A stretch of DNA of 64,000 bases, from positions 8,770 to 72,769 of the forward strand of contig JANWHN010000086.1 of the NCBI GenBank assembly GCA_025450445.1. Reading direction: 5' to 3'. Position 1 is the stretch's first letter. The number at the start of each line of letters is the position of its first letter. This document shows positions 1 through 64,000 of the stretch, piece by piece. The notes below the pieces were generated by a model. That model was not told the DNA's origin and did not search any database. It was given only the letters and a program-made list of their open reading frames with translations. Made by a program: the position numbers and the translations under genes. This stretch comes from Anaerolineales bacterium (GTDB lineage: Bacteria; Chloroflexota; Anaerolineae; Anaerolineales; UBA11579).

Positions 1-665
1 ATGGAGATGGAGATCAGGTACCTCGGTCAGACTCTTGCAAATCCGAAGAGACCCTTTGTGGCAATTCTGGGCGGCGCCAAGGTCAGTGACAAAATTGAGG
101 TTATTAAAAACTTGCTGAAGAAGGCGGACCAACTGCTGATTGGCGGTGGAATGGCGAACACTTTCTTCAAGGCACAAGGCTTGGAAATGGCGGACTCCCT
201 TGTCGAGCAGGATGCTCTTGAAACGGCGAAAGGGTTATTGCAAGATGGCAAAGAAAAGCTAAAGCTGCCGGTTGATGTCGTAATCGCGGATAAATTCGAG
301 GAAACTGCACAGCATAAAACAATCGATGTTGGCGATGTGCCGGCTGGCTGGCGGATTATGGATGTTGGCCCGAAAACCATCGAAGAATTTAGTAAATTTA
401 TTGAAAAAGCACAGACGGTGGTCTGGAACGGTCCTATGGGTGTCTTCGAGATGAAGCCTTTTGCGAAAGGCACCTTTGCCTAGCGAAAGCAGTGGCAGAA
501 TCGAGTGCGGAAAGCATTGTAGGCGGGGGCGATTCGGCTTCTGCGCTGCAGCAATCAGGGCTGGCGGACAAGATCACGCATATTTCCACGGGCGGCGGGG
601 CCTCGCTGGAAATGCTGGAAGGGAAAACGCTGCCAGGTCTGGCAGCGTTGCAGGATAAGGAATGA
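1..665 (+). pseudogene. pgk: Phosphoglycerate kinase, 3' part (gene enters from the left edge). The reading frame is broken by an apparent 1-nt deletion at about 478-483.
   Basis: Frame 1 (1-483) reads NPKRPFVAILGGAKVSDKI...[14 protein letters not shown] and stops at TAG 481-483. The canonical PGK C-terminus [22 protein letters not shown]...[24 protein letters not shown] continues in frame 3 (483-662, TGA 663-665). That segment has no start codon, so it is missing from the ORF track. Confidence 0.85.
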
Positions 666-1429
666 TGGCGCGCCCTCCACTGGTTGCTGGCAACTGGAAG
701 ATGAACAAGACCGTCGCTGGGGCTTTGCGCCTAGTTGAGGAGATGCTGCCTGGTTTGCAGGCTGTTGGTGGTGTGGAGAAACTTTTGTGCCCGCCGGCGC
801 CTGCGCTGATGCCGCTCTCAGCAATCTTGGATGGTAAGAATATTGGGTTGGGCGCCCAAAACCTGTATTGGGAAAAAGAAGGCGCGTACACCGGGGAACT
901 ATCTGCAGCGATGGTGAAGGAATTTTGCCAGTACGTGATCCTTGGGCATTCGGAGCGGCGCGCGATTTTTAATGAAAGCGACGCGGATATTCAACGCAAA
1001 GTGCAGGCAGCGCTAGCAGCCGGTTTGCGCCCGGTGTTGTGTGTGGGTGAAACCCTGGAGCAGAACGAAGCGGGGCGGGCGGCGGAGATTGTCTCAAGCC
1101 AGTTGCGAGCTGCCCTGGAAGGTGCACAAGTTGATTCGGCGGAAGCACTGGTAATCGCTTATGAGCCAGTATGGGCGATTGGGACTGGCAAAGCGGCCAC
1201 TCCCGAAGCGACAAACACGTTGTTACGCAATGTAGTGCGCCCAACTCTAGCCGGCTTGTTTGGAGAACATGTAGCAACAAGTGTCCGGGTGCTGTACGGC
1301 GGTTCAGTGAACGCGGCGAATGGAGCTAGCTTTTTTGCTGAAACTGAGATCGACGGCGCCTTAGTAGGTGGCGCCAGCTTGAAGGCGCAAGAATTTGTCG
1401 GCATCGTCCAAGCTGCACAGCAGAAGTAG
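662..1429 (+). CDS. tpiA: Triosephosphate isomerase
   Basis: N-terminus [13 protein letters not shown], then HSERR and [17 protein letters not shown], the classic TIM motifs. The ATG at 662 overlaps the pgk stop (ATGA). Confidence 0.95.
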
Positions 1430-1436
1430 GAACAAG

Positions 1437-1826
1437 TTGGCAATTAAATTCGAAATTTCGACAACCATCCCAGCTGCTCCTGAGGAGGTCTATAAAGCTT
1501 GGCTGGATTCAAAACAGCACGGCGAGATGACCGGCGCTGCAGCCAAAGTCAGCGCGAAGGTTGGCGGAAAATTTGAGGCTTGGGACGGTTACATAACCGG
1601 CAAGAACCTCGATCTGGAGCCTGGCAAACGAATCGTGCAAGCATGGCGAACCTCGGAATTTTCTGACGACGAAGAAGATTCAAAGCTGGAAGTTATCCTA
1701 GTTAAGGCAAATAGCGGCACCAAGCTGACTATCAAGCACAGCAATCTACCCGAGCATGGTATGCAGTACAAGCAAGGCTGGGTCGACAGTTATTTTGAGC
1801 CAATGAAAGATTACTTCGAGAAATAA
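1437..1826 (+). CDS. SRPBCC / AHSA1 (Aha1-like) domain protein
   Basis: About 130 aa with EISTTIPAAPEEVYKAWLD...KFEAWDGYITGKNLDLEPGKRIVQAWR, typical of the SRPBCC Aha1-domain family. The track start (TTG 1395) overlaps tpiA. TTG 1437, after AGGAA, is preferred. The start is uncertain. Confidence 0.7.
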   Translation: MAIKFEISTTIPAAPEEVYKAWLDSKQHGEMTGAAAKVSAKVGGKFEAWDGYITGKNLDLEPGKRIVQAWRTSEFSDDEEDSKLEVILVKANSGTKLTIKHSNLPEHGMQYKQGWVDSYFEPMKDYFEK

Positions 1827-1854
1827 AAAGAGCCGGCGCCGCCGGCTCTTTTTG
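1825..1854. terminator. Bidirectional rho-independent terminator between convergent genes
   Basis: Perfect 9-bp stem AGAGCCGGC / GCCGGCTCT (1829-1837, 1841-1849) with a 3-nt loop. It is flanked by an A-run upstream and a T-run downstream. Confidence 0.75.
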
Positions 1855-1865
1855 ATGCCAATGAA

Positions 1866-3341
1866 CTAGCTGGCTTCGGCCAGCATCTTTTCGGAGAAGA
1901 TCTCAAAGCCGTCACCGCCACGTTCTTTGACGCGATACATGGCTTTGTCAGCGTTACGTAACAACACGTCTGTGTCGGCGATCTCCTTGTTACTCATAGC
2001 AATGCCGATGCTGGCAGTGGTGTTGACCGTCTGCCCCTCTTTAAACGTATAGGGTTGCAAAATGGCATCGCGAACGCGACCCGCTACTTGTTTGGCGTGT
2101 GAAGTCTCTTCAATGCCATCCAGGAAGATTGCAAATTCGTCACCGCCCAAGCGGGCTGCGAGGTCACCAGGGCGGATGCTGCTTTCGAGTCGCCGAGCGA
2201 ACTGAATGAGCAATTCGTCGCCAGCGTGGTGTCCGAATTGGTCGTTGATCTTTTTTAGTCCGTCCAGGTCGATAAAAAGAACTGCGAAGTGATAATCAGG
2301 CTCTGTTAGTGGACGAAGGTTGGCACGGCGCATATGATCGGTGAAGTATGCACGGTTAGGTAGCTGGGTGAGTACGTCGTGGAAAGCGTGGCGCTGCAGC
2401 ATTTCCTGGGTCTCTTTGCTTTCTGTGATGTCATGCAGGACACACACCCAACCGAGTTTTGCGGATTTCAACGGGGCGGAATGGACATCGAAATGTTGCA
2501 GTCCAACGCTTGTTTCCATGTCAAAGGCTTCACCCCGATCAAACTTTTCGTGAATCTTAGCTATGCGCTCCTGATCCATTCCAGCCCTTATTAGCAATTC
2601 ATCTAAGTTCTTTTTTCTTCCGGTCCGATCTACATCGAACAGCGTTTCCGCGGCGATGTTGGTGCGTTCTATCTCCAACTCTGGATTCAGCACCAAGACC
2701 GGGTCGGGAGTGCTTTGCAGGATGGCGTCCATGAGAGCGTGCTGTTCGACCAAATCGGCTTGAAAGCGACGTTTGCTGGTGATATTGCAAAACATAATCT
2801 CGGTTCCGATGATCTCGCCTTTATCGTTCTTGCTGGCGACGCCGGAGCACATCGCAAAAACAGGTTCGCCCTCGCGGTTATAAAGCGCCATTTCCCGCTC
2901 GCGTACAAAACCCTCAGCCTTAATGTCGTTGAAGAGCTGATTAGCGTCGTTCTGATCGGTCCACATGTAGCCCGGGAATTTTTTTTCTAAGATCTCGGTT
3001 TTTTGCTCGATACCCATCATGCCGAGGAAATATGGATTCGCATAGACAATGCGATCCTGCGCGTCTGTATACACGACCCCATCGTGGGCGTTGTTGTGGA
3101 AGTTAAGGTCGGACGTTGCACGCTCGAGAAAGTTCTTTTCCAGGGCGAGTTTGGTGTAATCGCTTTTGGCCTGGGCCAACTCCTGGCGAAGCTTTTGCAG
3201 CTCAGACCGTTTGGGCGTGGCTTTCGCCTTTTTCTTAATCGTTGATTTCAATTCAAAGCTCTTTCCCGCCGGCAAAAGGCGTAGACGACAATATAGTCTA
3301 TACCAACAGAGGCGCAAATCCTGCCGTGGTACTCCTAACAA
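1866..3341 (-). CDS. Diguanylate cyclase with an N-terminal coiled coil and two PAS-like domains (GGDEF)
   Basis: C-terminus has RLGGDEFAIFL preceded by an RxxD I-site (RPGD) five residues upstream, and PAS-like segments (VYTDAQDRIVYANPYFLGMMG). The start is uncertain: TTG 3341, or TTG 3248 behind GGAAAGAG. Confidence 0.85.
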   Translation of the reverse strand: MLGVPRQDLRLCWYRLYCRLRLLPAGKSFELKSTIKKKAKATPKRSELQKLRQELAQAKSDYTKLALEKNFLERATSDLNFHNNAHDGVVYTDAQDRIVYANPYFLGMMGIEQKTEILEKKFPGYMWTDQNDANQLFNDIKAEGFVREREMALYNREGEPVFAMCSGVASKNDKGEIIGTEIMFCNITSKRRFQADLVEQHALMDAILQSTPDPVLVLNPELEIERTNIAAETLFDVDRTGRKKNLDELLIRAGMDQERIAKIHEKFDRGEAFDMETSVGLQHFDVHSAPLKSAKLGWVCVLHDITESKETQEMLQRHAFHDVLTQLPNRAYFTDHMRRANLRPLTEPDYHFAVLFIDLDGLKKINDQFGHHAGDELLIQFARRLESSIRPGDLAARLGGDEFAIFLDGIEETSHAKQVAGRVRDAILQPYTFKEGQTVNTTASIGIAMSNKEIADTDVLLRNADKAMYRVKERGGDGFEIFSEKMLAEAS

Positions 3342-3361
3342 AATTGCAAGTAGACTGAAGT

Positions 3362-3988
3362 TTAACCAGTACCGAATTGGCGATCACCGGCGTCGCCTAG
3401 ACCTGGCACGATGTAGCCAATATCATTTAGGTGGCTGTCTATGGCGCCCAAGTAAATGGGCACATCGGGATGTTCTTTGGAAAGATGTTCAATCCCCTCG
3501 GGAGCCCCAAGGATGCCAATATATTTGATCTTTTTAACTCCCCATTTCTTGATAATGTTGATTGTCGCGGCCGCAGAACCGCCGGTAGCAAGCATCGGGT
3601 CGAGAACAAGGCAAACGCCCACGGTGGGCGCGGTGGGGAGCTTGTTGTAATACTGCACCGGCTGCAGTGTTTTTTCGTCACGATAGAGACCGATATGCCA
3701 GACCTGAGCGTCGGGCATAAGATCCCAAATTCCGTCCACCATTCCGAGACCAGCCCGTAGGATCGGTACAAGGCCAATGTTCTCCTCGACCTGGAATCCT
3801 GCAGCCTCGCCCATTGGGGTGACGACGGACCTTTCTTTTGTAGTCAAATCGGCGGTAGCTTCATAGGTAAGTAACGCGGTGATCTCGCTGACTAACTCGC
3901 GAAATTTACGCGGCTCAGTGGCTTTGTCTCTTAATATTGAAAGCTTGTGTTTGACCAGGGGATGAGTTGACTCGTGTGCTTTGGCCAT
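3362..3988 (-). CDS. upp: Uracil phosphoribosyltransferase
   Basis: THPLVKHKLSILRDK...LVPILRAGLGM...VLDPMLATGGSA are UPRT motifs. The ATG at 3988 is preceded by AGGAG. The track start at 4015 is an over-extension. Confidence 0.93.
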   Translation of the reverse strand: MAKAHESTHPLVKHKLSILRDKATEPRKFRELVSEITALLTYEATADLTTKERSVVTPMGEAAGFQVEENIGLVPILRAGLGMVDGIWDLMPDAQVWHIGLYRDEKTLQPVQYYNKLPTAPTVGVCLVLDPMLATGGSAAATINIIKKWGVKKIKYIGILGAPEGIEHLSKEHPDVPIYLGAIDSHLNDIGYIVPGLGDAGDRQFGTG

Positions 3989-4068
3989 TGTTAAACTCCT
4001 GCTGAATTTTGGCAATTATAGATGAACTCTCAACGATGCCGCTCCATCGAGCCTGTATAATCTTTTCG

Positions 4069-5094
4069 ATGAGCAGCCAACCGCGGATCATTGATCCGCT
4101 CCCGCGGGCGGATGATCGCTTTGAACCCGCGCTTCGTCCACGCAGCCTGGATGAGTTGGTCGGCCAGACAAAAGTAAAAGAAAATCTTGCCATCTTGATC
4201 GCGGCCGCACGCCAGCGAAGCGAACCGCTTGACCACGTCCTTTTTTATGGTCCACCTGGATTGGGGAAAACCACCTTGGCGCACATTCTGGCGAACGAAA
4301 TGGGGGTAAGCATCAAAGTGACCTCCGGGCCGGCCATCGAGCGCCAGGGCGATCTGGCTGCAATTTTGAGCAACCTTAATCAAGGCGATGTGCTTTTTGT
4401 GGATGAGATCCACCGGCTGGGCAAAGCGGTCGAGGAAGTTCTTTACCCGGCGATGGAGGATTACGCGCTGGATATTGTGATCGGCAAAGGACCTTCGGCG
4501 CGAGCGATCCGGCTCAGCTTGCCGCGTTTTACAGTGATCGGTGCCACAACTCGTCTGGCGTTGCTGACTGCGCCTTTACGCGCACGTTTTGGCGCTACGT
4601 TTCGATTGGATTATTACGATCCTGCATCGATGCTTATCATTCTGCAACGCGCGGCCTCCAAGCTGAACGTGGAGGTTGCGCAGGGTGGTCTGGAAGAGAT
4701 CGCGTCTCGAACCCGCGGAACCCCCCGAGTGGCTCTGCGCTTACTGAGACGGGTCCGAGACTACGCTGATGTGCGTGCACAGGGCGTGATTACCCACGAT
4801 GTGGCCCACGAAGCGCTCGACTTGCTTGAAGTAGACGAACTTGGATTGGATGAATTGGACCGCCGCGTTTTACGAACAATTATTCAAAAATTCAATGGCG
4901 GCCCTGTGGGTCTTAATACGATTGCGGCAGCTATAAGCGAAGAAGCCGACACAATCATGGACGTAGTGGAACCTTATCTGATGCAGCTCGGCTTTTTAGA
5001 ACGCAGATCGCAAGGGCGAATGGCCACGGCCCAATCCTGTGCACACTTGGGCCTGCCTTATCCTGGCGAACCGCAAACGCCGGCACTTTTCTAG
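4069..5094 (+). CDS. ruvB: Holliday junction branch migration helicase RuvB
   Basis: [12 protein letters not shown], Walker [18 protein letters not shown], and the RuvB C-terminal winged helix. ATG 4069 is preferred over the track start at 4009. Confidence 0.95.
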
Positions 5095-5097
5095 AAG

Positions 5098-5325
5098 ATG
5101 AATGATCTTGGCAGGATCCTGGTTTATGCGGGAATGGGGCTGCTGGCGATCGGCGGATTGGTTCTGCTCTTGCCCCGCCTCGGTGTCCAGCTAGGAAGAC
5201 TGCCCGGCGATATTCGCTATCAAAGTGGGCAGTTTACTTGTCTCATCCCAATCGCTACAAGTATCTTGCTGTCAATAATTTTGACTATCGGCTTAAATCT
5301 TTTGGCGCGCTTCTTCAATCGCTAA
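5098..5325 (+). CDS. Small two-TM membrane protein, DUF2905-like
   Basis: 75 aa with LGRLPGDIRY flanked by hydrophobic helices. It lies 3 nt after the ruvB stop and upstream of queA, a position this family often occupies. Confidence 0.65.
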   Translation: MNDLGRILVYAGMGLLAIGGLVLLLPRLGVQLGRLPGDIRYQSGQFTCLIPIATSILLSIILTIGLNLLARFFNR

Positions 5326-5337
5326 TTTCCATCGGTT

Positions 5338-6351
5338 TTGAAAACTTCAGATTTCGACTACCAGCTTCCGGCTGAGCTAATCGCCCAGGAGCCGATCGAA
5401 CCAAGAGACGCGTCGCGTCTTTTGGTCTTAGATCGAGCCACTAGGAAACGTGAGCACAAGTCATTTGCCAAGATTGGAGATTCTCTTCGCCCCGGCGATC
5501 TGTTGGTAGTCAACCGGAGCCGAGTGGTGCCGGCTCGACTTAACGCAAAAAAAATTCCGGGGGGCGGTAAAGCAGAGATCCTTTTGCTGGAACGACTTAA
5601 ACCAACTGAATGGAAGGTGTTAGTAGGGGGAAAAGGATTGGCGGTTGGAAGAAGGGTCGAGTTAGAGAATGGGGTAAAGGCAGAGATCAGCCAAGATCTG
5701 GGTGGATCGCAAAGACTTCTGGTTCTGGAGAGGGAGCTTGGAGCTGATTTGGACGCGCTGGGCGAAGTGCCACTCCCGCCGTACATTCACGCCCCTTTGC
5801 AAGATCGCGAAAGATATCAAACCGTATATGCGAAGGAGAACGGTTCGGCTGCGGCGCCAACGGCTGGGCTACACTTCACTGCAACCCTAATAAACGAGCT
5901 CAAAACTAGAGGCATTGGATTTGCCGAGGTGACCTTACATATCGGTTTGGACACTTTTGCGCCCGTCAACGAGGAGAATGCGAAAGAGCACGTCATCCAC
6001 AGCGAATGGTGCAGCCTGAGCGCAGAGACGGCAGCCGCGGTTAATTCAACCCGCCACGCCGGGGGCAGGGTGATCGCGGTCGGGACTACGTCTGTGCGGG
6101 TCTTGGAAACGGCTGTGCAAGCTTCAGCAACTGTGGCTCCATTTGAGGGGCGAACTCGGCTATTTATTTTGCCCGGATACAAATTTCAGGTTGTTGATGG
6201 GCTACTGACAAACTTTCACCTGCCACGCTCAACTCTGCTGATGCTGGTTAGCGCGTTTGCGGGCCGCGATCTTATCTTAGAAACGTATCGCGAGGCGATC
6301 CGGGAAAGATATAGGTTCTATTCCTTTGGGGATGCGATGCTGATCTTGTAG
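5338..6351 (+). CDS. queA: S-adenosylmethionine:tRNA ribosyltransferase-isomerase
   Basis: N-terminus MKTSDFDYQLPAELIAQEPIEPRDASRLLVL and GLHFT...GTTSVRVLE...FYSFGDAMLI are QueA signatures. The start codon is TTG. Confidence 0.95.
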   Translation: MKTSDFDYQLPAELIAQEPIEPRDASRLLVLDRATRKREHKSFAKIGDSLRPGDLLVVNRSRVVPARLNAKKIPGGGKAEILLLERLKPTEWKVLVGGKGLAVGRRVELENGVKAEISQDLGGSQRLLVLERELGADLDALGEVPLPPYIHAPLQDRERYQTVYAKENGSAAAPTAGLHFTATLINELKTRGIGFAEVTLHIGLDTFAPVNEENAKEHVIHSEWCSLSAETAAAVNSTRHAGGRVIAVGTTSVRVLETAVQASATVAPFEGRTRLFILPGYKFQVVDGLLTNFHLPRSTLLMLVSAFAGRDLILETYREAIRERYRFYSFGDAMLIL

Positions 6352-6413
6352 ACTAACCGAGATGATTCGTGTAAAGCGCAAGAGCTACATCAATCGCATC
6401 AAGCGACCGTCAA

Positions 6414-9400
6414 TCAAAGCCATTTCTTTTCAACGACAACTAGGAAGGCGTCGATCACATCTGGGTCGAACTGCGTGCCGCGACAGCGTTTGAGCTCGAT
6501 GACCGCCTCAGCGTGGGATAGCGATTTGCGATACACGCGCTCGTCGGTCATTGCCACGTAGGCATCGGCAACACTGATAATGCGGGCAATCAACGGTATC
6601 TGCTCTCCTTTTAGACCGAGTGGATAGCCACTACCATCGTAGTTTTCCTGATGGGCACGGATAACGGGCGCTACGCGGCTTAAGGTGCGCACTGGTTCGA
6701 CAATACGAGCTCCGATTTCAGGATGCTGCCGCATGATCATTTCTTCCGCCTGTTCTAGTTTGCCAGGCTTTCGCAGGATCTCATCCGGCACACCGATCTT
6801 GCCAATGTCATGCAGCAAGGCTCCCCAACGGATATCCCACAGTTCCTCTTCAGTGCAACCTATTTGCTCGCCGGTCACAATTGCTAACTCGGCAAGCCGC
6901 TGGCTGTGGCCGCTTGTGTAGCTATCGCGAACATCGATGGCGCTTGCGAGCGCGCTAACCGTTTGCATATATGAATCGCGTACCTCTTCCAACAATCGAG
7001 CGTTTTCAAGAGCAATGCCCGCATGGATGGCGAAGGAAGAAACGAGCTGTGCGTCGTTTGCGCTGAACTGATTAGCCTCGTATCCGTCCACGGTCAGGAC
7101 GCCTATGCATTCCCCGCGCACAATAAGCGGAGCACCAATCCAGCTCTTTACGCCGGCTGCCCCGGGTGCGGCGAGCCAATCCGGATGCTCGCTGATATCT
7201 TCAAACACGACGGTGCGGTGTTCGTAGAGGAGCGGATGGCTGAATTTATCTTCTTTGATCGGCAATTCATAGCCAATGACGTCTGGGCTCAAGGATCCAG
7301 CAACCGCGCGAATGCTAAGGCCCTCGCCTTTTACGATCTGGATGGAGGCGCTATCAAAGGGCACCACACGTTTGAGCTGCTCAAGCACAAGATCAAGCAC
7401 CGTCGAGCTATCGGTCGTCGCGCTGAGGATCGCGGCAACTTCGCGCAGCGTCTCGGCCTGTTCGCGTTGGACGCGCTCTGACTCGTAGAGCCGCATTTTT
7501 TCGATTGAGGTACCAAGCTGGCCGGCAATCGTGCTCAACAGGCGCATGTCGGAGTCGGTAAAAGCTTCGACTTGAGCGCTTTCAGCGTTGATGACACCCA
7601 ACACACGATTGTCATTGCCTTCAATGGGCACACAAAGTTCGGAGCGCATAGATTTGTTGATCAGCATGTAACTGGGTTCTTTGCGCACATCTGCAACGCG
7701 CCATGGCTTACCGGTGGCCGCCACTCGCCCGGTGATCCCTTGTGAAAGGGGAACAAGATTCTTCTTGACCTGATCGCTGGCACCGCGATAGAAGCGGTTA
7801 ACGCGCAGGGACTGGACCTCTTCATCCAGCATCAGGAAGCCAAACTGATCCGGATAGATGCTGGCACCGATGATTTCTGTTGCTCGCTCCAATAGTTCAT
7901 CTTCGGTCTTTGCGTTTACGGCCGCATGTGTAATCGCGTGCAACACGGTTAATTCTTGCAACTGACGGCGGGTTGATTCGAAAAGATTAATCCCTTCGAG
8001 CGCAATAGAAATCTGTTCGCATAATGTGGTTAAGGCGGCCACTTCATATTCGTCAAACGCGTCCAGCTCATAGCTTTCGATGTTTAGAAGAGCAACTACT
8101 TTTTTATAGATCTTTATCGGAATGATCAATTCCGATCTTACTTTTTCGTGACCTTCAACGAGATTGTATTCAGGGCTCTTTTGAACGTTGTTTGCGACCA
8201 CAACTTGTCCGCTTCGGGCTGCTTTGTCCAGCAGGCCGATGCCAAATGCTTGAGCATATCCTTTGCCGGTCACGACTCTTTCAAACGAGCCGCTAACGGC
8301 CTCCATCACATATTCGCGGCGGTCCTCGTCGACCCGTGAAATATCTGTGGATACGTAATCCATTTCTTTGTTCAGGCGCTCAACCACGATCTTAAAGAGC
8401 TTGTCGCGTTCGAGTACACCACTCATCTCTGCAGTCAGCTTGTTCAGAATGCCAAGCTGGCGGGCGCGCTGGCGCTCGGCAGCAGCATTGCGTAAGCGCT
8501 CGATACCGCTCGTCAACTGACCAGCCAGAGTTACAAGAAGGCGTTCGTCAGCTTCTGTAAAATGATTTGCCTGCCGGCTTTCCGCGTTGACAACACCGAT
8601 AATGCGGTCTCCCAGTTTCATCGGCACGCACAGTTCTGATAGCGTGCGCGTGTCGTAGTCGAGGTAATTGCTTTCCTCGCGAATATCGGCAATCCGCATT
8701 GGGCTCCCACTGGCTGCCACTCGCCCGGTGACGCCTTTTTCCAGCGGGATCAGAACACCCTTGATCTCCGGTGCGGCTTCATAAGAGGGATGGAAATACA
8801 ATTCTTTGCCGGTCTGAGAGAGCAGCATGATCCCGAAATTGTCGGGATAGATACTGTCTCGAATGATATGCGTGGCGCTTTCTATTAATTCATCTTCATC
8901 CACGGCGTCGGTGGATGAGGCGGCCACTTTGTGCAAGATGCTAAGCTCCTGAAGCTGACGATGCGTCGCCTGGAACAAGCGCGCATTTTCCAGGGCAACA
9001 GCGGCCTGGTGGCAGAGGGTTTGCGCCAAATAGATCTCGCGGTCGCTAAATGTGCGTGGGGCGCGGGTATCTTGCAATTCCACCAGGCCGGCGTTCTTGC
9101 TTTGGGCGACTAGAGGAAGCAATAATAGCGTGGTAACTCCGGCCGCTTCGAGGGCCTTCCGTTCTTTCGGCAACAACTTTTCATCATCCAGGCGTCTTTG
9201 CAATGGACGGCTCTCGACTAAGACTTTGTTTAGCTCAACCTGTTCAGCAAGCGGAACGGGTTTGAAATTGAGCGGCAGTTGCTCTCCGTGCGGATCGACG
9301 AATTCCATGCGAGCTTTTAGGCCGGCGCCGGCTTGCCAATCTGCCAAGATGCACACTTGGACATCCAGCAGATGCGTCAGTTGATGCGCTACCACTTGGA

Positions 9401-9983
9401 GAACTTTTTCAAGCTCCAGGCTTGAGGCGATACTGGCCCCGGCGAGAGCCAGCCCGGCGAGCTCATCCGTGTGCTCGCTTTGCTGGTTAGCGGCCTGCTG
9501 GCGCCAAACTTCAAAGTCCTTGCGAGGGCTTATGTCGAAGATGTTGGCGCGGATCAGGTCTTTTTCCATTGTCGGTAAACGGAGCAGATTTACTTCGCAG
9601 GAAATATGCTGATCCAACTGGTTCTTAAAGACCCATTCAAAAACTGGAGCCTGGTCGTCTAACGCTGCCTCAAATTTTTGGCTCAATTGTTCTTTCAATG
9701 AACCTGCACCAGCTTGTTTCTTTGCACTCAATTGCCCCAGAGTAATTTTCTTTAGTTCTTCGATGGTTCCTTTAAACAGATGAAGGGCATTTTCGTTGGC
9801 CTCAACCACTCGGCCATTTTTAGGGTCCAGGATTAGAACCGCTTCAGCTGCGTGGGCGATAAGCGCGGCAAAATTTGGCAGCGGCTGGGTTTTGCTTTTG
9901 CCTTTGCGCCTCCCGATCAAAGGCTCGCGGTTAATTGAGGCAGCATCCCTTGCCCCAGGAGTTTTCTTTTTTAGTTTGGCCAA
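6414..9983 (-). CDS. Cytoplasmic multi-sensor HD-GYP c-di-GMP phosphodiesterase (PAS + five GAF-like modules + HD-GYP)
   Basis: C-terminus has HSQRLAEL...LLHDIGKIGVPDEIL...HPEIG...GSGYPLGL (HD-GYP). Five internally similar modules of about 160 aa each end in ...ALENARL/IERLR/IEKMRL (GAF-like). There are no TM segments. The start codon is TTG. Confidence 0.85.
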   Translation of the reverse strand: MAKLKKKTPGARDAASINREPLIGRRKGKSKTQPLPNFAALIAHAAEAVLILDPKNGRVVEANENALHLFKGTIEELKKITLGQLSAKKQAGAGSLKEQLSQKFEAALDDQAPVFEWVFKNQLDQHISCEVNLLRLPTMEKDLIRANIFDISPRKDFEVWRQQAANQQSEHTDELAGLALAGASIASSLELEKVLQVVAHQLTHLLDVQVCILADWQAGAGLKARMEFVDPHGEQLPLNFKPVPLAEQVELNKVLVESRPLQRRLDDEKLLPKERKALEAAGVTTLLLLPLVAQSKNAGLVELQDTRAPRTFSDREIYLAQTLCHQAAVALENARLFQATHRQLQELSILHKVAASSTDAVDEDELIESATHIIRDSIYPDNFGIMLLSQTGKELYFHPSYEAAPEIKGVLIPLEKGVTGRVAASGSPMRIADIREESNYLDYDTRTLSELCVPMKLGDRIIGVVNAESRQANHFTEADERLLVTLAGQLTSGIERLRNAAAERQRARQLGILNKLTAEMSGVLERDKLFKIVVERLNKEMDYVSTDISRVDEDRREYVMEAVSGSFERVVTGKGYAQAFGIGLLDKAARSGQVVVANNVQKSPEYNLVEGHEKVRSELIIPIKIYKKVVALLNIESYELDAFDEYEVAALTTLCEQISIALEGINLFESTRRQLQELTVLHAITHAAVNAKTEDELLERATEIIGASIYPDQFGFLMLDEEVQSLRVNRFYRGASDQVKKNLVPLSQGITGRVAATGKPWRVADVRKEPSYMLINKSMRSELCVPIEGNDNRVLGVINAESAQVEAFTDSDMRLLSTIAGQLGTSIEKMRLYESERVQREQAETLREVAAILSATTDSSTVLDLVLEQLKRVVPFDSASIQIVKGEGLSIRAVAGSLSPDVIGYELPIKEDKFSHPLLYEHRTVVFEDISEHPDWLAAPGAAGVKSWIGAPLIVRGECIGVLTVDGYEANQFSANDAQLVSSFAIHAGIALENARLLEEVRDSYMQTVSALASAIDVRDSYTSGHSQRLAELAIVTGEQIGCTEEELWDIRWGALLHDIGKIGVPDEILRKPGKLEQAEEMIMRQHPEIGARIVEPVRTLSRVAPVIRAHQENYDGSGYPLGLKGEQIPLIARIISVADAYVAMTDERVYRKSLSHAEAVIELKRCRGTQFDPDVIDAFLVVVEKKWL

Positions 9984-10103
9984 CTCTGTTCTTCTTTCCA
10001 GCCGCTACTTAAGCACTCCCGGGCGAGAGCAAGCGAAGCTTCGCCCTCACCCCAGCGAGTGCTGTTTTAAAACTAATGGTGCTAAGTAACGTGCTTGAGC
10101 TGT

Positions 10104-10316
10104 TTAGCTCAGCGCGGGAGCCTGGATCAGGCTGCCGAGGCCGTGCATAAACTGATCAAGATTGCGGGCCTGGATGGAGCTGATGGCGCGCATTTCCTCT
10201 TCGTTCAAGTGGAAGGCGCTCAGTTTTTCCTGGCCGTGGCCACTAAGCAAGGCCGCTTCGAAATTCTTGTCCAGCAAAGCTTGCGTAGCGATTGCGTTCA
10301 ATTTGAGTTTAGACAT
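10104..10316 (-). CDS. 70-aa predicted all-helical small protein of unknown function
   Basis: ATG 10316 is preceded by AGGAGA with a 6-nt spacer. It lies 45 nt downstream of the repeat-peptide gene on the same strand. It has no signal peptide or TM segment. Confidence 0.6.
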   Translation of the reverse strand: MSKLKLNAIATQALLDKNFEAALLSGHGQEKLSAFHLNEEEMRAISSIQARNLDQFMHGLGSLIQAPALS

Positions 10317-10361
10317 TTCATGTCTCCTAAGAAAAAGATAGTTGCGCGATCGTCGGGGCGA

Positions 10362-10586
10362 TTAGCCGCCAACGCCGCCACCGACTGGGCGGTTGTTCTG
10401 GGGATAGCCACCTACACCACCGCCAACTGGGCGATTGGATTGGGGATAGCCACCCACACCACCACCAACTGGGCGATTGGCCTGAGGGAAACCACCAACA
10501 CCACCACCAACTGGGCGGTTAGCCTGAGGGAAACCACCAACACCACCACCAACCGGACGGGAAAAATAAACCTTGCTGTGCGTCAT
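10362..10586 (-). CDS. 74-aa Gly-rich tandem-repeat peptide: MTHSKVYFS + 4.6 x RPVGGGVGG[F/Y]PQ[A/S/N]N
   Basis: ATG 10586 is preceded by GGAGG with a 5-nt spacer. The repeat copies differ mostly at synonymous codon positions. It has its own promoter-like element and an upstream terminator. Confidence 0.65.
   Translation of the reverse strand: MTHSKVYFSRPVGGGVGGFPQANRPVGGGVGGFPQANRPVGGGVGGYPQSNRPVGGGVGGYPQNNRPVGGGVGG
10365..10559 (-). repeat. Tandem 42-bp in-frame repeat, 4.6 copies (coding)
   Basis: Units read on the minus strand begin cgYccRgtYggYggYggY...; four full 42-bp units plus a 27-bp partial unit are contiguous. Confidence 0.9.
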
Positions 10587-10618
10587 TTAAACCTCCAAAG
10601 GGTTTGAGAGATGAGCGG

Positions 10619-10651
10619 ATTCTAGGAATGAGCCTATGAACGGGCCTATGA
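10619..10651 (-). promoter_or_regulatory. Candidate promoter with two 8-bp direct repeats (TCATAGGC, 12-bp period) 7 nt upstream of a TAGAAT -10 element
   Basis: On the plus strand GCCTATGA occurs at 10632-10639 and 10644-10651, and ATTCTA (TAGAAT on the minus strand) at 10619-10624. The element lies about 33 nt upstream of the peptide ATG. Confidence 0.4.
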
Positions 10652-10659
10652 GCAAAAAG

Positions 10660-10690
10660 ACAAAAAAGCCGCTTGAAACAAGCAGCTTGG
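10660..10690 (-). terminator. Rho-independent terminator after the regulator gene
   Basis: The minus strand reads GCTGCTTG-TTTC-AAGCGGC (8-bp stem with one G-U pair) followed by TTTTTTG. Confidence 0.6.
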
Positions 10691-10750
10691 CTGGGTTTTT
10701 GAAATATGAAACTAGTTTTCCTACTTTCAGCGCTATTGGTGCCTCCAAGG

Positions 10751-13700
10751 TCAGGTCTTGACGGTTAACTCCTCATAGTACTTTTGCAAATCAACTAGCG
10801 GTTCCGCATTTAGGTCCTTTCGCAGTAAGGATTTATATTTCCTGAAATGTGCAATGGCGGCAGACGGAGACCCCGAAAGCGCCAAACACTTCATTAATTC
10901 TAAATGGATTTCATCTCGGTAAGGGTCTACGGAAAGGATCTTTTCGTAAAGCTCCCGTGCTTGCGAATACTTCTTGGCTTTACTCTCGCTTGTTGCCAGC
11001 CTTACTAAGGCTTCGAGGTAAAGATTACGCAGTTGATCGCGGCGATTGTCTGCCCAATCCATAAACACATCCTGCAAGTATGGGCCTCTGTGGAGCTTGA
11101 CAGCCTGCCGCAGTAGTTCATTTAATTCGCTTGCAGAGAGTTTGCTGCCCCCCGCCTGATGCAGGATATCTTGGAATTCCTTTACGTCGTACCAAATCTG
11201 GATAGCAGGATGCAGGCTGTAAACATCATCTTCAAAAACAATCGCGTCCCTGAAACCAATAGCTCGCCTAACTCTCCACAAGGTGGCATGAAAATTACTG
11301 CTGATCTTGCCGGGGCTGAAATCGGGCCAAAACTCCAGTCCAATCGTTTCTTTGCGCACTTTGTTCTTATCCAGGATGTAGAAAAAAAGTGCGCGTGCAC
11401 GGCTAGAGCGCCATATTGCTGAAGGGAGCAGTTCGCCTTCTCTGCGGACCTCGCCGAGGCCGAAAGCACGTACTTCAAGGCGCAAGGTGGGAACCTCTTC
11501 GCTTTTAGCCCGACCCTCGATAATTGATTTTCCTGTAGGAATTTGGTTAACTCTCTCCAAGAGGTTTTTGATCTGCACAGTTGGCATCGTTTCGGCGACA
11601 TAATTCAAAAACTCTGTCGAATAACGGGCGGCAACGACAAGGAATTGGTCATAGCCTAAGCTGGCGCTGCCTTCCAAAGCTTGCTCTAATAACTCCTGTG
11701 CCCTTGGTGAATCATTCTTTTCGTGATAAATACGGGCGGCCAAGAAGGCTGCCAGCACCTGGCTTTGCGTTGGCATGGCTCCGGTTTTCCAATTGTCCAG
11801 GGCGTTCATGAGCTGTTTAAGCGCGAGCTCACGCTGCCCCATATCGGTGTAAATGTTTCCAAGCTGGAGCGCATACTCGGATTTGTCCAAGCTTCCACCA
11901 ACGCTGCTGGCCGCCTGTCTGAGCCAGCTCATCGCCTCGTTGTAATTGTTTCGATGGCGCTCTACGCGGGCTAGGCCAGCATAGGTCACGGCCAATTCTT
12001 GGGTTTGGCCTGATTGCCTGCTCAATTCCAGAGCTTGTTCAAAGAACTGTTGCGCCTCGTCCAGTTCACCAAGCTCCAATAGCATTTCCCCTTGTCCATT
12101 TAAAATTCCAATTTGGACCAAGATACGATTTGCAGCTTTGGCATTCTCCAAAGCGAGCGAGTATTGTCTCCAGGCGTCCGAATAGTGACCGATCTGATGA
12201 TGCAGGTAGGCTATATTGTTGCGAGCGGAAGCTAGGGCTCCCAGATTGCTTCTTATCTTCAAGTGGATCTCGAGCACTTCTTCAAACGCTTTTTGGGCAT
12301 TTAGCATTTGGCTGGAGTTGATGTAAATGAATCCGAGATCGTTTAGACTCTCAGCCAGGTCATAAAGGTAGATCGTTCTGAATTTTTTGTCGCTCGAATC
12401 CGCCAGCTCGCGTAAACCCTTTACGGCTGAATTCAAGTATGTCACAGCCCGCCGCGCCTCTCCTAAATAGAAAGCCGGTACGGCCTTAAGCCGTTCGGCT
12501 TGGAACCATTGGCGGCTATCCCTTTTCGCCTTGGCCTTTCGGCTCAAAAATGTTTGGGCTTGCTCGGCCAGTGAAATTGCTTCTTGGTGTCTACCGGCGA
12601 AGCGATAAACCATGCCCCGGGTAATGATTGCATTGGCCAGGGCTTCGGCATCATCTTGCTTTTCGAGCTCCGGTTGCGCAATCTCAAGTAGCTGCAAGCT
12701 GGATTCAAAGCGACTTTGATTAACTAACGATTTTGCTTGATAGAGAAGAAGGCGTGGCGCCAGCGTGCGCGCGTCACTTCCTTCGGATAAGAGTTTTAAC
12801 CATCTCGCCAAAAGCACCTGACGATCCGAGGTGTAGTATTCCCCAGCGACCGCATCCATCCAAGCAGCGGCTTCTTCTTTGTCCCCGGAAGTCAATTTAT
12901 GATGAATTGCGTCCTCCCATTCCTCCCTGTTTTTGTGCCATTGAGCCGCTCGCCGGTGCAATTCAGTTTTGCGCGCGCTTTGCGAGCGCTGGAAATAATC
13001 CTGGAGAAATTCCGAGAAGAGTTGGTGGTAACGGTAGCTGTTGCCTTCTTTGGTTTCCGTGCGGCTGACGAAAAGATTTCGGTCTTCAAGAGAGCGCAAA
13101 AAAAGAGTTGAGTCTTTGCGTTGCAACAAGTAGTTGCATAAAGCTTCATTGAAGTCGCCCAGGATCGAGGTTGCGAACATGAAATCCCGCAGCTCTTCAC
13201 TTTGCCGGCTAACAACTTCTTCGGCTAGGTAAGCATAGACCTGCTCGATGGCGCCAGTGAATTTTGGCAGGCCACCTTCGTCCATGGTGCGGACAGCCAG
13301 AAGGATTGCGATAATCCAGCCATCGGCGCGTTTGGCGAACTCTTCTGCCTGCTCGTTTGAGAGCCGCAGGCGGTAGTTTTGCAAGACGAGCTTTTGAAGT
13401 TCCTCGGGTCTGAAACGGAGCTCGTCGGCGCTGATGGTTATAAGTTCTTCGCGGATGTAGAGATTGGCCGTTGGGATGCCATAGACACTGCGCGAGCCGA
13501 TCAGGAGGCGCAAGTGATCGGGGAGATTTTCGAGCAGATTTTCGATGAAATCGACGATCTGCTGGTTTTCACCTGCCAGGTGGTAGTCATCGAGGACAAG
13601 CAGACAAAAATCTTCAACTTGCTCCTCGACCTCGTTGATCAGCTCGGCTGCCAGAGTTGCGGCATCAGCAGCCGCACCGGGAGCCATTAGATTTTCTTCA

Positions 13701-13984
13701 ATGCTCTTGCCGAAGTGCGGTGCTTGTTGCTGGAAAGAAGCGACAAGGTGACGCACAAATTGGACCAAATCACCATCTTCAGGCCCAATGCGATACCAAC
13801 AAACAAGTGCGTCTACATCTGCGGCAAAATCCACAAGTAGGGTGGTTTTGCCGTAGCCGGCTGGGGCTGAAACAAAGGTCAGTTTTCGATGCAGATTTTG
13901 GTGAAGCGTATCCACCAAGCGCACACGACGCAAAACATCCTTCCGCCTTTGTGGCGGGCGCACTTTGGTGAGCAGAATTGTCAT
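10751..13984 (-). CDS. Large signal-transduction ATPase-TPR regulator with a C-terminal SARP-type winged-helix + BTAD domain
   Basis: N-terminus has a P-loop SAPAGYGKTT and Walker-B-like LLVLDDYH (MalT/LuxR-type STAND N-terminus), followed by long TPR-like helical repeats. The C-terminus has LEVRAFGLGEVRREGELL...LWRVRRAIG (OmpR-like wHTH) and YRDEIHLELMKCLALSGSPSAAIAHFRKYKSLLRKDLNAEP (BTAD). Confidence 0.8.
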   Translation of the reverse strand: MTILLTKVRPPQRRKDVLRRVRLVDTLHQNLHRKLTFVSAPAGYGKTTLLVDFAADVDALVCWYRIGPEDGDLVQFVRHLVASFQQQAPHFGKSIEENLMAPGAAADAATLAAELINEVEEQVEDFCLLVLDDYHLAGENQQIVDFIENLLENLPDHLRLLIGSRSVYGIPTANLYIREELITISADELRFRPEELQKLVLQNYRLRLSNEQAEEFAKRADGWIIAILLAVRTMDEGGLPKFTGAIEQVYAYLAEEVVSRQSEELRDFMFATSILGDFNEALCNYLLQRKDSTLFLRSLEDRNLFVSRTETKEGNSYRYHQLFSEFLQDYFQRSQSARKTELHRRAAQWHKNREEWEDAIHHKLTSGDKEEAAAWMDAVAGEYYTSDRQVLLARWLKLLSEGSDARTLAPRLLLYQAKSLVNQSRFESSLQLLEIAQPELEKQDDAEALANAIITRGMVYRFAGRHQEAISLAEQAQTFLSRKAKAKRDSRQWFQAERLKAVPAFYLGEARRAVTYLNSAVKGLRELADSSDKKFRTIYLYDLAESLNDLGFIYINSSQMLNAQKAFEEVLEIHLKIRSNLGALASARNNIAYLHHQIGHYSDAWRQYSLALENAKAANRILVQIGILNGQGEMLLELGELDEAQQFFEQALELSRQSGQTQELAVTYAGLARVERHRNNYNEAMSWLRQAASSVGGSLDKSEYALQLGNIYTDMGQRELALKQLMNALDNWKTGAMPTQSQVLAAFLAARIYHEKNDSPRAQELLEQALEGSASLGYDQFLVVAARYSTEFLNYVAETMPTVQIKNLLERVNQIPTGKSIIEGRAKSEEVPTLRLEVRAFGLGEVRREGELLPSAIWRSSRARALFFYILDKNKVRKETIGLEFWPDFSPGKISSNFHATLWRVRRAIGFRDAIVFEDDVYSLHPAIQIWYDVKEFQDILHQAGGSKLSASELNELLRQAVKLHRGPYLQDVFMDWADNRRDQLRNLYLEALVRLATSESKAKKYSQARELYEKILSVDPYRDEIHLELMKCLALSGSPSAAIAHFRKYKSLLRKDLNAEPLVDLQKYYEELTVKT

Positions 13985-14112
13985 GTTTGTAACCGCTTAC
14001 GGGCGTTCATAAATGACGAATATTCAGTCTATTGCCCTGACTTGAGCTTTGTCAAGGCTATCAGGGCGAAATGTATGACAACTCGACTGATTTGCGTATA
14101 ATTTTAGTCTCA

Positions 14113-15417
14113 ATGCGCGCCGTCGACATCATTATCAAGAAACGCACCCTGCAAGAATTGAGCCGAAATGAGATCCGCTTCTTTATCCAGGGATTTACAG
14201 ACGGCTCTGTAACGGACTACCAGGCTTCAGCCTGGGCAATGGCAGTACTGCTGAATGGAATGACCGACCGGGAAACAACCGAGCTAACCCTGGCGATGGC
14301 GGAATCCGGCGAAATTCAGGATCTCAGCGATACGGTGGATATAGCGCTCGACAAGCATTCGACCGGCGGCGTGGGCGACAAGACCACATTGGTGGTCGAG
14401 CCAGTCGTGTCGGCTTGTGGGTTCAAAGTCGGCAAGATGTCTGGGCGTGGGCTCGGCTTCAGCGGGGGCACGCTCGATAAAATGGAGTCAATTCCAGGCT
14501 ATCGCACCAACCTGACCACGGATGAATTTAAAAAGCAGCTGAAAGAAGTCGGGCTTGTGCTCACCGGCCAGACCGGTGACCTGGCCCCCGCGGACGGCAA
14601 ACTATACGCACTGCGGGATGTCACTGGCACCGTTGATTCTCTGCCTTTGATCGCGTCTTCTATCATGAGCAAGAAGATCGCCGGCGGCGCCCGGCGGATT
14701 GTGCTGGATGTGAAGGTCGGCGTCGGAGCATTTATGAAGACTTTGAAGGAGGCCCGCGCTCTCGCAACCATCATGGTGAAGATCGCTAAGTTGGCCGAAC
14801 GCAAGGCAGTTGCCTTGCTTTCCGATATGAATCAACCTCTCGGTTTTGCTGTGGGGAATTCGCTGGAAGTAAAAGAAGCGATCGAAACGCTAAATGGTGG
14901 GGGCCCGACTGATTTCCGCACTCATTGTCTGGAAGTCGCCGGCCACCTTATCATATTGGGTGGAGGGGCCAAGACGTTGGCGACCGCTAAGCAGAGGGCA
15001 GAGGCCACTTTGAACGATGGAACTGCATTCGACCGCTTTCGGAAATTAGTTTCAGCCCAGGGCGGCGATGTAAGCTACGTTGACAGCCCAGATAAATTTC
15101 CTAAGGCCAAATTTATTGAAGAGGTGAGTTCTCCCCGCGGGGGATACCTAAAAGCTGTAGATGCACAGATCGTGGGCGAGACTTCGGTAGATTTAGGCGG
15201 AGGCAGAGCCAAAAAGGGTGACCCAATCGATCATGCTGTAGGTATAGTCATCCACCATAAGGTCGGGGATCGTGTGGCAAAAGGCGAACCGCTATTCACA
15301 TTGCATGCCAACGACAAGGCCAAATTAGAAGCCGCCAAAGAGCGAATACTTAAGGCGCATGGATGGAATGCAAAGAAAGTAAAACCGCTCCCCCATTTTT
15401 ACGGCACAGTTAAATAA
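14113..15417 (+). CDS. pdp: Pyrimidine-nucleoside (thymidine) phosphorylase
   Basis: MRAVDIIIKKR...LDKHSTGGVGDKTTL...GRGLGFSGGTLDK...SIMSKKIA are family motifs. ATG 14113 is preferred over the track start at 14071. Confidence 0.93.
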   Translation: MRAVDIIIKKRTLQELSRNEIRFFIQGFTDGSVTDYQASAWAMAVLLNGMTDRETTELTLAMAESGEIQDLSDTVDIALDKHSTGGVGDKTTLVVEPVVSACGFKVGKMSGRGLGFSGGTLDKMESIPGYRTNLTTDEFKKQLKEVGLVLTGQTGDLAPADGKLYALRDVTGTVDSLPLIASSIMSKKIAGGARRIVLDVKVGVGAFMKTLKEARALATIMVKIAKLAERKAVALLSDMNQPLGFAVGNSLEVKEAIETLNGGGPTDFRTHCLEVAGHLIILGGGAKTLATAKQRAEATLNDGTAFDRFRKLVSAQGGDVSYVDSPDKFPKAKFIEEVSSPRGGYLKAVDAQIVGETSVDLGGGRAKKGDPIDHAVGIVIHHKVGDRVAKGEPLFTLHANDKAKLEAAKERILKAHGWNAKKVKPLPHFYGTVK

Positions 15418-15446
15418 AAAAGAACCCCAGTCGGGGTTCCTTTTTA
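15416..15446. terminator. Bidirectional rho-independent terminator
   Basis: GAACCCC-AGTC-GGGGTTC (15422-15439) with an A-run before and a T-run after, between convergent pdp and degV. Confidence 0.75.
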
Positions 15447-15453
15447 TGTTTTT

Positions 15454-16302
15454 CTAGCCCGCCATAAAGGCGAAGCCAAGTGTGCCAGGTCCAGTGTGGG
15501 TACCGACGGCGGGACTCACTGCGGTCAAGATGGCCGTTTCAAGTTTCATTCGTTTCTTTGCTTCTTCGAGCAGCCAGTTGCCGTCATCTGGTGCGTTCGC
15601 GTGGATAGCGGCCAGCTTGACGGGTGTGCGGCTGCCAACGCGCTCGACAACCAATTCCAGAAGGCGTTCCATAGCTTTGCTCTTCGTGCGTACCCGCTCG
15701 ACTGATTCCAGTTTGCCATCCACGACTTCGAGGATCGGCTTCAAGTTGAGCGCAGTTCCCAAGAAACGTGCTCCGCCACCAATGCGACCCCCGCGGTGCA
15801 GAAATTCAAGGGTGTCGACCATCAGCAAGACGCCAGTGTGTTTAGTTGCCTCTTTAGCTACTTCAGTCACTTCTTTGAACGATTTGCCCGCCTTTGCAGC
15901 CTCTGCCGCTTTCAGCATTGGCCAGCCTGTTCCCATTGAGGCCGAAAGACCATCGACGATCTCAACATTTGCGTCTGGAACCAGGGTCTTGGCTTGCTCA
16001 GCCGAGGCAATTGTTCCTGAGAATTTGGAAGAAACATGGATGGAAACAATATCCTTGAACCCTTTCGCAACCAATTCTTCGTATTTATCCTTGAATGAAG
16101 CCGGCGTCGGCTGAGACGTCGTAGGCAGCTCTTTCGCACTGCCGAGCCTCTTGTAGAACTCCTCTGGTTGGACGTCCACGCCATCACGCAGCTCTTCGCC
16201 ACCCCAGATCACCAAAGAGGGAACGATGTGGATCTCGTGGCCTTTCATTAGATCCTTGGGAATGTAAGAGGTGCTGTCTGTTACAAATGCGATCTTGGCC
16301 AT
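15454..16302 (-). CDS. DegV family fatty-acid-binding protein
   Basis: MAKIAFVTDSTSYIP...TTSQPTP...HVSSKFSGT are DegV motifs. ATG 16302 follows GGGAGA. The track start at 16413 is over-extended. Confidence 0.9.
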   Translation of the reverse strand: MAKIAFVTDSTSYIPKDLMKGHEIHIVPSLVIWGGEELRDGVDVQPEEFYKRLGSAKELPTTSQPTPASFKDKYEELVAKGFKDIVSIHVSSKFSGTIASAEQAKTLVPDANVEIVDGLSASMGTGWPMLKAAEAAKAGKSFKEVTEVAKEATKHTGVLLMVDTLEFLHRGGRIGGGARFLGTALNLKPILEVVDGKLESVERVRTKSKAMERLLELVVERVGSRTPVKLAAIHANAPDDGNWLLEEAKKRMKLETAILTAVSPAVGTHTGPGTLGFAFMAG

Positions 16303-16392
16303 TGTTTCTCCCGAAATTTTGCCGTTTTTCGACGGCTGAGGATTAGCTAGACCAATTCTAAACGATGAATGACCCGCCCAGCTTCGGCAGCC

Positions 16393-16421
16393 TTGACCCA
16401 CCCCTTCATCCAAGCTACAAT
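16393..16421 (+). promoter_or_regulatory. Candidate sigma-70-type promoter for the rpsP operon
   Basis: TTGACC (16393-16398), a 17-nt spacer, then TACAAT (16416-16421), about 75 nt upstream of the rpsP ATG, which has an AGGAG SD. Confidence 0.45.
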
Positions 16422-16495
16422 GTCCCGCTTTTGACCGACAGAATTACATTTGCTGAATCGGTATAATCGTTCGATAGATAGGAGCATTTGAGTAG

Positions 16496-17017
16496 ATGGT
16501 TCGACTTCGTTTACGCCGCGTAGGCGGCAATAACCAGCCAACTTTCCGTGTGGTGGCTGCTGATAAAGAAAGCCCACGAAATGGTCGCTTTATTGAGATC
16601 GTAGGGTTCTACAACCCGCGCACCGAGCCGGCTACGATCCAATTAAAAGAAGACCGTATTTATGAATGGATCAGCAAGGGGGCGCAGCCAAGTGATTCAG
16701 CCATGGCCGTCTTCAAGACTGCCGGCTTGCTTGAGCGCTACGAACGCTTTAAGACCGGTGAGAAAGTAGACGCGTTGCTGCAAGAGGCTGAAGCTGCAGC
16801 CAAATCCCGCAATACGAGCCGTCTCACTCGCCACGCCGCTCCGGTTAAGAGTAAGAAACCCCGCAAGAAGGAAGGCGAGGCCGCTAAGCCAGCTGCTGCC
16901 GCTCCCGCTCAACCCGCTGCCGAACCAGTCCCTGTTGCTGAAGAAGCAGCCCCAACCGCAGAGGAAGCCCAAGAAGCCCCAACCGCTGCAGCTGAAGAAA
17001 CCCCCGCAGCAGAGTAA
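16496..17017 (+). CDS. rpsP: 30S ribosomal protein S16 with a roughly 85-aa Ala/Pro/Glu/Lys-rich C-terminal extension
   Basis: MVRLRLRRVGGNNQPTFRVVAADKESPRNGRFIEIVGFYNP is canonical S16. The tail is low complexity (AAKPAAAAPAQPAAEPVPVAEEAAPTAEEAQEAP...). Confidence 0.93.
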   Translation: MVRLRLRRVGGNNQPTFRVVAADKESPRNGRFIEIVGFYNPRTEPATIQLKEDRIYEWISKGAQPSDSAMAVFKTAGLLERYERFKTGEKVDALLQEAEAAAKSRNTSRLTRHAAPVKSKKPRKKEGEAAKPAAAAPAQPAAEPVPVAEEAAPTAEEAQEAPTAAAEETPAAE

Positions 17018-17027
17018 GTCTGCGTTT

Positions 17028-17264
17028 ATGAAAGATCTCATCGAATATATCGCCCGGTCTTTAGTCGATGATGCCTCTCAAGTGCAAGTGACTGAGCGCG
17101 AAAAGGGCGAAAGCAAAGAAATTACCTTGCGCGTGGCTAAAGATGATATGGGGCGCGTGATTGGGCGCAACGGCCGTGTTGCGAACGCGATCCGCACGCT
17201 TACGCAGGTCTCAGCAACCCAAATGGGAGCGCGGGCAAACCTGCAAATCTCGGAACCTGATTGA
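17028..17264 (+). CDS. KH-domain RNA-binding protein (YlqC/UPF0109 family)
   Basis: 78 aa with MKDLIEYIARSLVD...GRVIGRNGRVANAIRTL (GxxG KH motif), in the conserved position between rpsP and rimM. ATG 17028 is preferred over the track start at 16935. Confidence 0.88.
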   Translation: MKDLIEYIARSLVDDASQVQVTEREKGESKEITLRVAKDDMGRVIGRNGRVANAIRTLTQVSATQMGARANLQISEPD

Positions 17265-17848
17265 CCAGCCAACGCAGGCAACGCGCCGCTCGACTTCGCA
17301 ATAAAGAAACAGGCTCGCTAAAAGAAGGCGAGCCTTTGTTTATCTTGGTGGGTATCCTGCGCCGGCCACATGGTCTAAAAGGTGAAGCTCTTGTTTCGCT
17401 TCAAACGGATTTTCCGGATCGCTTGCAGAAGGGACTGCGTCTCTATCTTGGAGAAGATCATCGGCCAGTAACAATCCGTAGTCGAAGGCAGCACAATGAT
17501 GGGCTGCTGATGGCCTTCGATGAATTAGCGGACAAAACTTCGCTGGAGAATCTGCATAATGTCCCCCTGTTCGTTCGTAAGGATGAAACACCGGTACTTC
17601 CAGAAGGTCAGTACTATCAACATCAACTCCTTGGGTTGGATGTTGTAACAGAAGGTGGAACAGTTTTAGGTAAAGTAGCTGAAATTTTGGATACCACAGC
17701 CAACGCAGTCTACGTGGTGCGTCCAGAAACAGGAAAAGAGATTCTATTGCCTTCAATTAAAAATGTTGTGCGCGCGATTGAGATTGAGAACGGGCGGATT
17801 GTAGTTAGACTAATGCCAGGGATGATCGAGGACGAACAGACCAAGTAG
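17261..17848 (+). CDS. rimM: 16S rRNA processing protein RimM
   Basis: ILVGILRRPHGLKGEALV... plus a PRC-barrel C-terminus. TTG 17261 overlaps the KH stop (TTGA). An alternative TTG at 17336 behind GAAGG would give about 170 aa. Confidence 0.88.
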   Translation: MTSQRRQRAARLRNKETGSLKEGEPLFILVGILRRPHGLKGEALVSLQTDFPDRLQKGLRLYLGEDHRPVTIRSRRQHNDGLLMAFDELADKTSLENLHNVPLFVRKDETPVLPEGQYYQHQLLGLDVVTEGGTVLGKVAEILDTTANAVYVVRPETGKEILLPSIKNVVRAIEIENGRIVVRLMPGMIEDEQTK

Positions 17849-17928
17849 ACGAATCAGACCCTCCCCTTGCTGCTTAGAACGCTATGGTATTCTGTGGCGG
17901 ATCCGACCGTAACATTTGGGGTTTTGAA

Positions 17929-19044
17929 ATGAACGAACTCAACTATTGGTTAGCGCTGAACAAGGTTAAAGGGATCGGAGCTATCCGATTCCGATCGCTG
18001 CTCGAAGCCTTCGGCAGCGCGCAACAAGCCTGGGAAGCGACGCCAAATAAATTGATCGAAGCCGGTTTGGGCCAAATTGTGCTCAACAATTTCCTTTCTA
18101 CTCGCGAAAAATTAGATGTCGAACACGTCACCGATGAGCTAGAAACTCACAATCTAACGGCCTTAACTTGGGAGGACGAGGCTTATCCGCGCCGTTTGCG
18201 CGAACTTAGTGAAGCCCCGCCGGTGCTCTTTGTGCGCGGCGATCTTGTCCCTGAAGATGAGTGGGCGGTTGCGATTGTCGGCACTCGCCGCGTAACTTCG
18301 TATGGCCAGCAAGTTGCCGAAGAGTTGGCAACATTCCTCGCTCACAATCGCATCACTGTCGTCAGCGGGCTTGCCCGCGGCGTTGACGCAATTGCTCATA
18401 AGGCTGCGCTAAAAGCCGGAGGCCGGACGATTGGGGTGACTGCCCACGGACTTGATATGGTTTACCCGCAAGAACACCGAAAATTGGCTGAGGAAATGTC
18501 TGCGCAAGGTGCTTTAGTAAGCGATTATGTGATCGGGACACCGCCCGATAGCGTAAATTTTCCACCTCGCAATCGGATTATTTCGGGTTTATCTATGGCG
18601 GTTGTAATAATCGAGGCAGGTTTTGAGAGCGGGGCATTAATTACCGCCGGTTTCGCGGCTGAACAAGGGCGGGAAGTATTTGCCCTGCCTGGCCCGATTT
18701 ATGCTCCGCAAAGCAAGGGCGCGAACTTATTGATTCAGCGTGGAGCGCATCCGCTGTTGAAGTTCGAAGATTTGATGGATGCGTTAGATTTACAAATGAT
18801 GAGCGCACATAAGACTGCGCGAGCGGCTTTGCCATCCGATGCAATTGAGGCTAAACTGTTTGGCTTGCTCAGTCAGGAGCCGTTGCACGTAAATGATATT
18901 GGTATAAAAGCGGCCCTGCCTATTGAGCAGGTATCCTCTACACTGGCTCTGATGGAGCTAAAGGGTCTGGTTCGCCAAGTTGGCGGAATGAATTATGTCG
19001 CCGCCCGCGAAACCCAGGCTGAATATAGTACTGGTGCAAGCTAG
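17929..19044 (+). CDS. dprA: DNA-processing protein DprA (Smf)
   Basis: YWLALNKVKGIG..., VSGLARGVDAIAHKAAL, FPPRNRIISGLS and a C-terminal winged helix. ATG 17929 is preferred. Confidence 0.92.
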   Translation: MNELNYWLALNKVKGIGAIRFRSLLEAFGSAQQAWEATPNKLIEAGLGQIVLNNFLSTREKLDVEHVTDELETHNLTALTWEDEAYPRRLRELSEAPPVLFVRGDLVPEDEWAVAIVGTRRVTSYGQQVAEELATFLAHNRITVVSGLARGVDAIAHKAALKAGGRTIGVTAHGLDMVYPQEHRKLAEEMSAQGALVSDYVIGTPPDSVNFPPRNRIISGLSMAVVIIEAGFESGALITAGFAAEQGREVFALPGPIYAPQSKGANLLIQRGAHPLLKFEDLMDALDLQMMSAHKTARAALPSDAIEAKLFGLLSQEPLHVNDIGIKAALPIEQVSSTLALMELKGLVRQVGGMNYVAARETQAEYSTGAS

Positions 19045-19054
19045 GTAATCCATT

Positions 19055-20146
19055 TTGGACAAAAATACTTACGCAGTAATCATGGCCGGGGGCGGAGGTA
19101 CGCGCTTGTGGCCGCTCTCGCGTCAAGCTAGGCCCAAGCAGATGCTTCCTTTAATTGAAGACCGCACTTTGTTTCAAACTGCGGTTCAACGACTTAGCGG
19201 TCTATTTCCTCCTGAACGAATAGTTGTTGTGACCAGCAAAGGACAAAGTGAAGAGCTGAGGAAACAGTCGCCTGAGTTGCCGGCCTCAAATTTCCTAATC
19301 GAACCTGAGCCGCGCGGAACGGCCGCTGCGATCGGGTTGGTGGCGGCGCACCTGCAAACCAAGCACCCAGGTGCGATTATGGTCATCCTCACAGCTGACC
19401 ACTATATTGGCAACGAGGTCGAATTTCACCGTCATCTGGAATCTGCGGTGGAGCTCGCTAATGAGGGCAAGCTCGTGACACTCGGGATTGAGCCGTCTTA
19501 CCCAGCGACGTTGTACGGCTATATTCAACAAGGACGACCTTTAGGAAAACGGGGCGACTACGAAACTTTTGAAGTAAAACGCTTCAAAGAAAAACCGAGC
19601 AAGGAAGAAGCAGAGCGCATGATCGCAGGGGGTGACCATACCTGGAACTCGGGTATGTTCATTTGGAAAGCGCAACGGATTTGGGAGGAGTTCGAGCTCC
19701 AGATGCCAGACCTGCATGCAGCTTTGGTAAAAATTCAGAAGGTTTGGGGAACGCTTGAGCTTGGAGAAGTCCTGGGTTATGAATGGCCTCGGATTGCCGC
19801 TCAAACCATTGATTACGGGGTAATGGAGAATGCAAGGGATGTCGCCGTGATCCCGGCAAAGGATATGGACTGGAACGACGTTGGGTCATGGAACTCGCTA
19901 TTTGATGTTTTGGAATTGGATGACTCTGGTAATTTGATCATTGGAGAGAAATATCTGGGCATCGACAGCAGAAATTCCCTCGTGCACAGCAACGGCCAAG
20001 GGAGAATGATCGTTACCGTTGGCGTCAGTGACCTGGTAGTCGTTGACACTGGCGATGTGTTGCTGATCTGTTCGAAAGAAAGCTCGCAAGATCTGCGTAA
20101 AGTGATCGCGCGACTAAAAGAAAATGGTTTGGAAAACTATCTATAG
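19055..20146 (+). CDS. Mannose-1-phosphate guanylyltransferase-like nucleotidyltransferase
   Basis: AVIMAGGGGTRLWPLSRQARPKQMLPL...DYGVME...WNDVGSW, as in the ManC/CpsB N-terminal type. The start codon is TTG. Confidence 0.85.
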   Translation: MDKNTYAVIMAGGGGTRLWPLSRQARPKQMLPLIEDRTLFQTAVQRLSGLFPPERIVVVTSKGQSEELRKQSPELPASNFLIEPEPRGTAAAIGLVAAHLQTKHPGAIMVILTADHYIGNEVEFHRHLESAVELANEGKLVTLGIEPSYPATLYGYIQQGRPLGKRGDYETFEVKRFKEKPSKEEAERMIAGGDHTWNSGMFIWKAQRIWEEFELQMPDLHAALVKIQKVWGTLELGEVLGYEWPRIAAQTIDYGVMENARDVAVIPAKDMDWNDVGSWNSLFDVLELDDSGNLIIGEKYLGIDSRNSLVHSNGQGRMIVTVGVSDLVVVDTGDVLLICSKESSQDLRKVIARLKENGLENYL

Positions 20147-20180
20147 GATTGTTAAGAAAGATTTCTGGAGGCACTAAGGT

Positions 20181-22514
20181 TTGGAAGCTTATTGTGTAAA
20201 GTGTAAAACAAAGCGGGAGATGCAAAACCCGCAGGCTGAATTCACTGCCTCAGGAACGCCGGGCACTCGCGCCACCTGCCCGGTTTGCGGCACGACCCTC
20301 TTTCGTATGGGCCGCACGCCGGCTCACGATGCCTTGACGCCGCCACCGCGGCCAACTAAGGAAGAGAAGATCGACGCGAAGCGCAAAGGCCGGCTGGTTA
20401 TTGTTGAATCGCCGGCGAAGGCTCGCACTGTTGGCCGTTTTCTCGGAAATGGCTACAAAGTCCAAGCTTCTGTGGGTCACGTTCGAGACTTATTGCGCTC
20501 CCAACTTTCTGTCGACGTGGACAACGATTTCCAGCCTAAGTATCGCGTTCCCAATGAAAAGAAATCCGTTGTCAAAGAACTGAAGAAAGTTGCTTTAGGA
20601 GCGGAGGAGATTTTCCTTGCAACTGACCCCGATCGCGAAGGCGAGGCGATTGCCTGGCATCTGATGGAAGCGGCTGAGATCGAGCCAAAGCGCGCAAAGC
20701 GCGTTGTGTTTCACGAGATCACTAAGCCTGCAATCGAAGAAGCGTTCAATCATCCGCGCGAGATCAACATGGATCTGGTCGATGCCCAACAGGCGCGCCG
20801 GATCCTGGACCGCTTGGTTGGCTACAACGTCAGCCCGATCCTTTGGGCCAAGGTCCGCAACCGACTCTCGGCAGGCCGTGTTCAATCGGTGGCTTTGCGG
20901 CTAATCGTTGAGCGTGAACGCGAGATCGAGGCGTTTATTCCTGTGGAGTATTGGTCAATCGGAGCTGAGCTGCAGCCTGAAGGCAGCAAAAATACATTTA
21001 TCGCCAAGCTGGCTGAAGTTGATGGCGCAGAACCCGAGCTTGGAAAAAAGGATCGCGTCGATCCCTTGCTGGCGGATATGCAAAATGCCACCTATTTTAT
21101 TAACGAAATCAAACGTGGCCAGCGCCGCCGCAAAGCACCCGCGCCCTTTACTACCAGCACCCTGCAACAAGAAGCCTCGCGCAAGCTTGGTTACACCGCT
21201 AAGCGCACGATGGCTATCGCCCAGCAGTTGTATGAAGGGATCGACTTGGGCGAGGGTGAAACCACTGGCTTGATCACGTATATGCGTACGGACTCAACAA
21301 GCGTTTCTGCGATTGCACAGCAAGAAGCACGGGATTATGTCAAAGAGGTTCACGGGCAGAGTTACCTGCCTGATGAAGCTCCAACCTACAAGACCCGCTC
21401 CAAGGGAGCGCAAGAAGCTCACGAAGCCGTCCGTCCTACGTCTGCATTGCGCACCCCGGCGCAGATCAAAGATAAGCTGGAACGCGATCAATTTCGACTA
21501 TATCAGCTGATCTGGCAACGCTTCCTCGCTTCGCAAATGGTTCCCGCCGTTTACGATACGGTTTCAGTGAGAGTACAGGGAGATGGCGCCCTGCATAAAT
21601 ATGGATTGCGAGCTGCTGGTTCGATTTTGCAATTCCCTGGCTATCTTGCGGTATATGAGGAAGCTGTGGACGAAACGACCAAGAGCGAAGATGAGGGCGA
21701 CACCAAAATTCCGCCTGATCTGGCTGAAGGACAGAAACAGACTCTTGTTCAACTGCTCCCCGAGCAACATTTCACCCAACCGCCGCCAAGATACAACGAC
21801 GCCAGCCTGGTCAAGACGCTCGAAGAATACGGCATCGGGCGGCCGTCGACCTATGCACCGACTTTGAACACGATCCAGCAGCGTGGCTACATTGTGCGCG
21901 AGGAGAAGCGATTTATCCCGACCGAGACCGGGTTGCTGGTCAATGATCTTCTTATGGAACATTTCCCTGGCGTTTTAGACTACAACTTCACCGCCGAGAT
22001 GGAAGGCCATCTCGACAAGATCGCGACGGGCGAAGAACCGTGGGTCAAGGTATTGCGTGATTTTTACGATCCATTTTCAAAAGTGGTCGAGCGCGCTAAA
22101 GAAGAAATGCCTGAATCAAAGGCTGGGCCGGAATACATTGGGCGCACATGCCCGACTTGTAATCAGGGCCAATTGGTCATCAAATGGGGACGCTATGGCA
22201 AGTTCATCGGCTGCGAACGCTTCCCCGAATGCCGCCACACAGAACCCTGGCTGCAAAAAATCGATGTCATCTGCCCGCTGGATGGCGGCGACCTTGTTGA
22301 GCGCCGCACACGCAAGGGGCGCATCTTCTTTGGCTGTGCCAACTATCCAACATGCGAGTTCACATCCTGGAAGCGGCCTATTGCAACATCGTGTCCCAAT
22401 TGCGCAGGCACACTGGTGATCGCTAATAAACAATTCGCGCAATGTATGAAATGTGAAAACCAATACCCTCTCGAGCAAGTTCAGCCCGAAGAGAAAGCGG
22501 AACAAGCGGCATAA
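20181..22514 (+). CDS. topA: DNA topoisomerase I with an extra N-terminal C4 zinc ribbon and three C-terminal Zn-ribbon modules
   Basis: TOPRIM segment LVIVESPAKARTV...ATDPDREGEAIAWH and the active-site region GLITYMRTDS. The N-terminal 45 aa read YCVKCKTKREM...CPVCGTTLFRMG. The C-terminal modules are CPTC...C..C, CPLD...CANYPTC and CPNC...CMKC. Confidence 0.95.
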   Translation: MEAYCVKCKTKREMQNPQAEFTASGTPGTRATCPVCGTTLFRMGRTPAHDALTPPPRPTKEEKIDAKRKGRLVIVESPAKARTVGRFLGNGYKVQASVGHVRDLLRSQLSVDVDNDFQPKYRVPNEKKSVVKELKKVALGAEEIFLATDPDREGEAIAWHLMEAAEIEPKRAKRVVFHEITKPAIEEAFNHPREINMDLVDAQQARRILDRLVGYNVSPILWAKVRNRLSAGRVQSVALRLIVEREREIEAFIPVEYWSIGAELQPEGSKNTFIAKLAEVDGAEPELGKKDRVDPLLADMQNATYFINEIKRGQRRRKAPAPFTTSTLQQEASRKLGYTAKRTMAIAQQLYEGIDLGEGETTGLITYMRTDSTSVSAIAQQEARDYVKEVHGQSYLPDEAPTYKTRSKGAQEAHEAVRPTSALRTPAQIKDKLERDQFRLYQLIWQRFLASQMVPAVYDTVSVRVQGDGALHKYGLRAAGSILQFPGYLAVYEEAVDETTKSEDEGDTKIPPDLAEGQKQTLVQLLPEQHFTQPPPRYNDASLVKTLEEYGIGRPSTYAPTLNTIQQRGYIVREEKRFIPTETGLLVNDLLMEHFPGVLDYNFTAEMEGHLDKIATGEEPWVKVLRDFYDPFSKVVERAKEEMPESKAGPEYIGRTCPTCNQGQLVIKWGRYGKFIGCERFPECRHTEPWLQKIDVICPLDGGDLVERRTRKGRIFFGCANYPTCEFTSWKRPIATSCPNCAGTLVIANKQFAQCMKCENQYPLEQVQPEEKAEQAA

Positions 22515-22579
22515 AGCTTGCAGCCTGAGTAGTGGCGTGTTTAATGCGCCTACTCTACAATGCATCCAAGGAGTAATTA

Positions 22580-23629
22580 ATGGAACAAAGCGAACAAGCC
22601 CAGCCTAAATCTGCGCGCAGTTTCAATGTGGATATGCTACGCGAGCCACGTTACTTGGCTGGCCTTGCTTTTATTGTTGGGGCAATCTTCGGATTGGTTG
22701 CGCTTGGCTGGTGGTTGTTCCCTGTTGAATGGACAGACGGAACTCCTGGACAGTTTCGCGCCGATCTGCGTGAAGATTACCTTCGCGCTGCTATTGACTC
22801 ATATACATTGAATGAAAATCCGTCGCTCGCTAACTCGCGCCTGGACGCACTTGGCGACGCGGCCGATGACACGATGGCAACTGTGGCTGCGTCTCCCGGT
22901 GAGCAAAGTGTTGAAACTATTGCCCAATTTCAACGCTTGCTCGGCGGTGAAGCCGTTCTAGCGACTCCAGAGGCTGGCGGGCAGCAAGGTGCTGGCGGCG
23001 GAACAGAGGTTACACCAGCTTCGGGCACGCGCAATTTGCTTCTGACTTTTTGCGGGATCACACTTGTCTTGGGAGTGGCCCTGGCCGCGATCTATTTCGT
23101 TCGTCGCCGGCAGGGAGACGGCGAGCGCCCGGCGGCACTCAAGGCGCGCGAGTATACGCGCGGCGCCGAGCAGACTGATTATGTAACTTCTGGAGAAGGT
23201 GCCCCGCTTTCGCAATGGATGACAACCTATCTCGTGGGTGACGATTTATTCGACGATTCATTTAGCATAGACTCGCCCAGCGGCGAGTTTATGGGTGAAT
23301 GTGGCGTTGGGATTGCCGAGACGATCGGCGTAGGCAGCCCGAAGCGGGTCACCGCTTTTGAGATCTGGTTGTTTGATAAGAACGACATCCAAACCGTTAC
23401 CAAAGTGATGATGAGCAGTCACATCTTCCGCAACGATTCAGACCGTGAGCGCCTTTCGGCGAAGGGCGAGCCGGTCCTTGCCAGCCCAGGCGTCGAAACT
23501 GTTCTGGAAACGCAGACCTTGCAAATGGTGGCTCGCGTGGTGGATATGCAATATGGCGAGGGTTCGCTACCCGAGGAAAGCTTCTTTGAACGCGTAACCC
23601 TCGAACTGGCCGTTTGGTCGAAAGTCTAA
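22580..23629 (+). CDS. Hypothetical two-TM membrane protein
   Basis: ATG after GGAG. Hydrophobic helices occur at about aa 25-47 and 153-175, with a roughly 170-aa C-terminal soluble domain. I recognise no motif. A strong terminator follows. Confidence 0.6.
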   Translation: MEQSEQAQPKSARSFNVDMLREPRYLAGLAFIVGAIFGLVALGWWLFPVEWTDGTPGQFRADLREDYLRAAIDSYTLNENPSLANSRLDALGDAADDTMATVAASPGEQSVETIAQFQRLLGGEAVLATPEAGGQQGAGGGTEVTPASGTRNLLLTFCGITLVLGVALAAIYFVRRRQGDGERPAALKAREYTRGAEQTDYVTSGEGAPLSQWMTTYLVGDDLFDDSFSIDSPSGEFMGECGVGIAETIGVGSPKRVTAFEIWLFDKNDIQTVTKVMMSSHIFRNDSDRERLSAKGEPVLASPGVETVLETQTLQMVARVVDMQYGEGSLPEESFFERVTLELAVWSKV

Positions 23630-23644
23630 ACTTGGCAGTGAACT

Positions 23645-23678
23645 AAAAAAGCTGCCCCGTTAGGCGGCTTTTTTTTCT
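23645..23678. terminator. Bidirectional rho-independent terminator
   Basis: AGCTGCC-CCGTTA-GGCGGCT (one G-U pair) followed by T8 and preceded by A6, between convergent genes. Confidence 0.75.
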
Positions 23679-23685
23679 AAAATTG

Positions 23686-24159
23686 CTATTCGACTTGCTG
23701 AATTTCCAGGCTTATTGATCCGTTGGGAGTTTGAAACTCTACTGTTTCCCCCGCCTTATGGCCGAGGAGGGCTTTTCCAATAGGAGATTCATTCGAGATC
23801 TTGCCATTACGCGGGTCGGCTTCTTGGGCGCCTACCAGGAAATACTTCACCGGTTCTCTCCCCTTCTCATGGATCGTAACCTTCGACCCAACGCCGATGA
23901 CGCCGCCACTGGAGCTTTTTTCGTCAATGATGACAGCGTTGCCCAGCAATGCTTTTATTTCTTGAATGCGACCCTCAAGAAAGCCCTGGTCTTCCTTGGC
24001 CTGCTTGTAATCTGCGTTCTCCGACAGGTCGCCCTGCTGGATGGCTGTGCGAAGCCGGGCGGCCAGCTCAGTGCGCTTCGGACCTTCAAGCTCTGCCAGC
24101 TCGAGGCGCAGGCGTTCGATGCCCTCGCGGGTTAAGTAGTATTCCTGGTTTGGGCTCAT
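23686..24159 (-). CDS. greA: Transcription elongation factor GreA
   Basis: YLTREGIERLRLELAEL...DLSENADYKQAKEDQGFLEGRI and a C-terminal FKBP-like domain. Confidence 0.95.
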   Translation of the reverse strand: MSPNQEYYLTREGIERLRLELAELEGPKRTELAARLRTAIQQGDLSENADYKQAKEDQGFLEGRIQEIKALLGNAVIIDEKSSSGGVIGVGSKVTIHEKGREPVKYFLVGAQEADPRNGKISNESPIGKALLGHKAGETVEFQTPNGSISLEIQQVE

Positions 24160-24164
24160 CTAAT

Positions 24165-25310
24165 TCAGACTTGACTTCCAGTTAGTCGATCATATTCTTG
24201 AGTGGCGAAACGGTCGGTCATCCCCGCAATGTAATCGCAAATTGTGCGGTTTTTACCGCGCAAAGAGATTTGTGCTTGAAAATCGGCGGGTAACATATCA
24301 GGCCGTTTTTCGTAGGCCTCGAAAATTGCAGTTAGAGTCTCGTCTGCATTTTTTGCCATATCTTTTACGCGTTGATGCATATAGAGATTGTTAAACAAGA
24401 AAGTCTTTAGCTCTCGATTGTGCTTTTGCATTTCCGCTGTATAGCCTATCACGTTGTGATCGAGCCTTTGAATCTCCAATGGGCTCTTAGCTTTGGCGGC
24501 TTCAATGCGGTCGGAAGTGGCTGCAACAACGTCGCTGACCAGCAAACCCACCATCCGCCGAATGACGCGGTGGCGCTCCAGATCACCAAACCCTTGTTGC
24601 TTGACCCCGACGCTTTCCAACAGCAATTTCCACATATCTAATCCCTCCAAATCATTAGGCGTGATCATGCCTGAGCGCAACCCATCGTCAAGATCGTGGG
24701 TCGTGTAGGCGAGCTCATCGGCGACGTTTGCTATCTGCGCCTCTAGGTTGCCGCGCAGCTCAGGGTTGAAGGTTGCTGCGTCAGAAATGTCATAGTCCGT
24801 TTCGTGTTTGACGATGCCTTCGCGGACTTCCCAGGTAAGGTTCAGTCCGTCAAAATCCGGGTAGCGTTTTTCCAGCTCGGTAACAATTCGAAATGATTGT
24901 TTATTGTGATCGAAGCCGCCGTGATCCATCATGAGTTTGTTCAATGTGCTTTCGCCGGAATGGCCAAAGGCAGCATGCCCAAGATCGTGGGCCAGACAGA
25001 TTGCCTCGATCAAATCTTCGTTTGCGCCCAGTGCGCGAGCTATCGTTCGCCCAACCTGGGCCACTTCTAGTGTATGCGTGAGGCGGGTCCGAAAGTAATC
25101 CCCTTCAAAGGTAATGAAGACCTGTGTTTTGTGCACCAAACGGCGGAATGCTGAGGTGTGTATTACGCGATCGCGATCGCGTTGAAAGCTCGTCCGTTGG
25201 CGCGGCTCTTTGTCTAGGTACTCGCGTCCTTTGGTATCGCGGCTGCGCATCCCATATGGAGCCAGATGCTTGTCCTCGAGTTCCTCGAGTTGTTCACGAG
25301 AAAAGATCAT
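24165..25310 (-). CDS. dGTPase-like HD-domain triphosphohydrolase
   Basis: FQRDRDRVIHTSAFRRLVHKTQVF...RTRLTHTLEVAQVGR...HDLGHAAFGH is the Dgt-family signature. Confidence 0.9.
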   Translation of the reverse strand: MIFSREQLEELEDKHLAPYGMRSRDTKGREYLDKEPRQRTSFQRDRDRVIHTSAFRRLVHKTQVFITFEGDYFRTRLTHTLEVAQVGRTIARALGANEDLIEAICLAHDLGHAAFGHSGESTLNKLMMDHGGFDHNKQSFRIVTELEKRYPDFDGLNLTWEVREGIVKHETDYDISDAATFNPELRGNLEAQIANVADELAYTTHDLDDGLRSGMITPNDLEGLDMWKLLLESVGVKQQGFGDLERHRVIRRMVGLLVSDVVAATSDRIEAAKAKSPLEIQRLDHNVIGYTAEMQKHNRELKTFLFNNLYMHQRVKDMAKNADETLTAIFEAYEKRPDMLPADFQAQISLRGKNRTICDYIAGMTDRFATQEYDRLTGSQV

Positions 25311-25347
25311 TGTTAGAGCGAAAGTTTAATGGACGGATATGACGATG

Positions 25348-26145
25348 TCAACGATTTACAATCAGGGTGCCCATTTTTTCTCCATAGAGCGCTCTTTGAA
25401 TATTTCCGCCCTCCAAACCTGAGAAAATATTGACTTGAATGCTGGGAATCAATTGAACAAGATCGACCATCGTTTTAACCTTGCCGGCCATCCCCCCGGT
25501 TACATCGGCTCCTGCTGCTTCCCCCGGGGACGCGGCGGGAAAATTGCTAGGGGTGATTTCTTTGATTACGTTAGTCTTTGCTATGTAATCTTCATAAACC
25601 CCACCTTCGTCACCAGCTAGCAAAATGCGGGCCGGGTTTAGGTGTTGAGCGAGGTAAACAAACAGATCTTCGGTCGACAGGATTGTTCCCCCTAACTCTG
25701 TGTCAAATACTACATCCCCGTAAACGACGGGGACAAGGTTTGCTTCCAATGCGGATTTAACGGGCGAAAGATCCCATGAATGAAGTTTTCCATTCTTTGC
25801 CATCACGCTTGCGGATGGCGGGAAGGCGATTACCGGAACGCCAGCCAAGTTTAGCGCGTCCATGACGATTCGGTTCAGAGATTGGGCTTGCTGCCAAACT
25901 TCAATAAATCCGCCCCATTCTGCTTCAGTTCGCACGCCCGACCGCGTGCTATATTTTTTGGCGGGCACATGCCCAAATGAACCCGACCCATGTCCCAAAA
26001 CTAGATGCAAGGCGGGTGTGGCTTTCAAAGCCGCAGCGATTTCTTTCGCGAGTCGCGCTATTACATCAGTGCGCGACACCGATGTTTTGGTTTTCTCGGT
26101 GATCAGCGAGCCACCTAGCTTGAGGAATACCAGGTCTTTGCTCAT
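25348..26145 (-). CDS. Isopentenyl phosphate kinase (amino-acid-kinase fold)
   Basis: LKLGGSLIT...LGHGSGSFGH.PAKKY...VPVVYGDVV...DVTGGMAGK resembles archaeal/Chloroflexi IPK. The ATG overlaps the mvk stop (ATGA). Confidence 0.85.
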   Translation of the reverse strand: MSKDLVFLKLGGSLITEKTKTSVSRTDVIARLAKEIAAALKATPALHLVLGHGSGSFGHVPAKKYSTRSGVRTEAEWGGFIEVWQQAQSLNRIVMDALNLAGVPVIAFPPSASVMAKNGKLHSWDLSPVKSALEANLVPVVYGDVVFDTELGGTILSTEDLFVYLAQHLNPARILLAGDEGGVYEDYIAKTNVIKEITPSNFPAASPGEAAGADVTGGMAGKVKTMVDLVQLIPSIQVNIFSGLEGGNIQRALYGEKMGTLIVNR

Positions 26146-27080
26146 TGAACGACGGTTTGAATAACTCCCTTCGCGCCTGCGGCAAGAAGGGCGACTTTGA
26201 CTTCCGCTTGTTTCTCTTCCGCCAGGGCGATCATGTTTCCGCCCCGTCCGGCGCCCGAAAGCTTGGCGCCCTTAGCGCCTGCTTGTTTCGCTGCGCTAAC
26301 TAGTTTGTCCAATTCTGGAGAGGAAACACCCAGTTTTTCAAGGAGAGAATGGTTTTGGTCCATCAACTCGCCTAATGCTTCGTTTGAACCGGTTTCAATC
26401 GTTTTTCGAGCCTTCTCGGCAATATCCCCAATATCTTCAAATATTTTTTTGTACCTTTCCGGCTCTTGCTGAAAACCAGCACGAACGTCCCCCACCGCAA
26501 TTCTTGTAGGGCTGGGAATTCCCGTGTCCGCAATCAATAGAGTGAAAGGCTTGTTGACCTGAAATGTTTGAATTGCCTCATCTTTTACGAAATAGACCGG
26601 CTCCCCATATGTGACGACCGTATTGTCAATTCCTGAAGGTGTTCCGTGATGGAGTTTTTCAACCTCAAATGCAAGTGCGGAAACTTGTTCATCGCTAGAC
26701 GGGCTTCCCAGAAACGCCGAAACCGCTCGGACTATTGCAACGCTCACCGCAGCCCCTGAGCCTAGTCCCGCTGCCAATGGAATTGTGCTTGTAATGCGTA
26801 GCTTGAACGCTGGCGGCTGCTGGATACCGAGGGCATTCAACGCTCCTCGAACCGCCGCGCCAAGTGGATCGTTCTGCGAAAGTCTCTCCAAGTCGGCATC
26901 GACCCCAACTTGAGGCGCGTCAATGTGTATTTTTCCTGATGCGCCTTTGATCCATGGGGTGACGACAGCCCTGGCTGATACCTGATGCACTGGCACGGCG
27001 ATGGCTGGATACCCGTAGACGACAGCGTGTTCGCCAAACAGAATACCTTTCGCTGGCGCGGAGGCCGAGATTGCAGGCAT
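26142..27080 (-). CDS. mvk: Mevalonate kinase (GHMP kinase)
   Basis: APAKGILFGEHAVVYGYPAIAVPV, the GHMP motif PLAAGLGSGAAVS, and C-terminal KLSGAGRGG. Confidence 0.88.
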   Translation of the reverse strand: MPAISASAPAKGILFGEHAVVYGYPAIAVPVHQVSARAVVTPWIKGASGKIHIDAPQVGVDADLERLSQNDPLGAAVRGALNALGIQQPPAFKLRITSTIPLAAGLGSGAAVSVAIVRAVSAFLGSPSSDEQVSALAFEVEKLHHGTPSGIDNTVVTYGEPVYFVKDEAIQTFQVNKPFTLLIADTGIPSPTRIAVGDVRAGFQQEPERYKKIFEDIGDIAEKARKTIETGSNEALGELMDQNHSLLEKLGVSSPELDKLVSAAKQAGAKGAKLSGAGRGGNMIALAEEKQAEVKVALLAAGAKGVIQTVVQ

Positions 27081-27084
27081 TCAG

Positions 27085-27960
27085 TTACGAAAAGTAAAAG
27101 ATGAGTAGGATCGAAAGCCCCCACAAAACCAAGTCGGCCTGGATCAGGCGGTCGCTAAACAAAATATCTTCGGGCGCCTCGCCAGTATTGCGTACTTGGA
27201 CCAGGTAGAGATAGCGGAAAAAACCGTAGATCACAAAGGGGATCGTGAGCATCATCGCGTGGCTCTCCGGCAAATTTGGAGCCGAGAAGGTGTATAGACT
27301 GTAGGTCAGAATCGCTAAGCTGAGCACGATCTGCAGAAGCTGATCCAGAAACGGCCCGCTATATCCTGCTAGAACGCGCCGCGTTTGGCCGCCACCCTTT
27401 GCGTTCAGTTCAGCCCGCCTTTTGCCGATGCCAAGGAAGAGTGCAAAAAATGTGGTGAACACGTAAAGCCACGGCGAAAATCTTTCGACCTCGATTAGCG
27501 CTACGCCAGCGCCGACCCGCAGAACGTAAAACCCGGCCAGGATCATTACATCGATGATTGGTAGATGCTTAAGCCATAAAGAATAAGAAAGATTTAAAAC
27601 TAGGTAGGAAAGGCAAAGCAACGCAAATAGAGGCGATAACAAATAGCCCAGCACCAGGGCAGAGATCAAAAAGATGGCCGAAGCAACAAGCGCGACCGGA
27701 ACTGGCAAGTCTCCGGCAGCAAGCGGGCGCAGCCTTTTCTTTGGGTGCTGCTGATCGGCTTTTAGGTCAATGGTGTCATTGAGCAGATAGACACCGCTAG
27801 TAAGCAGACAGAACAATGCAAAACCGATTGCGGTGCGTTGGAGAGCTCCAGCCACCGTTAACTGACGGTCGAAGATGAGTCCCGCAAAAAGCAATACGTT
27901 CTTCGCCCATTGCTTAGGGCGCATATTTTTGAATAGTGCGAGCAACATGGCGGAAATCAT
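27085..27960 (-). CDS. UbiA-family prenyltransferase, polyprenyl-phosphate phosphoribosyltransferase-like
   Basis: MRPKQWAKNVLLF...YLLNDTIDLKADQQHPKKRLRPLAAG resembles the mycobacterial DPPR synthase (Rv3806c type, NDxxDxxxD + HPxK..RP.A.G). ATG 27960 follows GAAGGA. The track start at 28128 is over-extended. Confidence 0.8.
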   Translation of the reverse strand: MISAMLLALFKNMRPKQWAKNVLLFAGLIFDRQLTVAGALQRTAIGFALFCLLTSGVYLLNDTIDLKADQQHPKKRLRPLAAGDLPVPVALVASAIFLISALVLGYLLSPLFALLCLSYLVLNLSYSLWLKHLPIIDVMILAGFYVLRVGAGVALIEVERFSPWLYVFTTFFALFLGIGKRRAELNAKGGGQTRRVLAGYSGPFLDQLLQIVLSLAILTYSLYTFSAPNLPESHAMMLTIPFVIYGFFRYLYLVQVRNTGEAPEDILFSDRLIQADLVLWGLSILLIFYFS

Positions 27961-28009
27961 AGCATCCTTCGCTGCAGACAACAACGCGCCCGCTGATAGA
28001 ATCGCAAAT

Positions 28010-28792
28010 GTGGCAAAACAACGCGCCGATGCGCTTTTGGTGGAGCGCGGCCTCGCTGAGAGCCGCACACAGGCCCAACGGCTGGTAATGGCGGGCCAGG
28101 TGCGAGCCAACGGGCAAGTGGTACCCAAAGCTTCTAGTCTGTTAGGGGATGAAGCCCTCCTTGAGGTGATAAAAGGCCCACGCTACGTCTCACGGGGCGG
28201 CGAGAAGCTTGAAGCTGCTCTGGTGCAATTTGAAATTGATCCCACGGGATGCATTTGTGCCGACGTGGGTTCTTCCACTGGGGGCTTCACCGATTGCCTG
28301 CTTCAGCATGGCGCGGCCAAGGTTTATGCCATCGATGTTGGTAAAGGGCAGTTAGACTGGAAATTGCGCCAAGATGAACGCGTCGTTGTTATGGAGCAGA
28401 CCAACGCTCGCAATTTGGACAAGTTACCCGAACCCGTTTTCCTTGCAACTATTGATGCTTCATTTATTTCGTTAAAGACCCTATTGCCAGTTGTTCGCAA
28501 TTGGTTGATTGAGAATGGCCAGTTGATAGCTCTGATTAAGCCGCAGTTTGAAGCCGGCAAGCAAGAAGCCTCGCGGGGTGAAGGCGTAATTCGCGATCCG
28601 CAAATCCACCGCCGCATTCTGAGCGAAGTGCTTGGTTTTGCAGAACAGAGCGAGTTCGGTTTATTGGGCCTTACTCAATCTCCTCTGGTTGGACCCAAAG
28701 GAAACATCGAATTCCTTCTCTGGGCGAAAGTTTCAGCACCTTCAGCTTTGCCTATTGAACAATTAGTAACTGCTGCAGTTCCTAACGAATAA
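28010..28792 (+). CDS. tlyA: TlyA-family rRNA 2'-O-methyltransferase (S4 + FtsJ-like domains)
   Basis: RADALLVERGLAESRTQAQRLVMAGQV...YVSRGGEKL...DVGSSTGGFTDCLLQHGA. GTG 28010 gives the usual N-terminus. ATG 27947 is possible but would overlap the ubiA-like 5' end. Confidence 0.85.
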   Translation: MAKQRADALLVERGLAESRTQAQRLVMAGQVRANGQVVPKASSLLGDEALLEVIKGPRYVSRGGEKLEAALVQFEIDPTGCICADVGSSTGGFTDCLLQHGAAKVYAIDVGKGQLDWKLRQDERVVVMEQTNARNLDKLPEPVFLATIDASFISLKTLLPVVRNWLIENGQLIALIKPQFEAGKQEASRGEGVIRDPQIHRRILSEVLGFAEQSEFGLLGLTQSPLVGPKGNIEFLLWAKVSAPSALPIEQLVTAAVPNE

Positions 28793-28853
28793 GATTCCGG
28801 TCGCAATCCTCGACGCGTTTTCCTAATAACCGTTCAGTTATACTCTTCTGCTT

Positions 28854-30650
28854 ATGCAACAAATTCGTAATTTTTGCATCATCGCGCATATCGATCACGG
28901 CAAATCCACGCTCGCCGATCGACTCCTCCAACTAACCGGGACGATCTCCGAACGGGATATGACCGCGCAAGTTCTGGATAGTATGGACCTGGAACGCGAA
29001 AAAGGCGTCACGATCAAATCGTCCGCGGTGCGGATGAACTACAACGCCAAGGATGGCCAAAGCTACGAGCTCAACCTGATCGACACTCCGGGCCACGTTG
29101 ACTTCGGTTACGAAGTCAGCCGCGCTCTGGAAGCTTGCGAGGGGGCGCTTCTGGTTGTCGACGCATCTCAAGGCATCCAGGCTCAAACGCTAGCCAACCT
29201 CTACAGCGCGCTGGATGCTGACCTGGAGATCATTCCGATCATCAATAAGATCGATATGCCCGCCGCAAACCCGGACGCGGTTGCTAAGGAGATCAGCCAA
29301 CTCATCGGTACGCCCGTTGAAGATATCCTGCGAATATCAGCCAAGTCCGGCGAGAACATCGAAGCTGTGCTTGAAGCTGTTGTCGAACGCGTCCCAGCAC
29401 CGAAAGGCGATCCCGCTGCTCCTCTCCGCGCTCTGATTTTCGATTCACATTACGACGCTTACAAGGGCGTCGTGGCTTATGTGCGTGTTATCGACGGGCG
29501 CATCGAGGGTGAGGAGCCCTTGCGCCTCATGATCACCGGCGCTGAATTTAAGCCGATCGAGATCGGCACCTTCACGCCGCGGCTAACCGCAGGAAAGATG
29601 CTCGAGGCGGGCGAGGTGGGTTACGTTGCCACGGGTTTCAAAACCGTAGCCGAGTGCCGCGTCGGCGATACCTTCACCTACAAATCGCGCCCGGCTGCCG
29701 AACCGCTGCCCGGCTATCGTCAGGTCAAACCCATGGTGTTTGCGGGCATCTATCCGGTCGAAGGCGATGATTACCCGGAACTGAAAGAGGCGCTAGAAAA
29801 GTTGCAGCTTAACGACGCCTCGTTGGTTTATGAGCCCGAGATCTCGCAGGCCTTGAACTTCGGCTTCCGCTGCGGCTTTCTGGGCATGTTTCACATGGAA
29901 ATTGTTCAGGAGCGCCTGGAGCGCGAGTACGACTTGGACATTATCGTGACCGCCCCTTCGGTGGCATATGAAGTGGTGCTCAATAGTGGCGAAGTAGTGC
30001 CAGTCGACTCACCCGCCGAGTTGCCAAACGAAGGCGAGACCACCGAGGTGCGTGAACCTTGGATGGATATTGAGATCTTTACCCCCACTGCTTACTATGG
30101 CCCAGTGATGGAACTAGTCACTCATCGCCGGTCGATTTATAAGGGCGAGGAGCATCCCGCTCCTGAGCGGGTCCAGCTTAATTTCGAGATTCCTCTTGCT
30201 GAGATCATTGTGGATTTTTTTGACCAGCTCAAATCCGTCACCCGTGGCTACGCCTCCCTGGATTATCACTTCAAAGAATATCGCGCCGATGAATTGGTGA
30301 AACTCGAGATCCATGTCAACATGGAACCGATCGATGCCTTTACCACAATCGTCCACAAGGATGATGCCTACCGAAAAGGTCAGGCGTTGATTACTAAACT
30401 AAAAGACTTAATCCCTCGCCAGCTCTTCGTGGTTCCAATTCAAGCAGTCTCAGGTGGCCGTGTGATATCGCGCGCCAATGTGAAGGCCATGCGCAAAGAT
30501 GTGCTTGCTAAGTGCTATGGCGGCGATGTCACTCGCAAAAAGAAATTGCTTGAGAAGCAGAAGAAGGGCAAGAAGCGGATGAAGATGGTCGGCAGCGTGG
30601 AGATTCCTCAGGAAGCATTCCTGGCCGTCCTTCGCTTGAGTGATGACTAG
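28854..30650 (+). CDS. lepA: Translation elongation factor 4
   Basis: [22 protein letters not shown]...DTPGHVDF...NKID and the LepA C-terminal domain (...[17 protein letters not shown]). Confidence 0.96.
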
Positions 30651-31662
30651 CGCCAAAGCCACGCCCAATCGGCGCAGCAACAACCTGGTGCGAATGTTGC
30701 CCGGGTTTCTTGTTACTTTCGTTGCTTTAGCAGTTCTTTACTTCTTCATCGATCTGGATACTCTTGCAACAGCCTTTGCCCTACAAGATTATCGTTGGTT
30801 GCCATTGGTCATCCTCGCCTTCTTCGGTACTTTGCTTACGCGCACTCAAGCCTGGCGCACGATCCTAGAGGGGCGAGCGAATTTTAAAGAATCTTTTCTC
30901 GTAATCTCCCAAGCCTATCTATTGAACAATGTGCTGCCATTCCGTCTGGGTGAGCTTGGCCGCGCTTTGCTTCTGAGTGGGCGTGTCAGCTTGAGTTTTT
31001 GGCGTGTTTTTTCCACAGTTGTAGTTGAACGCGTCTTCGATCTCGGTATTGCGGCAGGTTTGCTGCTGGCAACGCTTCCACTCGTGGTTGGAGCCGACTG
31101 GGCGCGTTCGGCAGCGCTCGTTGCCATTGCATTGGTAGTTGCTGGCTTTGCGATTTTGTTCCTAATGGCCAGAAATCCTGAGGGAACCCGCCACCTTATC
31201 GAAAGACTAACAAAACCGAAACCAAAACTACAGCATTGGCTTTCTGACAAACTAGCCTCCTTCTTGGAGGGGTTGTCGACCCTCAGGGATTGGCGACGCT
31301 TTCTTACTGTGACTTTCTGGATGCTGCTAACTTGGTTTTTCAATGTGGCTTGGTATTACCTCCTTTTGCGCAGCTTCATTCCGGTTGCGCCATGGCTATG
31401 GGCATTCTTCTCGATTGCCGTTGCTTCTCTTGGCGTTGCATTGCCATCTTCTCCCGGGTATGTTGGTGTGCTCGAAACAGCCATGGTCGGGTCCCTTAGC
31501 TTGTTTGGGGTTGACCCATCGATTTCGCTTGCCTATGCGTTGGTGGCGCATGTGCTGTACTTCATCCTCACTGGTGCCATTGGCATCTATGGTTTTTGGG
31601 AGCAAGGCCAATCGCTAGGTGAGGTTTATCGGAAATTGCTCAATCGTCCCGAAAGCGCGTAA
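30640..31662 (+). CDS. UPF0104 / lysyl-PG-synthase-TM-like (flippase-like) integral membrane protein
   Basis: About 8 TM helices with ...AWRTILEG...[22 protein letters not shown], characteristic of the family. The start (GTG 30640 or ATG 30643) overlaps the lepA stop. Confidence 0.7.
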
Positions 31663-31671
31663 GGAATTCCT

Positions 31672-32706
31672 ATGGCTAAGAAAGAAAATTATTTGGTCAC
31701 CGGTGGCGCAGGCTTCATTGGCAGCAATTACACCGACCAGTTGTTGGCTCGCGGCGCCAAGGTCACTATCTTCGATAATCTTTCCCGTCGCGGCGCCGAT
31801 CGCAACTTGGCTTGGCTGCGCGAGAAACATGGTGCCGATTCATTCGAGTTGGTCGTAGGGGACGTGCGCCAGGGGGATGCTCTGCTGGACGTGGTTGCGG
31901 ATGCCGATCTGATCGTGCATTTGGCAGGTCAGGTCGCTGTTACCAGCTCAGTTGTCGATCCGCGCAATGATTTCGACATTAATGCGCTCGGAACTTTCAA
32001 CGTGCTTGAAGCGGCTCGTAGATCCGGAAATAAGCCTTTCGTCATCTACTCCTCCACCAACAAGGTTTACGGAGAAACCGCCGAACATAAACTGATCGAG
32101 CAAAAAACGCGTTACCGCTACGCCAAATTGCCGAACGGGCTTCCTGAGACCCAGCAGCTCGACTTCCATTCGCCGTACGGCTGCTCCAAAGGTGCGGCCG
32201 AGCAATATGTGCGGGATTACTCCCGCATTTACGACATCCCCAGCGTGGTCATGCGCCAAAGCTGCATTTACGGCCCGCGCCAGTTCGGGGTCGAGGACCA
32301 AGGCTGGCTGGCCTGGTTTGTGATCGCGGCTGTGCTGGGCAAGCCGATCACGATCTACGGCGACGGCAAACAGGTGCGCGATATGTTGCACGTCCGTGAT
32401 CTGATCGCTGCCTACGATGCCGCCATCTCCAAGCGCAAGAAAGTGGCCGGCCAGATCTTCAACGTCGGCGGCGGGCCAAAGCACACGCTCTCGATCTGGC
32501 GCGAGTGCGGGCCGATGCTGGAAAAATTCCTTGGGCGAAAGATCCCGGTAAGTTGGGACAAGCCGCGCCCAGGCGACCAGCAGGTTTACATCAGCGATAT
32601 TCGCAAAGCCAAGAAAGAGCTTGGCTGGACGCCGAAGATCGCAGTGGAGCAGGGCGCAAAAGAGCTTGTCGATTGGGTGCAAGCCAATCGCAGCTTGTTC
32701 AATTAG
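31672..32706 (+). CDS. NAD-dependent sugar-nucleotide epimerase/dehydratase (CDP-paratose-2-epimerase-like SDR)
   Basis: LVTGGAGFIGSNY...DNLSRRGADRNLAWL...SSTNKVYG...SPYGCSKGAAEQY (GxxGxxG and YxxxK). Confidence 0.85.
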   Translation: MAKKENYLVTGGAGFIGSNYTDQLLARGAKVTIFDNLSRRGADRNLAWLREKHGADSFELVVGDVRQGDALLDVVADADLIVHLAGQVAVTSSVVDPRNDFDINALGTFNVLEAARRSGNKPFVIYSSTNKVYGETAEHKLIEQKTRYRYAKLPNGLPETQQLDFHSPYGCSKGAAEQYVRDYSRIYDIPSVVMRQSCIYGPRQFGVEDQGWLAWFVIAAVLGKPITIYGDGKQVRDMLHVRDLIAAYDAAISKRKKVAGQIFNVGGGPKHTLSIWRECGPMLEKFLGRKIPVSWDKPRPGDQQVYISDIRKAKKELGWTPKIAVEQGAKELVDWVQANRSLFN

Positions 32707-32725
32707 CCTGCATTAAACTGAGCCC

Positions 32726-33889
32726 GTGCGCATTCTCACGGTCCTCACTTATTACCGCCCCCACACCAGCGGATTGACCATATATGCAGAGCGCCTTGCC
32801 AAGGCGCTACTGCGCCGCGGACACGAAGTGACTGTGCTCACCTCGCAATTTGAAGACGGCCTGCCGCTCGAGGAGATGCAAGACGGTTTGCGGATCCGGC
32901 GGGTGCCTGTGGCGTTGCGAATCAGCAAGGGCGTCCTAATGCCGTCATTGGGTCGGACTGCTTCTGAAGAAACGCGCAAACATGATGCACTGCTTCTGCA
33001 TTTGCCCCAATTTGACGCAGCGGGCTTGGCGCTGCGCGGACGATTGCAGAAAAAACCAACTGTCATTATTTATCATTCCGACCTAACGCTTCCTCCAGGT
33101 TTATTTAATCGATTGGTCAATTTTGTAGTCAACACGATGAATGGTTTGGCTGCCCGCATCACGCATCGCATCTCTTCATACACAGAGGACTTCGCCAGCC
33201 ATTCTCCATACCTGCGCCGCTTTCGAGAAAAGGTGCGCGTGATCGCGCCGGCGGTTGAGATTCCTGGGGCGAGTGCGGCTGAAGTCAAAGAATTCACTGC
33301 CCAGCACAATCCCGAGGATCGGCATCCGGTCATTGCCATGGCAACCCGCTTTGCAGCCGAGAAAGGGGTGGAACTTTTGCTTCAAGGGTTGCCAGCAGTG
33401 CTTGAGAAATTTCCCAAGGCGAAAGTCTTGTTCGCCGGCCAGTACGAAAACGTATTAGGAGAAGAATCATATTGGCAGCGTCTTTGGCCGCAGATCGAGA
33501 AATATATTCAGGCGGGACAATGGAAGTTTCTCGGCACCCTCTCTATGCAAGAGATGGCTGCGTTTTATCCAAACATTGACCTGCTCGTGGTCCCAAGCAC
33601 CAACTCTACGGAGACTTTTGGTTTCGTGCAGATCGAAGCGATGATGAATGGCAAACCTGTGGTTGCTTCTGATCTGCCCGGCGTGCGCCAACCGGTGAAA
33701 CTGACCGGGATGGGACGGGTGACGCCAGTGGGCGATGCGGGCGCGCTTGCGCAGAACATGCTGGCAGTGCTCAGCGAGCCGGATAAATATGGCGGCGACC
33801 CGAGCGCGCTGCGCCAGCGATTCAGCCCCGATACCTGCGCTGCCAATCACGAAGCGCTCTTCAACGAAATTGCGGCAGAGTTTAAGTAA
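32726..33889 (+). CDS. GT4-family (GT-B) glycosyltransferase
   Basis: Start MRILTVLTYYRPHTSGL and a C-terminal E..FGFVQIEAMMNGKPVVASD (EX7E-like) motif. The start codon is GTG. Confidence 0.85.
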   Translation: MRILTVLTYYRPHTSGLTIYAERLAKALLRRGHEVTVLTSQFEDGLPLEEMQDGLRIRRVPVALRISKGVLMPSLGRTASEETRKHDALLLHLPQFDAAGLALRGRLQKKPTVIIYHSDLTLPPGLFNRLVNFVVNTMNGLAARITHRISSYTEDFASHSPYLRRFREKVRVIAPAVEIPGASAAEVKEFTAQHNPEDRHPVIAMATRFAAEKGVELLLQGLPAVLEKFPKAKVLFAGQYENVLGEESYWQRLWPQIEKYIQAGQWKFLGTLSMQEMAAFYPNIDLLVVPSTNSTETFGFVQIEAMMNGKPVVASDLPGVRQPVKLTGMGRVTPVGDAGALAQNMLAVLSEPDKYGGDPSALRQRFSPDTCAANHEALFNEIAAEFK

Positions 33890-34698
33890 TGGGTCACCCC
33901 GCTCCGCGAACAGACACAAATCCATATCTTTGGTCGCAGTTGCGCGATCTCCCATACTTCCGCGCACTGTTACGTGCGGTCGAGGCTGACTTTTATCGCC
34001 ATTTCGAGTTGGCTGGGCCGATCCTGGATGTTGGCTGCGGTGACGGGCAATTTGCCTCTGTGGTTTTCAAGCAAGCTATCGATGTGGGCTTCGACCCGTT
34101 TCTGCCTTCACTGCGGGAAGCCAAAACATACGGCTTGTATCGCGGGCTGGCCCAATCGCTTGGCGAAAGGACCCCGTTCCCAGATGCGCATTTTGGCAGC
34201 GCGTTCAGCAACTCGGTGCTGGAGCATATTCCTGGCTTGCAAGCGGTCCTGAACGAAACTGGACGAGTGTTGCAATCAGGCGCCCTTTTCCTGTTCTGTG
34301 TGCCCAATCATCGTTGGCCTGGGAATTTGTCCATCTCCAACTTTCTGAAGAGGATCGGGCTGCAGGGTTTTGCCCGCGCATATGTGCGCTTCTTCACCCG
34401 TATCTCCCGCCATGTGAATATGCTCTCTCCCAAAGAATGGGAGGAGAGACTGAAGACTGCCGGATTTGCCTTGGAAGACCATTGGCATTACTTTCCGCAG
34501 GCTGCTTTGCATGCGCTGGAGTGGGGCCATTATTTTGGCCTGCCAAGCTGGGTGGCCCGCGGCTTGACCCGGCGCTGGGTAATTGCACCGTATCGCTGGA
34601 ACCTTGCGCTTACCGAACGCCTGATCCGCAAACATGCCAGCGGTGGCGCCGCCCCGAACGGTACCTATACGTGGTTCGTTGCCCGAAAATTGAATTAA
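33889..34698 (+). CDS. Class I SAM-dependent methyltransferase
   Basis: ILDVGCGDGQF (motif I) ...FSNSVLEHIP...LQSGALFLFCVPN. The ATG overlaps the GT4 stop (TAATG). Confidence 0.8.
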   Translation: MGHPAPRTDTNPYLWSQLRDLPYFRALLRAVEADFYRHFELAGPILDVGCGDGQFASVVFKQAIDVGFDPFLPSLREAKTYGLYRGLAQSLGERTPFPDAHFGSAFSNSVLEHIPGLQAVLNETGRVLQSGALFLFCVPNHRWPGNLSISNFLKRIGLQGFARAYVRFFTRISRHVNMLSPKEWEERLKTAGFALEDHWHYFPQAALHALEWGHYFGLPSWVARGLTRRWVIAPYRWNLALTERLIRKHASGGAAPNGTYTWFVARKLN

Positions 34699-34851
34699 TC
34701 ATCATCATCACTGCCAGACCCCCCCGTATTCGTTAAAACTTAAATTTCCTCGCTATAACCAGGTTGCCAACACTATTTCTCCTTTCTGCCCAAGTGCCTG
34801 AGATACAATCAGCCATTCGCCCCTCAGGGCGCTTATTTTTGCACAAATCGA

Positions 34852-36972
34852 ATGTCTGAACCCAGCATTCTCGACTATGTCAAGGCGTTCATCGCCCGCC
34901 AGCCCCTGCCTGCCATTCCGGCACTGCCGAAAGGCAAAGCCCGAGCGGTGCGTTCGGCGCCCACGGCTCGGCGAGCTGCAGCCCGGCCAAGTATCTCGAT
35001 AAAGGCTCTTCCGTGGCTGAGCGTCTCAGCCCTCGTTTTTTTTCTGGCCGCACAACTTATGTGGAACGCAGGCCCTGGGGTGCCCTTAACGAATCTGGTG
35101 CTTGGCGGGGCCTTTGCACTGCTGGCTCTAATTGCAACGATCTGGGCGGCAGTTACGAACGAGTGGCGATTGCCGGTGCTGGAAGAAGGAACGGTCGACA
35201 AACACGCCCTTATCTTTAGGCGAATCCCGCTGGCGCTGGGCTTGTTGTTCTTTGGACTTACGCTCCTTTTCTCTGGGAGTAATCGCTTTAATTTCATCAA
35301 CACAACTTTTTGGTTCCTCAGCGTGGTTTTCACGCTTGCCGCATTTTGGCAGACGCGCGAATGGCTGAGCAGCTTGTGGAAGCAGGCCCGCGAGCGGATC
35401 AGCCAGTCGCAATGGACGCTGCCGATCTCGCGCTGGTCGCTATTGCTGATCGCGCTGTTCGTCCTGATCGCCGCCTTCCGCTTTGTCGGGCTAGTGACGA
35501 TGCCACCGGAGATGACTAGCGACCATGCGGAAAAGCTGCTGGACGTTAGCGATGTGATCGGTGGGAAGACATCGATCTTCTTCGAACGCAATTCGGGGCG
35601 CGAGCCGTTTCAGTTCTATTGGACGGCTTGGGTCGGACAGGTTTTTGGCACCGGCGTCACGTTTTTGAGCCTGAAACTTGGCACTGCCCTCTTGGCGTTT
35701 GTCTCTCTCATATATGTGTATTTGCTTGGGAAAGAATTGGGCGGGCGCTGGGTAGGTTTGTTCGCGCTGATCTTTGTGGGCTTCGCCTATTGGGCGAATG
35801 TGCTGGCCCGCACCGGCTTGCGGTTTTCGCTGTATCCAACATTCGCTTCCCCAACTCTTTATTACCTACTAATCGGACTGCGCCGCGGGCAGTTAAATAA
35901 CTTCCTCTTATCGGGATTATTCCTTGGCATCAGCTTGCTGGGCTACACCGCTTCGCGGGTGATGCCGATCGTTGTGGTGGCCGCGGTTGCGATCTTTCTG
36001 TTGCACAAGTCCACGCCTGAACTGCGCAAGCGCGCCTTGATCGGGCTAGCGCTGCTAGCGCTAGTAGCCATGGTTGTCTTTGCGCCGGTGATGCGATTTG
36101 CAATCGACCGGCCCGACCTGTTTGGATTCCGTATGGTTACGCGGGTGTTCGAAAGCGAACGCCCCTATCCGGCCCCTGTCTGGCAGACGTTCCCGATAAA
36201 CGTGATCCGCGCTCTGGGTATGTTTAATTATTCGGGCGGTGAGATCTGGCTGGTAGGTTTAGTGCGCCAGCCGGCGTTCGATTGGATCTCGGCTGCGCTG
36301 TTTTTGCTCGGCGTGCCGCTTTTGATATTGCGTTATGCGCGCACCCGGCAATGGCAAGACTTGTTCCTGCTGATCGCGCTGCCATTGCTGATGTTGCCTT
36401 CGACATTATCACTGGCGTTCCCGGAGGAAAACCCGGCCATGAACCGCGCCAGCGGCGCGTGGATCGCGGGTTTCCTGATCTGCGCGATCGCGTTGGATAC
36501 GGTGCTGCATTCGGTGCGCCGAAAAATTAACGGTCAGCTCGGATTAAGAATTGTTCAAGTGAGTGGGGTTGTGGTTTTGGCGTTCGTTGCCTTGATCAAC
36601 TATGCTCGCTTTGACGAATATATTTCGGCCTATGACTTGTATTCCTGGAACACGTCAGAACTCGGGGCTGTGATAGCGGATTACGCCGAAACATTTGGCA
36701 CGCTGGATAGCGCCTGGGTCTTGGCCTATCCGCACTGGGTGGATACGCGGCTGGTGGGGATGAACGCAGGCAACCCAACCCGCGATTATGCGATCTGGCC
36801 AGATCAACTGAGCAATACGCTGAGCACGCCCGCGCCGAAATTATTTTTGCTCAAACCCGAAGACAGCGCCGGGCTCGAAACTTTGCAGCAGCTCTATCCA
36901 AGTGGTTTGACGAGCATGCACCAAAGCCGTGTGCCCACCAAAGAATTCGTGGTCTTTTTCGTCCCACAGTAA
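34852..36972 (+). CDS. GT-C-fold-like polytopic membrane protein (ArnT/PMT-like)
   Basis: 706 aa with more than 12 hydrophobic helices. The loop PPEMTSDHAEKLLDVSD follows an early TM helix, as in PMT_2/ArnT-type enzymes. This is an assignment by eye only. Confidence 0.6.
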   Translation: MSEPSILDYVKAFIARQPLPAIPALPKGKARAVRSAPTARRAAARPSISIKALPWLSVSALVFFLAAQLMWNAGPGVPLTNLVLGGAFALLALIATIWAAVTNEWRLPVLEEGTVDKHALIFRRIPLALGLLFFGLTLLFSGSNRFNFINTTFWFLSVVFTLAAFWQTREWLSSLWKQARERISQSQWTLPISRWSLLLIALFVLIAAFRFVGLVTMPPEMTSDHAEKLLDVSDVIGGKTSIFFERNSGREPFQFYWTAWVGQVFGTGVTFLSLKLGTALLAFVSLIYVYLLGKELGGRWVGLFALIFVGFAYWANVLARTGLRFSLYPTFASPTLYYLLIGLRRGQLNNFLLSGLFLGISLLGYTASRVMPIVVVAAVAIFLLHKSTPELRKRALIGLALLALVAMVVFAPVMRFAIDRPDLFGFRMVTRVFESERPYPAPVWQTFPINVIRALGMFNYSGGEIWLVGLVRQPAFDWISAALFLLGVPLLILRYARTRQWQDLFLLIALPLLMLPSTLSLAFPEENPAMNRASGAWIAGFLICAIALDTVLHSVRRKINGQLGLRIVQVSGVVVLAFVALINYARFDEYISAYDLYSWNTSELGAVIADYAETFGTLDSAWVLAYPHWVDTRLVGMNAGNPTRDYAIWPDQLSNTLSTPAPKLFLLKPEDSAGLETLQQLYPSGLTSMHQSRVPTKEFVVFFVPQ

Positions 36973-36973
36973 C

Positions 36974-39900
36974 ATGCCGACCAAACCCCGTATTTCGATC
37001 CGTCCCTGGTTTTACGACGTTGGCTTCGCGCTCGTGTTGGTGCTGGCGGCCGCGCTGCGCCTGACCGGAATCAGTTGGGACGACCAGCAGCATCTGCATC
37101 CCGACGAACGCTTCCTGACCCAAGTCGAATCGGCGCTGCGGCCTGCGAACAGCCTAGGAGAATATTTCGACACGCCCAACTCGCCGCTCAACCCGGGCAA
37201 CCGCGGCTTTACATTTTTCGTGTATGGCACCTTCCCGATCTTTTTGGTTCGATATATTGCCGAGGGACTGCAACAGACCGGATACGACCAAGTTCATCTA
37301 ATTGGGCGGGCAATGTCGGCTGTCGCGGACCTTGGCGCAATTACGCTGGTTTATTTGATCGGCAATCGACTGTTCGATAAACGAGTTGGATTGCTGGCAG
37401 CCGTGTTCTCCGCCTTCACCGTGATGCAGATCCAGCAGTCGCATTTCTGGACGGTCGACAATTTCGCCAACCTTTTCACGCTGCTGGCGATCTACTTTGC
37501 GGTGCGCGTGGCGAGTGGGAAATCCAGTACGCACAATATTTGGAACTTTGTTGGTTTCGCTGTCGGGTTCGGCTTGTGCCTGGCTTCAAAACTGCCATCG
37601 CCGTTTTTGCTGGCACTGTTGGCAGCGACGCTTCCAGCCGGCGTCTTGATTCGCCTGTTGGCGCAGCCGAGTGAAGAACGACAAGCCAGCTTCGTCCAAG
37701 GGACGGGTTATTCGGTCCTGGCTGGCTTCTTGAGTCTGCTAGTCTTCCGCGTCTTTCAGCCCTATGCCTTTCTGCCAGCAGGCGCTGAGGATAGTTCAGG
37801 GCTGGTGAACGGAATCCTGGCTCGCATTGGGTTTGGGATCAACCCGGCATTCATCGACACCATGCGCCAGCTTCTCGGGCAGGTGAGCGGGCTGGCCGAT
37901 TGGCCTCCCTCGATGCAATGGGCGCGGCGCCCGGATTGGTTCGGGATCGAAAATATTGTCGAGTGGGGCTTGGGTTGGCCGCTGGCAATCGCCTGTTTTG
38001 GCGGCTTCATTTGGGCGGGCTGGCGCATTTTGCGCGGCGACTGGAATAAACCGGCGGCGATCTTGTGGTTCTACTCGGGCGCATTTTTGGCGATGCAATC
38101 TTTGGGCTTCAATCCGACGATGCGCTACTTCCTGCCGGTTTATCCTGGGCTGGCGGTTTTCGGTGGGTGGGGTGTTTTCGCTCTGTGGGATTTGGGAGCC
38201 CGGCGCACCAAGAAGACGCCACGCTGGCAAGGACTCGCCCGTCCCGCCGCAGCTATGCTGGGCACGGTTGCAGTGGTTGGCGCGGCGCTATGGTCGCTGG
38301 CATTTGTGCAGGTCTATCGCCAGGACGTGTCGCGCATTGCGGCCGCGCGCTGGATCTATCAGAACATTCCCGGACCGATCACACTCAGTTACGCGGATGA
38401 AGGCGAGGTTGTGCATCAGCCAATCCCGGTTTCGTATGACTTCATAATCACGCCGGACACGCCGTTATTTACGCAATTCTCGTCGCGCTCGGACGGCGAG
38501 CTGAGCGAGGTCACATTTAAATATGTGCTCGCTCCACTTCAGATGACGTTGACGAATGTCGCCGATGAGACGATCCTGTTGGCCCGCGAAAACGAAGTGT
38601 TTGACCTGGCGACGATCCAGCCCGGTGAATCCAAGCAGGTCATCTTCAATATCCCTGCGACCGCGCTGGTCGATCCTGCCGCCACTTATCGCCTACAACT
38701 CGTGCTGCCATCAGGAGATGGCCAACTGACCGTTCAAAGCGCGGAGCTGCGCAATTCGCAAAGCGCCGAGATGACGCCGCAACCTTTGGCGACCGAGAGC
38801 CTGCTGGCAATGGGCGAAACATTGTCGCTTGAATTTACGCTGAATAGCGGCGCTTTCTACGATCAGCTTGTGGTGACGTTGCGGGCAGAGAACCAACTGG
38901 AATTAGATCCGGTGCGGTTGAACTTGCGCATCAACACCTCGCCGGAGATGGACAACCCGGTGCTAAATGAAACGATCTCGATCACGCCACAAACAAGTAA
39001 AGGCGCAATTGGCAGCGGACTAACTGTGCCGCTGTCATCCCCAATCGATGTGAGCGAGGGCCAGGAAGTTTACGTCCAGGTTGCGCTAACCTCGCCGGGC
39101 GCGGTGAAGCTGATGGGTAGCGCGTTGGCCAACGAGACGAGCTGGGATGACGGCTTACCGCTGCGCATCGATGGTTACGACGGCTTTGGCGGGATCTATC
39201 AGGGCGATCTGAATTACGAAATGTATTGGGATGAAGATCCGACCAAGCTGGAGCGCTTCACCAATATTCTGAATAACACAGAATACATTTTCATCACCTC
39301 CAACCGGCAATGGGGCAGCTTACCGCGGCTCCCCGAGCGCTTTCCTCTTGTGGTCGCATACTATCGCGCCTTGTTGGGCTGCCCGCCCGAACGCACCATC
39401 GAGTGGTGCTACACCGAAGCGCAGGTGGGGGATTTCGGCGGCGAGCTGGGATTTGAATTGGTGCAAGTCTTCGAGTCGGGTCCGCGCCTTGGTGATTGGC
39501 GGATCAATGATCAGGGCGCCGAAGAAGCTTTCACGGTATACGACCATCCCAAGGTGCTGATCTTCCACAAGACAGTGGACTACGACCCAGCCCGCGTTGG
39601 CGAAATTCTCGGGGCGGTGGATCTTACGCAAGTGATTCGCGTCACGCCAGGCGAAGCGGGCAGCCGTGTGCTGCCGAATTTGCAACTCTCGCCACTGCAG
39701 GCCGAGCAGCTGCGCGCCGGCGGCACCTGGTCGGAATTATTTGATACCAGCAATTGGATCAACTCATCGCCGTGGGTCAGCGCCGTGGTTTGGTATGTGG
39801 CGCTATTCCTGCTCGGCGTGGCTGTGTATCCGCTGGTGCGCTTCACGCTGCCCGGGCTCAAAGATGGCGGTTATCCATTCGCTCGACTGGTGGGATTATT

Positions 39901-42214
39901 GCTACTCTCGTATTTCGCGTGGATGGGCGGATCGCTGGGGCTGACTTTCAGCCGCGGCTGGCTGGCAATATTTGTAGTGGTGCTGATTGCGCTTAGCGCG
40001 GCTGCAGGTTGGGCGCAAAGGGAGCAATTAAAAGAAGAGTGGCGCACGCGCAAGAGTCAGTTCCTGCGCACGGAGCTGCTGTTCCTTGGATTCTTCTTAG
40101 TAATGTTGCTGGTGCGTATCGGTAACCCGGACCTGTGGCACCCGGCTAAGGGCGGAGAGAAGCCAATGGACTTCTCGTATTTCAATGCGGTGCTCAAGAG
40201 CGAAACATTCCCGCCTTACGATCCCTGGTTTGCCGGCGGCTACATCAACTATTACTACTGGGGCTTCGTGCTTGTCGGTTCGCTGGTCAAGCTGCTCGGT
40301 ATTGTGCCAGCGGTAGCATACAACCTGATCTTGCCGAGCCTGTTCGCCATGCTGGCCCTTGGCGGCTACAGCGTGGCGTGGAATTTGTGGACTGCATGGC
40401 AGGCTCGTGATGGCCGCGGGTCGGGCATTTCTCCTGAATTTGTCGGGCTGATCGCCGCGTTGGCGATAGTGCTGTTCGGCAACCTGGGCAGCATCCAGAT
40501 GTTGGTACAGGGGTTCACAAGGCTCGGATCGATGGGCGAGGTGGTGCCTGAATCGGGTTTGATCGATCGAATTATGTGGTTGGGTCGCGGCTTCGTTTTA
40601 TATCTTTCGGGCACGCAGCTGCCCTTCGGATTAGGTGACTGGTATTGGAATCCGACACGGATTATTCCCGCGCCGAATGAATCTTCGCCGATCACCGAAT
40701 TTCCGCTTTTCACATTTGCTTACGCCGACCTGCACGCGCACATGATCGCGCTGCCAGTAACCGTGCTTACGCTGGGTTGGTCGCTATCGGCGATATTGAG
40801 CAAGGCGTGGCAGGGTGCGGTCCGCTGGGGCCGCGTGCCGGTGCAAGTGATCGCCAGCTTCCTGCTGGCGGCGATCGCAATCGGCAGCCTCCGCCCGATC
40901 AACACCTGGGACCTGCCAACGTATCTGGTGATCGCAATCCTGGCGGCGATGTATGCCATTGTGCGCTATGGGCCGAGGCGCAAAGACGCAGATGGCAAAC
41001 TGCACCCAAGATGGGAGTTAGCGATCGGGGCAGCAGTGGCGTTGGGCGCGCTGAGCATTCTCGCCTTCCAGCCGTTCGCCAACTGGTACCGTCAGGGTTA
41101 CGCCAGTATTGAGATGTGGAAAGGCACCCATACGCCAGTCGACGCGTACCTGATCCATTGGACGATCTTCCTGTTCTTCGTTGTCGCTTGGCTTGTTTGG
41201 GAAACGCGCCAATGGATGGCGAGCACGCCCCTCTCGTCGCTCCGCAAGCTGCAACCGCACGCGGTCTATATCTATGCCGGCTTGTTCTTGCTGTTGCTCG
41301 GGATTGTTGTCCTCACGGTTATTGACGTTTATGTGGCCTGGCTAGTGGTGCCGCTTATTTTGTGGGTCGGCCTTTTGTTCTTGCGACCTGGGCAGGATGA
41401 AGCCAAACGCCTTGTGCTGTTTATGGTTGGCACGGCATTGTTCTTGACCTTGTTTGTAGAAGTGATCGTGCTCAAAGGTGACATCTCGCGCATGAACACG
41501 GTCTTCAAGTTCTACATGCAGGCTTGGGTGCTGCTGGCGATCACGGCCGCGTTCGCGATGGGTTGGGCACTGGACGCGCGTCGCGGCTGGCTGCCGACAT
41601 GGCGCGGCGTGTGGCAATTCGTGGCGACACTGCTGCTGGCGTTCGCCGGGCTGTTCCTGCTTCTGGGCGTGACCGCCAAGATGCGCGATCGCATGGCGGC
41701 CGAGTCACCGCACACCTTGGATGGACTGGCGTACATGGAGCATTCTCTTTATTACGACAAAGACAAAGAATTGCAGTTGTGGCAGGATTACGAAGCCATC
41801 CGCTGGCTGCAGGAGAACGTGCAAGGCTCGCCGGTTATCGTAGAAGCAAACATACCGGAATATCGCTGGGGCTCGCGCATGACGATCAACACGGGGTTAC
41901 CGGGCGTGGTTGGCTGGAATTTCCACCAGCGCCAGCAGCGCGAATTCGTGTCGGGCAACGACATCTGGGCCCGCATCACCGGCGAATTCTCGGTGGAAGC
42001 TTTTTACAACACCGCTGACTTGAATTTTGCGCAGGAATTTTTGCAGCTCTACAACATCGAATACATCATTGTCGGGCAACTGGAGCAAGCCTATTATTTG
42101 CCCGAAGGTCTTGCGAAATTTGAAGCGCAAGATGGTGTTTTGTGGACCGAAGTGTTTCGAGTTGAAGACACCGTGATCTACCAAGTCAACAACACCGTGC
42201 TGGCTGAGAACTGA
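36974..42214 (+). CDS. 1746-aa fusion membrane protein: N-terminal GT-C-like module + large extracytoplasmic region + C-terminal Chlor_Arch_YYY/DUF2298 module
   Basis: N-terminus has LRLTGISWDDQQHLHPDERF (a DE motif after TM1). The centre is about 560 hydrophilic aa. The C-terminus has GGEKPMDFSYFNAVLKSETFPPYDPWFAGGYINYYYWGF (YYY codons at 40250-40258). ATG 36974 is 1 nt after the upstream stop. Confidence 0.75.
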   Translation: MPTKPRISIRPWFYDVGFALVLVLAAALRLTGISWDDQQHLHPDERFLTQVESALRPANSLGEYFDTPNSPLNPGNRGFTFFVYGTFPIFLVRYIAEGLQQTGYDQVHLIGRAMSAVADLGAITLVYLIGNRLFDKRVGLLAAVFSAFTVMQIQQSHFWTVDNFANLFTLLAIYFAVRVASGKSSTHNIWNFVGFAVGFGLCLASKLPSPFLLALLAATLPAGVLIRLLAQPSEERQASFVQGTGYSVLAGFLSLLVFRVFQPYAFLPAGAEDSSGLVNGILARIGFGINPAFIDTMRQLLGQVSGLADWPPSMQWARRPDWFGIENIVEWGLGWPLAIACFGGFIWAGWRILRGDWNKPAAILWFYSGAFLAMQSLGFNPTMRYFLPVYPGLAVFGGWGVFALWDLGARRTKKTPRWQGLARPAAAMLGTVAVVGAALWSLAFVQVYRQDVSRIAAARWIYQNIPGPITLSYADEGEVVHQPIPVSYDFIITPDTPLFTQFSSRSDGELSEVTFKYVLAPLQMTLTNVADETILLARENEVFDLATIQPGESKQVIFNIPATALVDPAATYRLQLVLPSGDGQLTVQSAELRNSQSAEMTPQPLATESLLAMGETLSLEFTLNSGAFYDQLVVTLRAENQLELDPVRLNLRINTSPEMDNPVLNETISITPQTSKGAIGSGLTVPLSSPIDVSEGQEVYVQVALTSPGAVKLMGSALANETSWDDGLPLRIDGYDGFGGIYQGDLNYEMYWDEDPTKLERFTNILNNTEYIFITSNRQWGSLPRLPERFPLVVAYYRALLGCPPERTIEWCYTEAQVGDFGGELGFELVQVFESGPRLGDWRINDQGAEEAFTVYDHPKVLIFHKTVDYDPARVGEILGAVDLTQVIRVTPGEAGSRVLPNLQLSPLQAEQLRAGGTWSELFDTSNWINSSPWVSAVVWYVALFLLGVAVYPLVRFTLPGLKDGGYPFARLVGLLLLSYFAWMGGSLGLTFSRGWLAIFVVVLIALSAAAGWAQREQLKEEWRTRKSQFLRTELLFLGFFLVMLLVRIGNPDLWHPAKGGEKPMDFSYFNAVLKSETFPPYDPWFAGGYINYYYWGFVLVGSLVKLLGIVPAVAYNLILPSLFAMLALGGYSVAWNLWTAWQARDGRGSGISPEFVGLIAALAIVLFGNLGSIQMLVQGFTRLGSMGEVVPESGLIDRIMWLGRGFVLYLSGTQLPFGLGDWYWNPTRIIPAPNESSPITEFPLFTFAYADLHAHMIALPVTVLTLGWSLSAILSKAWQGAVRWGRVPVQVIASFLLAAIAIGSLRPINTWDLPTYLVIAILAAMYAIVRYGPRRKDADGKLHPRWELAIGAAVALGALSILAFQPFANWYRQGYASIEMWKGTHTPVDAYLIHWTIFLFFVVAWLVWETRQWMASTPLSSLRKLQPHAVYIYAGLFLLLLGIVVLTVIDVYVAWLVVPLILWVGLLFLRPGQDEAKRLVLFMVGTALFLTLFVEVIVLKGDISRMNTVFKFYMQAWVLLAITAAFAMGWALDARRGWLPTWRGVWQFVATLLLAFAGLFLLLGVTAKMRDRMAAESPHTLDGLAYMEHSLYYDKDKELQLWQDYEAIRWLQENVQGSPVIVEANIPEYRWGSRMTINTGLPGVVGWNFHQRQQREFVSGNDIWARITGEFSVEAFYNTADLNFAQEFLQLYNIEYIIVGQLEQAYYLPEGLAKFEAQDGVLWTEVFRVEDTVIYQVNNTVLAEN

Positions 42215-44658
42215 TGCCGCAGATCCTTAGTGCCATCATTTGGTATCTGCTGCTGGCTGGCTTGGGCTGGCTGGTCATTCCGATCGCCTATCGCTTCTTG
42301 CACGCGCTGCCTGATCGCGGCTTAGCCTTCACGCGGACGCTTGGCTTGCTCCTATGGGGCTTCACGTTCTGGATTTTGTCTAGTTACGGATTATTGCAAA
42401 ATAATCTCGGCGGGTTGCGGACCGCCGCGGCGCTACTGGGCGCGGTCAGCTATTGGGCCTGGCGTCAGATCCCGCGTGGCGAACTGGGTAAATGGTTGCG
42501 TGCCCACCGCGGGCTGATCATCGGCATGGAAGTCCTGTTCCTGGTGGCGTTCCTGTTCATGACCTTTATCCGTGCTTCGCGCCCGGATATCAATCACACT
42601 GAGCAGCCCATGGAGTTGGCCTTTATCAACGCCATCCTGCGCTCGCCAACGATGCCCCCGCACGATCCCTGGCTATCTGGCTTCTCGATCTCGTATTACT
42701 ACTTCGGATATTTAATGGTCGCCATGCTGGCCAAACTGACCGGGGTGATTGGGTCGGTGGCGTTCAATCTTGGATTCATCTCGATCTTCTCGATGGCCGC
42801 CGTGGCTGCTTATGGGCTGGCTGCCAACCTGCTCACCGTCTATCGCCCCCAAGCGATCAAGGCTTTCCGCTGGCTGGCGCTTCTGGCGCCGCTTTCGGTG
42901 CTGATCCTCGGCAATTTTGAAGGCTTGCTAGAGATCGCCCATGCTCGCCATGTTTTATGGCTGACCGATGCCACGAGTGCGCGCACGTCTGATTTTTGGG
43001 CGTGGTTGGATGTAAAGGACCTGATATACGCACCCGTGGACGATCCGCAATTTCAGCCGCGCTTATTTGGCACCGGCGCATGGTGGTGGTGGCGCGCCTC
43101 GCGGGTGATCAACGACCGCACCTTCCTTGGCGATGAGCAGGAGCTGATCGACGAGTTCCCCGCATTCTCGTTCGTGCTCGGCGACCTGCATCCGCATGTG
43201 CTCTCGATGCCGTTTGTCATGCTGGCCATGGGAACGGCGCTCAACGTTTATCTCGGTGCCGGCGAGCGCAAGAAGGGGCTCTTGCGTGATTCTTTGCATA
43301 TTGAGCCGGAGACATTGGGGTTTACCGCAGTTGTTGTTGGCGCGCTGGGCTTCCTGAATATTTGGGATTTCCCGATCTATGTGGGTGTCGTTTCCTTGGC
43401 GTACGGATTACGCCGCGTCCAGACAGAAGGCAGGTGGGTGTACTTGTTCGACTCTTTGCTGTTTGGACTGGTCACTGGCTTGTTGGGGATTGCCCTCTAT
43501 TTGCCCTTCTATATCGGCTTCACTTCGCAGGCAGCCGGCATTCTTCCCAATTTGCTTAATCCAAGCCGCGGCGCACATCTATGGATAGTGTTTGGTCCGG
43601 CTTTTGTTCTCTTTTTCGTCTTTCTTATTGTTTCCTGGTTCCGGACTCGTGAAATCGGCCGATTGCTCAAATATGTTCTCCTCGGTTTCGGTGTCGTCTT
43701 TGCTTTTGGGCTGATCTCGTTTGGTCTGACTTGGCTGTATATGAATGTCATCCCCGCCAGTCAACAGGGCGCACTGCTCGCCTCGCTCGGCGCAGCAGAT
43801 GCGAGCCAACTGATAAATGAATCGCTTGCCAGGCGCATGGCCGGACCCGGCGGATGGATCACGCTGAGCATTTTGCTTGGCTTGCTCCTGGGCTTATTCT
43901 TCCAGCCTGCTGACCGTCGCCAAACCAACAAGGCCGTCACTGCGGAACGCCAAGCTGGTTCTTTCATGATCCTGCTAGCGGTTGTGGCTACGCTGCTGGT
44001 CATCGTCCCTGAATTCATTTATTTGCGCGATCAGTTTGGGACGCGCATGAACACGGTGTTCAAGTTCTATTTCCAGGCCTGGCAAATGTGGGCGATCGCG
44101 GGTGTCTTTATCATCGGCGTGCTGCTCAGCGAACTACGCGGAATCGGGCGAGCGTTGTTTGTTGCGTTGGTCGCTTTGTTGGTTTTCGTGGGCCTCATTT
44201 ACCCCGCCTACGCTTTCGCCGATGTTTCGCGGCGCACGCCCGAAGAAGCATTTACATTGGATGGGGCGCGCTGGCTCTCAGCCGACACAGTTGCCGCCAT
44301 GGCTTGGCTGCGCCAAGCGCCAGTAGCGCCGTTGGCAGAAGCGATTGGCGGAAGCTACAACGCCAGTTTTGCGCGCTTTGCGGCGCATAGTGGCCAGCAG
44401 GCGATCATGGGTTGGCCGGGCCACGAAGGCCAGTGGCGCGGCGGCAATGTGGATTTTGCGCGCATCTCAGATATCGAAGCCCTGTACTCAACAGCTGATT
44501 GGGATGCTGCGCAAACGATTATCGACCGATATGGCATTCGTTATGTGGTAATCAGTGAAGTCGAACGCAATACTTATGCCGTCGATGAAATTAAGTTTCA
44601 GCAAAATCTGGATCTCGTTTTTCAAAACGCCGCAGTCACAATTTACCAAGTTCCGTAA
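42214..44658 (+). CDS. Chlor_Arch_YYY / DUF2298 family integral membrane protein
   Basis: TEQPMELAFINAILRSPTMPPHDPWLSGFSISYYYFGY (YYY codons at 42694-42702), paralogous to the C-terminal module of the preceding gene, including the shared ...RMNTVFKFY.QAW... segment. The ATG overlaps the upstream stop (TGATG). Confidence 0.8.
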   Translation: MPQILSAIIWYLLLAGLGWLVIPIAYRFLHALPDRGLAFTRTLGLLLWGFTFWILSSYGLLQNNLGGLRTAAALLGAVSYWAWRQIPRGELGKWLRAHRGLIIGMEVLFLVAFLFMTFIRASRPDINHTEQPMELAFINAILRSPTMPPHDPWLSGFSISYYYFGYLMVAMLAKLTGVIGSVAFNLGFISIFSMAAVAAYGLAANLLTVYRPQAIKAFRWLALLAPLSVLILGNFEGLLEIAHARHVLWLTDATSARTSDFWAWLDVKDLIYAPVDDPQFQPRLFGTGAWWWWRASRVINDRTFLGDEQELIDEFPAFSFVLGDLHPHVLSMPFVMLAMGTALNVYLGAGERKKGLLRDSLHIEPETLGFTAVVVGALGFLNIWDFPIYVGVVSLAYGLRRVQTEGRWVYLFDSLLFGLVTGLLGIALYLPFYIGFTSQAAGILPNLLNPSRGAHLWIVFGPAFVLFFVFLIVSWFRTREIGRLLKYVLLGFGVVFAFGLISFGLTWLYMNVIPASQQGALLASLGAADASQLINESLARRMAGPGGWITLSILLGLLLGLFFQPADRRQTNKAVTAERQAGSFMILLAVVATLLVIVPEFIYLRDQFGTRMNTVFKFYFQAWQMWAIAGVFIIGVLLSELRGIGRALFVALVALLVFVGLIYPAYAFADVSRRTPEEAFTLDGARWLSADTVAAMAWLRQAPVAPLAEAIGGSYNASFARFAAHSGQQAIMGWPGHEGQWRGGNVDFARISDIEALYSTADWDAAQTIIDRYGIRYVVISEVERNTYAVDEIKFQQNLDLVFQNAAVTIYQVP

Positions 44659-44699
44659 CACAAGGCGAAAAAAGTCGCTGCACTATAATTACTGCGATC

Positions 44700-46388
44700 A
44701 TGGCTTCGCGTCCTTCATTTAATCTTGAGCATCTGCTTTACGCCGCAATTTTTTTGTTGGCGTTGAGCTTGCGTTTTATTGGTCTCGGGTCGATCCCGCT
44801 CACCGAAAACGAAGCTGCGGTGGCTTTGCCAGCTCACCAGCTTGCTTCCGGTAATCCTGCCGATCTCGGTTCCGAGCCGGGCTATGTCGTACTGACCCAA
44901 GCTCTCTTTGCGATTTTGCCCAGCAGCGATTTTTTGGCCCGCTTGTGGCCTGCCCTGTTCGGGACCGCGCTTGTGCTGCTTCCTTACTTCTGGCGCGAGG
45001 AGCTTGGTCGCAAGCCTGCAGTTTTGCTCTCGCTTGCGCTTGCCCTCGACCCAGGCATGGTCGCAGTTTCACATCTAGCTTCGGGACGGATGTTGGCGTT
45101 TAGCGCGGGCCTGTTTGCGCTGACTGCCTGGCGGCATAGGCAGCCGGTTGCTGCAGCAATCTTGGGCGCCCTAGCATTGCTGTCTGCGCCCATTCTCTAC
45201 GTTGGAGTTTTTGCTTGCGGTCTCACGTTCTATTTAAGCCGATCTTCCAAAGCTGGTAAAGAGAAATCTGATTTGCGATCCGCTTTTTTGGCCGGCGGGG
45301 CAACTCTCCTGTTTCTCGGCACCGCTTTCTTTAGCGCGCCTCAAGGGTTAGCCGGCTTAGGCAATGTCTTAGCTGGCTTTGTGCAGGGCTGGCTGCAGCC
45401 TTCGGATGTGAGTATGCTGACCGTCCTGTTTGCCCTGGTTGGTTACGCCTTACCCGCGGTGCTTTTCGGACTCATCGGCGCAGTGCGTGCGTGGACCCAA
45501 GACCTGCGCTTTGGCAAAAGCCTAAGCTTGTTTGCTCTTTTTGCTCTGCTGCTGATCCTTATTTACCCCGGGCGCCAAGTTGCGGACCTGCTGTGGGTCC
45601 TGCTGCCCCTGTGGGCCTTGGCGGCGCAAGAGATCAGTCGTTACTTGTACATTCCAAAAGAGGAGCGCAGCGCGGCATTTGGAACCATGGCGCTTAATCT
45701 GTTGCTCGGTATTTTCCTTTACTTAATGCTGGCAAAGCTGGCGTACCCAAATCTGGTGCCTGAAGTTTTCTCGCTGACGCTTGCTTACGCGGGCGCGGTT
45801 CTACTGATTGCGTTGATTGCCACGACCCTGATCGCATTCGGCTGGTCGCGGAACGCGGCGGGTAATGGGCTGGTGTGGGCGCTGCTCATCCTTTTTTCGC
45901 TGTCACTTCTCGGCGCCAGCTCCCGCTTTGCGCGAATCACATCGACCGCGGCCAACGAGCTTTGGGCGCCGGGACCAGCCGCAGGGCAGGGCAGTTTGCT
46001 CTCCGCCAATTTGAATTTGCTGTCATCTCGTGTCGAAGGTGGAACGTTAAAAGCAGTCCCAGTCGATCTACGCACGGAAAGCGCAGCTTTGCAATGGGCT
46101 GTGCGCGATTTACCGGAGAATTCCAGCGAGACTACTGGGTCGCCCGATTTGTTTATCACGTTGGCTGACGCTCAGCCCGAAGAGGCGGCCACATATCGCG
46201 GACAAACATTCGCCCTGAATATTCAACGCGCCTGGGTAGATTTCCCACCTAACATATTTAGCTGGCTGCTGTATCGGCAAGCCCCGACCGTCAAGCAAGA
46301 AGCTGTGTTGTGGGCGAGGGCGGAATTTTTCCCGGATGGTGTGCTTTTGTTGCAGACCGAACCGGATTCGGGCGAGACGATCGAATAA
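44700..46388 (+). CDS. Polytopic membrane protein, degenerate GT-C-like (possible partner of the YYY proteins)
   Basis: 562 aa with N-terminal LRFIGLGSIPLTENEAAVALPAHQL after TM1 and more than 10 helices. It has no recognisable soluble domain. Confidence 0.55.
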   Translation: MASRPSFNLEHLLYAAIFLLALSLRFIGLGSIPLTENEAAVALPAHQLASGNPADLGSEPGYVVLTQALFAILPSSDFLARLWPALFGTALVLLPYFWREELGRKPAVLLSLALALDPGMVAVSHLASGRMLAFSAGLFALTAWRHRQPVAAAILGALALLSAPILYVGVFACGLTFYLSRSSKAGKEKSDLRSAFLAGGATLLFLGTAFFSAPQGLAGLGNVLAGFVQGWLQPSDVSMLTVLFALVGYALPAVLFGLIGAVRAWTQDLRFGKSLSLFALFALLLILIYPGRQVADLLWVLLPLWALAAQEISRYLYIPKEERSAAFGTMALNLLLGIFLYLMLAKLAYPNLVPEVFSLTLAYAGAVLLIALIATTLIAFGWSRNAAGNGLVWALLILFSLSLLGASSRFARITSTAANELWAPGPAAGQGSLLSANLNLLSSRVEGGTLKAVPVDLRTESAALQWAVRDLPENSSETTGSPDLFITLADAQPEEAATYRGQTFALNIQRAWVDFPPNIFSWLLYRQAPTVKQEAVLWARAEFFPDGVLLLQTEPDSGETIE

Positions 46389-46389
46389 C

Positions 46390-47097
46390 ATGTCAAAGCC
46401 ATTGACCATCGCCATCGATGGGCCGGTCGCGTCTGGTAAATCCACGCTGGCAAAGTCCCTGGCGGAACACCTCGGCTACTTGTACTTCGACACTGGCGCC
46501 ATGTATCGCGCCGTGACGCTCGCCGCCTTGCGCCGCGGTGTGCCCGTCGATGACGAGGGTGCCCTCGAAGCGCTTGCGCGTGAAATTCATATTGACCTCA
46601 AGCCGGCTACACAAAATGATGGCCGCCTCTATGACGTCTACATCGATGGAGAAGATTGCACTTGGGCGATCCGTGAGCCCGAAGTCGTGAACCATGTCTC
46701 GCAGGTGTCCGCCTTTGCTGGTGTGCGGCGGGTTCTCACGGCCCAGCAGCGCAGGATCGGCGAGCGCGGTGGGGTGGTGATGGCGGGACGCGATATCGGC
46801 ACCGTCGTCTTGCCAGAAGCCGACCTCAAGATCTATCTCGACGCAACTGAGCACGAGCGCGCAAATCGGCGCCATCTGGAACTACAGGAGCGCGGGGAGC
46901 AGCAAACTTACGAACAGGTTCTCGATTCATTGCGCCAGCGTGACTTGATCGATGCCAGCCGCGCTGTAGCGCCGCTGCGCCCGGCCGAGGATGCGCACAT
47001 TTTGAAGTCCGACGGGATGCAAAGCGCGGATGTGCTCGCACAGACCTTACTGCTTGTTAGTGAGCGCCAATCACAACTAAATGGTAAACATGGGTAG
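46390..47097 (+). CDS. cmk: Cytidylate kinase
   Basis: IAIDGPVASGKSTLAK...YFDTGAMYRA...GRDIGTVV. ATG 46390 is 1 nt after the upstream stop. The track start at 46336 is over-extended. Confidence 0.93.
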   Translation: MSKPLTIAIDGPVASGKSTLAKSLAEHLGYLYFDTGAMYRAVTLAALRRGVPVDDEGALEALAREIHIDLKPATQNDGRLYDVYIDGEDCTWAIREPEVVNHVSQVSAFAGVRRVLTAQQRRIGERGGVVMAGRDIGTVVLPEADLKIYLDATEHERANRRHLELQERGEQQTYEQVLDSLRQRDLIDASRAVAPLRPAEDAHILKSDGMQSADVLAQTLLLVSERQSQLNGKHG

Positions 47098-47115
47098 CAG
47101 CCTGGCTGCTGACCT

Positions 47116-50100
47116 ATGATTCTCAATCTCCTTCAACTTTTACCCGCCCAGCGCATTCTTCTCCCGAACGGTACGCTCGGTTGGCTGGCTTGGTTTTTTC
47201 TGCTCGCGCTATGCTCTTGGGTGGGTTCTCGTGCGCCCGATAAAAAGAAAAAATGGGCGCCCCGCGATTGGCTTGAGCTCGGTTCCTTCGTTCTATTGGT
47301 CCCCATCTCCATATTGCTCGTCTCGCTGCGATTGCCTGCGGAAGGCTTGCTGCCGATCCCGGGCCTGGGCGCGCCAGCGTTAGGTCCGCTGGTTCCGTTC
47401 CTAGTTTCGATCCCGTGGATGCTCGCGGCGGCGCGCCTAGGCACATTGCCCGGTGCTGGCTTGGCTGGGTTCGCTGGGCTGGTGTTGGCTGTCTGGGATA
47501 CCCGCAGCCCATTCACGCCGCTTGAATATGCAATGCTCGGCGCCTTGTTTGGCATGGCAATGTCGCAAACATACGCAACCCGCCTTTACTCCTGGCTGCG
47601 CCAACCTGTCGTTGCCGCGGCTTTGCTTTCTGTTTTTTATCCCCTTCTCTATCTGCTGACATCTTTCTTTTGGGTGAGCAGCGATTACGTTGCCAGCCTG
47701 GACTTTGCGATCTCACGCCTGCCTTTAGCGGCTGTGTCGATGGCAACACAGCTTTTGATCGGCAGCGCCGCACTCTATTTCATTCGCGCCAGATGGCCGG
47801 TTTTAGTTACTTCGCCGATCGAGCCGCGCCGCACTGCGCCCAGCCAGCGCAGCATTGAAGCCCGCTTGCTTTTCACTCTCGGTCCGCTGGTCTTACTGGC
47901 TTTCATTGCGCTGGGCGCTCTTGGCTGGTGGATCTCCGGTCGTACCGCAGACCAGCTGCTTTCCGACCGTATGGATTCCAGCGCTGAAGTGGCTGCGGAC
48001 AGCCTGCCATTTTTGCTGGAGACCGGACAAAACCTGATCCAGCAGCTTGCGGGCGATACGCGCCTGGCGGATGCATCTGGCGGCGAGGCCCTTTCCATAC
48101 TCCAAACTCATTTGCGCTCGGTGCCATACTTCGATCAGCTCTCCCTTTTGGATACGGGTGGCAACACGATCGCCGCGTTCCCGGCGGGCGATTTTCTTGC
48201 GACTCAGCCAAATCACGACGAGGTGGAAGCTGTTGCGCTTGCCATCCAGGGTGTCTCGTTGCAATTTTTCACCACGCCGCCAGTAGATGAAGATGCAACC
48301 GCGGCACGACTGACTTTCATCGCAGCCGTGAGCAATGACAACGATCAGGTGCGCGCCGTACTGGTCGGCGAAACCAGCATGGGCACCAATCCTTTCGCAC
48401 AGCCAATCATTCAAAGCCTCGCCAGCATCAACGAACTCGGCGGCCAAGGCTTGCTAATCGACGGCGATCGGCGCATTGCCATTGGCACCAGCCCAGCCGC
48501 GTTACTGCAGCCGTATAACGGCCGCGTTGATGAAGCGCAGTGGGTCTATCAAGACATCGGAGCCGACGGGGCCCGCCGCCAGGTGCACTATGAGCCGGTC
48601 ACCGGCAGTAACTGGGCTGTAGTGGCGCAGTGGCCCGCCAGCCTTAGCCAGCAGCGAGCCCTTGCCATTGCGCTCCCGCTCTTGGGCGCGCTGATTATTC
48701 TTGCAGTGCTTGCTTACGGATTGTTGCGCGTCAGCTTGCGCTCGGTAAGCACATCATTGAGCGAGTTGATCAGCGAGACGCGCCGCATCGCCACCGGCGA
48801 CCTGGACGCTCCCCTTTCAACAAAAGGCGCCGACGAAATCGGGCGTCTCAGCGACGCATTTGAGAGTATGCGCAAGACATTGAAGGCTCGCTCTGAAGAG
48901 AATCAGCGCTTGCTTTCAGTGAGCCAGGGCATTGCATCGAATTTGGACGTGCGCCAACATATCGACCCGATCCTGGAGGCTGCGCTTGCAGGCGGTGCAA
49001 GCTCAGCGCGGTTAGTGTTTTCATCTGCAGATGAAGCTTCTGAAAGTTTTGCTGCCTTCGGAAAAGGGAAATCGGCGGATATATATCAATCATTGGACTC
49101 CCAGGTGCTGACGCTCACCCGCAACCAAGCGCGGGTGCTGCTTAATAATCCCGGCCGCGCTCGCCTCAAGGTAGATAAAGGCGTCCAGATCCCGGAAGCA
49201 ATCGCCGCCTTCGCTCTCACCGAAGGAAGTCAGCGCTTAGGTGCACTGTGGTTGGCTTTCGATGCGCCGCAAACATTTGGCGCAGAAGCGGTACGCTACC
49301 TGGAAACGCTGGCGGGCCAGGCCGCCAAAGCCGCGGCCAACACGCGCATGTTCCTGAACGCGCGCATGGGCCGCGAGAGGTTGGAAGCTGTTTTCGCAAA
49401 TTCATCTGATCCGATATTGGTCAGCGACCAGACTGGGGTTGTGCTTATGGCCAACCCGGCCGCGCAAAAATTACTTGGCAAGGAACAAAAACCATTGCAA
49501 GGCGCCCGCGTTGACGAGGTTGTGCCTAAAGAGCTATTGGCACTTTACCAGGGCGGGGGCGGGAAGTCGGTTGAAGTAAGTGCGAACGGAAACAACTATC
49601 AAGCAAATCTTTCGCTCATCCATAACGACGATGGCTCTCTGGGTACCGCCTTGATTTTGCGTGATGTTAGCCAGTTCAAGCAAGCCGAGCTGGTGCGCGC
49701 TGATTTCCTATCTACTCTTAGCCACGATCTTCATGATCCGCTCGAATTGCTGACCGGTTACGTCAGCATGCTGGGCATCGCCGGCGAGCTGAACGAGCAG
49801 CAACAGGATTACATGCAAAAGATCGAGCACAGCATCGAGAACATCACCCGCCTGACCAGCAGCCTGCTCGATCTTGATCGCATCAACAGCGGCCAGGCTT
49901 TGCAGCTTGCCCGCTTCGATCTGGCCGACATGTTGCGGGAAGCGATCGCCGAGGTTGGGCCACGGGCGCGCCAAAAGCGGATTGATATCGTGCTGCGGGA
50001 GTCGCGCGGGACTGCGGTTCCGGTCGAAGGCGACCGAACCTTATTGCAACGAGCCTTTTACAACTTGCTCGATAATGCAATCAAATTTAGTACCCGCGGC

Positions 50101-50361
50101 GAACAGGTCGAGATCAGTTGCAGCTTTGCCGGCGATCAGGTGACAGTTGGCGTCTCCGACCGTGGGGTAGGTATTGCCCCGGTGGATTTACCAAAGGTTT
50201 TTGGGCAGCCAAAAAGCGGAGAGAAAAGCTCGTTCGGGTTGCCGATCGTAAAATCGATTGTTGAGCGACACGCGGGTAAGGTTTGGGCTGAGTCGGAGCT
50301 TGGTTTTGGCAGTACTTTTTATTGCCAATTCCCGCTTGAACAGACTAAAACCGGCGTGTAA
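47116..50361 (+). CDS. Multi-domain sensor histidine kinase (polytopic N-terminus, Cache-like periplasmic domain, HAMP, GAF, PAS, HisKA, HATPase_c)
   Basis: HAMP has RRIATGDLDAPL...EIGRLSDAFESM. The H-box is FLSTLSHDLHDPL. The ATP-lid has LDNAIKFS...DRGVGIAP...GLPIVKSIVERHAGKVW. Confidence 0.88.
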   Translation: MILNLLQLLPAQRILLPNGTLGWLAWFFLLALCSWVGSRAPDKKKKWAPRDWLELGSFVLLVPISILLVSLRLPAEGLLPIPGLGAPALGPLVPFLVSIPWMLAAARLGTLPGAGLAGFAGLVLAVWDTRSPFTPLEYAMLGALFGMAMSQTYATRLYSWLRQPVVAAALLSVFYPLLYLLTSFFWVSSDYVASLDFAISRLPLAAVSMATQLLIGSAALYFIRARWPVLVTSPIEPRRTAPSQRSIEARLLFTLGPLVLLAFIALGALGWWISGRTADQLLSDRMDSSAEVAADSLPFLLETGQNLIQQLAGDTRLADASGGEALSILQTHLRSVPYFDQLSLLDTGGNTIAAFPAGDFLATQPNHDEVEAVALAIQGVSLQFFTTPPVDEDATAARLTFIAAVSNDNDQVRAVLVGETSMGTNPFAQPIIQSLASINELGGQGLLIDGDRRIAIGTSPAALLQPYNGRVDEAQWVYQDIGADGARRQVHYEPVTGSNWAVVAQWPASLSQQRALAIALPLLGALIILAVLAYGLLRVSLRSVSTSLSELISETRRIATGDLDAPLSTKGADEIGRLSDAFESMRKTLKARSEENQRLLSVSQGIASNLDVRQHIDPILEAALAGGASSARLVFSSADEASESFAAFGKGKSADIYQSLDSQVLTLTRNQARVLLNNPGRARLKVDKGVQIPEAIAAFALTEGSQRLGALWLAFDAPQTFGAEAVRYLETLAGQAAKAAANTRMFLNARMGRERLEAVFANSSDPILVSDQTGVVLMANPAAQKLLGKEQKPLQGARVDEVVPKELLALYQGGGGKSVEVSANGNNYQANLSLIHNDDGSLGTALILRDVSQFKQAELVRADFLSTLSHDLHDPLELLTGYVSMLGIAGELNEQQQDYMQKIEHSIENITRLTSSLLDLDRINSGQALQLARFDLADMLREAIAEVGPRARQKRIDIVLRESRGTAVPVEGDRTLLQRAFYNLLDNAIKFSTRGEQVEISCSFAGDQVTVGVSDRGVGIAPVDLPKVFGQPKSGEKSSFGLPIVKSIVERHAGKVWAESELGFGSTFYCQFPLEQTKTGV

Positions 50362-50398
50362 ATCTCACCAAGTGGGAGAAAGACCAGATCCGCCCTGC

Positions 50399-50426
50399 TT
50401 GACAGCTTTTCTCCTCTTGGTATAAT
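50399..50426 (+). promoter_or_regulatory. Near-consensus sigma-70 promoter upstream of rpoC
   Basis: TTGACA (50399-50404), a 16-nt spacer ending TGG, then TATAAT (50421-50426). The predicted 5' UTR before ATG 50659 is about 225 nt, with a GGAGG SD. Confidence 0.6.
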
Positions 50427-50658
50427 CTTCATCAATCGAATAGAGCGGCTCGTGCCACGAGCGCTTGAGAGCGGAGCTCTTGGGTGCTTGTTTTCGTTTG
50501 TCTGGACATAGCACGCCTATTCGAAATTCTGCAGTGAAATCAGGTCGCATCTTTTGTCGGAAAGAACTCAAAATATTTTCACTGGGGCGGGTAAGTTTCC
50601 GACATGGTTTTTACATCTAGATCTTAAAGCTCTTCGTTATTTTCAGGAGGCTCGGTAA

Positions 50659-53600
50659 ATGGAATCAAAGGGATTACGTTCACTTCGGATAAGTTTGGCT
50701 TCGCCCGAAGTTATTCGAAGTTGGTCTTATGGTGAAGTTTTAAAACCCGAAACAATTAACTATCGCCGTCTGCGCCCGGAGAAAGATGGCTTGTTTGATG
50801 AAGCCATATTCGGACCCACCCGCGACTGGCAATGCTATTGTGGTAAGTACAAGAATATTCGCTACAAGGGCATTGTTTGTGACAAGTGTGGAGTTGAAGT
50901 CACCCGCTCCTCCGTCCGCCGCGAACGAATGGGCCACATCTCCCTCGCCGCCCCGGTCGCCCACGTTTGGTATACCCGCCGAGTCCCTTCCTATCTGGGA
51001 CTGCTACTAGACATCTCTCGCCGCAATCTTGACCGCGTTCTTTATTTTGCGCAATACGTGGTCACCTACGTCGATGAAGATGCTCGCGAAAAAGCATTGG
51101 CACGTTTGGATGAGGAGATCGCCACAGCTGAAAAGGATCAGGCCAAGCAGATCAACGCGCAGATCGCCGATCTGAAGAAGCAGCGCGACGAGAAGCTCTC
51201 GGATCTGGAAGCTAAAGCGAAAGAAATTGAAAAGCGATACGACGAAGATCTGGCCGACAAGATCGAGCCCATCATCAAAGAAGGTCAAAAACTCGAAACC
51301 AAGCTGCGTGATCAGATGGGCAAGAGCGTTCGCGCCACCATATCTTTCACCGGCACAAAAACTGATATTGTCAAAGCCGGCCAGGAAGTCGCAACCAAGC
51401 ATGTCGCCAAGGTGCAAGACCTTGTCAAGAGTTTCCTTGAAGACACTGAAGCCAAGAGCGCCAAGAAGAAGCAGGGTGAGCTGGAACGCTTGGCGGTCGA
51501 AAAAGCCAGCGTGAAGGCTGAGAGCGAATTGGGAATGAACAACCTGCGCACTTCGATCGACGACACTGAAGGCACACCCAGCGATGATATGTCGCGCACT
51601 CGCGAAGAACTCGAAGCGCTCAAGCCGATGACTTTCATGGGCGAGAATCGCTACCGCGAACTACGCTCCAAGTGGGGCCAGGTTTTCCGCGCCGACATGG
51701 GTGCCGAAGCCTTCTACGATATCCTTGAGCGTCTCGATCTCGAAAAGCTCGGCGAAGAATTGTGGCACGAGCTGCGCACTTCGCGCAGCAAGCAACGCCG
51801 CCGCAAAGCCACCAACCGCTTGCGCGTCGTCGAATCGTTCCGCCGCTCCAAGAATCGCCCCGAATGGATGATCCTCACCGTGCTGCCGGTCATCCCACCA
51901 GATCTGCGCCCAATGGTGCAGCTCGACGGCGGCCGCTTCGCCACTTCAGATCTCAACGACTTGTATCGTCGTGTAATTAACCGCAACAATCGTCTCAAGC
52001 GCTTGCTTGAACTCGGCGCCCCGGACGTTATCGTGCGCAACGAAAAGCGCATGCTCCAGGAAGCGGTTGACTCGCTAATTGACAACTCGCAGCGCGGCAA
52101 GGCTCTCTCGCGACGGGGCCGCCGCGATCTGAAATCCTTGAGCGATCTGCTCAAAGGCAAGAAAGGCCGCTTCCGTCGCAACTTGCTTGGCAAGCGCGTC
52201 GACTATTCCGGCCGTTCAGTAATCGTGGTCGGTCCGCAGCTTAAGCTTTACCAATGCGGTTTGCCCAAGAGCATGGCTCTGGAGCTCTACAAGCCTTTCG
52301 TTATTTCCCGCTTGGTCTCTGCCAACTACGCCGCAAACGTAAAGGGGGCCAAGCGCATCATCGATCGCAATCGCCCCGAGGTCTATGAAGTCCTCGAAGA
52401 GGTGATCAAGGATCGCCCTGTTCTGCTGAACCGTGCGCCAACCTTGCATCGCTTGGGCATTCAGGCTTTCGAGCCAGTACTCATCGAGGGCAGCGCCATC
52501 CAGCTTCATCCGCTTGTTACCACCGCCTTCAACGCCGACTTCGATGGTGACCAAATGGCCGTCCATGTGCCGCTCTCCCAAAAAGCTGTTTGGGAGGCTC
52601 GGACGCTCATGCTTTCGACCCGCAACCTTCTGAAGCCCGCCGATGGCGAACCCATCATCGGACCATCAAAAGATATGGTGTTGGGCGCTTACTATCTGAC
52701 CATGCCCCCCACCGCCCTCAAAGGCAAGGAAAAGCCGCGCTCCTTCGGCGATATGGTCGAAGTCGAGATGGCTTATCACCTCGGCCAGCTGGATATTCAT
52801 GCTCCGGTTAGCTTGCGCGTGATGACCTGGTACGACGTTCAAGGCAACCGTTTGCCCGAGGCAGAAACTCGCTTTGTGGAAACCACGGTTGGTCGCGTCA
52901 TTTTCAACCTGGTTCTCGAGCCCGAAATTCAGTTCGTAAACGAAACTCTCGACAAGGGTAGCGTGAAAGATCTGATCGCTGAGATGCTTGAAGTAACGGG
53001 CGACGAGGAACGCACCACCAATGTCGCTGACCGCGTCAAAGACATCGGCTTCAAGTTCGCCACTCGCTCCGGGACGACCATCGCCATCTCCGACATCACC
53101 ATCCCACCGGAGAAAACCGAAATCGTTGCCTCAGCCATGCTTGAGGAAGAAGCTGTGGAAGAAGATTTCCGCCGCGGCTTGCTGACTGAGCAGGAGCAGA
53201 ACGAGCGCGTGATCGAGATCTGGCAAGGCACCACCAACAAGGTGGCTGACGCCGTGCGCAAATATATGGATCCGATCGGCAACCTGGCCACCATGGCGAA
53301 CTCCGGCGCCACCAAAGGTGGCTTCAGCTCGATCTCGCAGTTGGCTGGTATGCGCGGCATGATGGCAGATCCTTCTGGTCGCATCATCCCGCTGCCTATC
53401 CGTTCAAACTTCCGCGAGGGCCTAACCACCCTCGAATACGTCATTTCCACCCATCGTTCCCGCAAGGGCCTGGCTGACACAGCGCTCCGCACAGCGGACG
53501 CAGGTTACCTGACCCGCCGTTTGGTCGACGTGGCGCAAGACGTGATCACAACGATCGAAGACTGTGGTGTCGACGAAGGCATTTGGATGCGTAGTTCAGA

Positions 53601-54948
53601 TGATGTCGCTGACCAGTCGCTGGGCAGCCGCATCTTCGGTCGCGTCGCCGCTCGCAATGTTGTCGATCCCAAGACCGGCGAAGTCCTGATCGAAAAGAAT
53701 CAGATCATTGATCACGACGAGGTCCGCTTGGTTGCATCCTCAAACGTTCAGGATGTATATGTCTTCTCCCCGCTGACCTGTGAAGCGGTCATGGGCATCT
53801 GTGTCAAATGCTACGGCATGGACATGGGTAAGGGCAAGCACGTTGGCATCGGCGCCGCCGTTGGCATCGTCGCCGCTCAATCCATCGGTGAGCCCGGCAC
53901 GCAGCTAACCCTGCGAACCTTCCACACCGGTGGTGTCGCCGCCGAATCCGATATCACTACGGGTCTTCCCCGTGTTGAAGAATTGTTCGAAGCTCGCCGC
54001 CAGCCCAAGGGTGAAGCCGTTGTCGCCGAGCTCGGCGGAACGATCGAAGTCGCTCAGTCCGAGCGCTTCTCTGACTTGCGCGTCATCCGCATCCTGCACT
54101 CCGAAATGGTGCACGATGAGTATGAATTACCCAAGGGTTACCGTCTCGCCGTTGAAGACGGTAAGAAGGTGGAAGCTGGCGCAGTGTTGGCTTCGCTCAA
54201 AGGCAACGACCTTAAGGCCGAGAACGCAGGCAAGGTTCGCGTAGAGGACCGGACGGTTTTCGTCTCCTACGAACAAAAGGACGCCGTCGAATACGAAGTC
54301 CCCAACACCACTCGTATGCTGGTAAAGGCTGGCGACAAGGTCGAAGCCGGCCAAGCGCTGACCGAAGGTTCGCTCAACCCGCACTCCATCCTGCGCATCC
54401 AAGGCCGCGAGGCTGCGTTCATGTACCTCCTCACCGAAGTCCAGCAGGTGTATCGCTCGCAGGGGCAGAACATTCACGACAAGCATTTCGAGACCATCAT
54501 CCGCAAGATGATGTCTAAGGTTCAGATCACTCGCCCCGGCGACACCGGTCACCTACCCGGCGATTACGTAAATCGTTTGGATCTGCGGAAGCACAACGAA
54601 GCTCTCCTGGCTGAAGGCAAAGAACCCGGCAAGTTTGTCGAAGTCCTGCTTGGCATCACCAAGGCCTCGCTCAGCACCGACTCGTTCCTGTCCGCCGCCA
54701 GCTTCCAGCACACCATCAAAGTCTTGGCTGGCGCTGCAATCGGTGGCCACTCAGACCCGCTGACCGGTCTGAAGGAGAACGTCATCCTTGGCAAGCTCAT
54801 CCCAGCTGGCACGGGTCACTCGGCCAATGTACATCTGCTCCCGCCGCCCGAGAAGCGCCGCGAAGAGCTAGTCGAGTCGATTCTCCCGCTCGATGGTTCC
54901 GGTCTGATTCCTGAAACCCCGCTCGAGCCGATTCCCGACTTGGAATAG
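50659..54948 (+). CDS. rpoC: DNA-directed RNA polymerase subunit beta-prime
   Basis: [15 protein letters not shown], the Zn motif CYCGKY...[20 protein letters not shown], and the trigger-loop and C-terminal regions are all present. Confidence 0.97.
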
Positions 54949-54961
54949 GCATCACAACAAA

Positions 54962-54992
54962 TAAAAGACCCGCATCAGCGGGTCTTTTTTTT
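54962..54992. terminator. Bidirectional rho-independent terminator
   Basis: AGACCCGC-ATCA-GCGGGTCT (54966-54985) followed by T7, with AAAA upstream, between convergent rpoC and the deacetylase gene. Confidence 0.8.
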
Positions 54993-56106
54993 ATTCTGTT
55001 GAACGCAACACGGCGTCGAGCGGGGCCAGGGCGCCCCCGCAGTTAGCCGCGAACCAATCGGCCTCGGCCTCGTAGTTCGCCTCCGCAAACTGCCGAGCTG
55101 CGTCCCCGATCTCGGCAGTTTGTTCGAGGTTCAGCACCGCCGCCGAATCCCAGAAGCGCGGCAGAGTCATTAGTGGGTCGCCAATCTCCCTTTCCTGCTC
55201 GCCTTGCGGGATCCAGTTGAACATGACGGGTCCGCGTGAATGCACTGTAAAGCCCAACTCATAGCCAGCTTCGCGGGCGATCTCAACACCAAAATCGGTG
55301 TAGTTCCCGCCGGGCCAGATGTATGCGACCGGCCTCTGGCCAAAATGATCGATCAGAATTTGGATGCTGCCCTCGATCTCTTCGCGCACCACCTCTTCGG
55401 TCATGCTTTCGTTCAAATAAATGTGGTTCAGCCCATGCGATTGCACATCAAAATACCCCGTCGCATATATCCGCTCGATCCACTCCCATAGCGTCTCGCC
55501 AGCCAGCTCCCCGTCTCGCTGATCACTGTCGCCGATGATCCAGGCCAACGTGGTCGTCCAGCCGTTGCGTTCGTTCACCGGCAGGAAGTATTCGGCAGCC
55601 GTTCCCGGCCGCCTATCATCCAGGATCGGCAGCATTGACCGCGCCGGGATCTTGGAATTGTCATCGAGGAAGGCCAAATACTCCTCGGTGGTTATCGTTT
55701 CAAATCCCAGCTGTTCGGCCAGCTCGACGATCGCGTAAAAGGTATCCGCATTGATCTGTTCCGGAGTCGTCGGCTCGCTGCTGCCGGGCACGATGCTGTG
55801 ATACATAACCGTCGCCACTACTGTCCCCGGCGCGCTTAGTGCTGGGTCCCAGCGCTTCTGGAGATATTGGCAGCTGTCGTCGATGTAAGCAACCGGGTCG
55901 ATCCCGCCGCGCAAGATCTCGCTATCAAAGCTTGCCGGCGGCGGGCCGTTGGTGGCAGCTAGCGTTGGCTCGCTGGTGGGAGTCTCGGTGCTGCTGGTGC
56001 CAGGTGTTGGACTTTGAGATGTGGAACTAACTCGCGCTTGCCCAGCACAGGCTGTGATTACAAATACGAGGATCAGGGTTAGGAAGGTTTTTAACTTGAT
56101 TGACAC
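54991..56106 (-). CDS. Polysaccharide deacetylase (NodB-homology) lipoprotein
   Basis: Lipoprotein signal LILVFVITAC followed by a Pro/Thr/Ser linker. NodB-like motifs are ILDDRRPG, QSHGLNH and IWPGG. The start codon is GTG. Confidence 0.75.
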   Translation of the reverse strand: MSIKLKTFLTLILVFVITACAGQARVSSTSQSPTPGTSSTETPTSEPTLAATNGPPPASFDSEILRGGIDPVAYIDDSCQYLQKRWDPALSAPGTVVATVMYHSIVPGSSEPTTPEQINADTFYAIVELAEQLGFETITTEEYLAFLDDNSKIPARSMLPILDDRRPGTAAEYFLPVNERNGWTTTLAWIIGDSDQRDGELAGETLWEWIERIYATGYFDVQSHGLNHIYLNESMTEEVVREEIEGSIQILIDHFGQRPVAYIWPGGNYTDFGVEIAREAGYELGFTVHSRGPVMFNWIPQGEQEREIGDPLMTLPRFWDSAAVLNLEQTAEIGDAARQFAEANYEAEADWFAANCGGALAPLDAVLRSTE

Positions 56107-56157
56107 AAGCGCTGATTATCCCCCATTTGATTCCTCCTGAATTACAAGATTATTTGC

Positions 56158-57300
56158 CTAGTTGTTTTGTACCGTGAAGTACGTGTAGTGATATGCGATT
56201 CGTTCATCTTTCACCCCCAGCGAATCTTTGCCGTCCAGCACGCGGCCAGTGCTCGATTCCGCAGTCCAGGTCAGCGTGCGAATATTGTCCTCCTGCTGCG
56301 TGCCCGTGATGGTGAAGCGCGCGTTTGGCAGCGTCTGCCCGAATAGCTGGTTGTACCAGCTAAGGATCGGCGTCGAACCTTGCACCGTTCGCTGCGCGGT
56401 CACATGCACGCCGGTGGTTCCATATAAAGATGCCACCTTGACCGGATCGTTCGAGTTCATCGCCTCGATATAACGTACTGCAATATCGAGCGGCTTTTCT
56501 GGATGAGTGCTGCCCCAGGCGAAATTCTTGACCGGATTCCATAATTGCGATTCTTTCTGGCGTGCAAAATACCATTCCCAAAAATTTGCACCCGGAAGTT
56601 GTTGCTCTTTCACGGCTTGCAAGAACCAGGTCACCTGCTCTGGCGTCGCTCGCCAGCCATGCTCGCCATAAGCAGCGCCGGTGGGGAAGTATGGCCGTTG
56701 GACGCGCAACGTCTGGAACTCGTGCATCGATCGCACCAATTGTGCTCCAGGATTATTCGCGCCGACCCAATACACCTGCGGCATGTTCAGGTCGCTGTAT
56801 TCAAGAAAAGTTTCCCACGGAAACGGTCGATGCAAGTTTGGGTAGCGAAAACTGCTGAGCGCGATCGGTGTGTTCGGCAATCCTGCGCGCAGCTCGCGCA
56901 TATATTGGGCGGCAGGGATGTCCATCCCGGTTTCCTGGAACTCGATCTCCGCATTGACCACGAAGCCATCCAGGTTGAACTCGCGCACCCGTCGGATCGC
57001 CATGCGCGCTTCCACTGATGGATAGTGACCATAGATGTATTGCCAGCCCCAGGCTTGGATCCCGCGCGCCTTCAGCGCGGCGATCACAGCCGGCACCTGG
57101 TCGATGCCGTCTTGCGCATTGAACAGCTCGCGGCCGTACTCTACTTTGTACGTGTTGTAAGTTCCGCGCCCGTCAGCCACCTTGACCAGCACATGGGTTA
57201 AGCCAGCCTGGCGCGCGGCTTCAGCAATCGCCGTTGGGTCTCCGCCTTCGACGTTGTTGATTCGCCACAGATACATCCCCTTGCCTTGCAAGATTGGCAT
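56158..57300 (-). CDS. Hypothetical protein: N-terminal TIM-barrel glycoside-hydrolase-like domain + C-terminal NTF2/SnoaL-like domain, no signal peptide
   Basis: The N-terminus GKGMYLWRINNVEGGDPTAIAEAARQAGLTHVLVKVADG... recalls GH25-like/GHL-type lysin barrels. The last 110 aa or so (IAVRYIEAMNSNDPVKVASLY...) look NTF2-like. This is a by-eye assignment. Confidence 0.55.
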   Translation of the reverse strand: MPILQGKGMYLWRINNVEGGDPTAIAEAARQAGLTHVLVKVADGRGTYNTYKVEYGRELFNAQDGIDQVPAVIAALKARGIQAWGWQYIYGHYPSVEARMAIRRVREFNLDGFVVNAEIEFQETGMDIPAAQYMRELRAGLPNTPIALSSFRYPNLHRPFPWETFLEYSDLNMPQVYWVGANNPGAQLVRSMHEFQTLRVQRPYFPTGAAYGEHGWRATPEQVTWFLQAVKEQQLPGANFWEWYFARQKESQLWNPVKNFAWGSTHPEKPLDIAVRYIEAMNSNDPVKVASLYGTTGVHVTAQRTVQGSTPILSWYNQLFGQTLPNARFTITGTQQEDNIRTLTWTAESSTGRVLDGKDSLGVKDERIAYHYTYFTVQNN

Positions 57301-57309
57301 GCTTGTTTC

Positions 57310-58086
57310 CTATTTAGGGGGGATCGCTGGGATGGTTTTCATTTTCCACGACGTTGGGTAGTTGAGCTTGCCCTTCGTCGGATACCACAACAAAGTCACC
57401 CAGCCTTTGTTCGAACGTCCCCAGACATGCGTGCCGCGGGGGGCGTACTCATAGATCTCAAGATTTTTTGCCGGGTTTATTTTCGCAAGGACCTTGCTGT
57501 TTTCATCAGGAAATTCCCGCGCTTCAAGTTTGGTCGTCGAACTCATCGTTACTTGCAGCGGAAGAGAGGGAAATAGCTCGACTCGGTTCATTGGCACAAA
57601 CAAAAAGCTGCGGCCGATGGCAAAGGTGTATACGTCAATTCCCTCAGCCGGATTGATTACCTCGCCTTGCTTTGTGATCACGGTGAACTTGTGCACGATC
57701 TCGGGGCGCAATTTGAAGTTGTATTTGTTTGCATCCGGCGGCCCATTTTTCAAGAGCAAGTTCTTGATTTGGCCAACACCCTTGTTGATGCTCGTGATCT
57801 CAACCACGTTGCCGCCAAATGAGAGGGTGTCGGCGTTGTCATTGCGGTTGAACCAGCCCGCCGGCGGCGACATGATGAATTTGAAGCTGCGATCGCTGTT
57901 GAGCGCGTCGATGTATTTGATCCATTCCTTGCTGAGTTTGAGGTCATCCTTGCCTGCGTGCGCAGTCACCCACAACGGCACGGTCTCAGGCGTAGAGGGC
58001 AGGCCGCCCCAGCCGGGCGTCACCGTCCGTGATTTGAACGACATCCATTGAAAATCGTGTAGAAGTCTTCCGTACCTGTTTGCCAT
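57310..58086 (-). CDS. Hypothetical protein with a C-terminal bacterial SH3-like domain, no signal peptide
   Basis: ATG 58086 follows GGGGGAG. The C-terminus LEAREFPDENSKVLAKINPAKNLEIYEYAPRGTHVWGRSNKGWVTLLWY looks SH3b-like. The gene ends 9 nt before the next gene starts. Confidence 0.55.
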   Translation of the reverse strand: MANRYGRLLHDFQWMSFKSRTVTPGWGGLPSTPETVPLWVTAHAGKDDLKLSKEWIKYIDALNSDRSFKFIMSPPAGWFNRNDNADTLSFGGNVVEITSINKGVGQIKNLLLKNGPPDANKYNFKLRPEIVHKFTVITKQGEVINPAEGIDVYTFAIGRSFLFVPMNRVELFPSLPLQVTMSSTTKLEAREFPDENSKVLAKINPAKNLEIYEYAPRGTHVWGRSNKGWVTLLWYPTKGKLNYPTSWKMKTIPAIPPK

Positions 58087-58201
58087 ACTCCCCCTTGTTG
58101 CAACTTTTGTGCCTATTTCCTTGAACTCTCGTCATTGCGAGCCCGCCACAGGCGGGCGTGGCAATCTGAATTTCTTCCTCCCTTCGTTTTCTCGACGTCC
58201 T

Positions 58202-58777
58202 TTATCCTTGCTCAGGCACCCCCTTTAGCCCCAGCTCGTCAGCATTCGCTTGCATCGCCGCCAGCACGTTTCCGGCATGCTCCCATAGTTCCATCCCAAA
58301 CTCAGCGGTCGCCTCCTCCATCTCCTCCCGTTTCGCGCCCGCCGCAAAAGCCTTGTCCTTCCACTTGTTCTTGATCGACTTGACCTTTACATCCAGGATC
58401 GATTTTGACGGCCTCACCAACGTTACCGCCGTGATCAATCCCGTAATCTCATCGCAGGCATACAGCGCCTTCTGCATGCGCGTCTCCCGCAGTACGCCGG
58501 TGTGATTGGCGTGGCTCAGCACGGCGGCGATCACTTCTTCCGGGACGCCCCGTTCGCGCAATATCGGTGCGCCATCCTGAGGATGTCCTTCCAGGGTCGG
58601 GTGGATCTCCCAATCGAAGTCATGCAAGAGTCCTGCCAGTCCCCACATCTCAGCATCCTCGCCAAACATCTTGGCATAGTGGCGCATGGCTGTTTCAACT
58701 GCCAACATATGCCGCACCAGGCCCTCGTTCTTCACGTGCTCGCGCACAATTGCTAAAGCTTCTTCTCTACTTGTCAT
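58202..58777 (-). CDS. HD/HDIG-domain metal-dependent phosphohydrolase
   Basis: 191 aa with ...HMLAVETAMRHYA...GLLHDFDWE...HP..G... Confidence 0.75.
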   Translation of the reverse strand: MTSREEALAIVREHVKNEGLVRHMLAVETAMRHYAKMFGEDAEMWGLAGLLHDFDWEIHPTLEGHPQDGAPILRERGVPEEVIAAVLSHANHTGVLRETRMQKALYACDEITGLITAVTLVRPSKSILDVKVKSIKNKWKDKAFAAGAKREEMEEATAEFGMELWEHAGNVLAAMQANADELGLKGVPEQG

Positions 58778-58909
58778 CTATTTTCTTTCTTCCAATTTTT
58801 TTGGAATGCGGCATTCTATCACCGCAATGTTGAAAAACCGCTTTTTGGGCGGCTTTGTCAAGCTATTCATCCCCCTGCGCTGCATCCTAATTGCTGAAGA
58901 TTGGTCCGC

Positions 58910-61057
58910 CTAGATCGTGCGCTCCCGGATCTCCGCGCTCACATAGTCCAGCGTAGCGACCGTGATAGCGATCAACCAGACCGCGATGCCAACCAGCTCC
59001 CATTGATACAGGCGCTGCCACTGCAGCATGATGAAGCCGATACCACCGCCGCCTACGAAGCCGATGATGGTCGACATGCGCACGTTGATATCCCAGCGGT
59101 AGACAGTGAACGAGATCGCCGGCGGCAGGATCTGCGGGATGACCGCATACACAATTGTCTGCAATCTCGTTGCCCCAGTCGCATTCAGGGCTTCCAGCGG
59201 CCCCGGTTCGATGCTCTCGATTGCCTCCGAATAAAGCTTGGCAAGGGAGGCGACCGTATGCAGCGTCAGCGCTAGCATGCCGGCAAATGGGCCGAGGCCG
59301 ACCCAAATCGCAAAGATGATCGCGTAGATCAGCGCTTCAACCGAGCGCAGGATATTAAGGATTGTGCGGGTCGTCGTGTAGATGATCGACCCGATCGGGA
59401 TGCCGCGCCCGCCGCGATTGCGGAACGCGTACAGCAGCGTGAGTACTGCCAACAAAATGGCTCCTGCGTAAGCAAAATTCTGCTCGTTGATCGCGGCGAT
59501 ATCTGCACCTTGGACGATACTCATCACCCCGCGGCTGAATCCGCGTCCCAGGAAATAACCGGGCACGGCGATCATCGCCGCCAGCAAAATCGCGGAGATC
59601 GTGTCGTTGGCCGCACCGCCCAATCGCTCGAGCATCAGTGCAAACAGGCGACCTGCCAGTGTCAAACCCGCGTATCCCAAACCGATCACTAGAACGGCGC
59701 CGATTAAAAATATCTGGATCGGCGCATTTGCTAATCCGCCCAGCGCTTCTGCAGCGCGTCCGGCCAGCTCGCTCCCCAACCAGATCCCAGCCACAAGCCC
59801 TACGATGCCACCGACAATGCCATTCAACGGGCTCACTATCGGCGCCATCAGGTTGCGCGCCGCCAGGAAGGAGATCGGGAAGGCGAGGATCATGCCGAAG
59901 AACGTTGCCATGAGCCCCATCATGATCGTTTCGAGCATGCCCACCAGAGCTAGCTTCATGTCATCGCTAAAGCGCCAGCCGAAAACTTCAACATCCTCCT
60001 GTCGCACCACCAGCGTGTGGATCTGATCGCCAGAAGCCGTCGCTTCGGGAATCACGACGTCCGGGATATTCAATTGTGAAGTGAATTCACCGTTCTCGTT
60101 GATCAGGATTTCAGTCTCGCCCACACCTCGCGGTCTGAAGGCATTCCCGATCGGGTTCTTCCACAAAATATTCACCGTTTGCCCGGGCACGAACCCGCCG
60201 CCGGTAATTGTCAGCAATGTTCCCGGTTCAAACCCGCCGGTGATCGCCCTAACGCCTACTTCGCCACAAGTAGGCGTCGCGCTGATCCACGGCTCGCCGG
60301 CTTGCGGCTCGTTTGATGGCGGGCCAATCGCGCCGTCGGGGCAAGGCGCTTGGATAAGCTGGGTTTCCTCGACCACTTCCTGGTCGTAGGCAAACGCCGC
60401 CCGCCACGGCCAAAGAATGCGCGGCAGCAGGATCGAGATGTCTTGGTACTCGGTGATCGCTTTGGGCAGGTCGACGCGGGTGATGTTGTAGCCCAGGCTG
60501 AAGACCAGCAAGCAAACGAGCAAGATCGGTAACGCCAGGGAAGGCAAGTGCCCACCGAGGCCAGCGCCTCCAATGCGAGCTGCATCGGCAACGTTCCACA
60601 GCCATAAAGCCGCCAATGACCCAGCCGCAAACAACGCCGTTCCGCCAAACACGAAAGCTAATTGCTCAGCGCTCCCGGCCGTTGCGAGGATCTGGTTTCC
60701 GGCGACCACCAGGGCAAGAAAATAGAGGATGCCCATCCCGTAGGCGCTGAACGCCTCCAGGCTGGCATCGCGTAAGATGAATCGCGAGACCAGCGCGCGC
60801 AACGCGACCAAAAAGAGCAAAAGCAACCCGGTCGCAAAAACCAGTTTCGCAAAAATAACAAAACTTAGGGAAAAGTCTGGAAAGCGGGCTTTTTGAGATA
60901 TGGTCCAAGCGCTCAATCCCCCGAGAACGACTACTGACGCAAATATTGCCGAGCCGCGCCCCCGCGCCCCCACCACGAACTGCCCCAGCCCCGGCACGAG
61001 CAACGACAAGATGCCGTGCAACAGTGATGGTCGTGGAGCTGCTATTCCTTTTGTCAT
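58910..61057 (-). CDS. phnE: Phosphonate ABC transporter permease PhnE with a roughly 380-aa N-terminal membrane + extracytoplasmic extension
   Basis: The C-terminal half has two PhnE-type permease segments (...LETIMMGLMATFFGMILAFPISFLAARN... and ...EAIESIEPGPLEALNATGATRLQTIVYAVIPQILPP...VRMSTIIGFVGGGGIG). Confidence 0.85.
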   Translation of the reverse strand: MTKGIAAPRPSLLHGILSLLVPGLGQFVVGARGRGSAIFASVVVLGGLSAWTISQKARFPDFSLSFVIFAKLVFATGLLLLFLVALRALVSRFILRDASLEAFSAYGMGILYFLALVVAGNQILATAGSAEQLAFVFGGTALFAAGSLAALWLWNVADAARIGGAGLGGHLPSLALPILLVCLLVFSLGYNITRVDLPKAITEYQDISILLPRILWPWRAAFAYDQEVVEETQLIQAPCPDGAIGPPSNEPQAGEPWISATPTCGEVGVRAITGGFEPGTLLTITGGGFVPGQTVNILWKNPIGNAFRPRGVGETEILINENGEFTSQLNIPDVVIPEATASGDQIHTLVVRQEDVEVFGWRFSDDMKLALVGMLETIMMGLMATFFGMILAFPISFLAARNLMAPIVSPLNGIVGGIVGLVAGIWLGSELAGRAAEALGGLANAPIQIFLIGAVLVIGLGYAGLTLAGRLFALMLERLGGAANDTISAILLAAMIAVPGYFLGRGFSRGVMSIVQGADIAAINEQNFAYAGAILLAVLTLLYAFRNRGGRGIPIGSIIYTTTRTILNILRSVEALIYAIIFAIWVGLGPFAGMLALTLHTVASLAKLYSEAIESIEPGPLEALNATGATRLQTIVYAVIPQILPPAISFTVYRWDINVRMSTIIGFVGGGGIGFIMLQWQRLYQWELVGIAVWLIAITVATLDYVSAEIRERTI

Positions 61058-61825
61058 CTATTCAACGCCGAGCCGCTGCGCTTCCTCGCCGTAGATTTCC
61101 TTGAAGCGCGAATCGCTGATCTCGGCAATATCTTTCTTTCCGCCCTCAAACACCAGCTTCCCGCTGCGCAAGCCGATCACCCGCGTGCTATAGCGCTGCA
61201 CTAAATCCAGGAAGTGCAGGCTGCACAACACGGTGATGTTGTCTTCTTTGTTCAGCTTTTCCAAATATCCTAGGATCGAATGCGACAGTACTGGGTCCAA
61301 GCTCGCCACGGGCTCGTCGGCCAATATCATCTTGGGCTGCTGCATCAGCGCTCGCGCAATTCCCACTCGTTGCTGCTGCCCGCCGCTCAGTTCATCCGCT
61401 CGGTTGTTGGCTTTGTCGGCAATTCCCACCCGCTCCAGCGCCGCAACCGCCAACGCTCGGTCAGCGCGACTGAAGCGGTTGATCAGGCTCCAACTGGGCG
61501 GCGTATAACCCAGCCGCCCGGAAAGCACATTGACCATTACGCTCGATCGTTTCACCAGATTGAATTGCTGGAACACCATCCCTATCTCGCGGCGCACCAT
61601 GCGCAGCTCGCTCTGATCGATATGGGTGATGTCGCGCCCGTTCCAAATGATCTTGCCTTCGCTGGGCTCCAGCAAGCGATTGATGCAGCGCAACAACGTC
61701 GATTTGCCAGAACCACTAAGGCCAATGATCCCCAGGAACTCACCTTCTTTAACTTCAAAGCTAACATCCCGTAAAGCAATCGTGCCGTCGGGATAAACCA
61801 TTGAGAGATGTTCGACTTTGAGCAT
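61058..61825 (-). CDS. phnC: Phosphonate ABC transporter ATP-binding protein
   Basis: GLSGSGKSTLLRCINRL (Walker A), LSGGQQQRVGIARAL (signature motif), ILADEP (Walker B), and the PhnC-type N-terminus. Confidence 0.92.
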   Translation of the reverse strand: MLKVEHLSMVYPDGTIALRDVSFEVKEGEFLGIIGLSGSGKSTLLRCINRLLEPSEGKIIWNGRDITHIDQSELRMVRREIGMVFQQFNLVKRSSVMVNVLSGRLGYTPPSWSLINRFSRADRALAVAALERVGIADKANNRADELSGGQQQRVGIARALMQQPKMILADEPVASLDPVLSHSILGYLEKLNKEDNITVLCSLHFLDLVQRYSTRVIGLRSGKLVFEGGKKDIAEISDSRFKEIYGEEAQRLGVE

Positions 61826-61857
61826 GGGCGACTACGAAGTGCATTATCGTTCAGACT

Positions 61858-61893
61858 TAAAAAAAAGAAAAGGGCGGCAACTGCCGCCCTTTT
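61858..61893 (-). terminator. Intra-operon rho-independent terminator/attenuator between phnD and phnC
   Basis: The minus strand reads AAGGGCGGCAGTTGCCGCCCTT followed by TTCTTTTTTTT. Confidence 0.65.
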
Positions 61894-61915
61894 CGTCTTT
61901 GCTGTTTTTTCTAGT

Positions 61916-62902
61916 CTAGTTGCAGGTGTTGGAAACTCGGCCGTCGTCGCCTACGCACATGCCGGCCGCCTCAAGTTGCTGGCGGAAGCCGTCGTAGAAC
62001 GCGTCGTCCGTTGCTTCCAAGCCACTCCAGCTATACACGGCAGCCAGGTCGGCCAAGCCTTCCTCACTGTCGTTCAGCGAAAGCAGCGCGGCGATCAGGG
62101 CTTCGGTCACGGCCGCATCCATATCCGGGTGGAAGCTGATCGTGTCGTTCGGGATCGGCGCAGATTCTGCGATAACCACGACCTGTTCCATTACATCCGG
62201 GAATTCTTCTTCCACGTTGGTGCGTGCATCCACGAAGGTGGAACCTGCGTCACAGTCGCCGTTGATCACCGCGATCACAACGCCGTCATGCCCGCCTGCG
62301 TCCACGATCTCCAACAGGTCAACTTCGGGGTCAATTCCCTCAGCTCGCATGGCAATGCTGGGGATGATCCAGCCTGAGGTTGATGTTGGGTCGGGGCGGC
62401 AGAAGGTGTGCCCAGCCAGGTCAGCGACGCTGGCGATGCCAGTGTCAGGTCGGGTGATCACCTGGCCTGCGTAGAATGCAGTTCCGAAGCGCAGCGAGAC
62501 CAGACCGACATCCGCGCAACCGCGTTCGTGCGCAACAATGTAGTTGAAGGTGTTCAGCGCACCCATGTGGGCTTCGCCGTTGCACATGGCTTCTACCGCT
62601 GCAGTGAAGTCGGTCGAGACGATCGGCTCTACGAACAGCCCGCTCGAAGCTTCGATGGCGGCGGTGATGTCCTCAGCTCCAGCCAAAACGGCTTCTGCGT
62701 CCTGCGAAGGAACCAAGACCCAAATGATCGGGTCTTCAGCCGTGCCAAGGGTTGATGGCTCAGCAGTTGGCTCCGGCACCGCGGTGGGGTGCGGCGTATT
62801 CGGTACTACGGTCGGCACGTTGGCTCCCGCGCCGCCGCAGGCTGCCAGCAGCAACGAAGTTGCTGCTACCACGGCCAGCAATGAAAAAAAGCGATTCTTC
62901 AT
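61916..62902 (-). CDS. phnD: Phosphonate/phosphite ABC transporter substrate-binding lipoprotein
   Basis: Lipobox LLLAAC, a Pro/Thr linker, then the PhnD-like body (...FYAGQVITRPDTGIASVADLAGHTFCRPDPTSTSGW...). Confidence 0.88.
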   Translation of the reverse strand: MKNRFFSLLAVVAATSLLLAACGGAGANVPTVVPNTPHPTAVPEPTAEPSTLGTAEDPIIWVLVPSQDAEAVLAGAEDITAAIEASSGLFVEPIVSTDFTAAVEAMCNGEAHMGALNTFNYIVAHERGCADVGLVSLRFGTAFYAGQVITRPDTGIASVADLAGHTFCRPDPTSTSGWIIPSIAMRAEGIDPEVDLLEIVDAGGHDGVVIAVINGDCDAGSTFVDARTNVEEEFPDVMEQVVVIAESAPIPNDTISFHPDMDAAVTEALIAALLSLNDSEEGLADLAAVYSWSGLEATDDAFYDGFRQQLEAAGMCVGDDGRVSNTCN

Positions 62903-63070
62903 GTGTCTTTCTCCTTGGAAAAATGGGTTGGGGTCTTCATGAGCCGTCGGCTCGGATGAAGTGTACTGTGGAACGGGCAGGTCTCACCTTAAAAAATCAC
63001 GATATGCGGGGTTTAACAAAATCTTTACGACCTTTTTAACTTTAACGCCGCCACGATAGAATCATTACAG

Positions 63071-64000
63071 ATGTCCAGATTAACGTATCCAACGCTTGAA
63101 CAATTTCTAAAGGAACTGCCGGATCTTGGCGCTCGCCGCCAAGATTCCATGAGCTCTGCGGACTTCACCTTTGAGCACGTGCAGGTATTGATGAGCGCTC
63201 TGGGCGAGCCGCAGCAAGAATACCCGTGCATTCATATCGCCGGCACCAATGGCAAGGGAAGCGTCACCGCCTTTTGCGCCGCGGCCCTGCAAGCCCAGGG
63301 CTACAAGGTGGGGTGCTTCACGTCGCCGCATGTTCATAGCGCGCTGGATGGGATTTCGATAAACGGCGAAGTTGTCGCCCAAGACGAGCTGGCCAAGACA
63401 TTTGAGCTCATTCGCCCCCATCTGGATCCTTCGCTCGTGTGGACCTATTTCGAGATCGTCACCGCGCTGGCATTTACTCACTTCGCCCGCGTCGGTGTGG
63501 ATGCGGCGGTCATCGAGGTCGGTCTTGGCGGCCGGCTGGATGCCACCAACGTGCTGACCCCAGTCGTCTCGGTCATCACCCCCATCGATTTCGATCACAC
63601 CTCGATCTTGGGCAACACCCTCGCCGCCATCGCCACCGAGAAAGTGGGCATTATTAAGCAGCAGGTTCCCGTGGTATTGGGGCAACAACCCGCTGAAGCG
63701 CGCGAGGCGATTGTGAAGATCGCCGTCGAGAAGCGGTCGCCAATCACTGAGGTTGGGGCTGATATTTTGTTTTCGCGCGGAGCGTTTGATCAAGCGGGTC
63801 AGCAGGTTGGCATTTGGCGCAAGGAGCGCCCGGAGCAAGCGAACCACTTGCGAATTGGCCTGCACGGCGCACATCAGGTCGCCAATGCGGCCACCGCATT
63901 CGCCGCCCTGCAGGTCGCCAGCGATCGTGGCTTGCAAACCACCTTGGCTTCCATCGAAAAAGGCTTCGCCGCCGCCCGCTGGCCGGGCCGCTTTGAAATC
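63071..64000 (+). CDS. folC: Folylpolyglutamate synthase / dihydrofolate synthase (5' part, runs off the right edge)
   Basis: Frame 2 is open from ATG 63071 to the window end: ...CIHIAGTNGKGSVTAF...SPHV...EVGLGGRLDATNV...HQVANAATA...WPGRFEI. It is not in the supplied ORF track. The antisense 276-aa track ORF is a shadow of it. Confidence 0.9.
   Translation, partial: MSRLTYPTLEQFLKELPDLGARRQDSMSSADFTFEHVQVLMSALGEPQQEYPCIHIAGTNGKGSVTAFCAAALQAQGYKVGCFTSPHVHSALDGISINGEVVAQDELAKTFELIRPHLDPSLVWTYFEIVTALAFTHFARVGVDAAVIEVGLGGRLDATNVLTPVVSVITPIDFDHTSILGNTLAAIATEKVGIIKQQVPVVLGQQPAEAREAIVKIAVEKRSPITEVGADILFSRGAFDQAGQQVGIWRKERPEQANHLRIGLHGAHQVANAATAFAALQVASDRGLQTTLASIEKGFAAARWPGRFEI

Follow-up and report, generated by a model that had tools for sequence, protein, structure and literature searches.

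A lineage-restricted glycine-repeat micro-gene beside a SARP-type regulator in uncultured Chloroflexota

Does the array of 42-nt repeats on the minus strand of this DNA encode a protein, and if it does, what might that protein do? The window, by which we mean the whole 64-kb stretch that was analysed, carries at this point an open reading frame (ORF; 10362..10586, minus strand) that starts with an ATG at 10586..10584 and stops with a TAA at 10364..10362. The predicted product of 74 aa consists of a 9-aa head (MTHSKVYFS), four full 14-aa units and a terminal RPVGGGVGG, which together make 4.6 copies of the unit RPVGGGVGG[FY]PQ[ASN]N, and it contains 25 Gly and 9 Pro residues. A Shine-Dalgarno sequence, GGAGG, lies 5 nt before the ATG (10592..10596, minus strand). 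An earlier note on this DNA had given the same ORF limits, the same division of the product and the same position of the GGAGG, and the sequence bears these out exactly. Tandem Repeats Finder placed the array at 10363..10560 with a period of 42, 4.7 copies and 85% matches, and a degenerate pattern of the unit occurred five times in the window against 0.02 occurrences expected from shuffles. The note had further proposed that the units differ mostly at synonymous sites and that only two residue positions vary; indeed, 14 of the 17 variable columns among the window copies fall at codon position 3 of the sense frame (binomial P = 4.7e-5), and residue variation is confined to unit positions 10 (F/Y) and 13 (A/S/N). 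No signal peptide or hydrophobic signal sequence was found in the repeat protein, and the source contig has no gene record for the product.

Purifying selection on the peptide, which had been suggested from the differences between units, was also evident between loci. The related loci comprise 12 metagenome loci of two clades, A and B, with the window belonging to clade A, and 11 intact orthologues were analysed. The sense frame is open and retains the ATG and GGAGG in these 11 further intact loci of both clades and in locus L137, with the GGAGG 5-6 nt ahead of the start codon in 11 of 11 aligned loci. Stops or frameshifts in this frame, for which the earlier note had proposed a check, were absent from all 11 intact orthologues. 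Sense-frame dN/dS was 0.02-0.24 at dS values of 0.3-2.6. Across loci there are 2.6 to 4.6 copies, always differing by complete units of 42 nt, and a 3-nt indel distinguishes the head regions, such that every indel is either a whole unit or a whole codon. The only other frame with low dN/dS shares its wobble positions with the sense frame and is interrupted by 1-8 stops in every locus. Given an open frame behind a conserved start codon and Shine-Dalgarno sequence, a low dN/dS and copy numbers that change by whole units, the repeat ORF is almost certainly translated. We conclude from these sequence comparisons that it is a genuine micro-gene, restricted to one lineage, in uncultured Chloroflexota.

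The opposite strand carries a 170-aa ORF (10095..10607, plus strand), and the earlier note had asked whether this antisense ORF might be the conserved one. It is not: across clade A the antisense frame (as0) had a dN/dS of 1.2-3.3, and within clade B stops interrupt it in four of seven loci (L128, L129, L130 and L131). On JGI contigs of the window's clade, gene callers chose parts of the antisense ORF; in clade-B assemblies the sense ORF was called as a gene, and it is also present in the protein database as P0035. The gene callers were misled because Gly codons, read as their reverse complement, give no stops, which is what keeps this spurious ORF intact. With dN/dS of about 1-3 and stops in clade B, the antisense ORF was rejected as a real gene.

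The homologues are 49-74 aa in length and share one plan, in which a head of 8-10 aa is followed by 2-4 full units and then by a truncated Gly block. Their consensus unit is [QR]-P-x-GGG-[VTI]-GG-x-P-x-x-[CN], and P2, G5, G8, G9 and P11 are invariant in 33 units. Positions 3, 10, 12 and 13 are variable, position 1 switches between Q and R and position 14 between C and N, while the Gly block and both Pro residues do not change. The final unit always ends just past the Gly block, with 0-2 residues following it. Read in this way, the repeat protein alternates n+1 invariant Gly blocks with n linkers bracketed by Pro. Position 14 is Cys in every clade-B unit and Asn in every clade-A unit, and L127 contains both linker types within one peptide.

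Relatives of the repeat peptide proved to be scarce. No Pfam or NCBIfam family and no solved-structure sequence matched it, and a word-indexed protein search returned 8000 Gly-rich candidates, none of them significant. An exhaustive HMMER search of 1.84 billion representatives gave 28 hits, among which P0035 was the sole true relative. P0032, whose 14-aa unit (HPVGGGVGSGPQLD) looks alike, sits in an unrelated high-GC context and was rejected, and the remaining hits were unrelated repeat proteins. At the DNA level, a loose degenerate pattern searched against genome contigs yielded 120 single chance matches in high-GC genomes and nothing else. A strict unit-junction pattern had no match in metagenome contigs, and a looser two-unit pattern found one locus there, L126. 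The AF2 model of the repeat peptide was made from a single sequence and has a pLDDT of 51, so that its fold is uninformative; Foldseek found no match for it, and both methods are weak for a Gly-rich helix-bundle class and a single sequence. The region contains no Rfam family.

The repeat gene is the first cistron of a two-gene operon, and the second is a 70-aa gene (10104..10316, minus strand) that lies 45 nt past the peptide stop and has its own Shine-Dalgarno sequence, AGGAGA, upstream. Profile matches and an AF2 model suggest that the product is an all-helical, NHLP-clan-like protein of the Os1348 or Frankia_peptide type. The match to NF038399 covers residues 6-63 (E = 4.1e-6) and scores 26.8 bits, under the 40-bit cut-off, and the clade-B homologue scores 21.9 bits against the same model and cut-off (40 bits). 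Matches to PF14407 (Frankia_peptide; E = 0.074) and to 6lk7_A (E = 0.35, phmmer) were weaker. The model of the partner has five helices and a pLDDT of 82; Foldseek gave no significant match to it in the PDB, and 6LK7 was not listed. Between clades the partner is 67-73% identical, and its first 17 residues are invariant. Like members of the Os1348/NHLP clan (NF038399, PF14407, PDB 6LK7), the partner is small and predicted to be all-helical, it shares the motifs ALLDK[ND]F...L and HL..E..A..SI with 6LK7, and its expression is presumably governed by a dedicated regulator, as is that of Os1348. It differs in its score, which is below the family cut-off, and in having neither a C-terminal core region nor a GG cleavage motif. 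The surroundings differ as well, since the Os1348 cluster has GNAT, peptidase, SagB-type dehydrogenase and efflux genes (PMC7726476) and none of these lies near the partner. In Pseudomonas sp. Os17, Os1348 itself has been connected with antibiotic activity (PMC7726476). The earlier note had missed the NHLP-clan-like character of this neighbouring gene 45 nt past the ORF.

The peptide-partner pair is tandemly duplicated in L127, L129/L132, L130 and L134. In these duplicated loci the promoter-proximal copy of the peptide gene has frameshifts, a stop or a collapsed array, and the other copy is intact.

The gene directly upstream of the operon (10751..13984, minus strand) encodes a regulator of 1077 aa for which profile matches indicate a MalT-like STAND NTPase, a TPR region and a C-terminal SARP module made up of a winged helix and BTAD. 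It matches the MalT model at 2.4e-75 and BTAD at 3.1e-19, the AfsR model matches below threshold in the TPR region (1.3e-14), and the C-terminal 259 aa align to the SARP domain of AfsR (8hvr/8k60) with E = 3e-5. The SARP domain, too, had escaped the earlier note. The regulator and the peptide gene keep this arrangement wherever the contig reaches the regulator (L123, L126 and L127-L134). However, all the loci found are syntenic from the nucleoside phosphorylase gene through to ruvB, so that at this depth of the phylogeny the adjacency does not count as independent evidence. Between the peptide clades the TPR region is the most diverged part of the regulator (45-60%, against 73-86% for the NTPase), although TPR regions are usually the fastest to diverge anyway.

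An intrinsic-terminator-like hairpin with a T-run at the end of the regulator gene (10656..10688, minus strand) is predicted to separate the regulator transcript from that of the peptide operon. Beyond it are two TCATAGG direct repeats (10651-10645 and 10639-10633, minus strand; together 10633..10651) with a period of 12 bp, which form a candidate SARP box over the -35 region, and a candidate -10 hexamer, TAGAAT (10619..10624, minus strand), placed by its position 8 nt past the second repeat. The clade-B candidate for the -10 element is TAAAAT or TAGAAT. Within the 64 kb, TCATAGN6TCATAG has a single exact match, and the block GCTCATAG-N4-CGTTCATAGG is kept in the promoter-proximal copies of both clades while its flanks diverge. 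[quoted passage not shown] Apart from this period, the promoter layout of the peptide operon, as read from its sequence, fits a putative SARP box, and the regulator is presumed to be the activator of the operon. A distant homologue on the Ca. Chlorohelix plasmid shares the regulator architecture and has a downstream direct repeat and small ORFs; no Gly-repeat peptide lies beside it, and one downstream ORF has weak similarity to the partner (hhalign P = 0.011).

A SARP-type regulator, a SARP-box-like promoter and a co-transcribed NHLP-like gene, which the earlier note had not taken into account, suggest a regulatory pair like AfsR and AfsS of Streptomyces and lead away from the two possibilities that the note had raised, a multi-copy precursor released as 14-mers and a small elastin-like disordered peptide, although either may yet prove right. 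We tentatively favour, while leaving ample room for doubt, the reading that the repeat protein is AfsS-like, being switched on by the adjacent AfsR-like regulator and acting together with it. The operon promoter would be activator-dependent, with the SARP domain of the regulator binding the two TCATAGG repeats over the -35 region. If the Streptomyces pair AfsR/AfsS is taken as the model, the repeat protein would not be a secreted natural product and would instead serve as an intracellular, multivalent protein-interaction module. The likeliest binding partner of its repeats would be the TPR sensor domain of the regulator itself, and failing that the co-expressed helical protein; this binding would tune the output of the regulator with a valency set by the number of repeats.

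Several features of the known pair agree with this proposal. AfsS is a protein of 63 aa with three 12-aa repeats (PMC2267785), and every AfsS-like protein carries 2-5 repeats although identity among them is no more than 17-38% (PMC10832544). AfsR directly activates afsS, and the AfsS repeats bind AfsR and strengthen its binding to DNA (PMC10832544). The repeat protein is likewise small (49-74 aa), has 2.6-4.6 short tandem repeats and no DNA-binding domain, and evolves fast while its repeat architecture stays. Its gene, too, is the neighbour of a regulator of about 1000 aa with SARP, STAND NTPase and TPR parts, and its promoter contains a candidate SARP box, the direct repeats of which overlap the predicted -35 region with the 3' repeat 8 nt from the candidate -10 element. 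There are also clear differences. The units here are Gly-rich and 14 aa long rather than 12 aa, and no sequence similarity to AfsS was found; we take the AfsS 12-aa repeat to be unrelated to the 14-aa unit. The domain order of the regulator is permuted to NTPase-TPR-SARP, with the SARP module at the C terminus, and its NTPase is MalT-like rather than NB-ARC. The putative box has a period of 12 bp rather than 11 bp, and a second, NHLP-like gene is co-transcribed here whereas AfsS has no such partner. The organism belongs to the Chloroflexota and not to the Actinomycetota. Our proposal for the repeat protein is accordingly worded as "works like" AfsS and not as "is a member of" its family, because the peptide drew no match among family models or the sequences of solved structures.

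The repeat protein may instead be a stand-alone structural micro-protein, which we think unlikely. [quoted passage not shown] If the blocks are structural elements, n+1 blocks with n linkers and a last unit that always ends after the Gly block are what would be expected. The five invariant residues (P2, G5, G8, G9 and P11 in 33 units) agree with this, and in a helix of three residues per turn Gly would occupy two of the three faces (G5/G8 and G6/G9), as judged from the sequence by itself. The snow-flea AFP, with six helices in 81 aa, has a period close to these 14 aa. The polyproline-II bundles of the snow-flea AFP, the Obg N-domain and phage S16 gp38 resemble the repeat protein in their Gly segments of 9-10 residues and short, variable turns, and the snow-flea AFP is also near it in size. 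Known bundles such as that of phage S16 gp38 combine conserved Gly helices with variable loops (bioRxiv 10.1101/2023.11.25.568672). The repeat protein differs from them in its regular, exact tandem repeats and in the lack of Cys in clade A, where stabilising disulfides are therefore missing, and the comparison is one of sequence features. The AF2 model gave no confident fold and Foldseek came back empty, both methods being weak for such folds and for a single sequence. The neighbourhood contains no pointers to cold, desiccation or surface functions, and a structural role leaves the conserved coupling to the helical partner gene and the SARP-type promoter unexplained.

We also considered that the repeat gene might encode the precursor of a multi-core RiPP or of a peptide pheromone, an improbable explanation in our judgement. 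The Gly blocks would then be spacers or recognition sites. Linkers bracketed by Pro, such as YPQNNRPV or SPTFCQPM, would be cut out, perhaps modified, and leave the cell as an antibiotic-like compound or as a signal for the TPR domain of the regulator, as in RRNPP systems. In those systems a TPR sensor regulator adjoins a small peptide gene, and the arrangement here recalls them. The alternation of conserved blocks with variable segments and the variable copy number are found in multi-core precursors such as those of the cyanobactin PatE type, the microviridins or graspetides and the fungal dikaritins; these features are compatible with such a precursor without being specific to it. That every clade-B unit has a Cys where every clade-A unit has an Asn could likewise be seen in this light, as could the match of the co-transcribed gene, below cut-off, to the model of the antibiotic-linked Os1348 (PMC7726476). 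SARP regulators typically control secondary-metabolite genes (PMC10936776), and since SARP regulators and NHLP-clan proteins are both typically tied to natural-product clusters, the evidence from the neighbouring genes fits this explanation as well. The repeat protein, however, differs from multi-core precursors in that it has no leader or follower (8-10 aa stand ahead of the repeats and 0-2 residues come after the final Gly block), no signal peptide, and no adjacent processing enzymes or transporter. The earlier note had seen no maturation enzyme, protease or exporter adjacent to the ORF, and this holds for the whole set of window ORFs that was scanned for RiPP-type genes, which reached from 1.9 to 55 kb with a minimum length of 180 aa. 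No biosynthetic, protease or export gene lies within 8-10 kb in any of 14 loci, and the neighbours in the window scan and within 8 kb on each side in L127-L134 are housekeeping, signalling and envelope genes only. Suitable enzymes might be encoded elsewhere in the genome, and the peptide might leave the cell by some other path. The NHLP-like match of the partner is under its cut-off, and that protein has neither a core region nor a GG cleavage motif. The interchange of Cys and Asn at one position, together with the two linker types in L127, argues against residue-specific chemistry. Finally, the most conserved segment is the Gly block, unlike a typical protease recognition sequence.

A bolder reading, and a rather doubtful one, joins parts of these proposals: the repeat protein would be the cognate ligand of the STAND-TPR-SARP regulator in a form of Chloroflexota signalling that is undescribed, acting either as a leaderless multi-copy precursor from which linkers are freed and then sensed or as an intact multivalent protein; it would also be the smallest known natural polyproline-II bundle, one built from exact tandem repeats, with the NHLP-like protein as its chaperone or partner.

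Very little probability remains for a regulatory upstream ORF, in which translation through Gly and Pro codons (by ribosome pausing, glycyl-tRNA supply or EF-P) would control the 70-aa gene and the peptide would have no function of its own. The position 45 nt ahead of a better-conserved gene on one transcript and the abundance of Gly and Pro codons (25 and 9 of 74) would suit it, but selection covers the whole 14-aa unit, linker residues included, and not only the Gly and Pro codons. Moreover, known attenuator leaders do not resemble a modular repeat protein of 49-74 aa, the stretch between the two genes contains neither an alternative terminator nor an antiterminator structure, and nothing ties the downstream gene to glycine metabolism. 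On this pattern of selection we rejected the attenuator or upstream-ORF reading, and the reading of the array as a non-coding repeat with it.

BASS amyloid signalling was rejected as well. The resemblance is that a short G/N/Q-rich repeat gene adjoins a STAND NTPase-TPR protein in a Chloroflexota lineage, as in BASS with NLR-like STAND proteins (bioRxiv 10.1101/2020.01.06.895854). In BASS a matching motif stands at the N terminus of the NLR, whereas the N terminus of the regulator here is of the normal MalT type, GxGG and GGxG motifs are absent from the protein, and so are Bell and other effector domains; with two Pro residues in each 14-aa unit, a cross-beta structure would also be disfavoured. 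That the locus holds no gene at all, the 42-bp array being a slippage-generated non-coding repeat or the antisense 170-aa ORF being real, might appeal to the antisense calls on JGI contigs of the window's clade, to the missing record of a sense-ORF product on the source contig and to protein-database searches that find almost nothing, but it is already contradicted by the comparative sequence data (dN/dS of 0.02-0.24 in the sense frame against 1-3 with clade-B stops in the antisense frame, a conserved start codon and Shine-Dalgarno sequence, in-frame indels only, and sense-ORF calls in clade-B assemblies and as P0035), and its probability is close to nil.

The locus exposes an annotation blind spot, in that a strongly selected micro-gene is missing from the source annotation and an antisense ORF was called in its place on related contigs. 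It also invites the question of what role stand-alone "leader-like" proteins have, as its NHLP-clan-like protein is coupled to the repeat gene and lacks biosynthetic genes in the vicinity. The 14-aa unit with its invariant P-x-GGGxGG-x-P could offer a compact system for Gly-rich polyproline-II structure or for multivalent TPR ligands. If the analogy to AfsR and AfsS holds, the pairing of an NTPase-TPR-SARP regulator with a small repeat protein as its target and co-factor would reach beyond the Actinomycetota in a domain-permuted form. As the mechanism of AfsS has been explained only recently, an independent example would help to show what the repeats do.

The repeat peptide is encoded on the minus strand by an ORF that runs from an ATG at 10586 to a TAA at 10362, with a GGAGG Shine-Dalgarno sequence (10596-10592) 5 nt upstream of the start codon. 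Direct reading of that strand agreed with the earlier note on the frame, its ribosome-binding site and its product, which consists of MTHSKVYFS, four 14-aa units RPVGGGVGG[FY]PQ[ASN]N and a final RPVGGGVGG. Tandem Repeats Finder gave the array a period of 42 bp and 4.7 copies, and a degenerate unit pattern had five occurrences in the window, where 0.02 would be expected. The synonymous character of the differences among copies also held, with 14 of 17 variable columns falling on codon position 3 (binomial P = 4.7e-5). The consensus of 33 full units is [QR]-P-x-G-G-G-[VTI]-G-G-x-P-x-x-[CN], in which P2, G5, G8, G9 and P11 are invariant. Because the last unit always ends directly after its Gly block, the peptide comprises n+1 Gly blocks, and each of the n linkers that join them reads x-P-x-x-[CN]-[QR]-P-x. 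Its N-terminal head spans 8-10 aa, and the peptide has neither a signal peptide nor a leader. The repeat corresponds to no described family, and comparison with Pfam, NCBIfam and PDB sequences gave no match. Searched exhaustively with HMMER, 1.84 billion cluster representatives yielded one true relative, protein P0035 of clade B (encoded on contig L137), which means that the family is narrow, largely uncalled by gene callers, or both.

Look-up of the 70-aa downstream product in public assemblies gave five metagenome contigs (L121-L125), a two-unit DNA pattern gave L126, and look-up of the L126-type partner, a clade B protein labelled 'Chloroflexi/Chloroflexota bacterium' at NCBI, gave L127-L134. 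Gene order is the same at every one of these loci and on L137: pyrimidine-nucleoside phosphorylase, then the large regulator, the small peptide, the 70/71-aa protein, a GAF-HD-GYP protein, queA, DUF2905 and ruvB. The peptide reads MTH(S)K.. + (RPVGGGVGG[FY]PQ[ASN]N) x 3-4 + RPVGGGVGG in clade A, to which the window belongs, and MF[NK]S.K..A[NT] + (QP.GGG[VT]GG.P.[FV]C) x 2-3 + QP.GGG.GG.[HY] in clade B. Copy number varies between loci by exactly whole 42-nt units, and the heads differ by a 3-nt indel. The earlier note had inferred a coding frame under selection, for which stops or frameshifts in orthologous loci were the check, and the relatives bear the inference out: the Gly-rich frame is open in every intact locus, with an ATG start and GGAGG 5-6 nt before it, and its dN/dS is 0.02-0.24 at dS 0.3-2.6 (Nei-Gojobori). 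A second frame has low dN/dS merely from the wobble positions it shares with the sense frame, and carries 1-8 stops in every locus. Judged from these alignments, the peptide ORF is almost certainly a translated gene.

Some clade B genomes carry a tandem duplication of the peptide and 71-aa pair (L127 7615-8860; L130 7687-9120; L134 4744-6005; L129 5355-6472, with L132 arranged likewise). Where both copies of the 71-aa gene are readable (L127, L130, L134), they are intact and nearly identical; in L129 and L132 a run of N interrupts the first. Of the two peptide copies, the promoter-proximal one has decayed: L127, L129 and L134 share frameshifts in it, and in L130 it has a stop and a collapsed array. 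The other copy is intact, as expected if selection is relaxed on a coding copy that is redundant. L127 also encodes a mosaic peptide (8321-8512; QPLSGGIGGDPHAN, QPLSGGIGGFPIAN, QPLSGGIGGSPTFC) that holds both linker types in one molecule (...PHAN, ...PIAN and ...PTFC), which suggests that ...AN and ...FC linkers can replace each other. In this mosaic, S replaces G at unit position 4.

No terminator separates the peptide stop from the partner ORF (10316..10104, minus strand), which lies 45 nt 3′ of it and has its own AGGAGA Shine-Dalgarno sequence. The 70-aa partner is far better conserved than the peptide linkers, with 67-73% identity between clades and its first 17 residues invariant. It matched NF038399, 'Os1348 family NHLP clan protein', at E = 4e-6, under the cut-off, and PF14407 and PDB 6LK7 weakly; its AF2 model has five helices (pLDDT 82), and Foldseek with this model did not recover 6LK7. 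Os1348 of Pseudomonas sp. Os17 is an 85-aa dimeric helical protein whose deletion lowers antibiotic activity and whose gene adjoins acetyltransferase, peptidase, SagB-type dehydrogenase and efflux genes (PMC7726476), whereas these cluster genes are absent here. Between the partner stop and the GAF-HD-GYP gene lies a very stable RNA structure (9985-10110, minus strand; -53.7 kcal/mol, z = -5.05 vs shuffles), a long outer stem around a GC-rich hairpin (GGGGUGAGGGCGAAGC...GCUCUCGCCC) without a U-tail. The GC-rich core is kept in L121-L125. The structure matched no Rfam family; a role as terminator, processing site or 5′-UTR element of the HD-GYP gene is possible. Genes for c-di-GMP signalling flank the operon in an order kept in all loci, with a 1189-aa PAS, five-GAF and HD-GYP protein (6414-9983, minus strand) directly downstream and a PAS-GGDEF cyclase (1866-3341, minus strand) farther away.

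Upstream, a terminator-like hairpin divides the operon from the 1077-aa regulator (10751-13984, minus strand), whose C-terminal module aligns full-length with the AfsR SARP domain (8hvr, 8k60; E = 3e-5). Its domain order is unusual, running from an N-terminal MalT-like STAND NTPase through TPR repeats to a C-terminal SARP (winged helix plus BTAD), whereas the SARP of AfsR is N-terminal. The TPR domain is the region most diverged between peptide clades (45-60% identity, vs 73-86% for the NTPase). BASS-type amyloid signalling was considered and rejected, as the regulator has no matching motif. The stretch from the regulator terminator to the Shine-Dalgarno sequence contains GCTCATAG-N4-CGTTCATAGG-N8-TA[GA]AAT, which is conserved in both clades within intergenic flanks that diverge. 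In the window, two TCATAGG heptamers (10651-10645 and 10639-10633, minus strand) have a 12-bp period, and a candidate -10 hexamer, TAGAAT (10624-10619, minus strand), lies 8 nt 3′ of the second; this promoter has no recognisable -35 hexamer, and the exact direct repeat has no second occurrence in the 64 kb. SARP target promoters carry direct repeats that overlap the -35, with the 3′ repeat 8 bp from the -10 and a period of 11 or 22 bp (PMC10936776), which the candidate box fits well except for its 12-bp period. We infer that the regulator binds the TCATAGG repeats.

A plasmid of Ca. Chlorohelix allophototropha (L135, NZ_CP128401.1) carries a regulator with its domains in the same order (26% identity, 96% coverage). 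Downstream of that regulator (6789-7514) are a 13-bp direct repeat, TAGCAATATCCTA x 1.9 (6842-6866), a 44-aa ORF ending in NPCGGTNPWGV, and a 112-aa ORF that weakly resembles the partner (hhalign P = 0.011) and shares with it the motif L[ST].E[ED]...I.S[IV].A....F. This region may be a distant version of the module without Gly repeats. The 91-aa protein P0032 (158-433 of L136, a short high-GC contig) has four 14-aa units, HP[VM]GGG[VI]GSG...D, that resemble the window unit xPVGGGVGxxPQxx; no NHLP-like gene or regulator was found near it on that contig, and its repeats are probably convergent or spurious.

Among known arrangements, the Streptomyces pair AfsR/AfsS comes closest. Its regulator AfsR, which has SARP, NOD and TPR domains, directly activates afsS (PMC10832544), whose 63-aa product has three 12-aa repeats (PMC2267785). 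AfsS-like proteins share a mere 17-38% identity, yet all have 2-5 repeats, and the AfsS repeats bind AfsR and raise its promoter affinity (PMC10832544). The present peptide is similar in size, in repeat number and its variability, and in diverging fast with its repeat architecture preserved; its gene likewise adjoins an NTPase/TPR/SARP regulator, and the layout of the candidate promoter is alike except for its 12-bp period. It differs in that no sequence homology to AfsS was found, its regulator has permuted domains, and it has an NHLP-like partner that AfsS lacks. Because the locus reproduces these AfsR/AfsS features, we propose that the regulator would switch on the two-gene operon via the TCATAGG box and that the repeat protein would be an intracellular multivalent interaction module, its target most plausibly being the regulator's TPR domain, for which the high TPR divergence between clades is weak evidence. 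By this analogy, an AfsS-like mechanism is a serious but tentative possibility.

A multi-core RiPP or pheromone would suit the way conserved segments alternate with variable ones, the presence of an NHLP-like neighbour and the association of SARPs with secondary metabolism, but it is unlikely given a Cys/Asn swap at one unit position and the lack of a leader, enzymes or an exporter. The ORFs scanned (window 1.9-55 kb, and 8 kb each side in related loci) are housekeeping, signalling or envelope genes and include no RiPP enzyme, protease or exporter, as the earlier note had observed of the adjacent genes. That the peptide is a stand-alone polyproline-II bundle or a disordered protein is doubtful to a like degree; structural support was sought and none obtained. 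An upstream regulatory ORF is contradicted by the selection data and very improbable, and a non-coding repeat or antisense gene, contradicted by the same data, is more improbable still.

The 170-aa antisense frame that spans the peptide gene (10095-10607, plus strand), whose conservation would have told against the peptide gene in the earlier note, was rejected as the gene: it has dN/dS of 1-3 and stops in L128-L131, and the sense frame is the conserved one. Gene callers overlook the peptide gene in the window's clade. The source contig has no gene with this product on record, and on clade A JGI contigs callers picked antisense ORFs instead (L121 2303-2590; L122 422-691; L123 3549-3776), since the reverse complement of GGN codons is free of stops. 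This is a systematic route by which Gly-rich micro-genes are missed and spurious 'hypothetical proteins' put in their place. Returning to the AfsS-like reading, the claim is that the peptide works like AfsS, not that it belongs to the AfsS family, and in its genomic logic the locus resembles AfsR/AfsS in a domain-permuted form from outside the actinobacteria, with an NHLP-clan-like partner added.

Follow-up and report, generated by a model that had tools for sequence, protein, structure and literature searches.

A conserved gene cluster of Anaerolineae with five GT-C-type modules that probably builds a cell-surface glycan

Introduction

Agl23 of Haloarcula hispanica (TIGR03663 family) was described as a putative hexose-P-dolichol flippase, rescues yeast rft1-delta and, as a purified protein, translocates the lipid-linked oligosaccharide M5GN2-PP-Dol in liposomes (PMC11182771). 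Agl23 is the sole characterised relative of the PMT-like partner proteins and is reported as a flippase, not a transferase. The first-pass annotation of this DNA had regarded the machinery as uncharacterised, which the reported activity corrects for the TIGR03663 family; a family member with a different function was found only for this partner family. For the second family, DUF2298 (TIGR03662, Chlor_Arch_YYY; hereafter YYY), we found no functional study and no biochemical or genetic datum in the literature. To our knowledge, the classical three-component layout (GT2, small flippase and GT-C) includes neither a GT4 nor an epimerase.

Here we describe a strongly conserved row of genes from a soil Anaerolineales bacterium, lying within a window of 64,000 nucleotides (the whole stretch of DNA that was analysed). 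The locus is uncharacterised, yet already catalogued. The cluster most likely builds a cell-surface glycan, with a lipoglycan, wall polysaccharide or glycoprotein glycan as candidates.

Results and discussion

Organization of the gene cluster

ORF calls recovered all nine co-directional genes of the first-pass annotation at the positions given there, all on the plus strand (Table 1). For the giant gene, an alternative GTG start at 36929 would give a protein of 1761 aa.

Table 1 Features of the cluster and its borders (positions in the window)
Feature	Position	Strand	Family or remark
UbiA-family gene, divergently transcribed	27085-28128	-	NF008977 / NF008978
lepA (elongation factor 4)	28854-30650	+	TIGR01393, 949 bits; housekeeping, conserved upstream border
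Flippase-like gene	30640/30643-31662	+	PF03706 / TIGR00374
SDR gene	31672-32706	+	Epimerase / GDP_Man_Dehyd
GT4 gene	32726-33889	+	Glycos_transf_1 + Glyco_transf_4
Methyltransferase gene	33889-34698	+	Methyltransf_23/11/25
Intergenic gap, 153 bp	34699-34851	+	Hairpin at 34818-34831
706-aa protein gene	34852-36972	+	PMT_2
Giant gene, 1746 aa from ATG	36974-42214	+	PMT_2 N-half, TIGR03662 C-half
Giant N-module, residues ~1-455	36974-38335	+	PMT_2-type GT-C
Giant middle region, residues ~455-935	38336-39778	+	Non-membrane
Giant C-module	39779-42214	+	DUF2298 / Chlor_Arch_YYY GT-C
814-aa YYY gene	42214-44658	+	TIGR03662
562-aa protein gene	44700-46388	+	ArnT/ALG9-like GT-C
cmk (cytidylate kinase)	46390-47097	+	TIGR00017, 229 bits; housekeeping, conserved downstream border

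Direct reading of the sequence showed that lepA extends at its 3' end into the beginning of the flippase-like gene (GTGATGACTAG) and that the GT4 stop overlaps the methyltransferase start (TAATG at 33887-33891). The giant gene is joined to the 706-aa gene by TAA-C-ATG (36970-36976) and to the 814-aa gene by TGATG (42212-42216), and cmk begins one base past the stop of the 562-aa gene (TAA-C-ATG at 46386-46392). The minimal or overlapping junctions claimed earlier are therefore present at the sites named, but not at the 153-bp gap or at a 41-bp gap between the 814-aa and 562-aa genes (44659-44699). Within the 153-bp gap, which had no Rfam match, a terminator-like hairpin (CGCCCCTCAGGGCG) is followed by a T-run (CTTATTTTTG); across the whole region, terminator-like sites are not commoner than in shuffled sequence. 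A gap of 90-400 bp recurs 5' of the 706-aa gene in relatives. This segment is possibly a terminator, an attenuator or an internal promoter region, and the cluster may form two transcription units. The proposal of a single, continuously coupled operon is weakened by the gap with its terminator-like hairpin.

Five GT-C modules in four membrane proteins

The four large membrane proteins hold five GT-C modules, three PMT_2/ArnT-like and two of the DUF2298/TIGR03662 type. Their GT-C-like nature, already suspected in the first-pass annotation, was borne out by the agreement of Pfam matches, profile comparison and two confident structure models (814-aa and 562-aa proteins) with GT-C enzymes as best PDB matches. 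PMT_2 (PF13231, cut-off 26.1 bits) matched the 706-aa protein with 40 bits and the giant N-module with 36.9 bits. The 706-aa protein has an N-terminal extension of ~190 aa and, after its first core helix, a P-x-E-M-x-x-D motif in which, across 21 orthologues, P218 is invariant and conservation of E220 and D224 is 90% or higher; its family is homologous to that of the 562-aa protein (hhalign probability 96.6%). The HPDERF motif of the giant, present as noted previously, corresponds to residues 42-47 (~37097-37114), with HPDE (42-45) directly after TM1; among 35 full-length orthologues, conservation of H42, P43, D44 and E45 is 95% or higher. The AF2 model of the 562-aa protein (pLDDT 90.6) had ArnT as its best Foldseek match (E 5.5e-8, TM 0.54-0.58), with ALG9/ALG12, STT3, EmbC, Pmt4 and PimE also matched, and its E38, in the first loop, is invariant. 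An acidic motif (HPDE, PxEMxxD or E38) thus stands just past the first core helix in every PMT_2-like module. The Foldseek matches of the 562-aa model include PIG-U; the GT-C fold is found in such non-transferases as well.

A TIGR03663 partner had also been placed within the cluster, but no PMT-like module reached the cut-off of 126.25 bits, the giant N-half scoring 21 bits and the 562-aa protein 52.5 bits. The latter was rejected as a true TIGR03663/Agl23 member and is, judged by its profile score, a distant, sub-threshold relative. The genuine member of this genome is another gene, on a different contig, encoding a 1156-aa protein with PMT_2 and an NHL-propeller; in one relative (G027) the genuine TIGR03663 gene comes immediately after the cluster.

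Both YYY modules exceeded the TIGR03662 cut-off of 300.25 bits (giant C-module, 522 bits, with 414 bits for PF10060; 814-aa protein, 454 bits), and both YYY motifs were found, as INYYYWG (40250-40258) in the giant and ISYYYFG (42694-42702) in the 814-aa protein. Profile comparison detected no sequence homology between the YYY and PMT_2-like modules. The AF2 model of the 814-aa protein (pLDDT 92.4, pTM 0.94) gave four Foldseek matches at E <= 0.001, all GT-C enzymes (three DPY19, E 3e-5, and AftA, E 3e-4), with PglB, ALG3 and EmbB weaker; global TM-scores against solved GT-Cs were low (0.3-0.5). Its C-terminal globular domain (~672-814) resembles that of the oligosaccharyltransferase AglB (3vu0; Foldseek prob 1.0, TMt 0.5). 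Across 45 homologues of the 814-aa protein 40 residues are invariant, including E130, D151, D324, H326, H328, D385, E600, D606 and K617, and helix-counting with the positive-inside argument would place the invariant residues on the extracytoplasmic side. Of the polar residues invariant in its 814-aa paralogue, the YYY module of the giant shares most and lacks two.

Between the two modules of the giant, residues 446-936 contain no predicted TM segments, and the middle region had no Pfam or NCBIfam match. A variable insert occupies ~455-700, and the motifs NETSWDDGLP, SSNRQWGSLPRLPERFPL and AEEAFTVYDHPKV mark a conserved core; E721, W724, D725, Y856, D857 and H858 are conserved.

Predicted cytoplasmic module

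Profile searches assigned the flippase-like protein to the MprF flippase-domain family (LPG_synthase_TM, PF03706, 153 bits; TIGR00374, 94.9 bits, cut-off 43.2), making it a candidate translocase of a lipid-linked intermediate. The SDR protein is closest to CDP-tyvelose 2-epimerase in a phmmer search of the PDB (9rl0, E 1.5e-95; 1orr, E 1.5e-89), with GalE and RmlB next at 1e-41 or weaker, and is a candidate NDP-hexose C2-epimerase; as an RmlB or GalE equivalog it was rejected, scoring under both cut-offs. The GT4 protein (GT-B fold; Glycos_transf_1, 92 bits, plus Glyco_transf_4) has PimA/PimB' as closest solved relatives (PimA 4n9w/2gej, E 1e-14, residues 2-355), which makes it a candidate for glycosylating a lipid acceptor at the cytoplasmic face. 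The methyltransferase is class I SAM-dependent (Methyltransf_23/11/25 families), with no PDB relative at E <= 0.001.

Conservation across relatives

TIGR03662 is present in 41/41 relatives from 19 genera and in 64 of 91 Chloroflexota; among 14 control genomes it exceeded its cut-off in Haloferax and Methanosarcina only. TIGR03663 also exceeded its cut-off in these two. The traits given for TIGR03662 in the first-pass annotation proved correct: a YYYxG motif, no assigned function and a distribution that takes in Chloroflexota and Archaea, with a Firmicute copy.

The gene order is kept across Anaerolineae far beyond chance, in line with the expected synteny. A 562-aa-like gene lies directly 3' of YYY in 49/54 loci and a second YYY upstream in 45/53; cmk is downstream of the cluster in 25/52. 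Upstream of the GT-C block, a GT4 gene occurs in 27 of 43 loci, accompanied by the methyltransferase in 25; the two are absent there in 16-18. The cytoplasmic module does not adjoin the GT-C block in ~40% of the more distant loci. The order GT4-methyltransferase-706-giant-YYY nevertheless persists in several families even where protein identity has fallen to 35-40% (Pelolinea, Flexilinea and Promineifilaceae; loci L027-L032, L053, L062, L071, L074, L081 and L086). lepA is directly upstream of the cluster in L054, where it adjoins the giant gene, and in L074.

Proposed pathway and alternatives

We consider it probable that the cluster is a core, vertically inherited, two-stage locus for envelope-glycoconjugate assembly in Anaerolineae. 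The likeliest course is that priming of a glycolipid takes place in the cytoplasm, after which the molecule is flipped and the GT-C modules extend it on the outside. Judged by family membership, the CDP-tyvelose-2-epimerase-like SDR would supply an NDP-hexose epimer at the cytoplasmic face, the PimA-like GT4 would place this sugar on a membrane lipid acceptor, and either the sugar or the lipid may be a substrate of the methyltransferase. The MprF-type protein would then carry across to the outer leaflet either the lipid-linked intermediate or a polyprenyl-phosphate sugar donor. There, the five GT-C modules would extend or transfer the glycan, their fold being demonstrated and their chemistry presumed, using polyprenyl-phosphate-linked sugars that other parts of the genome would supply. 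Both YYY modules share invariant acidic and histidine residues, and the acceptor could be held by their AglB-like globular domain. That the modules work as one assembly line or complex is suggested by the PMT_2-YYY fusion and by the constant adjacency of YYY and 562-aa genes. Flipping followed by transfer outside, as first proposed, fits the gene content, and the earlier interpretation as a whole is partly supported.

Alternatively, the YYY proteins, alone or together with their PMT_2-like partners, might transfer polyprenyl-carried sugars or an oligosaccharide to proteins of the surface or the S-layer, in O-, C- or N-linkage, with no free or lipid-anchored polysaccharide being made. Their best structural matches are indeed protein glycosyltransferases (the C-mannosyltransferase DPY19, and PglB), the C-terminal domain is like the acceptor-binding domain of AglB, PMT_2 is a protein O-mannosyltransferase-type family, and Haloferax and Methanosarcina, in which both TIGR families exceed their cut-offs, glycosylate their S-layers. 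We think this rather unlikely: the matches to enzymes that have lipids or glycans as substrates (AftA, ArnT, ALG9/12 and Emb) are equally good or better, no STT3/OST signature was found (TIGR04154, 17-20 bits, cut-off 450), the PimA-like GT4 and flippase-like gene point to a glycolipid primer, and the cluster encodes no candidate acceptor protein. It is also improbable, and clearly more so, that one or more GT-C modules, above all the 562-aa protein, are scramblases, flippases or chaperones for polyprenyl-phosphate-linked sugars instead of transferases. The reported Agl23 activity and the distant kinship of the 562-aa protein to TIGR03663 argue for such a role; against it stand the sub-threshold score with a true member encoded elsewhere, the ArnT/ALG9-like fold with an invariant first-loop glutamate as in catalytic GT-Cs, and the dedicated flippase-like protein already encoded in the cluster.

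Another possibility is that lepA-flippase-SDR-GT4-methyltransferase and the four GT-C genes are separate units with unrelated products, neighbours only through housekeeping synteny (lepA to cmk). The recurrent gap with its hairpin, the loci lacking GT4 and methyltransferase upstream of the GT-C block and the position of lepA in L054 are all consistent with this, but the order conserved at 35-40% identity in several families, together with flippase-like homologues adjoining YYY genes also in Dehalococcoidia (L088, L089 and L091), makes it unlikely. We give least credence to an ArnT-like decoration, in which the GT-C modules add single sugars to membrane lipids or a wall polymer, tuning surface charge or resistance, and no polymer is made. 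In structure, the 562-aa protein matches ArnT best, and the flippase-like protein belongs to the family of the MprF flippase domain (Lysylphosphatidylglycerol synthase TM region); however, five GT-C modules, of which two have large extracytoplasmic domains, exceed the needs of a single decoration step, they are universally retained with housekeeping genes, and a GT4 and an epimerase are foreign to the three-component layout.

Candidate donor synthases and a plasmid-borne relative

Against the preferred assembly pathway, no polyprenyl-phosphate sugar synthase is encoded within the cluster. The best candidate is a 227-aa AglJ/ArnC-like GT2 encoded ~26 kb upstream. A UbiA-family decaprenyl-phosphate phosphoribosyltransferase-like gene, 2.5 kb upstream of the cluster (NF008977, 245 bits, cut-off 234; NF008978, 229 bits, cut-off 207), is possibly the supplier of a polyprenyl-phospho-pentose donor. 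It is present in 39/41 relatives; five other families have it at 12-18 kb from the YYY genes, but in several same-genus genomes the two are far apart, and no DprE1-type ALO domain was detected in 25 relatives. Its connection with the cluster is no more than suggestive. In an independent context, a Firmicute copy of the TIGR03662 family is on a Pseudobutyrivibrio plasmid, where the DUF2298 gene lies amid genes annotated as GT2, glucosyltransferase-domain, O-antigen-ligase-family, DegT and sugar-epimerase.

Family membership and fold of the membrane proteins

Both YYY modules of the cluster, the C-terminal half of the 1746-aa giant and the 814-aa protein, are members of the DUF2298 family, scoring 522.3 and 454.0 bits respectively against TIGR03662 (curated cut-off 300.25 bits) and 414.3 and 359.1 bits against PF10060 (curated cut-off 27.8 bits). 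Each carries the YYYxG motif (INYYYWG and ISYYYFG), and these motifs, together with the HPDERF motif, were found at the positions where the first-pass annotation had located them. Of the three PMT_2/ArnT-like modules, the 706-aa protein and the N-terminal half of the giant matched PF13231 PMT_2 at 40.0 and 36.9 bits respectively (cut-off 26.1 bits). The 562-aa protein had no direct Pfam match, and hhalign showed its family to be homologous with the 706-aa family in the GT-C core (96.6% probability). The PMT_2 matches and the hhalign comparison thus suggest that the 706-aa protein and the giant N-half are GT-C proteins. Searches by sequence detected no PDB chain for any of the four membrane proteins, including a phmmer search with YYY. 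The STT3-type model TIGR04154 matched nothing but the giant N-half, at 17.5–19.7 bits where the cut-off is 450. Membership of the oligosaccharyltransferases (STT3/AglB/PglB) was therefore rejected at the sequence level, the likeness of the YYY C-terminal domain to these enzymes being one of fold only. Source annotations of the YYY family read just ‘DUF2298’ or ‘YYY domain-containing protein’, and a literature search for DUF2298, TIGR03662, PF10060 and ‘YYY domain’ found no functional study.

The structures of the 814-aa YYY protein and the 562-aa protein were predicted, with alignments of their homologues in related loci as input, and compared with the PDB. The YYY model was confident (pLDDT 92.4, pTM 0.94), and its only PDB matches at E ≤ 0.001 were GT-C enzymes, the DPY19 C-mannosyltransferase and AftA (probability 1.0, E 3e-5 to 3e-4), with PglB, ALG3 and EmbB next. 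Its C-terminal globular domain (residues ~672–814) matched the C-domain of archaeal AglB (3vu0 and 3vgp; probability 1.0, target TM 0.5). For the 562-aa model (pLDDT 90.6) the best structural match was ArnT (E 5.5e-8, TM 0.54–0.58); ALG9, ALG12, STT3, EmbC, Pmt4 and PimE also matched, and ArnT, ALG9/12, STT3, EmbC and Pmt4 did so with a probability of 1.0. The earlier description of these proteins as GT-C-like was thus upheld, DUF2298 included, and the YYY modules are predicted to adopt a GT-C fold, with modest global TM-scores. This assignment of YYY comes from structure prediction, since profile comparison gave no homology signal between the YYY and PMT_2-like families.

Among 45 YYY homologues, 40 positions were invariant. 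They include E130 (TE-x-PME), D151 (PP-x-DPW), Y161, Y162, Y163 and G165, R297 after the WWWW run, D324, H326 and H328 (DLHPH), N382 and D385, and E600, D606, R611 and K617. We took the YYY C-terminal domain to be outside because it is so placed in oligosaccharyltransferases, and on counting helices back from it, most of the invariant residues would lie in extracytoplasmic loops; E130 and D151 sit in the loop between helices 99–122 and 163–176, to which a side was assigned by the same count. In 35 giants, Y1093–Y1095 and G1097 were at least 95% conserved. The giant YYY module keeps most of the invariant set, with the equivalents of D385 and D606 falling short of 95% conservation, and for this reason neither YYY paralogue looks like a dead copy. 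In the PMT_2-like modules, conserved residues follow directly on the first core helix. In the giant these are H42-P43-D44-E45, with a conservation of 95% or more over 35 orthologues; in the 706-aa protein, an invariant P218 is accompanied by E220 and D224, whose conservation is 90% or higher; and in the 562-aa protein, E38 is invariant. The acidic residues among them appear to be placed as in catalytic GT-Cs. Between its two GT-C modules the giant has a non-membrane region of ~480 residues (residues ~455–935), made up of an insert that varies between lineages and a conserved core (NETSWDDGLP, SSNRQWGSLPRLPERFPL and AEEAFTVYDHPKV), for which no Pfam or NCBIfam family was matched.

Conservation and distribution

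TIGR03662 was present in all 41 relatives searched, which cover 19 genera and 17 families of the order, nearly always as a fusion of ~1700 aa followed by a protein of ~815 aa. In an even sample of 91 Chloroflexota genomes it was found in 64, most of which had at least two copies; the genomes without it were mainly small. In public data the YYY family profile covers ~10400 representatives of 50%-identity clusters. Across 57 related loci (denominators are informative cases), a 562-aa-like gene followed YYY in 49/54 loci, whereas upstream a second YYY module was seen in 45/53, a giant-N-like module in 36/49, a 706-aa-like gene in 26/43, a GT4 gene in 27/43 and a methyltransferase gene in 25/43. 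The order flippase-like/SDR/GT4/methyltransferase/706-aa/giant/YYY was retained in several families at just 35–40% identity. In two Dehalococcoidia loci (L088 and L089) YYY adjoins a 562-aa-type partner, and a flippase-like gene lies nearby in L088, L089 and L091. The deepest conserved core is YYY with its 562-aa-type partner.

Single frames of 2500–2770 aa containing two complete tandem YYY modules, often with a third YYY gene after them, were observed in other Chloroflexota genomes (for example on contigs G104:C94, G063:C124, G050:C132 and G086:C20) and represent a further fusion state of the YYY family. Outside the phylum, a Firmicute DUF2298 gene is carried by plasmid pNP95 of Pseudobutyrivibrio xylanivorans (locus L096), where its neighbours are annotated as GT2, glucosyltransferase-domain protein, O-antigen ligase family protein, DegT aminotransferase and sugar epimerase/dehydratase, a neighbourhood that fits a surface-polysaccharide role. 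The one haloarchaeal copy examined, which a Halarchaeum plasmid carries across the origin of its record, had no glycosylation neighbours.

Gene organization and transcription

The window covers positions 8770–72769 of contig C86 in an incomplete metagenome-assembled genome (1.64 Mb, 68% complete), whose nearest public relatives all bear the label Anaerolineales or Anaerolineae (phylum Chloroflexota), and sequence of the window is contained in soil and rhizosphere metagenome runs. GC content is even over the region (0.52–0.58), so the cluster looks native. The ORF list and a direct reading of the junctions bore out the extent of the cluster as first annotated (positions of the features are collected in the table below). 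The accompanying claim of minimal junctions throughout held in part. The flippase-like gene starts inside lepA, TAATG is common to the GT4 and methyltransferase genes and TGATG to the giant and 814-aa genes, and single bases separate the 706-aa gene from the giant (TAA-C-ATG) and the 562-aa gene from cmk; however, gaps of 153 bp and 41 bp precede the 706-aa and 562-aa genes respectively. The 153-bp gap contains a GC-rich hairpin followed by a T-run and had no match in an Rfam scan, and relatives have a gap of 90–400 bp at the same place. Because a gap recurs at this place in relatives and here bears a hairpin, the block may be one operon or two. Counts of consensus promoter and terminator-like sites over the region were not above shuffled expectation. 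Three exact contigs of 185–250 nt within the giant gene, from one putative soil metatranscriptome run labelled RNA-Seq, are the sole hint of transcription; they could reflect DNA carry-over and are too little to define transcription units.

Positions of the features discussed (nucleotides of the window unless another record is named)
Feature	Position	Strand
PAS-GGDEF gene	1866–3341	
1189-aa GAF/HD_5 protein	6414–9983	−
Mannose-1-phosphate guanylyltransferase-like gene	19055–20146	+
Topoisomerase I	20181–22514	+
Mevalonate kinase and isopentenyl phosphate kinase	25348–27080	−
UbiA-family gene	27085–28128	−
Flippase-like gene, start	GTG 30640, ATG 30643	+
lepA, end	30650	+
Hairpin in 153-bp gap	34818–34831	
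Giant, middle region	38336–39778	+
RNA-Seq contigs in giant gene	41306–41995	
227-aa GT2 of the source genome (L094)	G000:C86:4430–5113	
TIGR03663 protein of the source genome (L092)	G000:C74:1309–4779	−
TIGR03663 gene after the YYY cluster of a relative (L093)	G027, 13849–17253	
DUF2298 gene of plasmid pNP95 (L096)	NZ_CP043029.1, 70272–72527	

Cytoplasmic-side genes and candidate donors

The flippase-like protein belongs to TIGR00374/PF03706, the family of the MprF flippase domain, and not to GtrA or ArnE. The SDR is probably an NDP-hexose 2-epimerase, since its matches to CDP-tyvelose 2-epimerase (E 1e-95 and 1e-89) are much stronger than any to GalE/RmlB (1e-41 or weaker). The best solved relatives of the GT4 are the phosphatidylinositol mannosyltransferases PimA and PimB', with full-length but weak matches (E 1e-14, 57 bits). 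The methyltransferase is a generic class I enzyme, for which family models and a PDB sequence search found no close characterized relative; the PDB search with the flippase-like protein likewise returned nothing useful.

Family model searches found no polyprenyl-phosphate sugar synthase or GT2 between lepA and cmk. A 227-aa GT2, the top Glycos_transf_2 match of the genome, is encoded on the same contig ~26 kb upstream of the cluster. Its best similarities are all to synthases of polyprenyl- or dolichyl-phosphate sugars (AglJ, PpgS, ArnC, PgfS and a haloarchaeal Dol-P-hexose transferase) and all sub-threshold, and it may be the synthase that supplies the GT-C modules with donor. The divergent UbiA-family gene matched the decaprenyl-phosphate phosphoribosyltransferase model NF008977 at 245 bits (cut-off 234). 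A single copy occurs in 39 of 41 relatives; its distance from the YYY genes is 12–18 kb in five other families but large in several same-genus genomes. Although this gene is present, no DprE1-type epimerase (ALO domain PF04030) scored above cut-off in 25 relatives, with a Corynebacterium control positive; an arabinofuranose donor is therefore unsupported, and decaprenyl-phospho-arabinose was dropped as a candidate. A phosphoribosyl or ribosyl donor is possible. The guanylyltransferase-like gene 10 kb upstream of the cluster encodes an NTP_transferase domain with a ManC beta-helix and is a possible source of GDP-mannose. Beside the UbiA-type gene, a mevalonate kinase (TIGR00549, 277 bits) adjoins an archaeal-type isopentenyl phosphate kinase (NF040647, 187 bits), a pair that by family matches would constitute an alternative mevalonate route in a bacterium.

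Relationship to TIGR03663 and Agl23

The first-pass annotation had named a PMT-like partner family, TIGR03663, as co-occurring with TIGR03662. The co-occurrence stood, with TIGR03663 present in 21 of 21 relatives searched, but the partner is not in the cluster: against a cut-off of 126.25 bits, the 562-aa protein scored 52.5 bits, the giant N-half 21.4 bits and the 706-aa protein had no match. The genuine member in the source genome is a protein of 1156 aa on contig C74 (229 bits), which combines a PMT_2 membrane domain with an NHL-repeat beta-propeller. In one relative (G027) the TIGR03663 gene follows directly after the YYY cluster, and this supports a functional link between the two families. 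TIGR03663 bears the database name ‘flippase activity-associated protein’. Its named member, Agl23 of Haloarcula hispanica, has been described as a putative flippase of hexose-P-dolichol and, when purified, was shown to translocate a lipid-linked oligosaccharide in liposomes (PMC11182771). Near this system, experimental evidence comes from Agl23 only.

Proposed pathway and comparison with known systems

The cluster is real, conserved and uncharacterized, and its YYY family is already catalogued in domain databases (Pfam DUF2298 and TIGR03662). We consider it reasonably probable that it encodes a two-stage envelope-glycan pathway. The analysis establishes the fold assignments and the conservation, from which we infer what the chemistry and product would be, in what order the steps would run, and which donors and acceptor would be used. 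In the first stage, the epimerase and the PimA-like GT4 would prime a lipid-linked sugar on the cytoplasmic side, possibly with methylation, and the flippase-like protein would then translocate the lipid-linked intermediate. In the second stage, the five GT-C modules would extend or transfer it outside, with polyprenyl-phosphate sugars as donors.

Judged by analogy, the cluster would in its working come closest to the actinobacterial pathways for PIM/LM/LAM and arabinogalactan and to the three-component ArnT-type systems, as a member of neither. The actinobacterial set comprises the GT4 enzymes PimA/PimB', the GT-Cs PimE, MptA/B, EmbA/B/C and AftA–D, and a UbiA-type phosphoribosyltransferase. 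Like the mycobacterial and corynebacterial pathways, the cluster has a cytoplasmic GT4, with PimA as its nearest relative of solved structure, several polytopic GT-Cs putatively acting outside, with AftA, EmbB/C and PimE among the structural matches, and a UbiA-family decaprenyl-phosphate phosphoribosyltransferase gene nearby. Unlike them, it occurs in another phylum, in which no DprE1-type epimerase was found in 25 relatives, has an MprF-type flippase-like protein, and draws two of its five GT-C modules from DUF2298; we know of no DUF2298 member in the actinobacterial pathways.

With the three-component systems (ArnC/ArnEF/ArnT and GtrB/GtrA/Gtr) the cluster would share the logic of a lipid-linked sugar made inside, flipped and used by an outer GT-C; of all solved structures ArnT fits the 562-aa model best, and an ArnC/AglJ-like GT2 is encoded elsewhere in the genome. 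However, membership of this class was rejected, as the cluster contains no GT2 and its flippase-like protein is of another family (PF03706); it has five GT-C modules rather than one, and adds a GT4, an epimerase and a methyltransferase. Simple lipid decoration appears highly unlikely. The YYY modules resemble STT3/AglB/PglB in joining a GT-C membrane domain to a C-terminal globular domain, with PglB among the matches, but they differ in giving no significant match to the STT3 model and in their wholly different motifs (TE-x-PME, PP-x-DPW, YYYxG, WWWWR and DLHPH). Glycosylation of proteins in place of a free or lipid-anchored glycan has some chance of being the true function, although we regard it as unlikely.

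Since Agl23 is reported as a flippase, some GT-C modules may move rather than transfer lipid-linked sugars. The Agl23 family consists of PMT_2-like GT-C-type membrane proteins, and the two archaeal controls in which TIGR03663 scored above cut-off are those in which TIGR03662 did so. Distantly related to the family are the 562-aa protein and the giant N-module; however, both of these are sub-threshold and the modules of the cluster keep GT-C-type acidic motifs. That one or more Agl23-like modules act as a flippase and not as a transferase is a reading we regard as very unlikely. A reading as two independent functional units lying side by side, for which the gap recurring before the 706-aa gene and the gene order persisting across families both have to be weighed, seems quite unlikely. 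We retain the two-stage pathway as the preferred reading.

A bolder proposal, which we offer as speculative, is that YYY is an unrecognized catalytic GT-C family of Chloroflexota, some Firmicutes and Archaea, oligosaccharyltransferase-like or polymerase/ligase-like, with its own active-site signature (TE-x-PME, PP-x-DPW-YYYxG and DLHPH), an AglB-like acceptor domain and an obligate PMT_2/Agl23-type partner, fused or adjacent by lineage. If so, haloarchaeal YYY could be the missing transferase that uses the dolichol-phosphate hexose handled by Agl23, and Chloroflexota YYY would build a core envelope polymer of a poorly understood monoderm phylum.

Soils, sediments and wastewater systems harbour abundant Chloroflexota, and to our knowledge their cell-envelope chemistry is poorly described. 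Housekeeping genes accompany the locus in all the relatives examined, and few places in these small genomes (~2.3 Mb) bring together as many GT-C modules; it is on these grounds a prime candidate for the machinery of a core surface glycan. New for DUF2298 are the predicted GT-C fold and AglB-like C-terminal domain, the invariant residue set and the conserved partners. The locus offers a concrete, testable function for a family with members in genetically tractable archaea, and ties it to that of Agl23; whether the latter acts as flippase or transferase matters for the old problem of how membranes are crossed by lipid-linked sugars.

Other genes of the window

Two further observations concern genes upstream of the cluster. 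The topoisomerase I has an N-terminal DUF5679 (56 bits) ahead of its Toprim domain. In the 1189-aa protein an HD_5 domain of the HD-GYP type comes after five GAF domains; together with the neighbouring PAS-GGDEF gene, this looks like cyclic-di-GMP signalling hardware.
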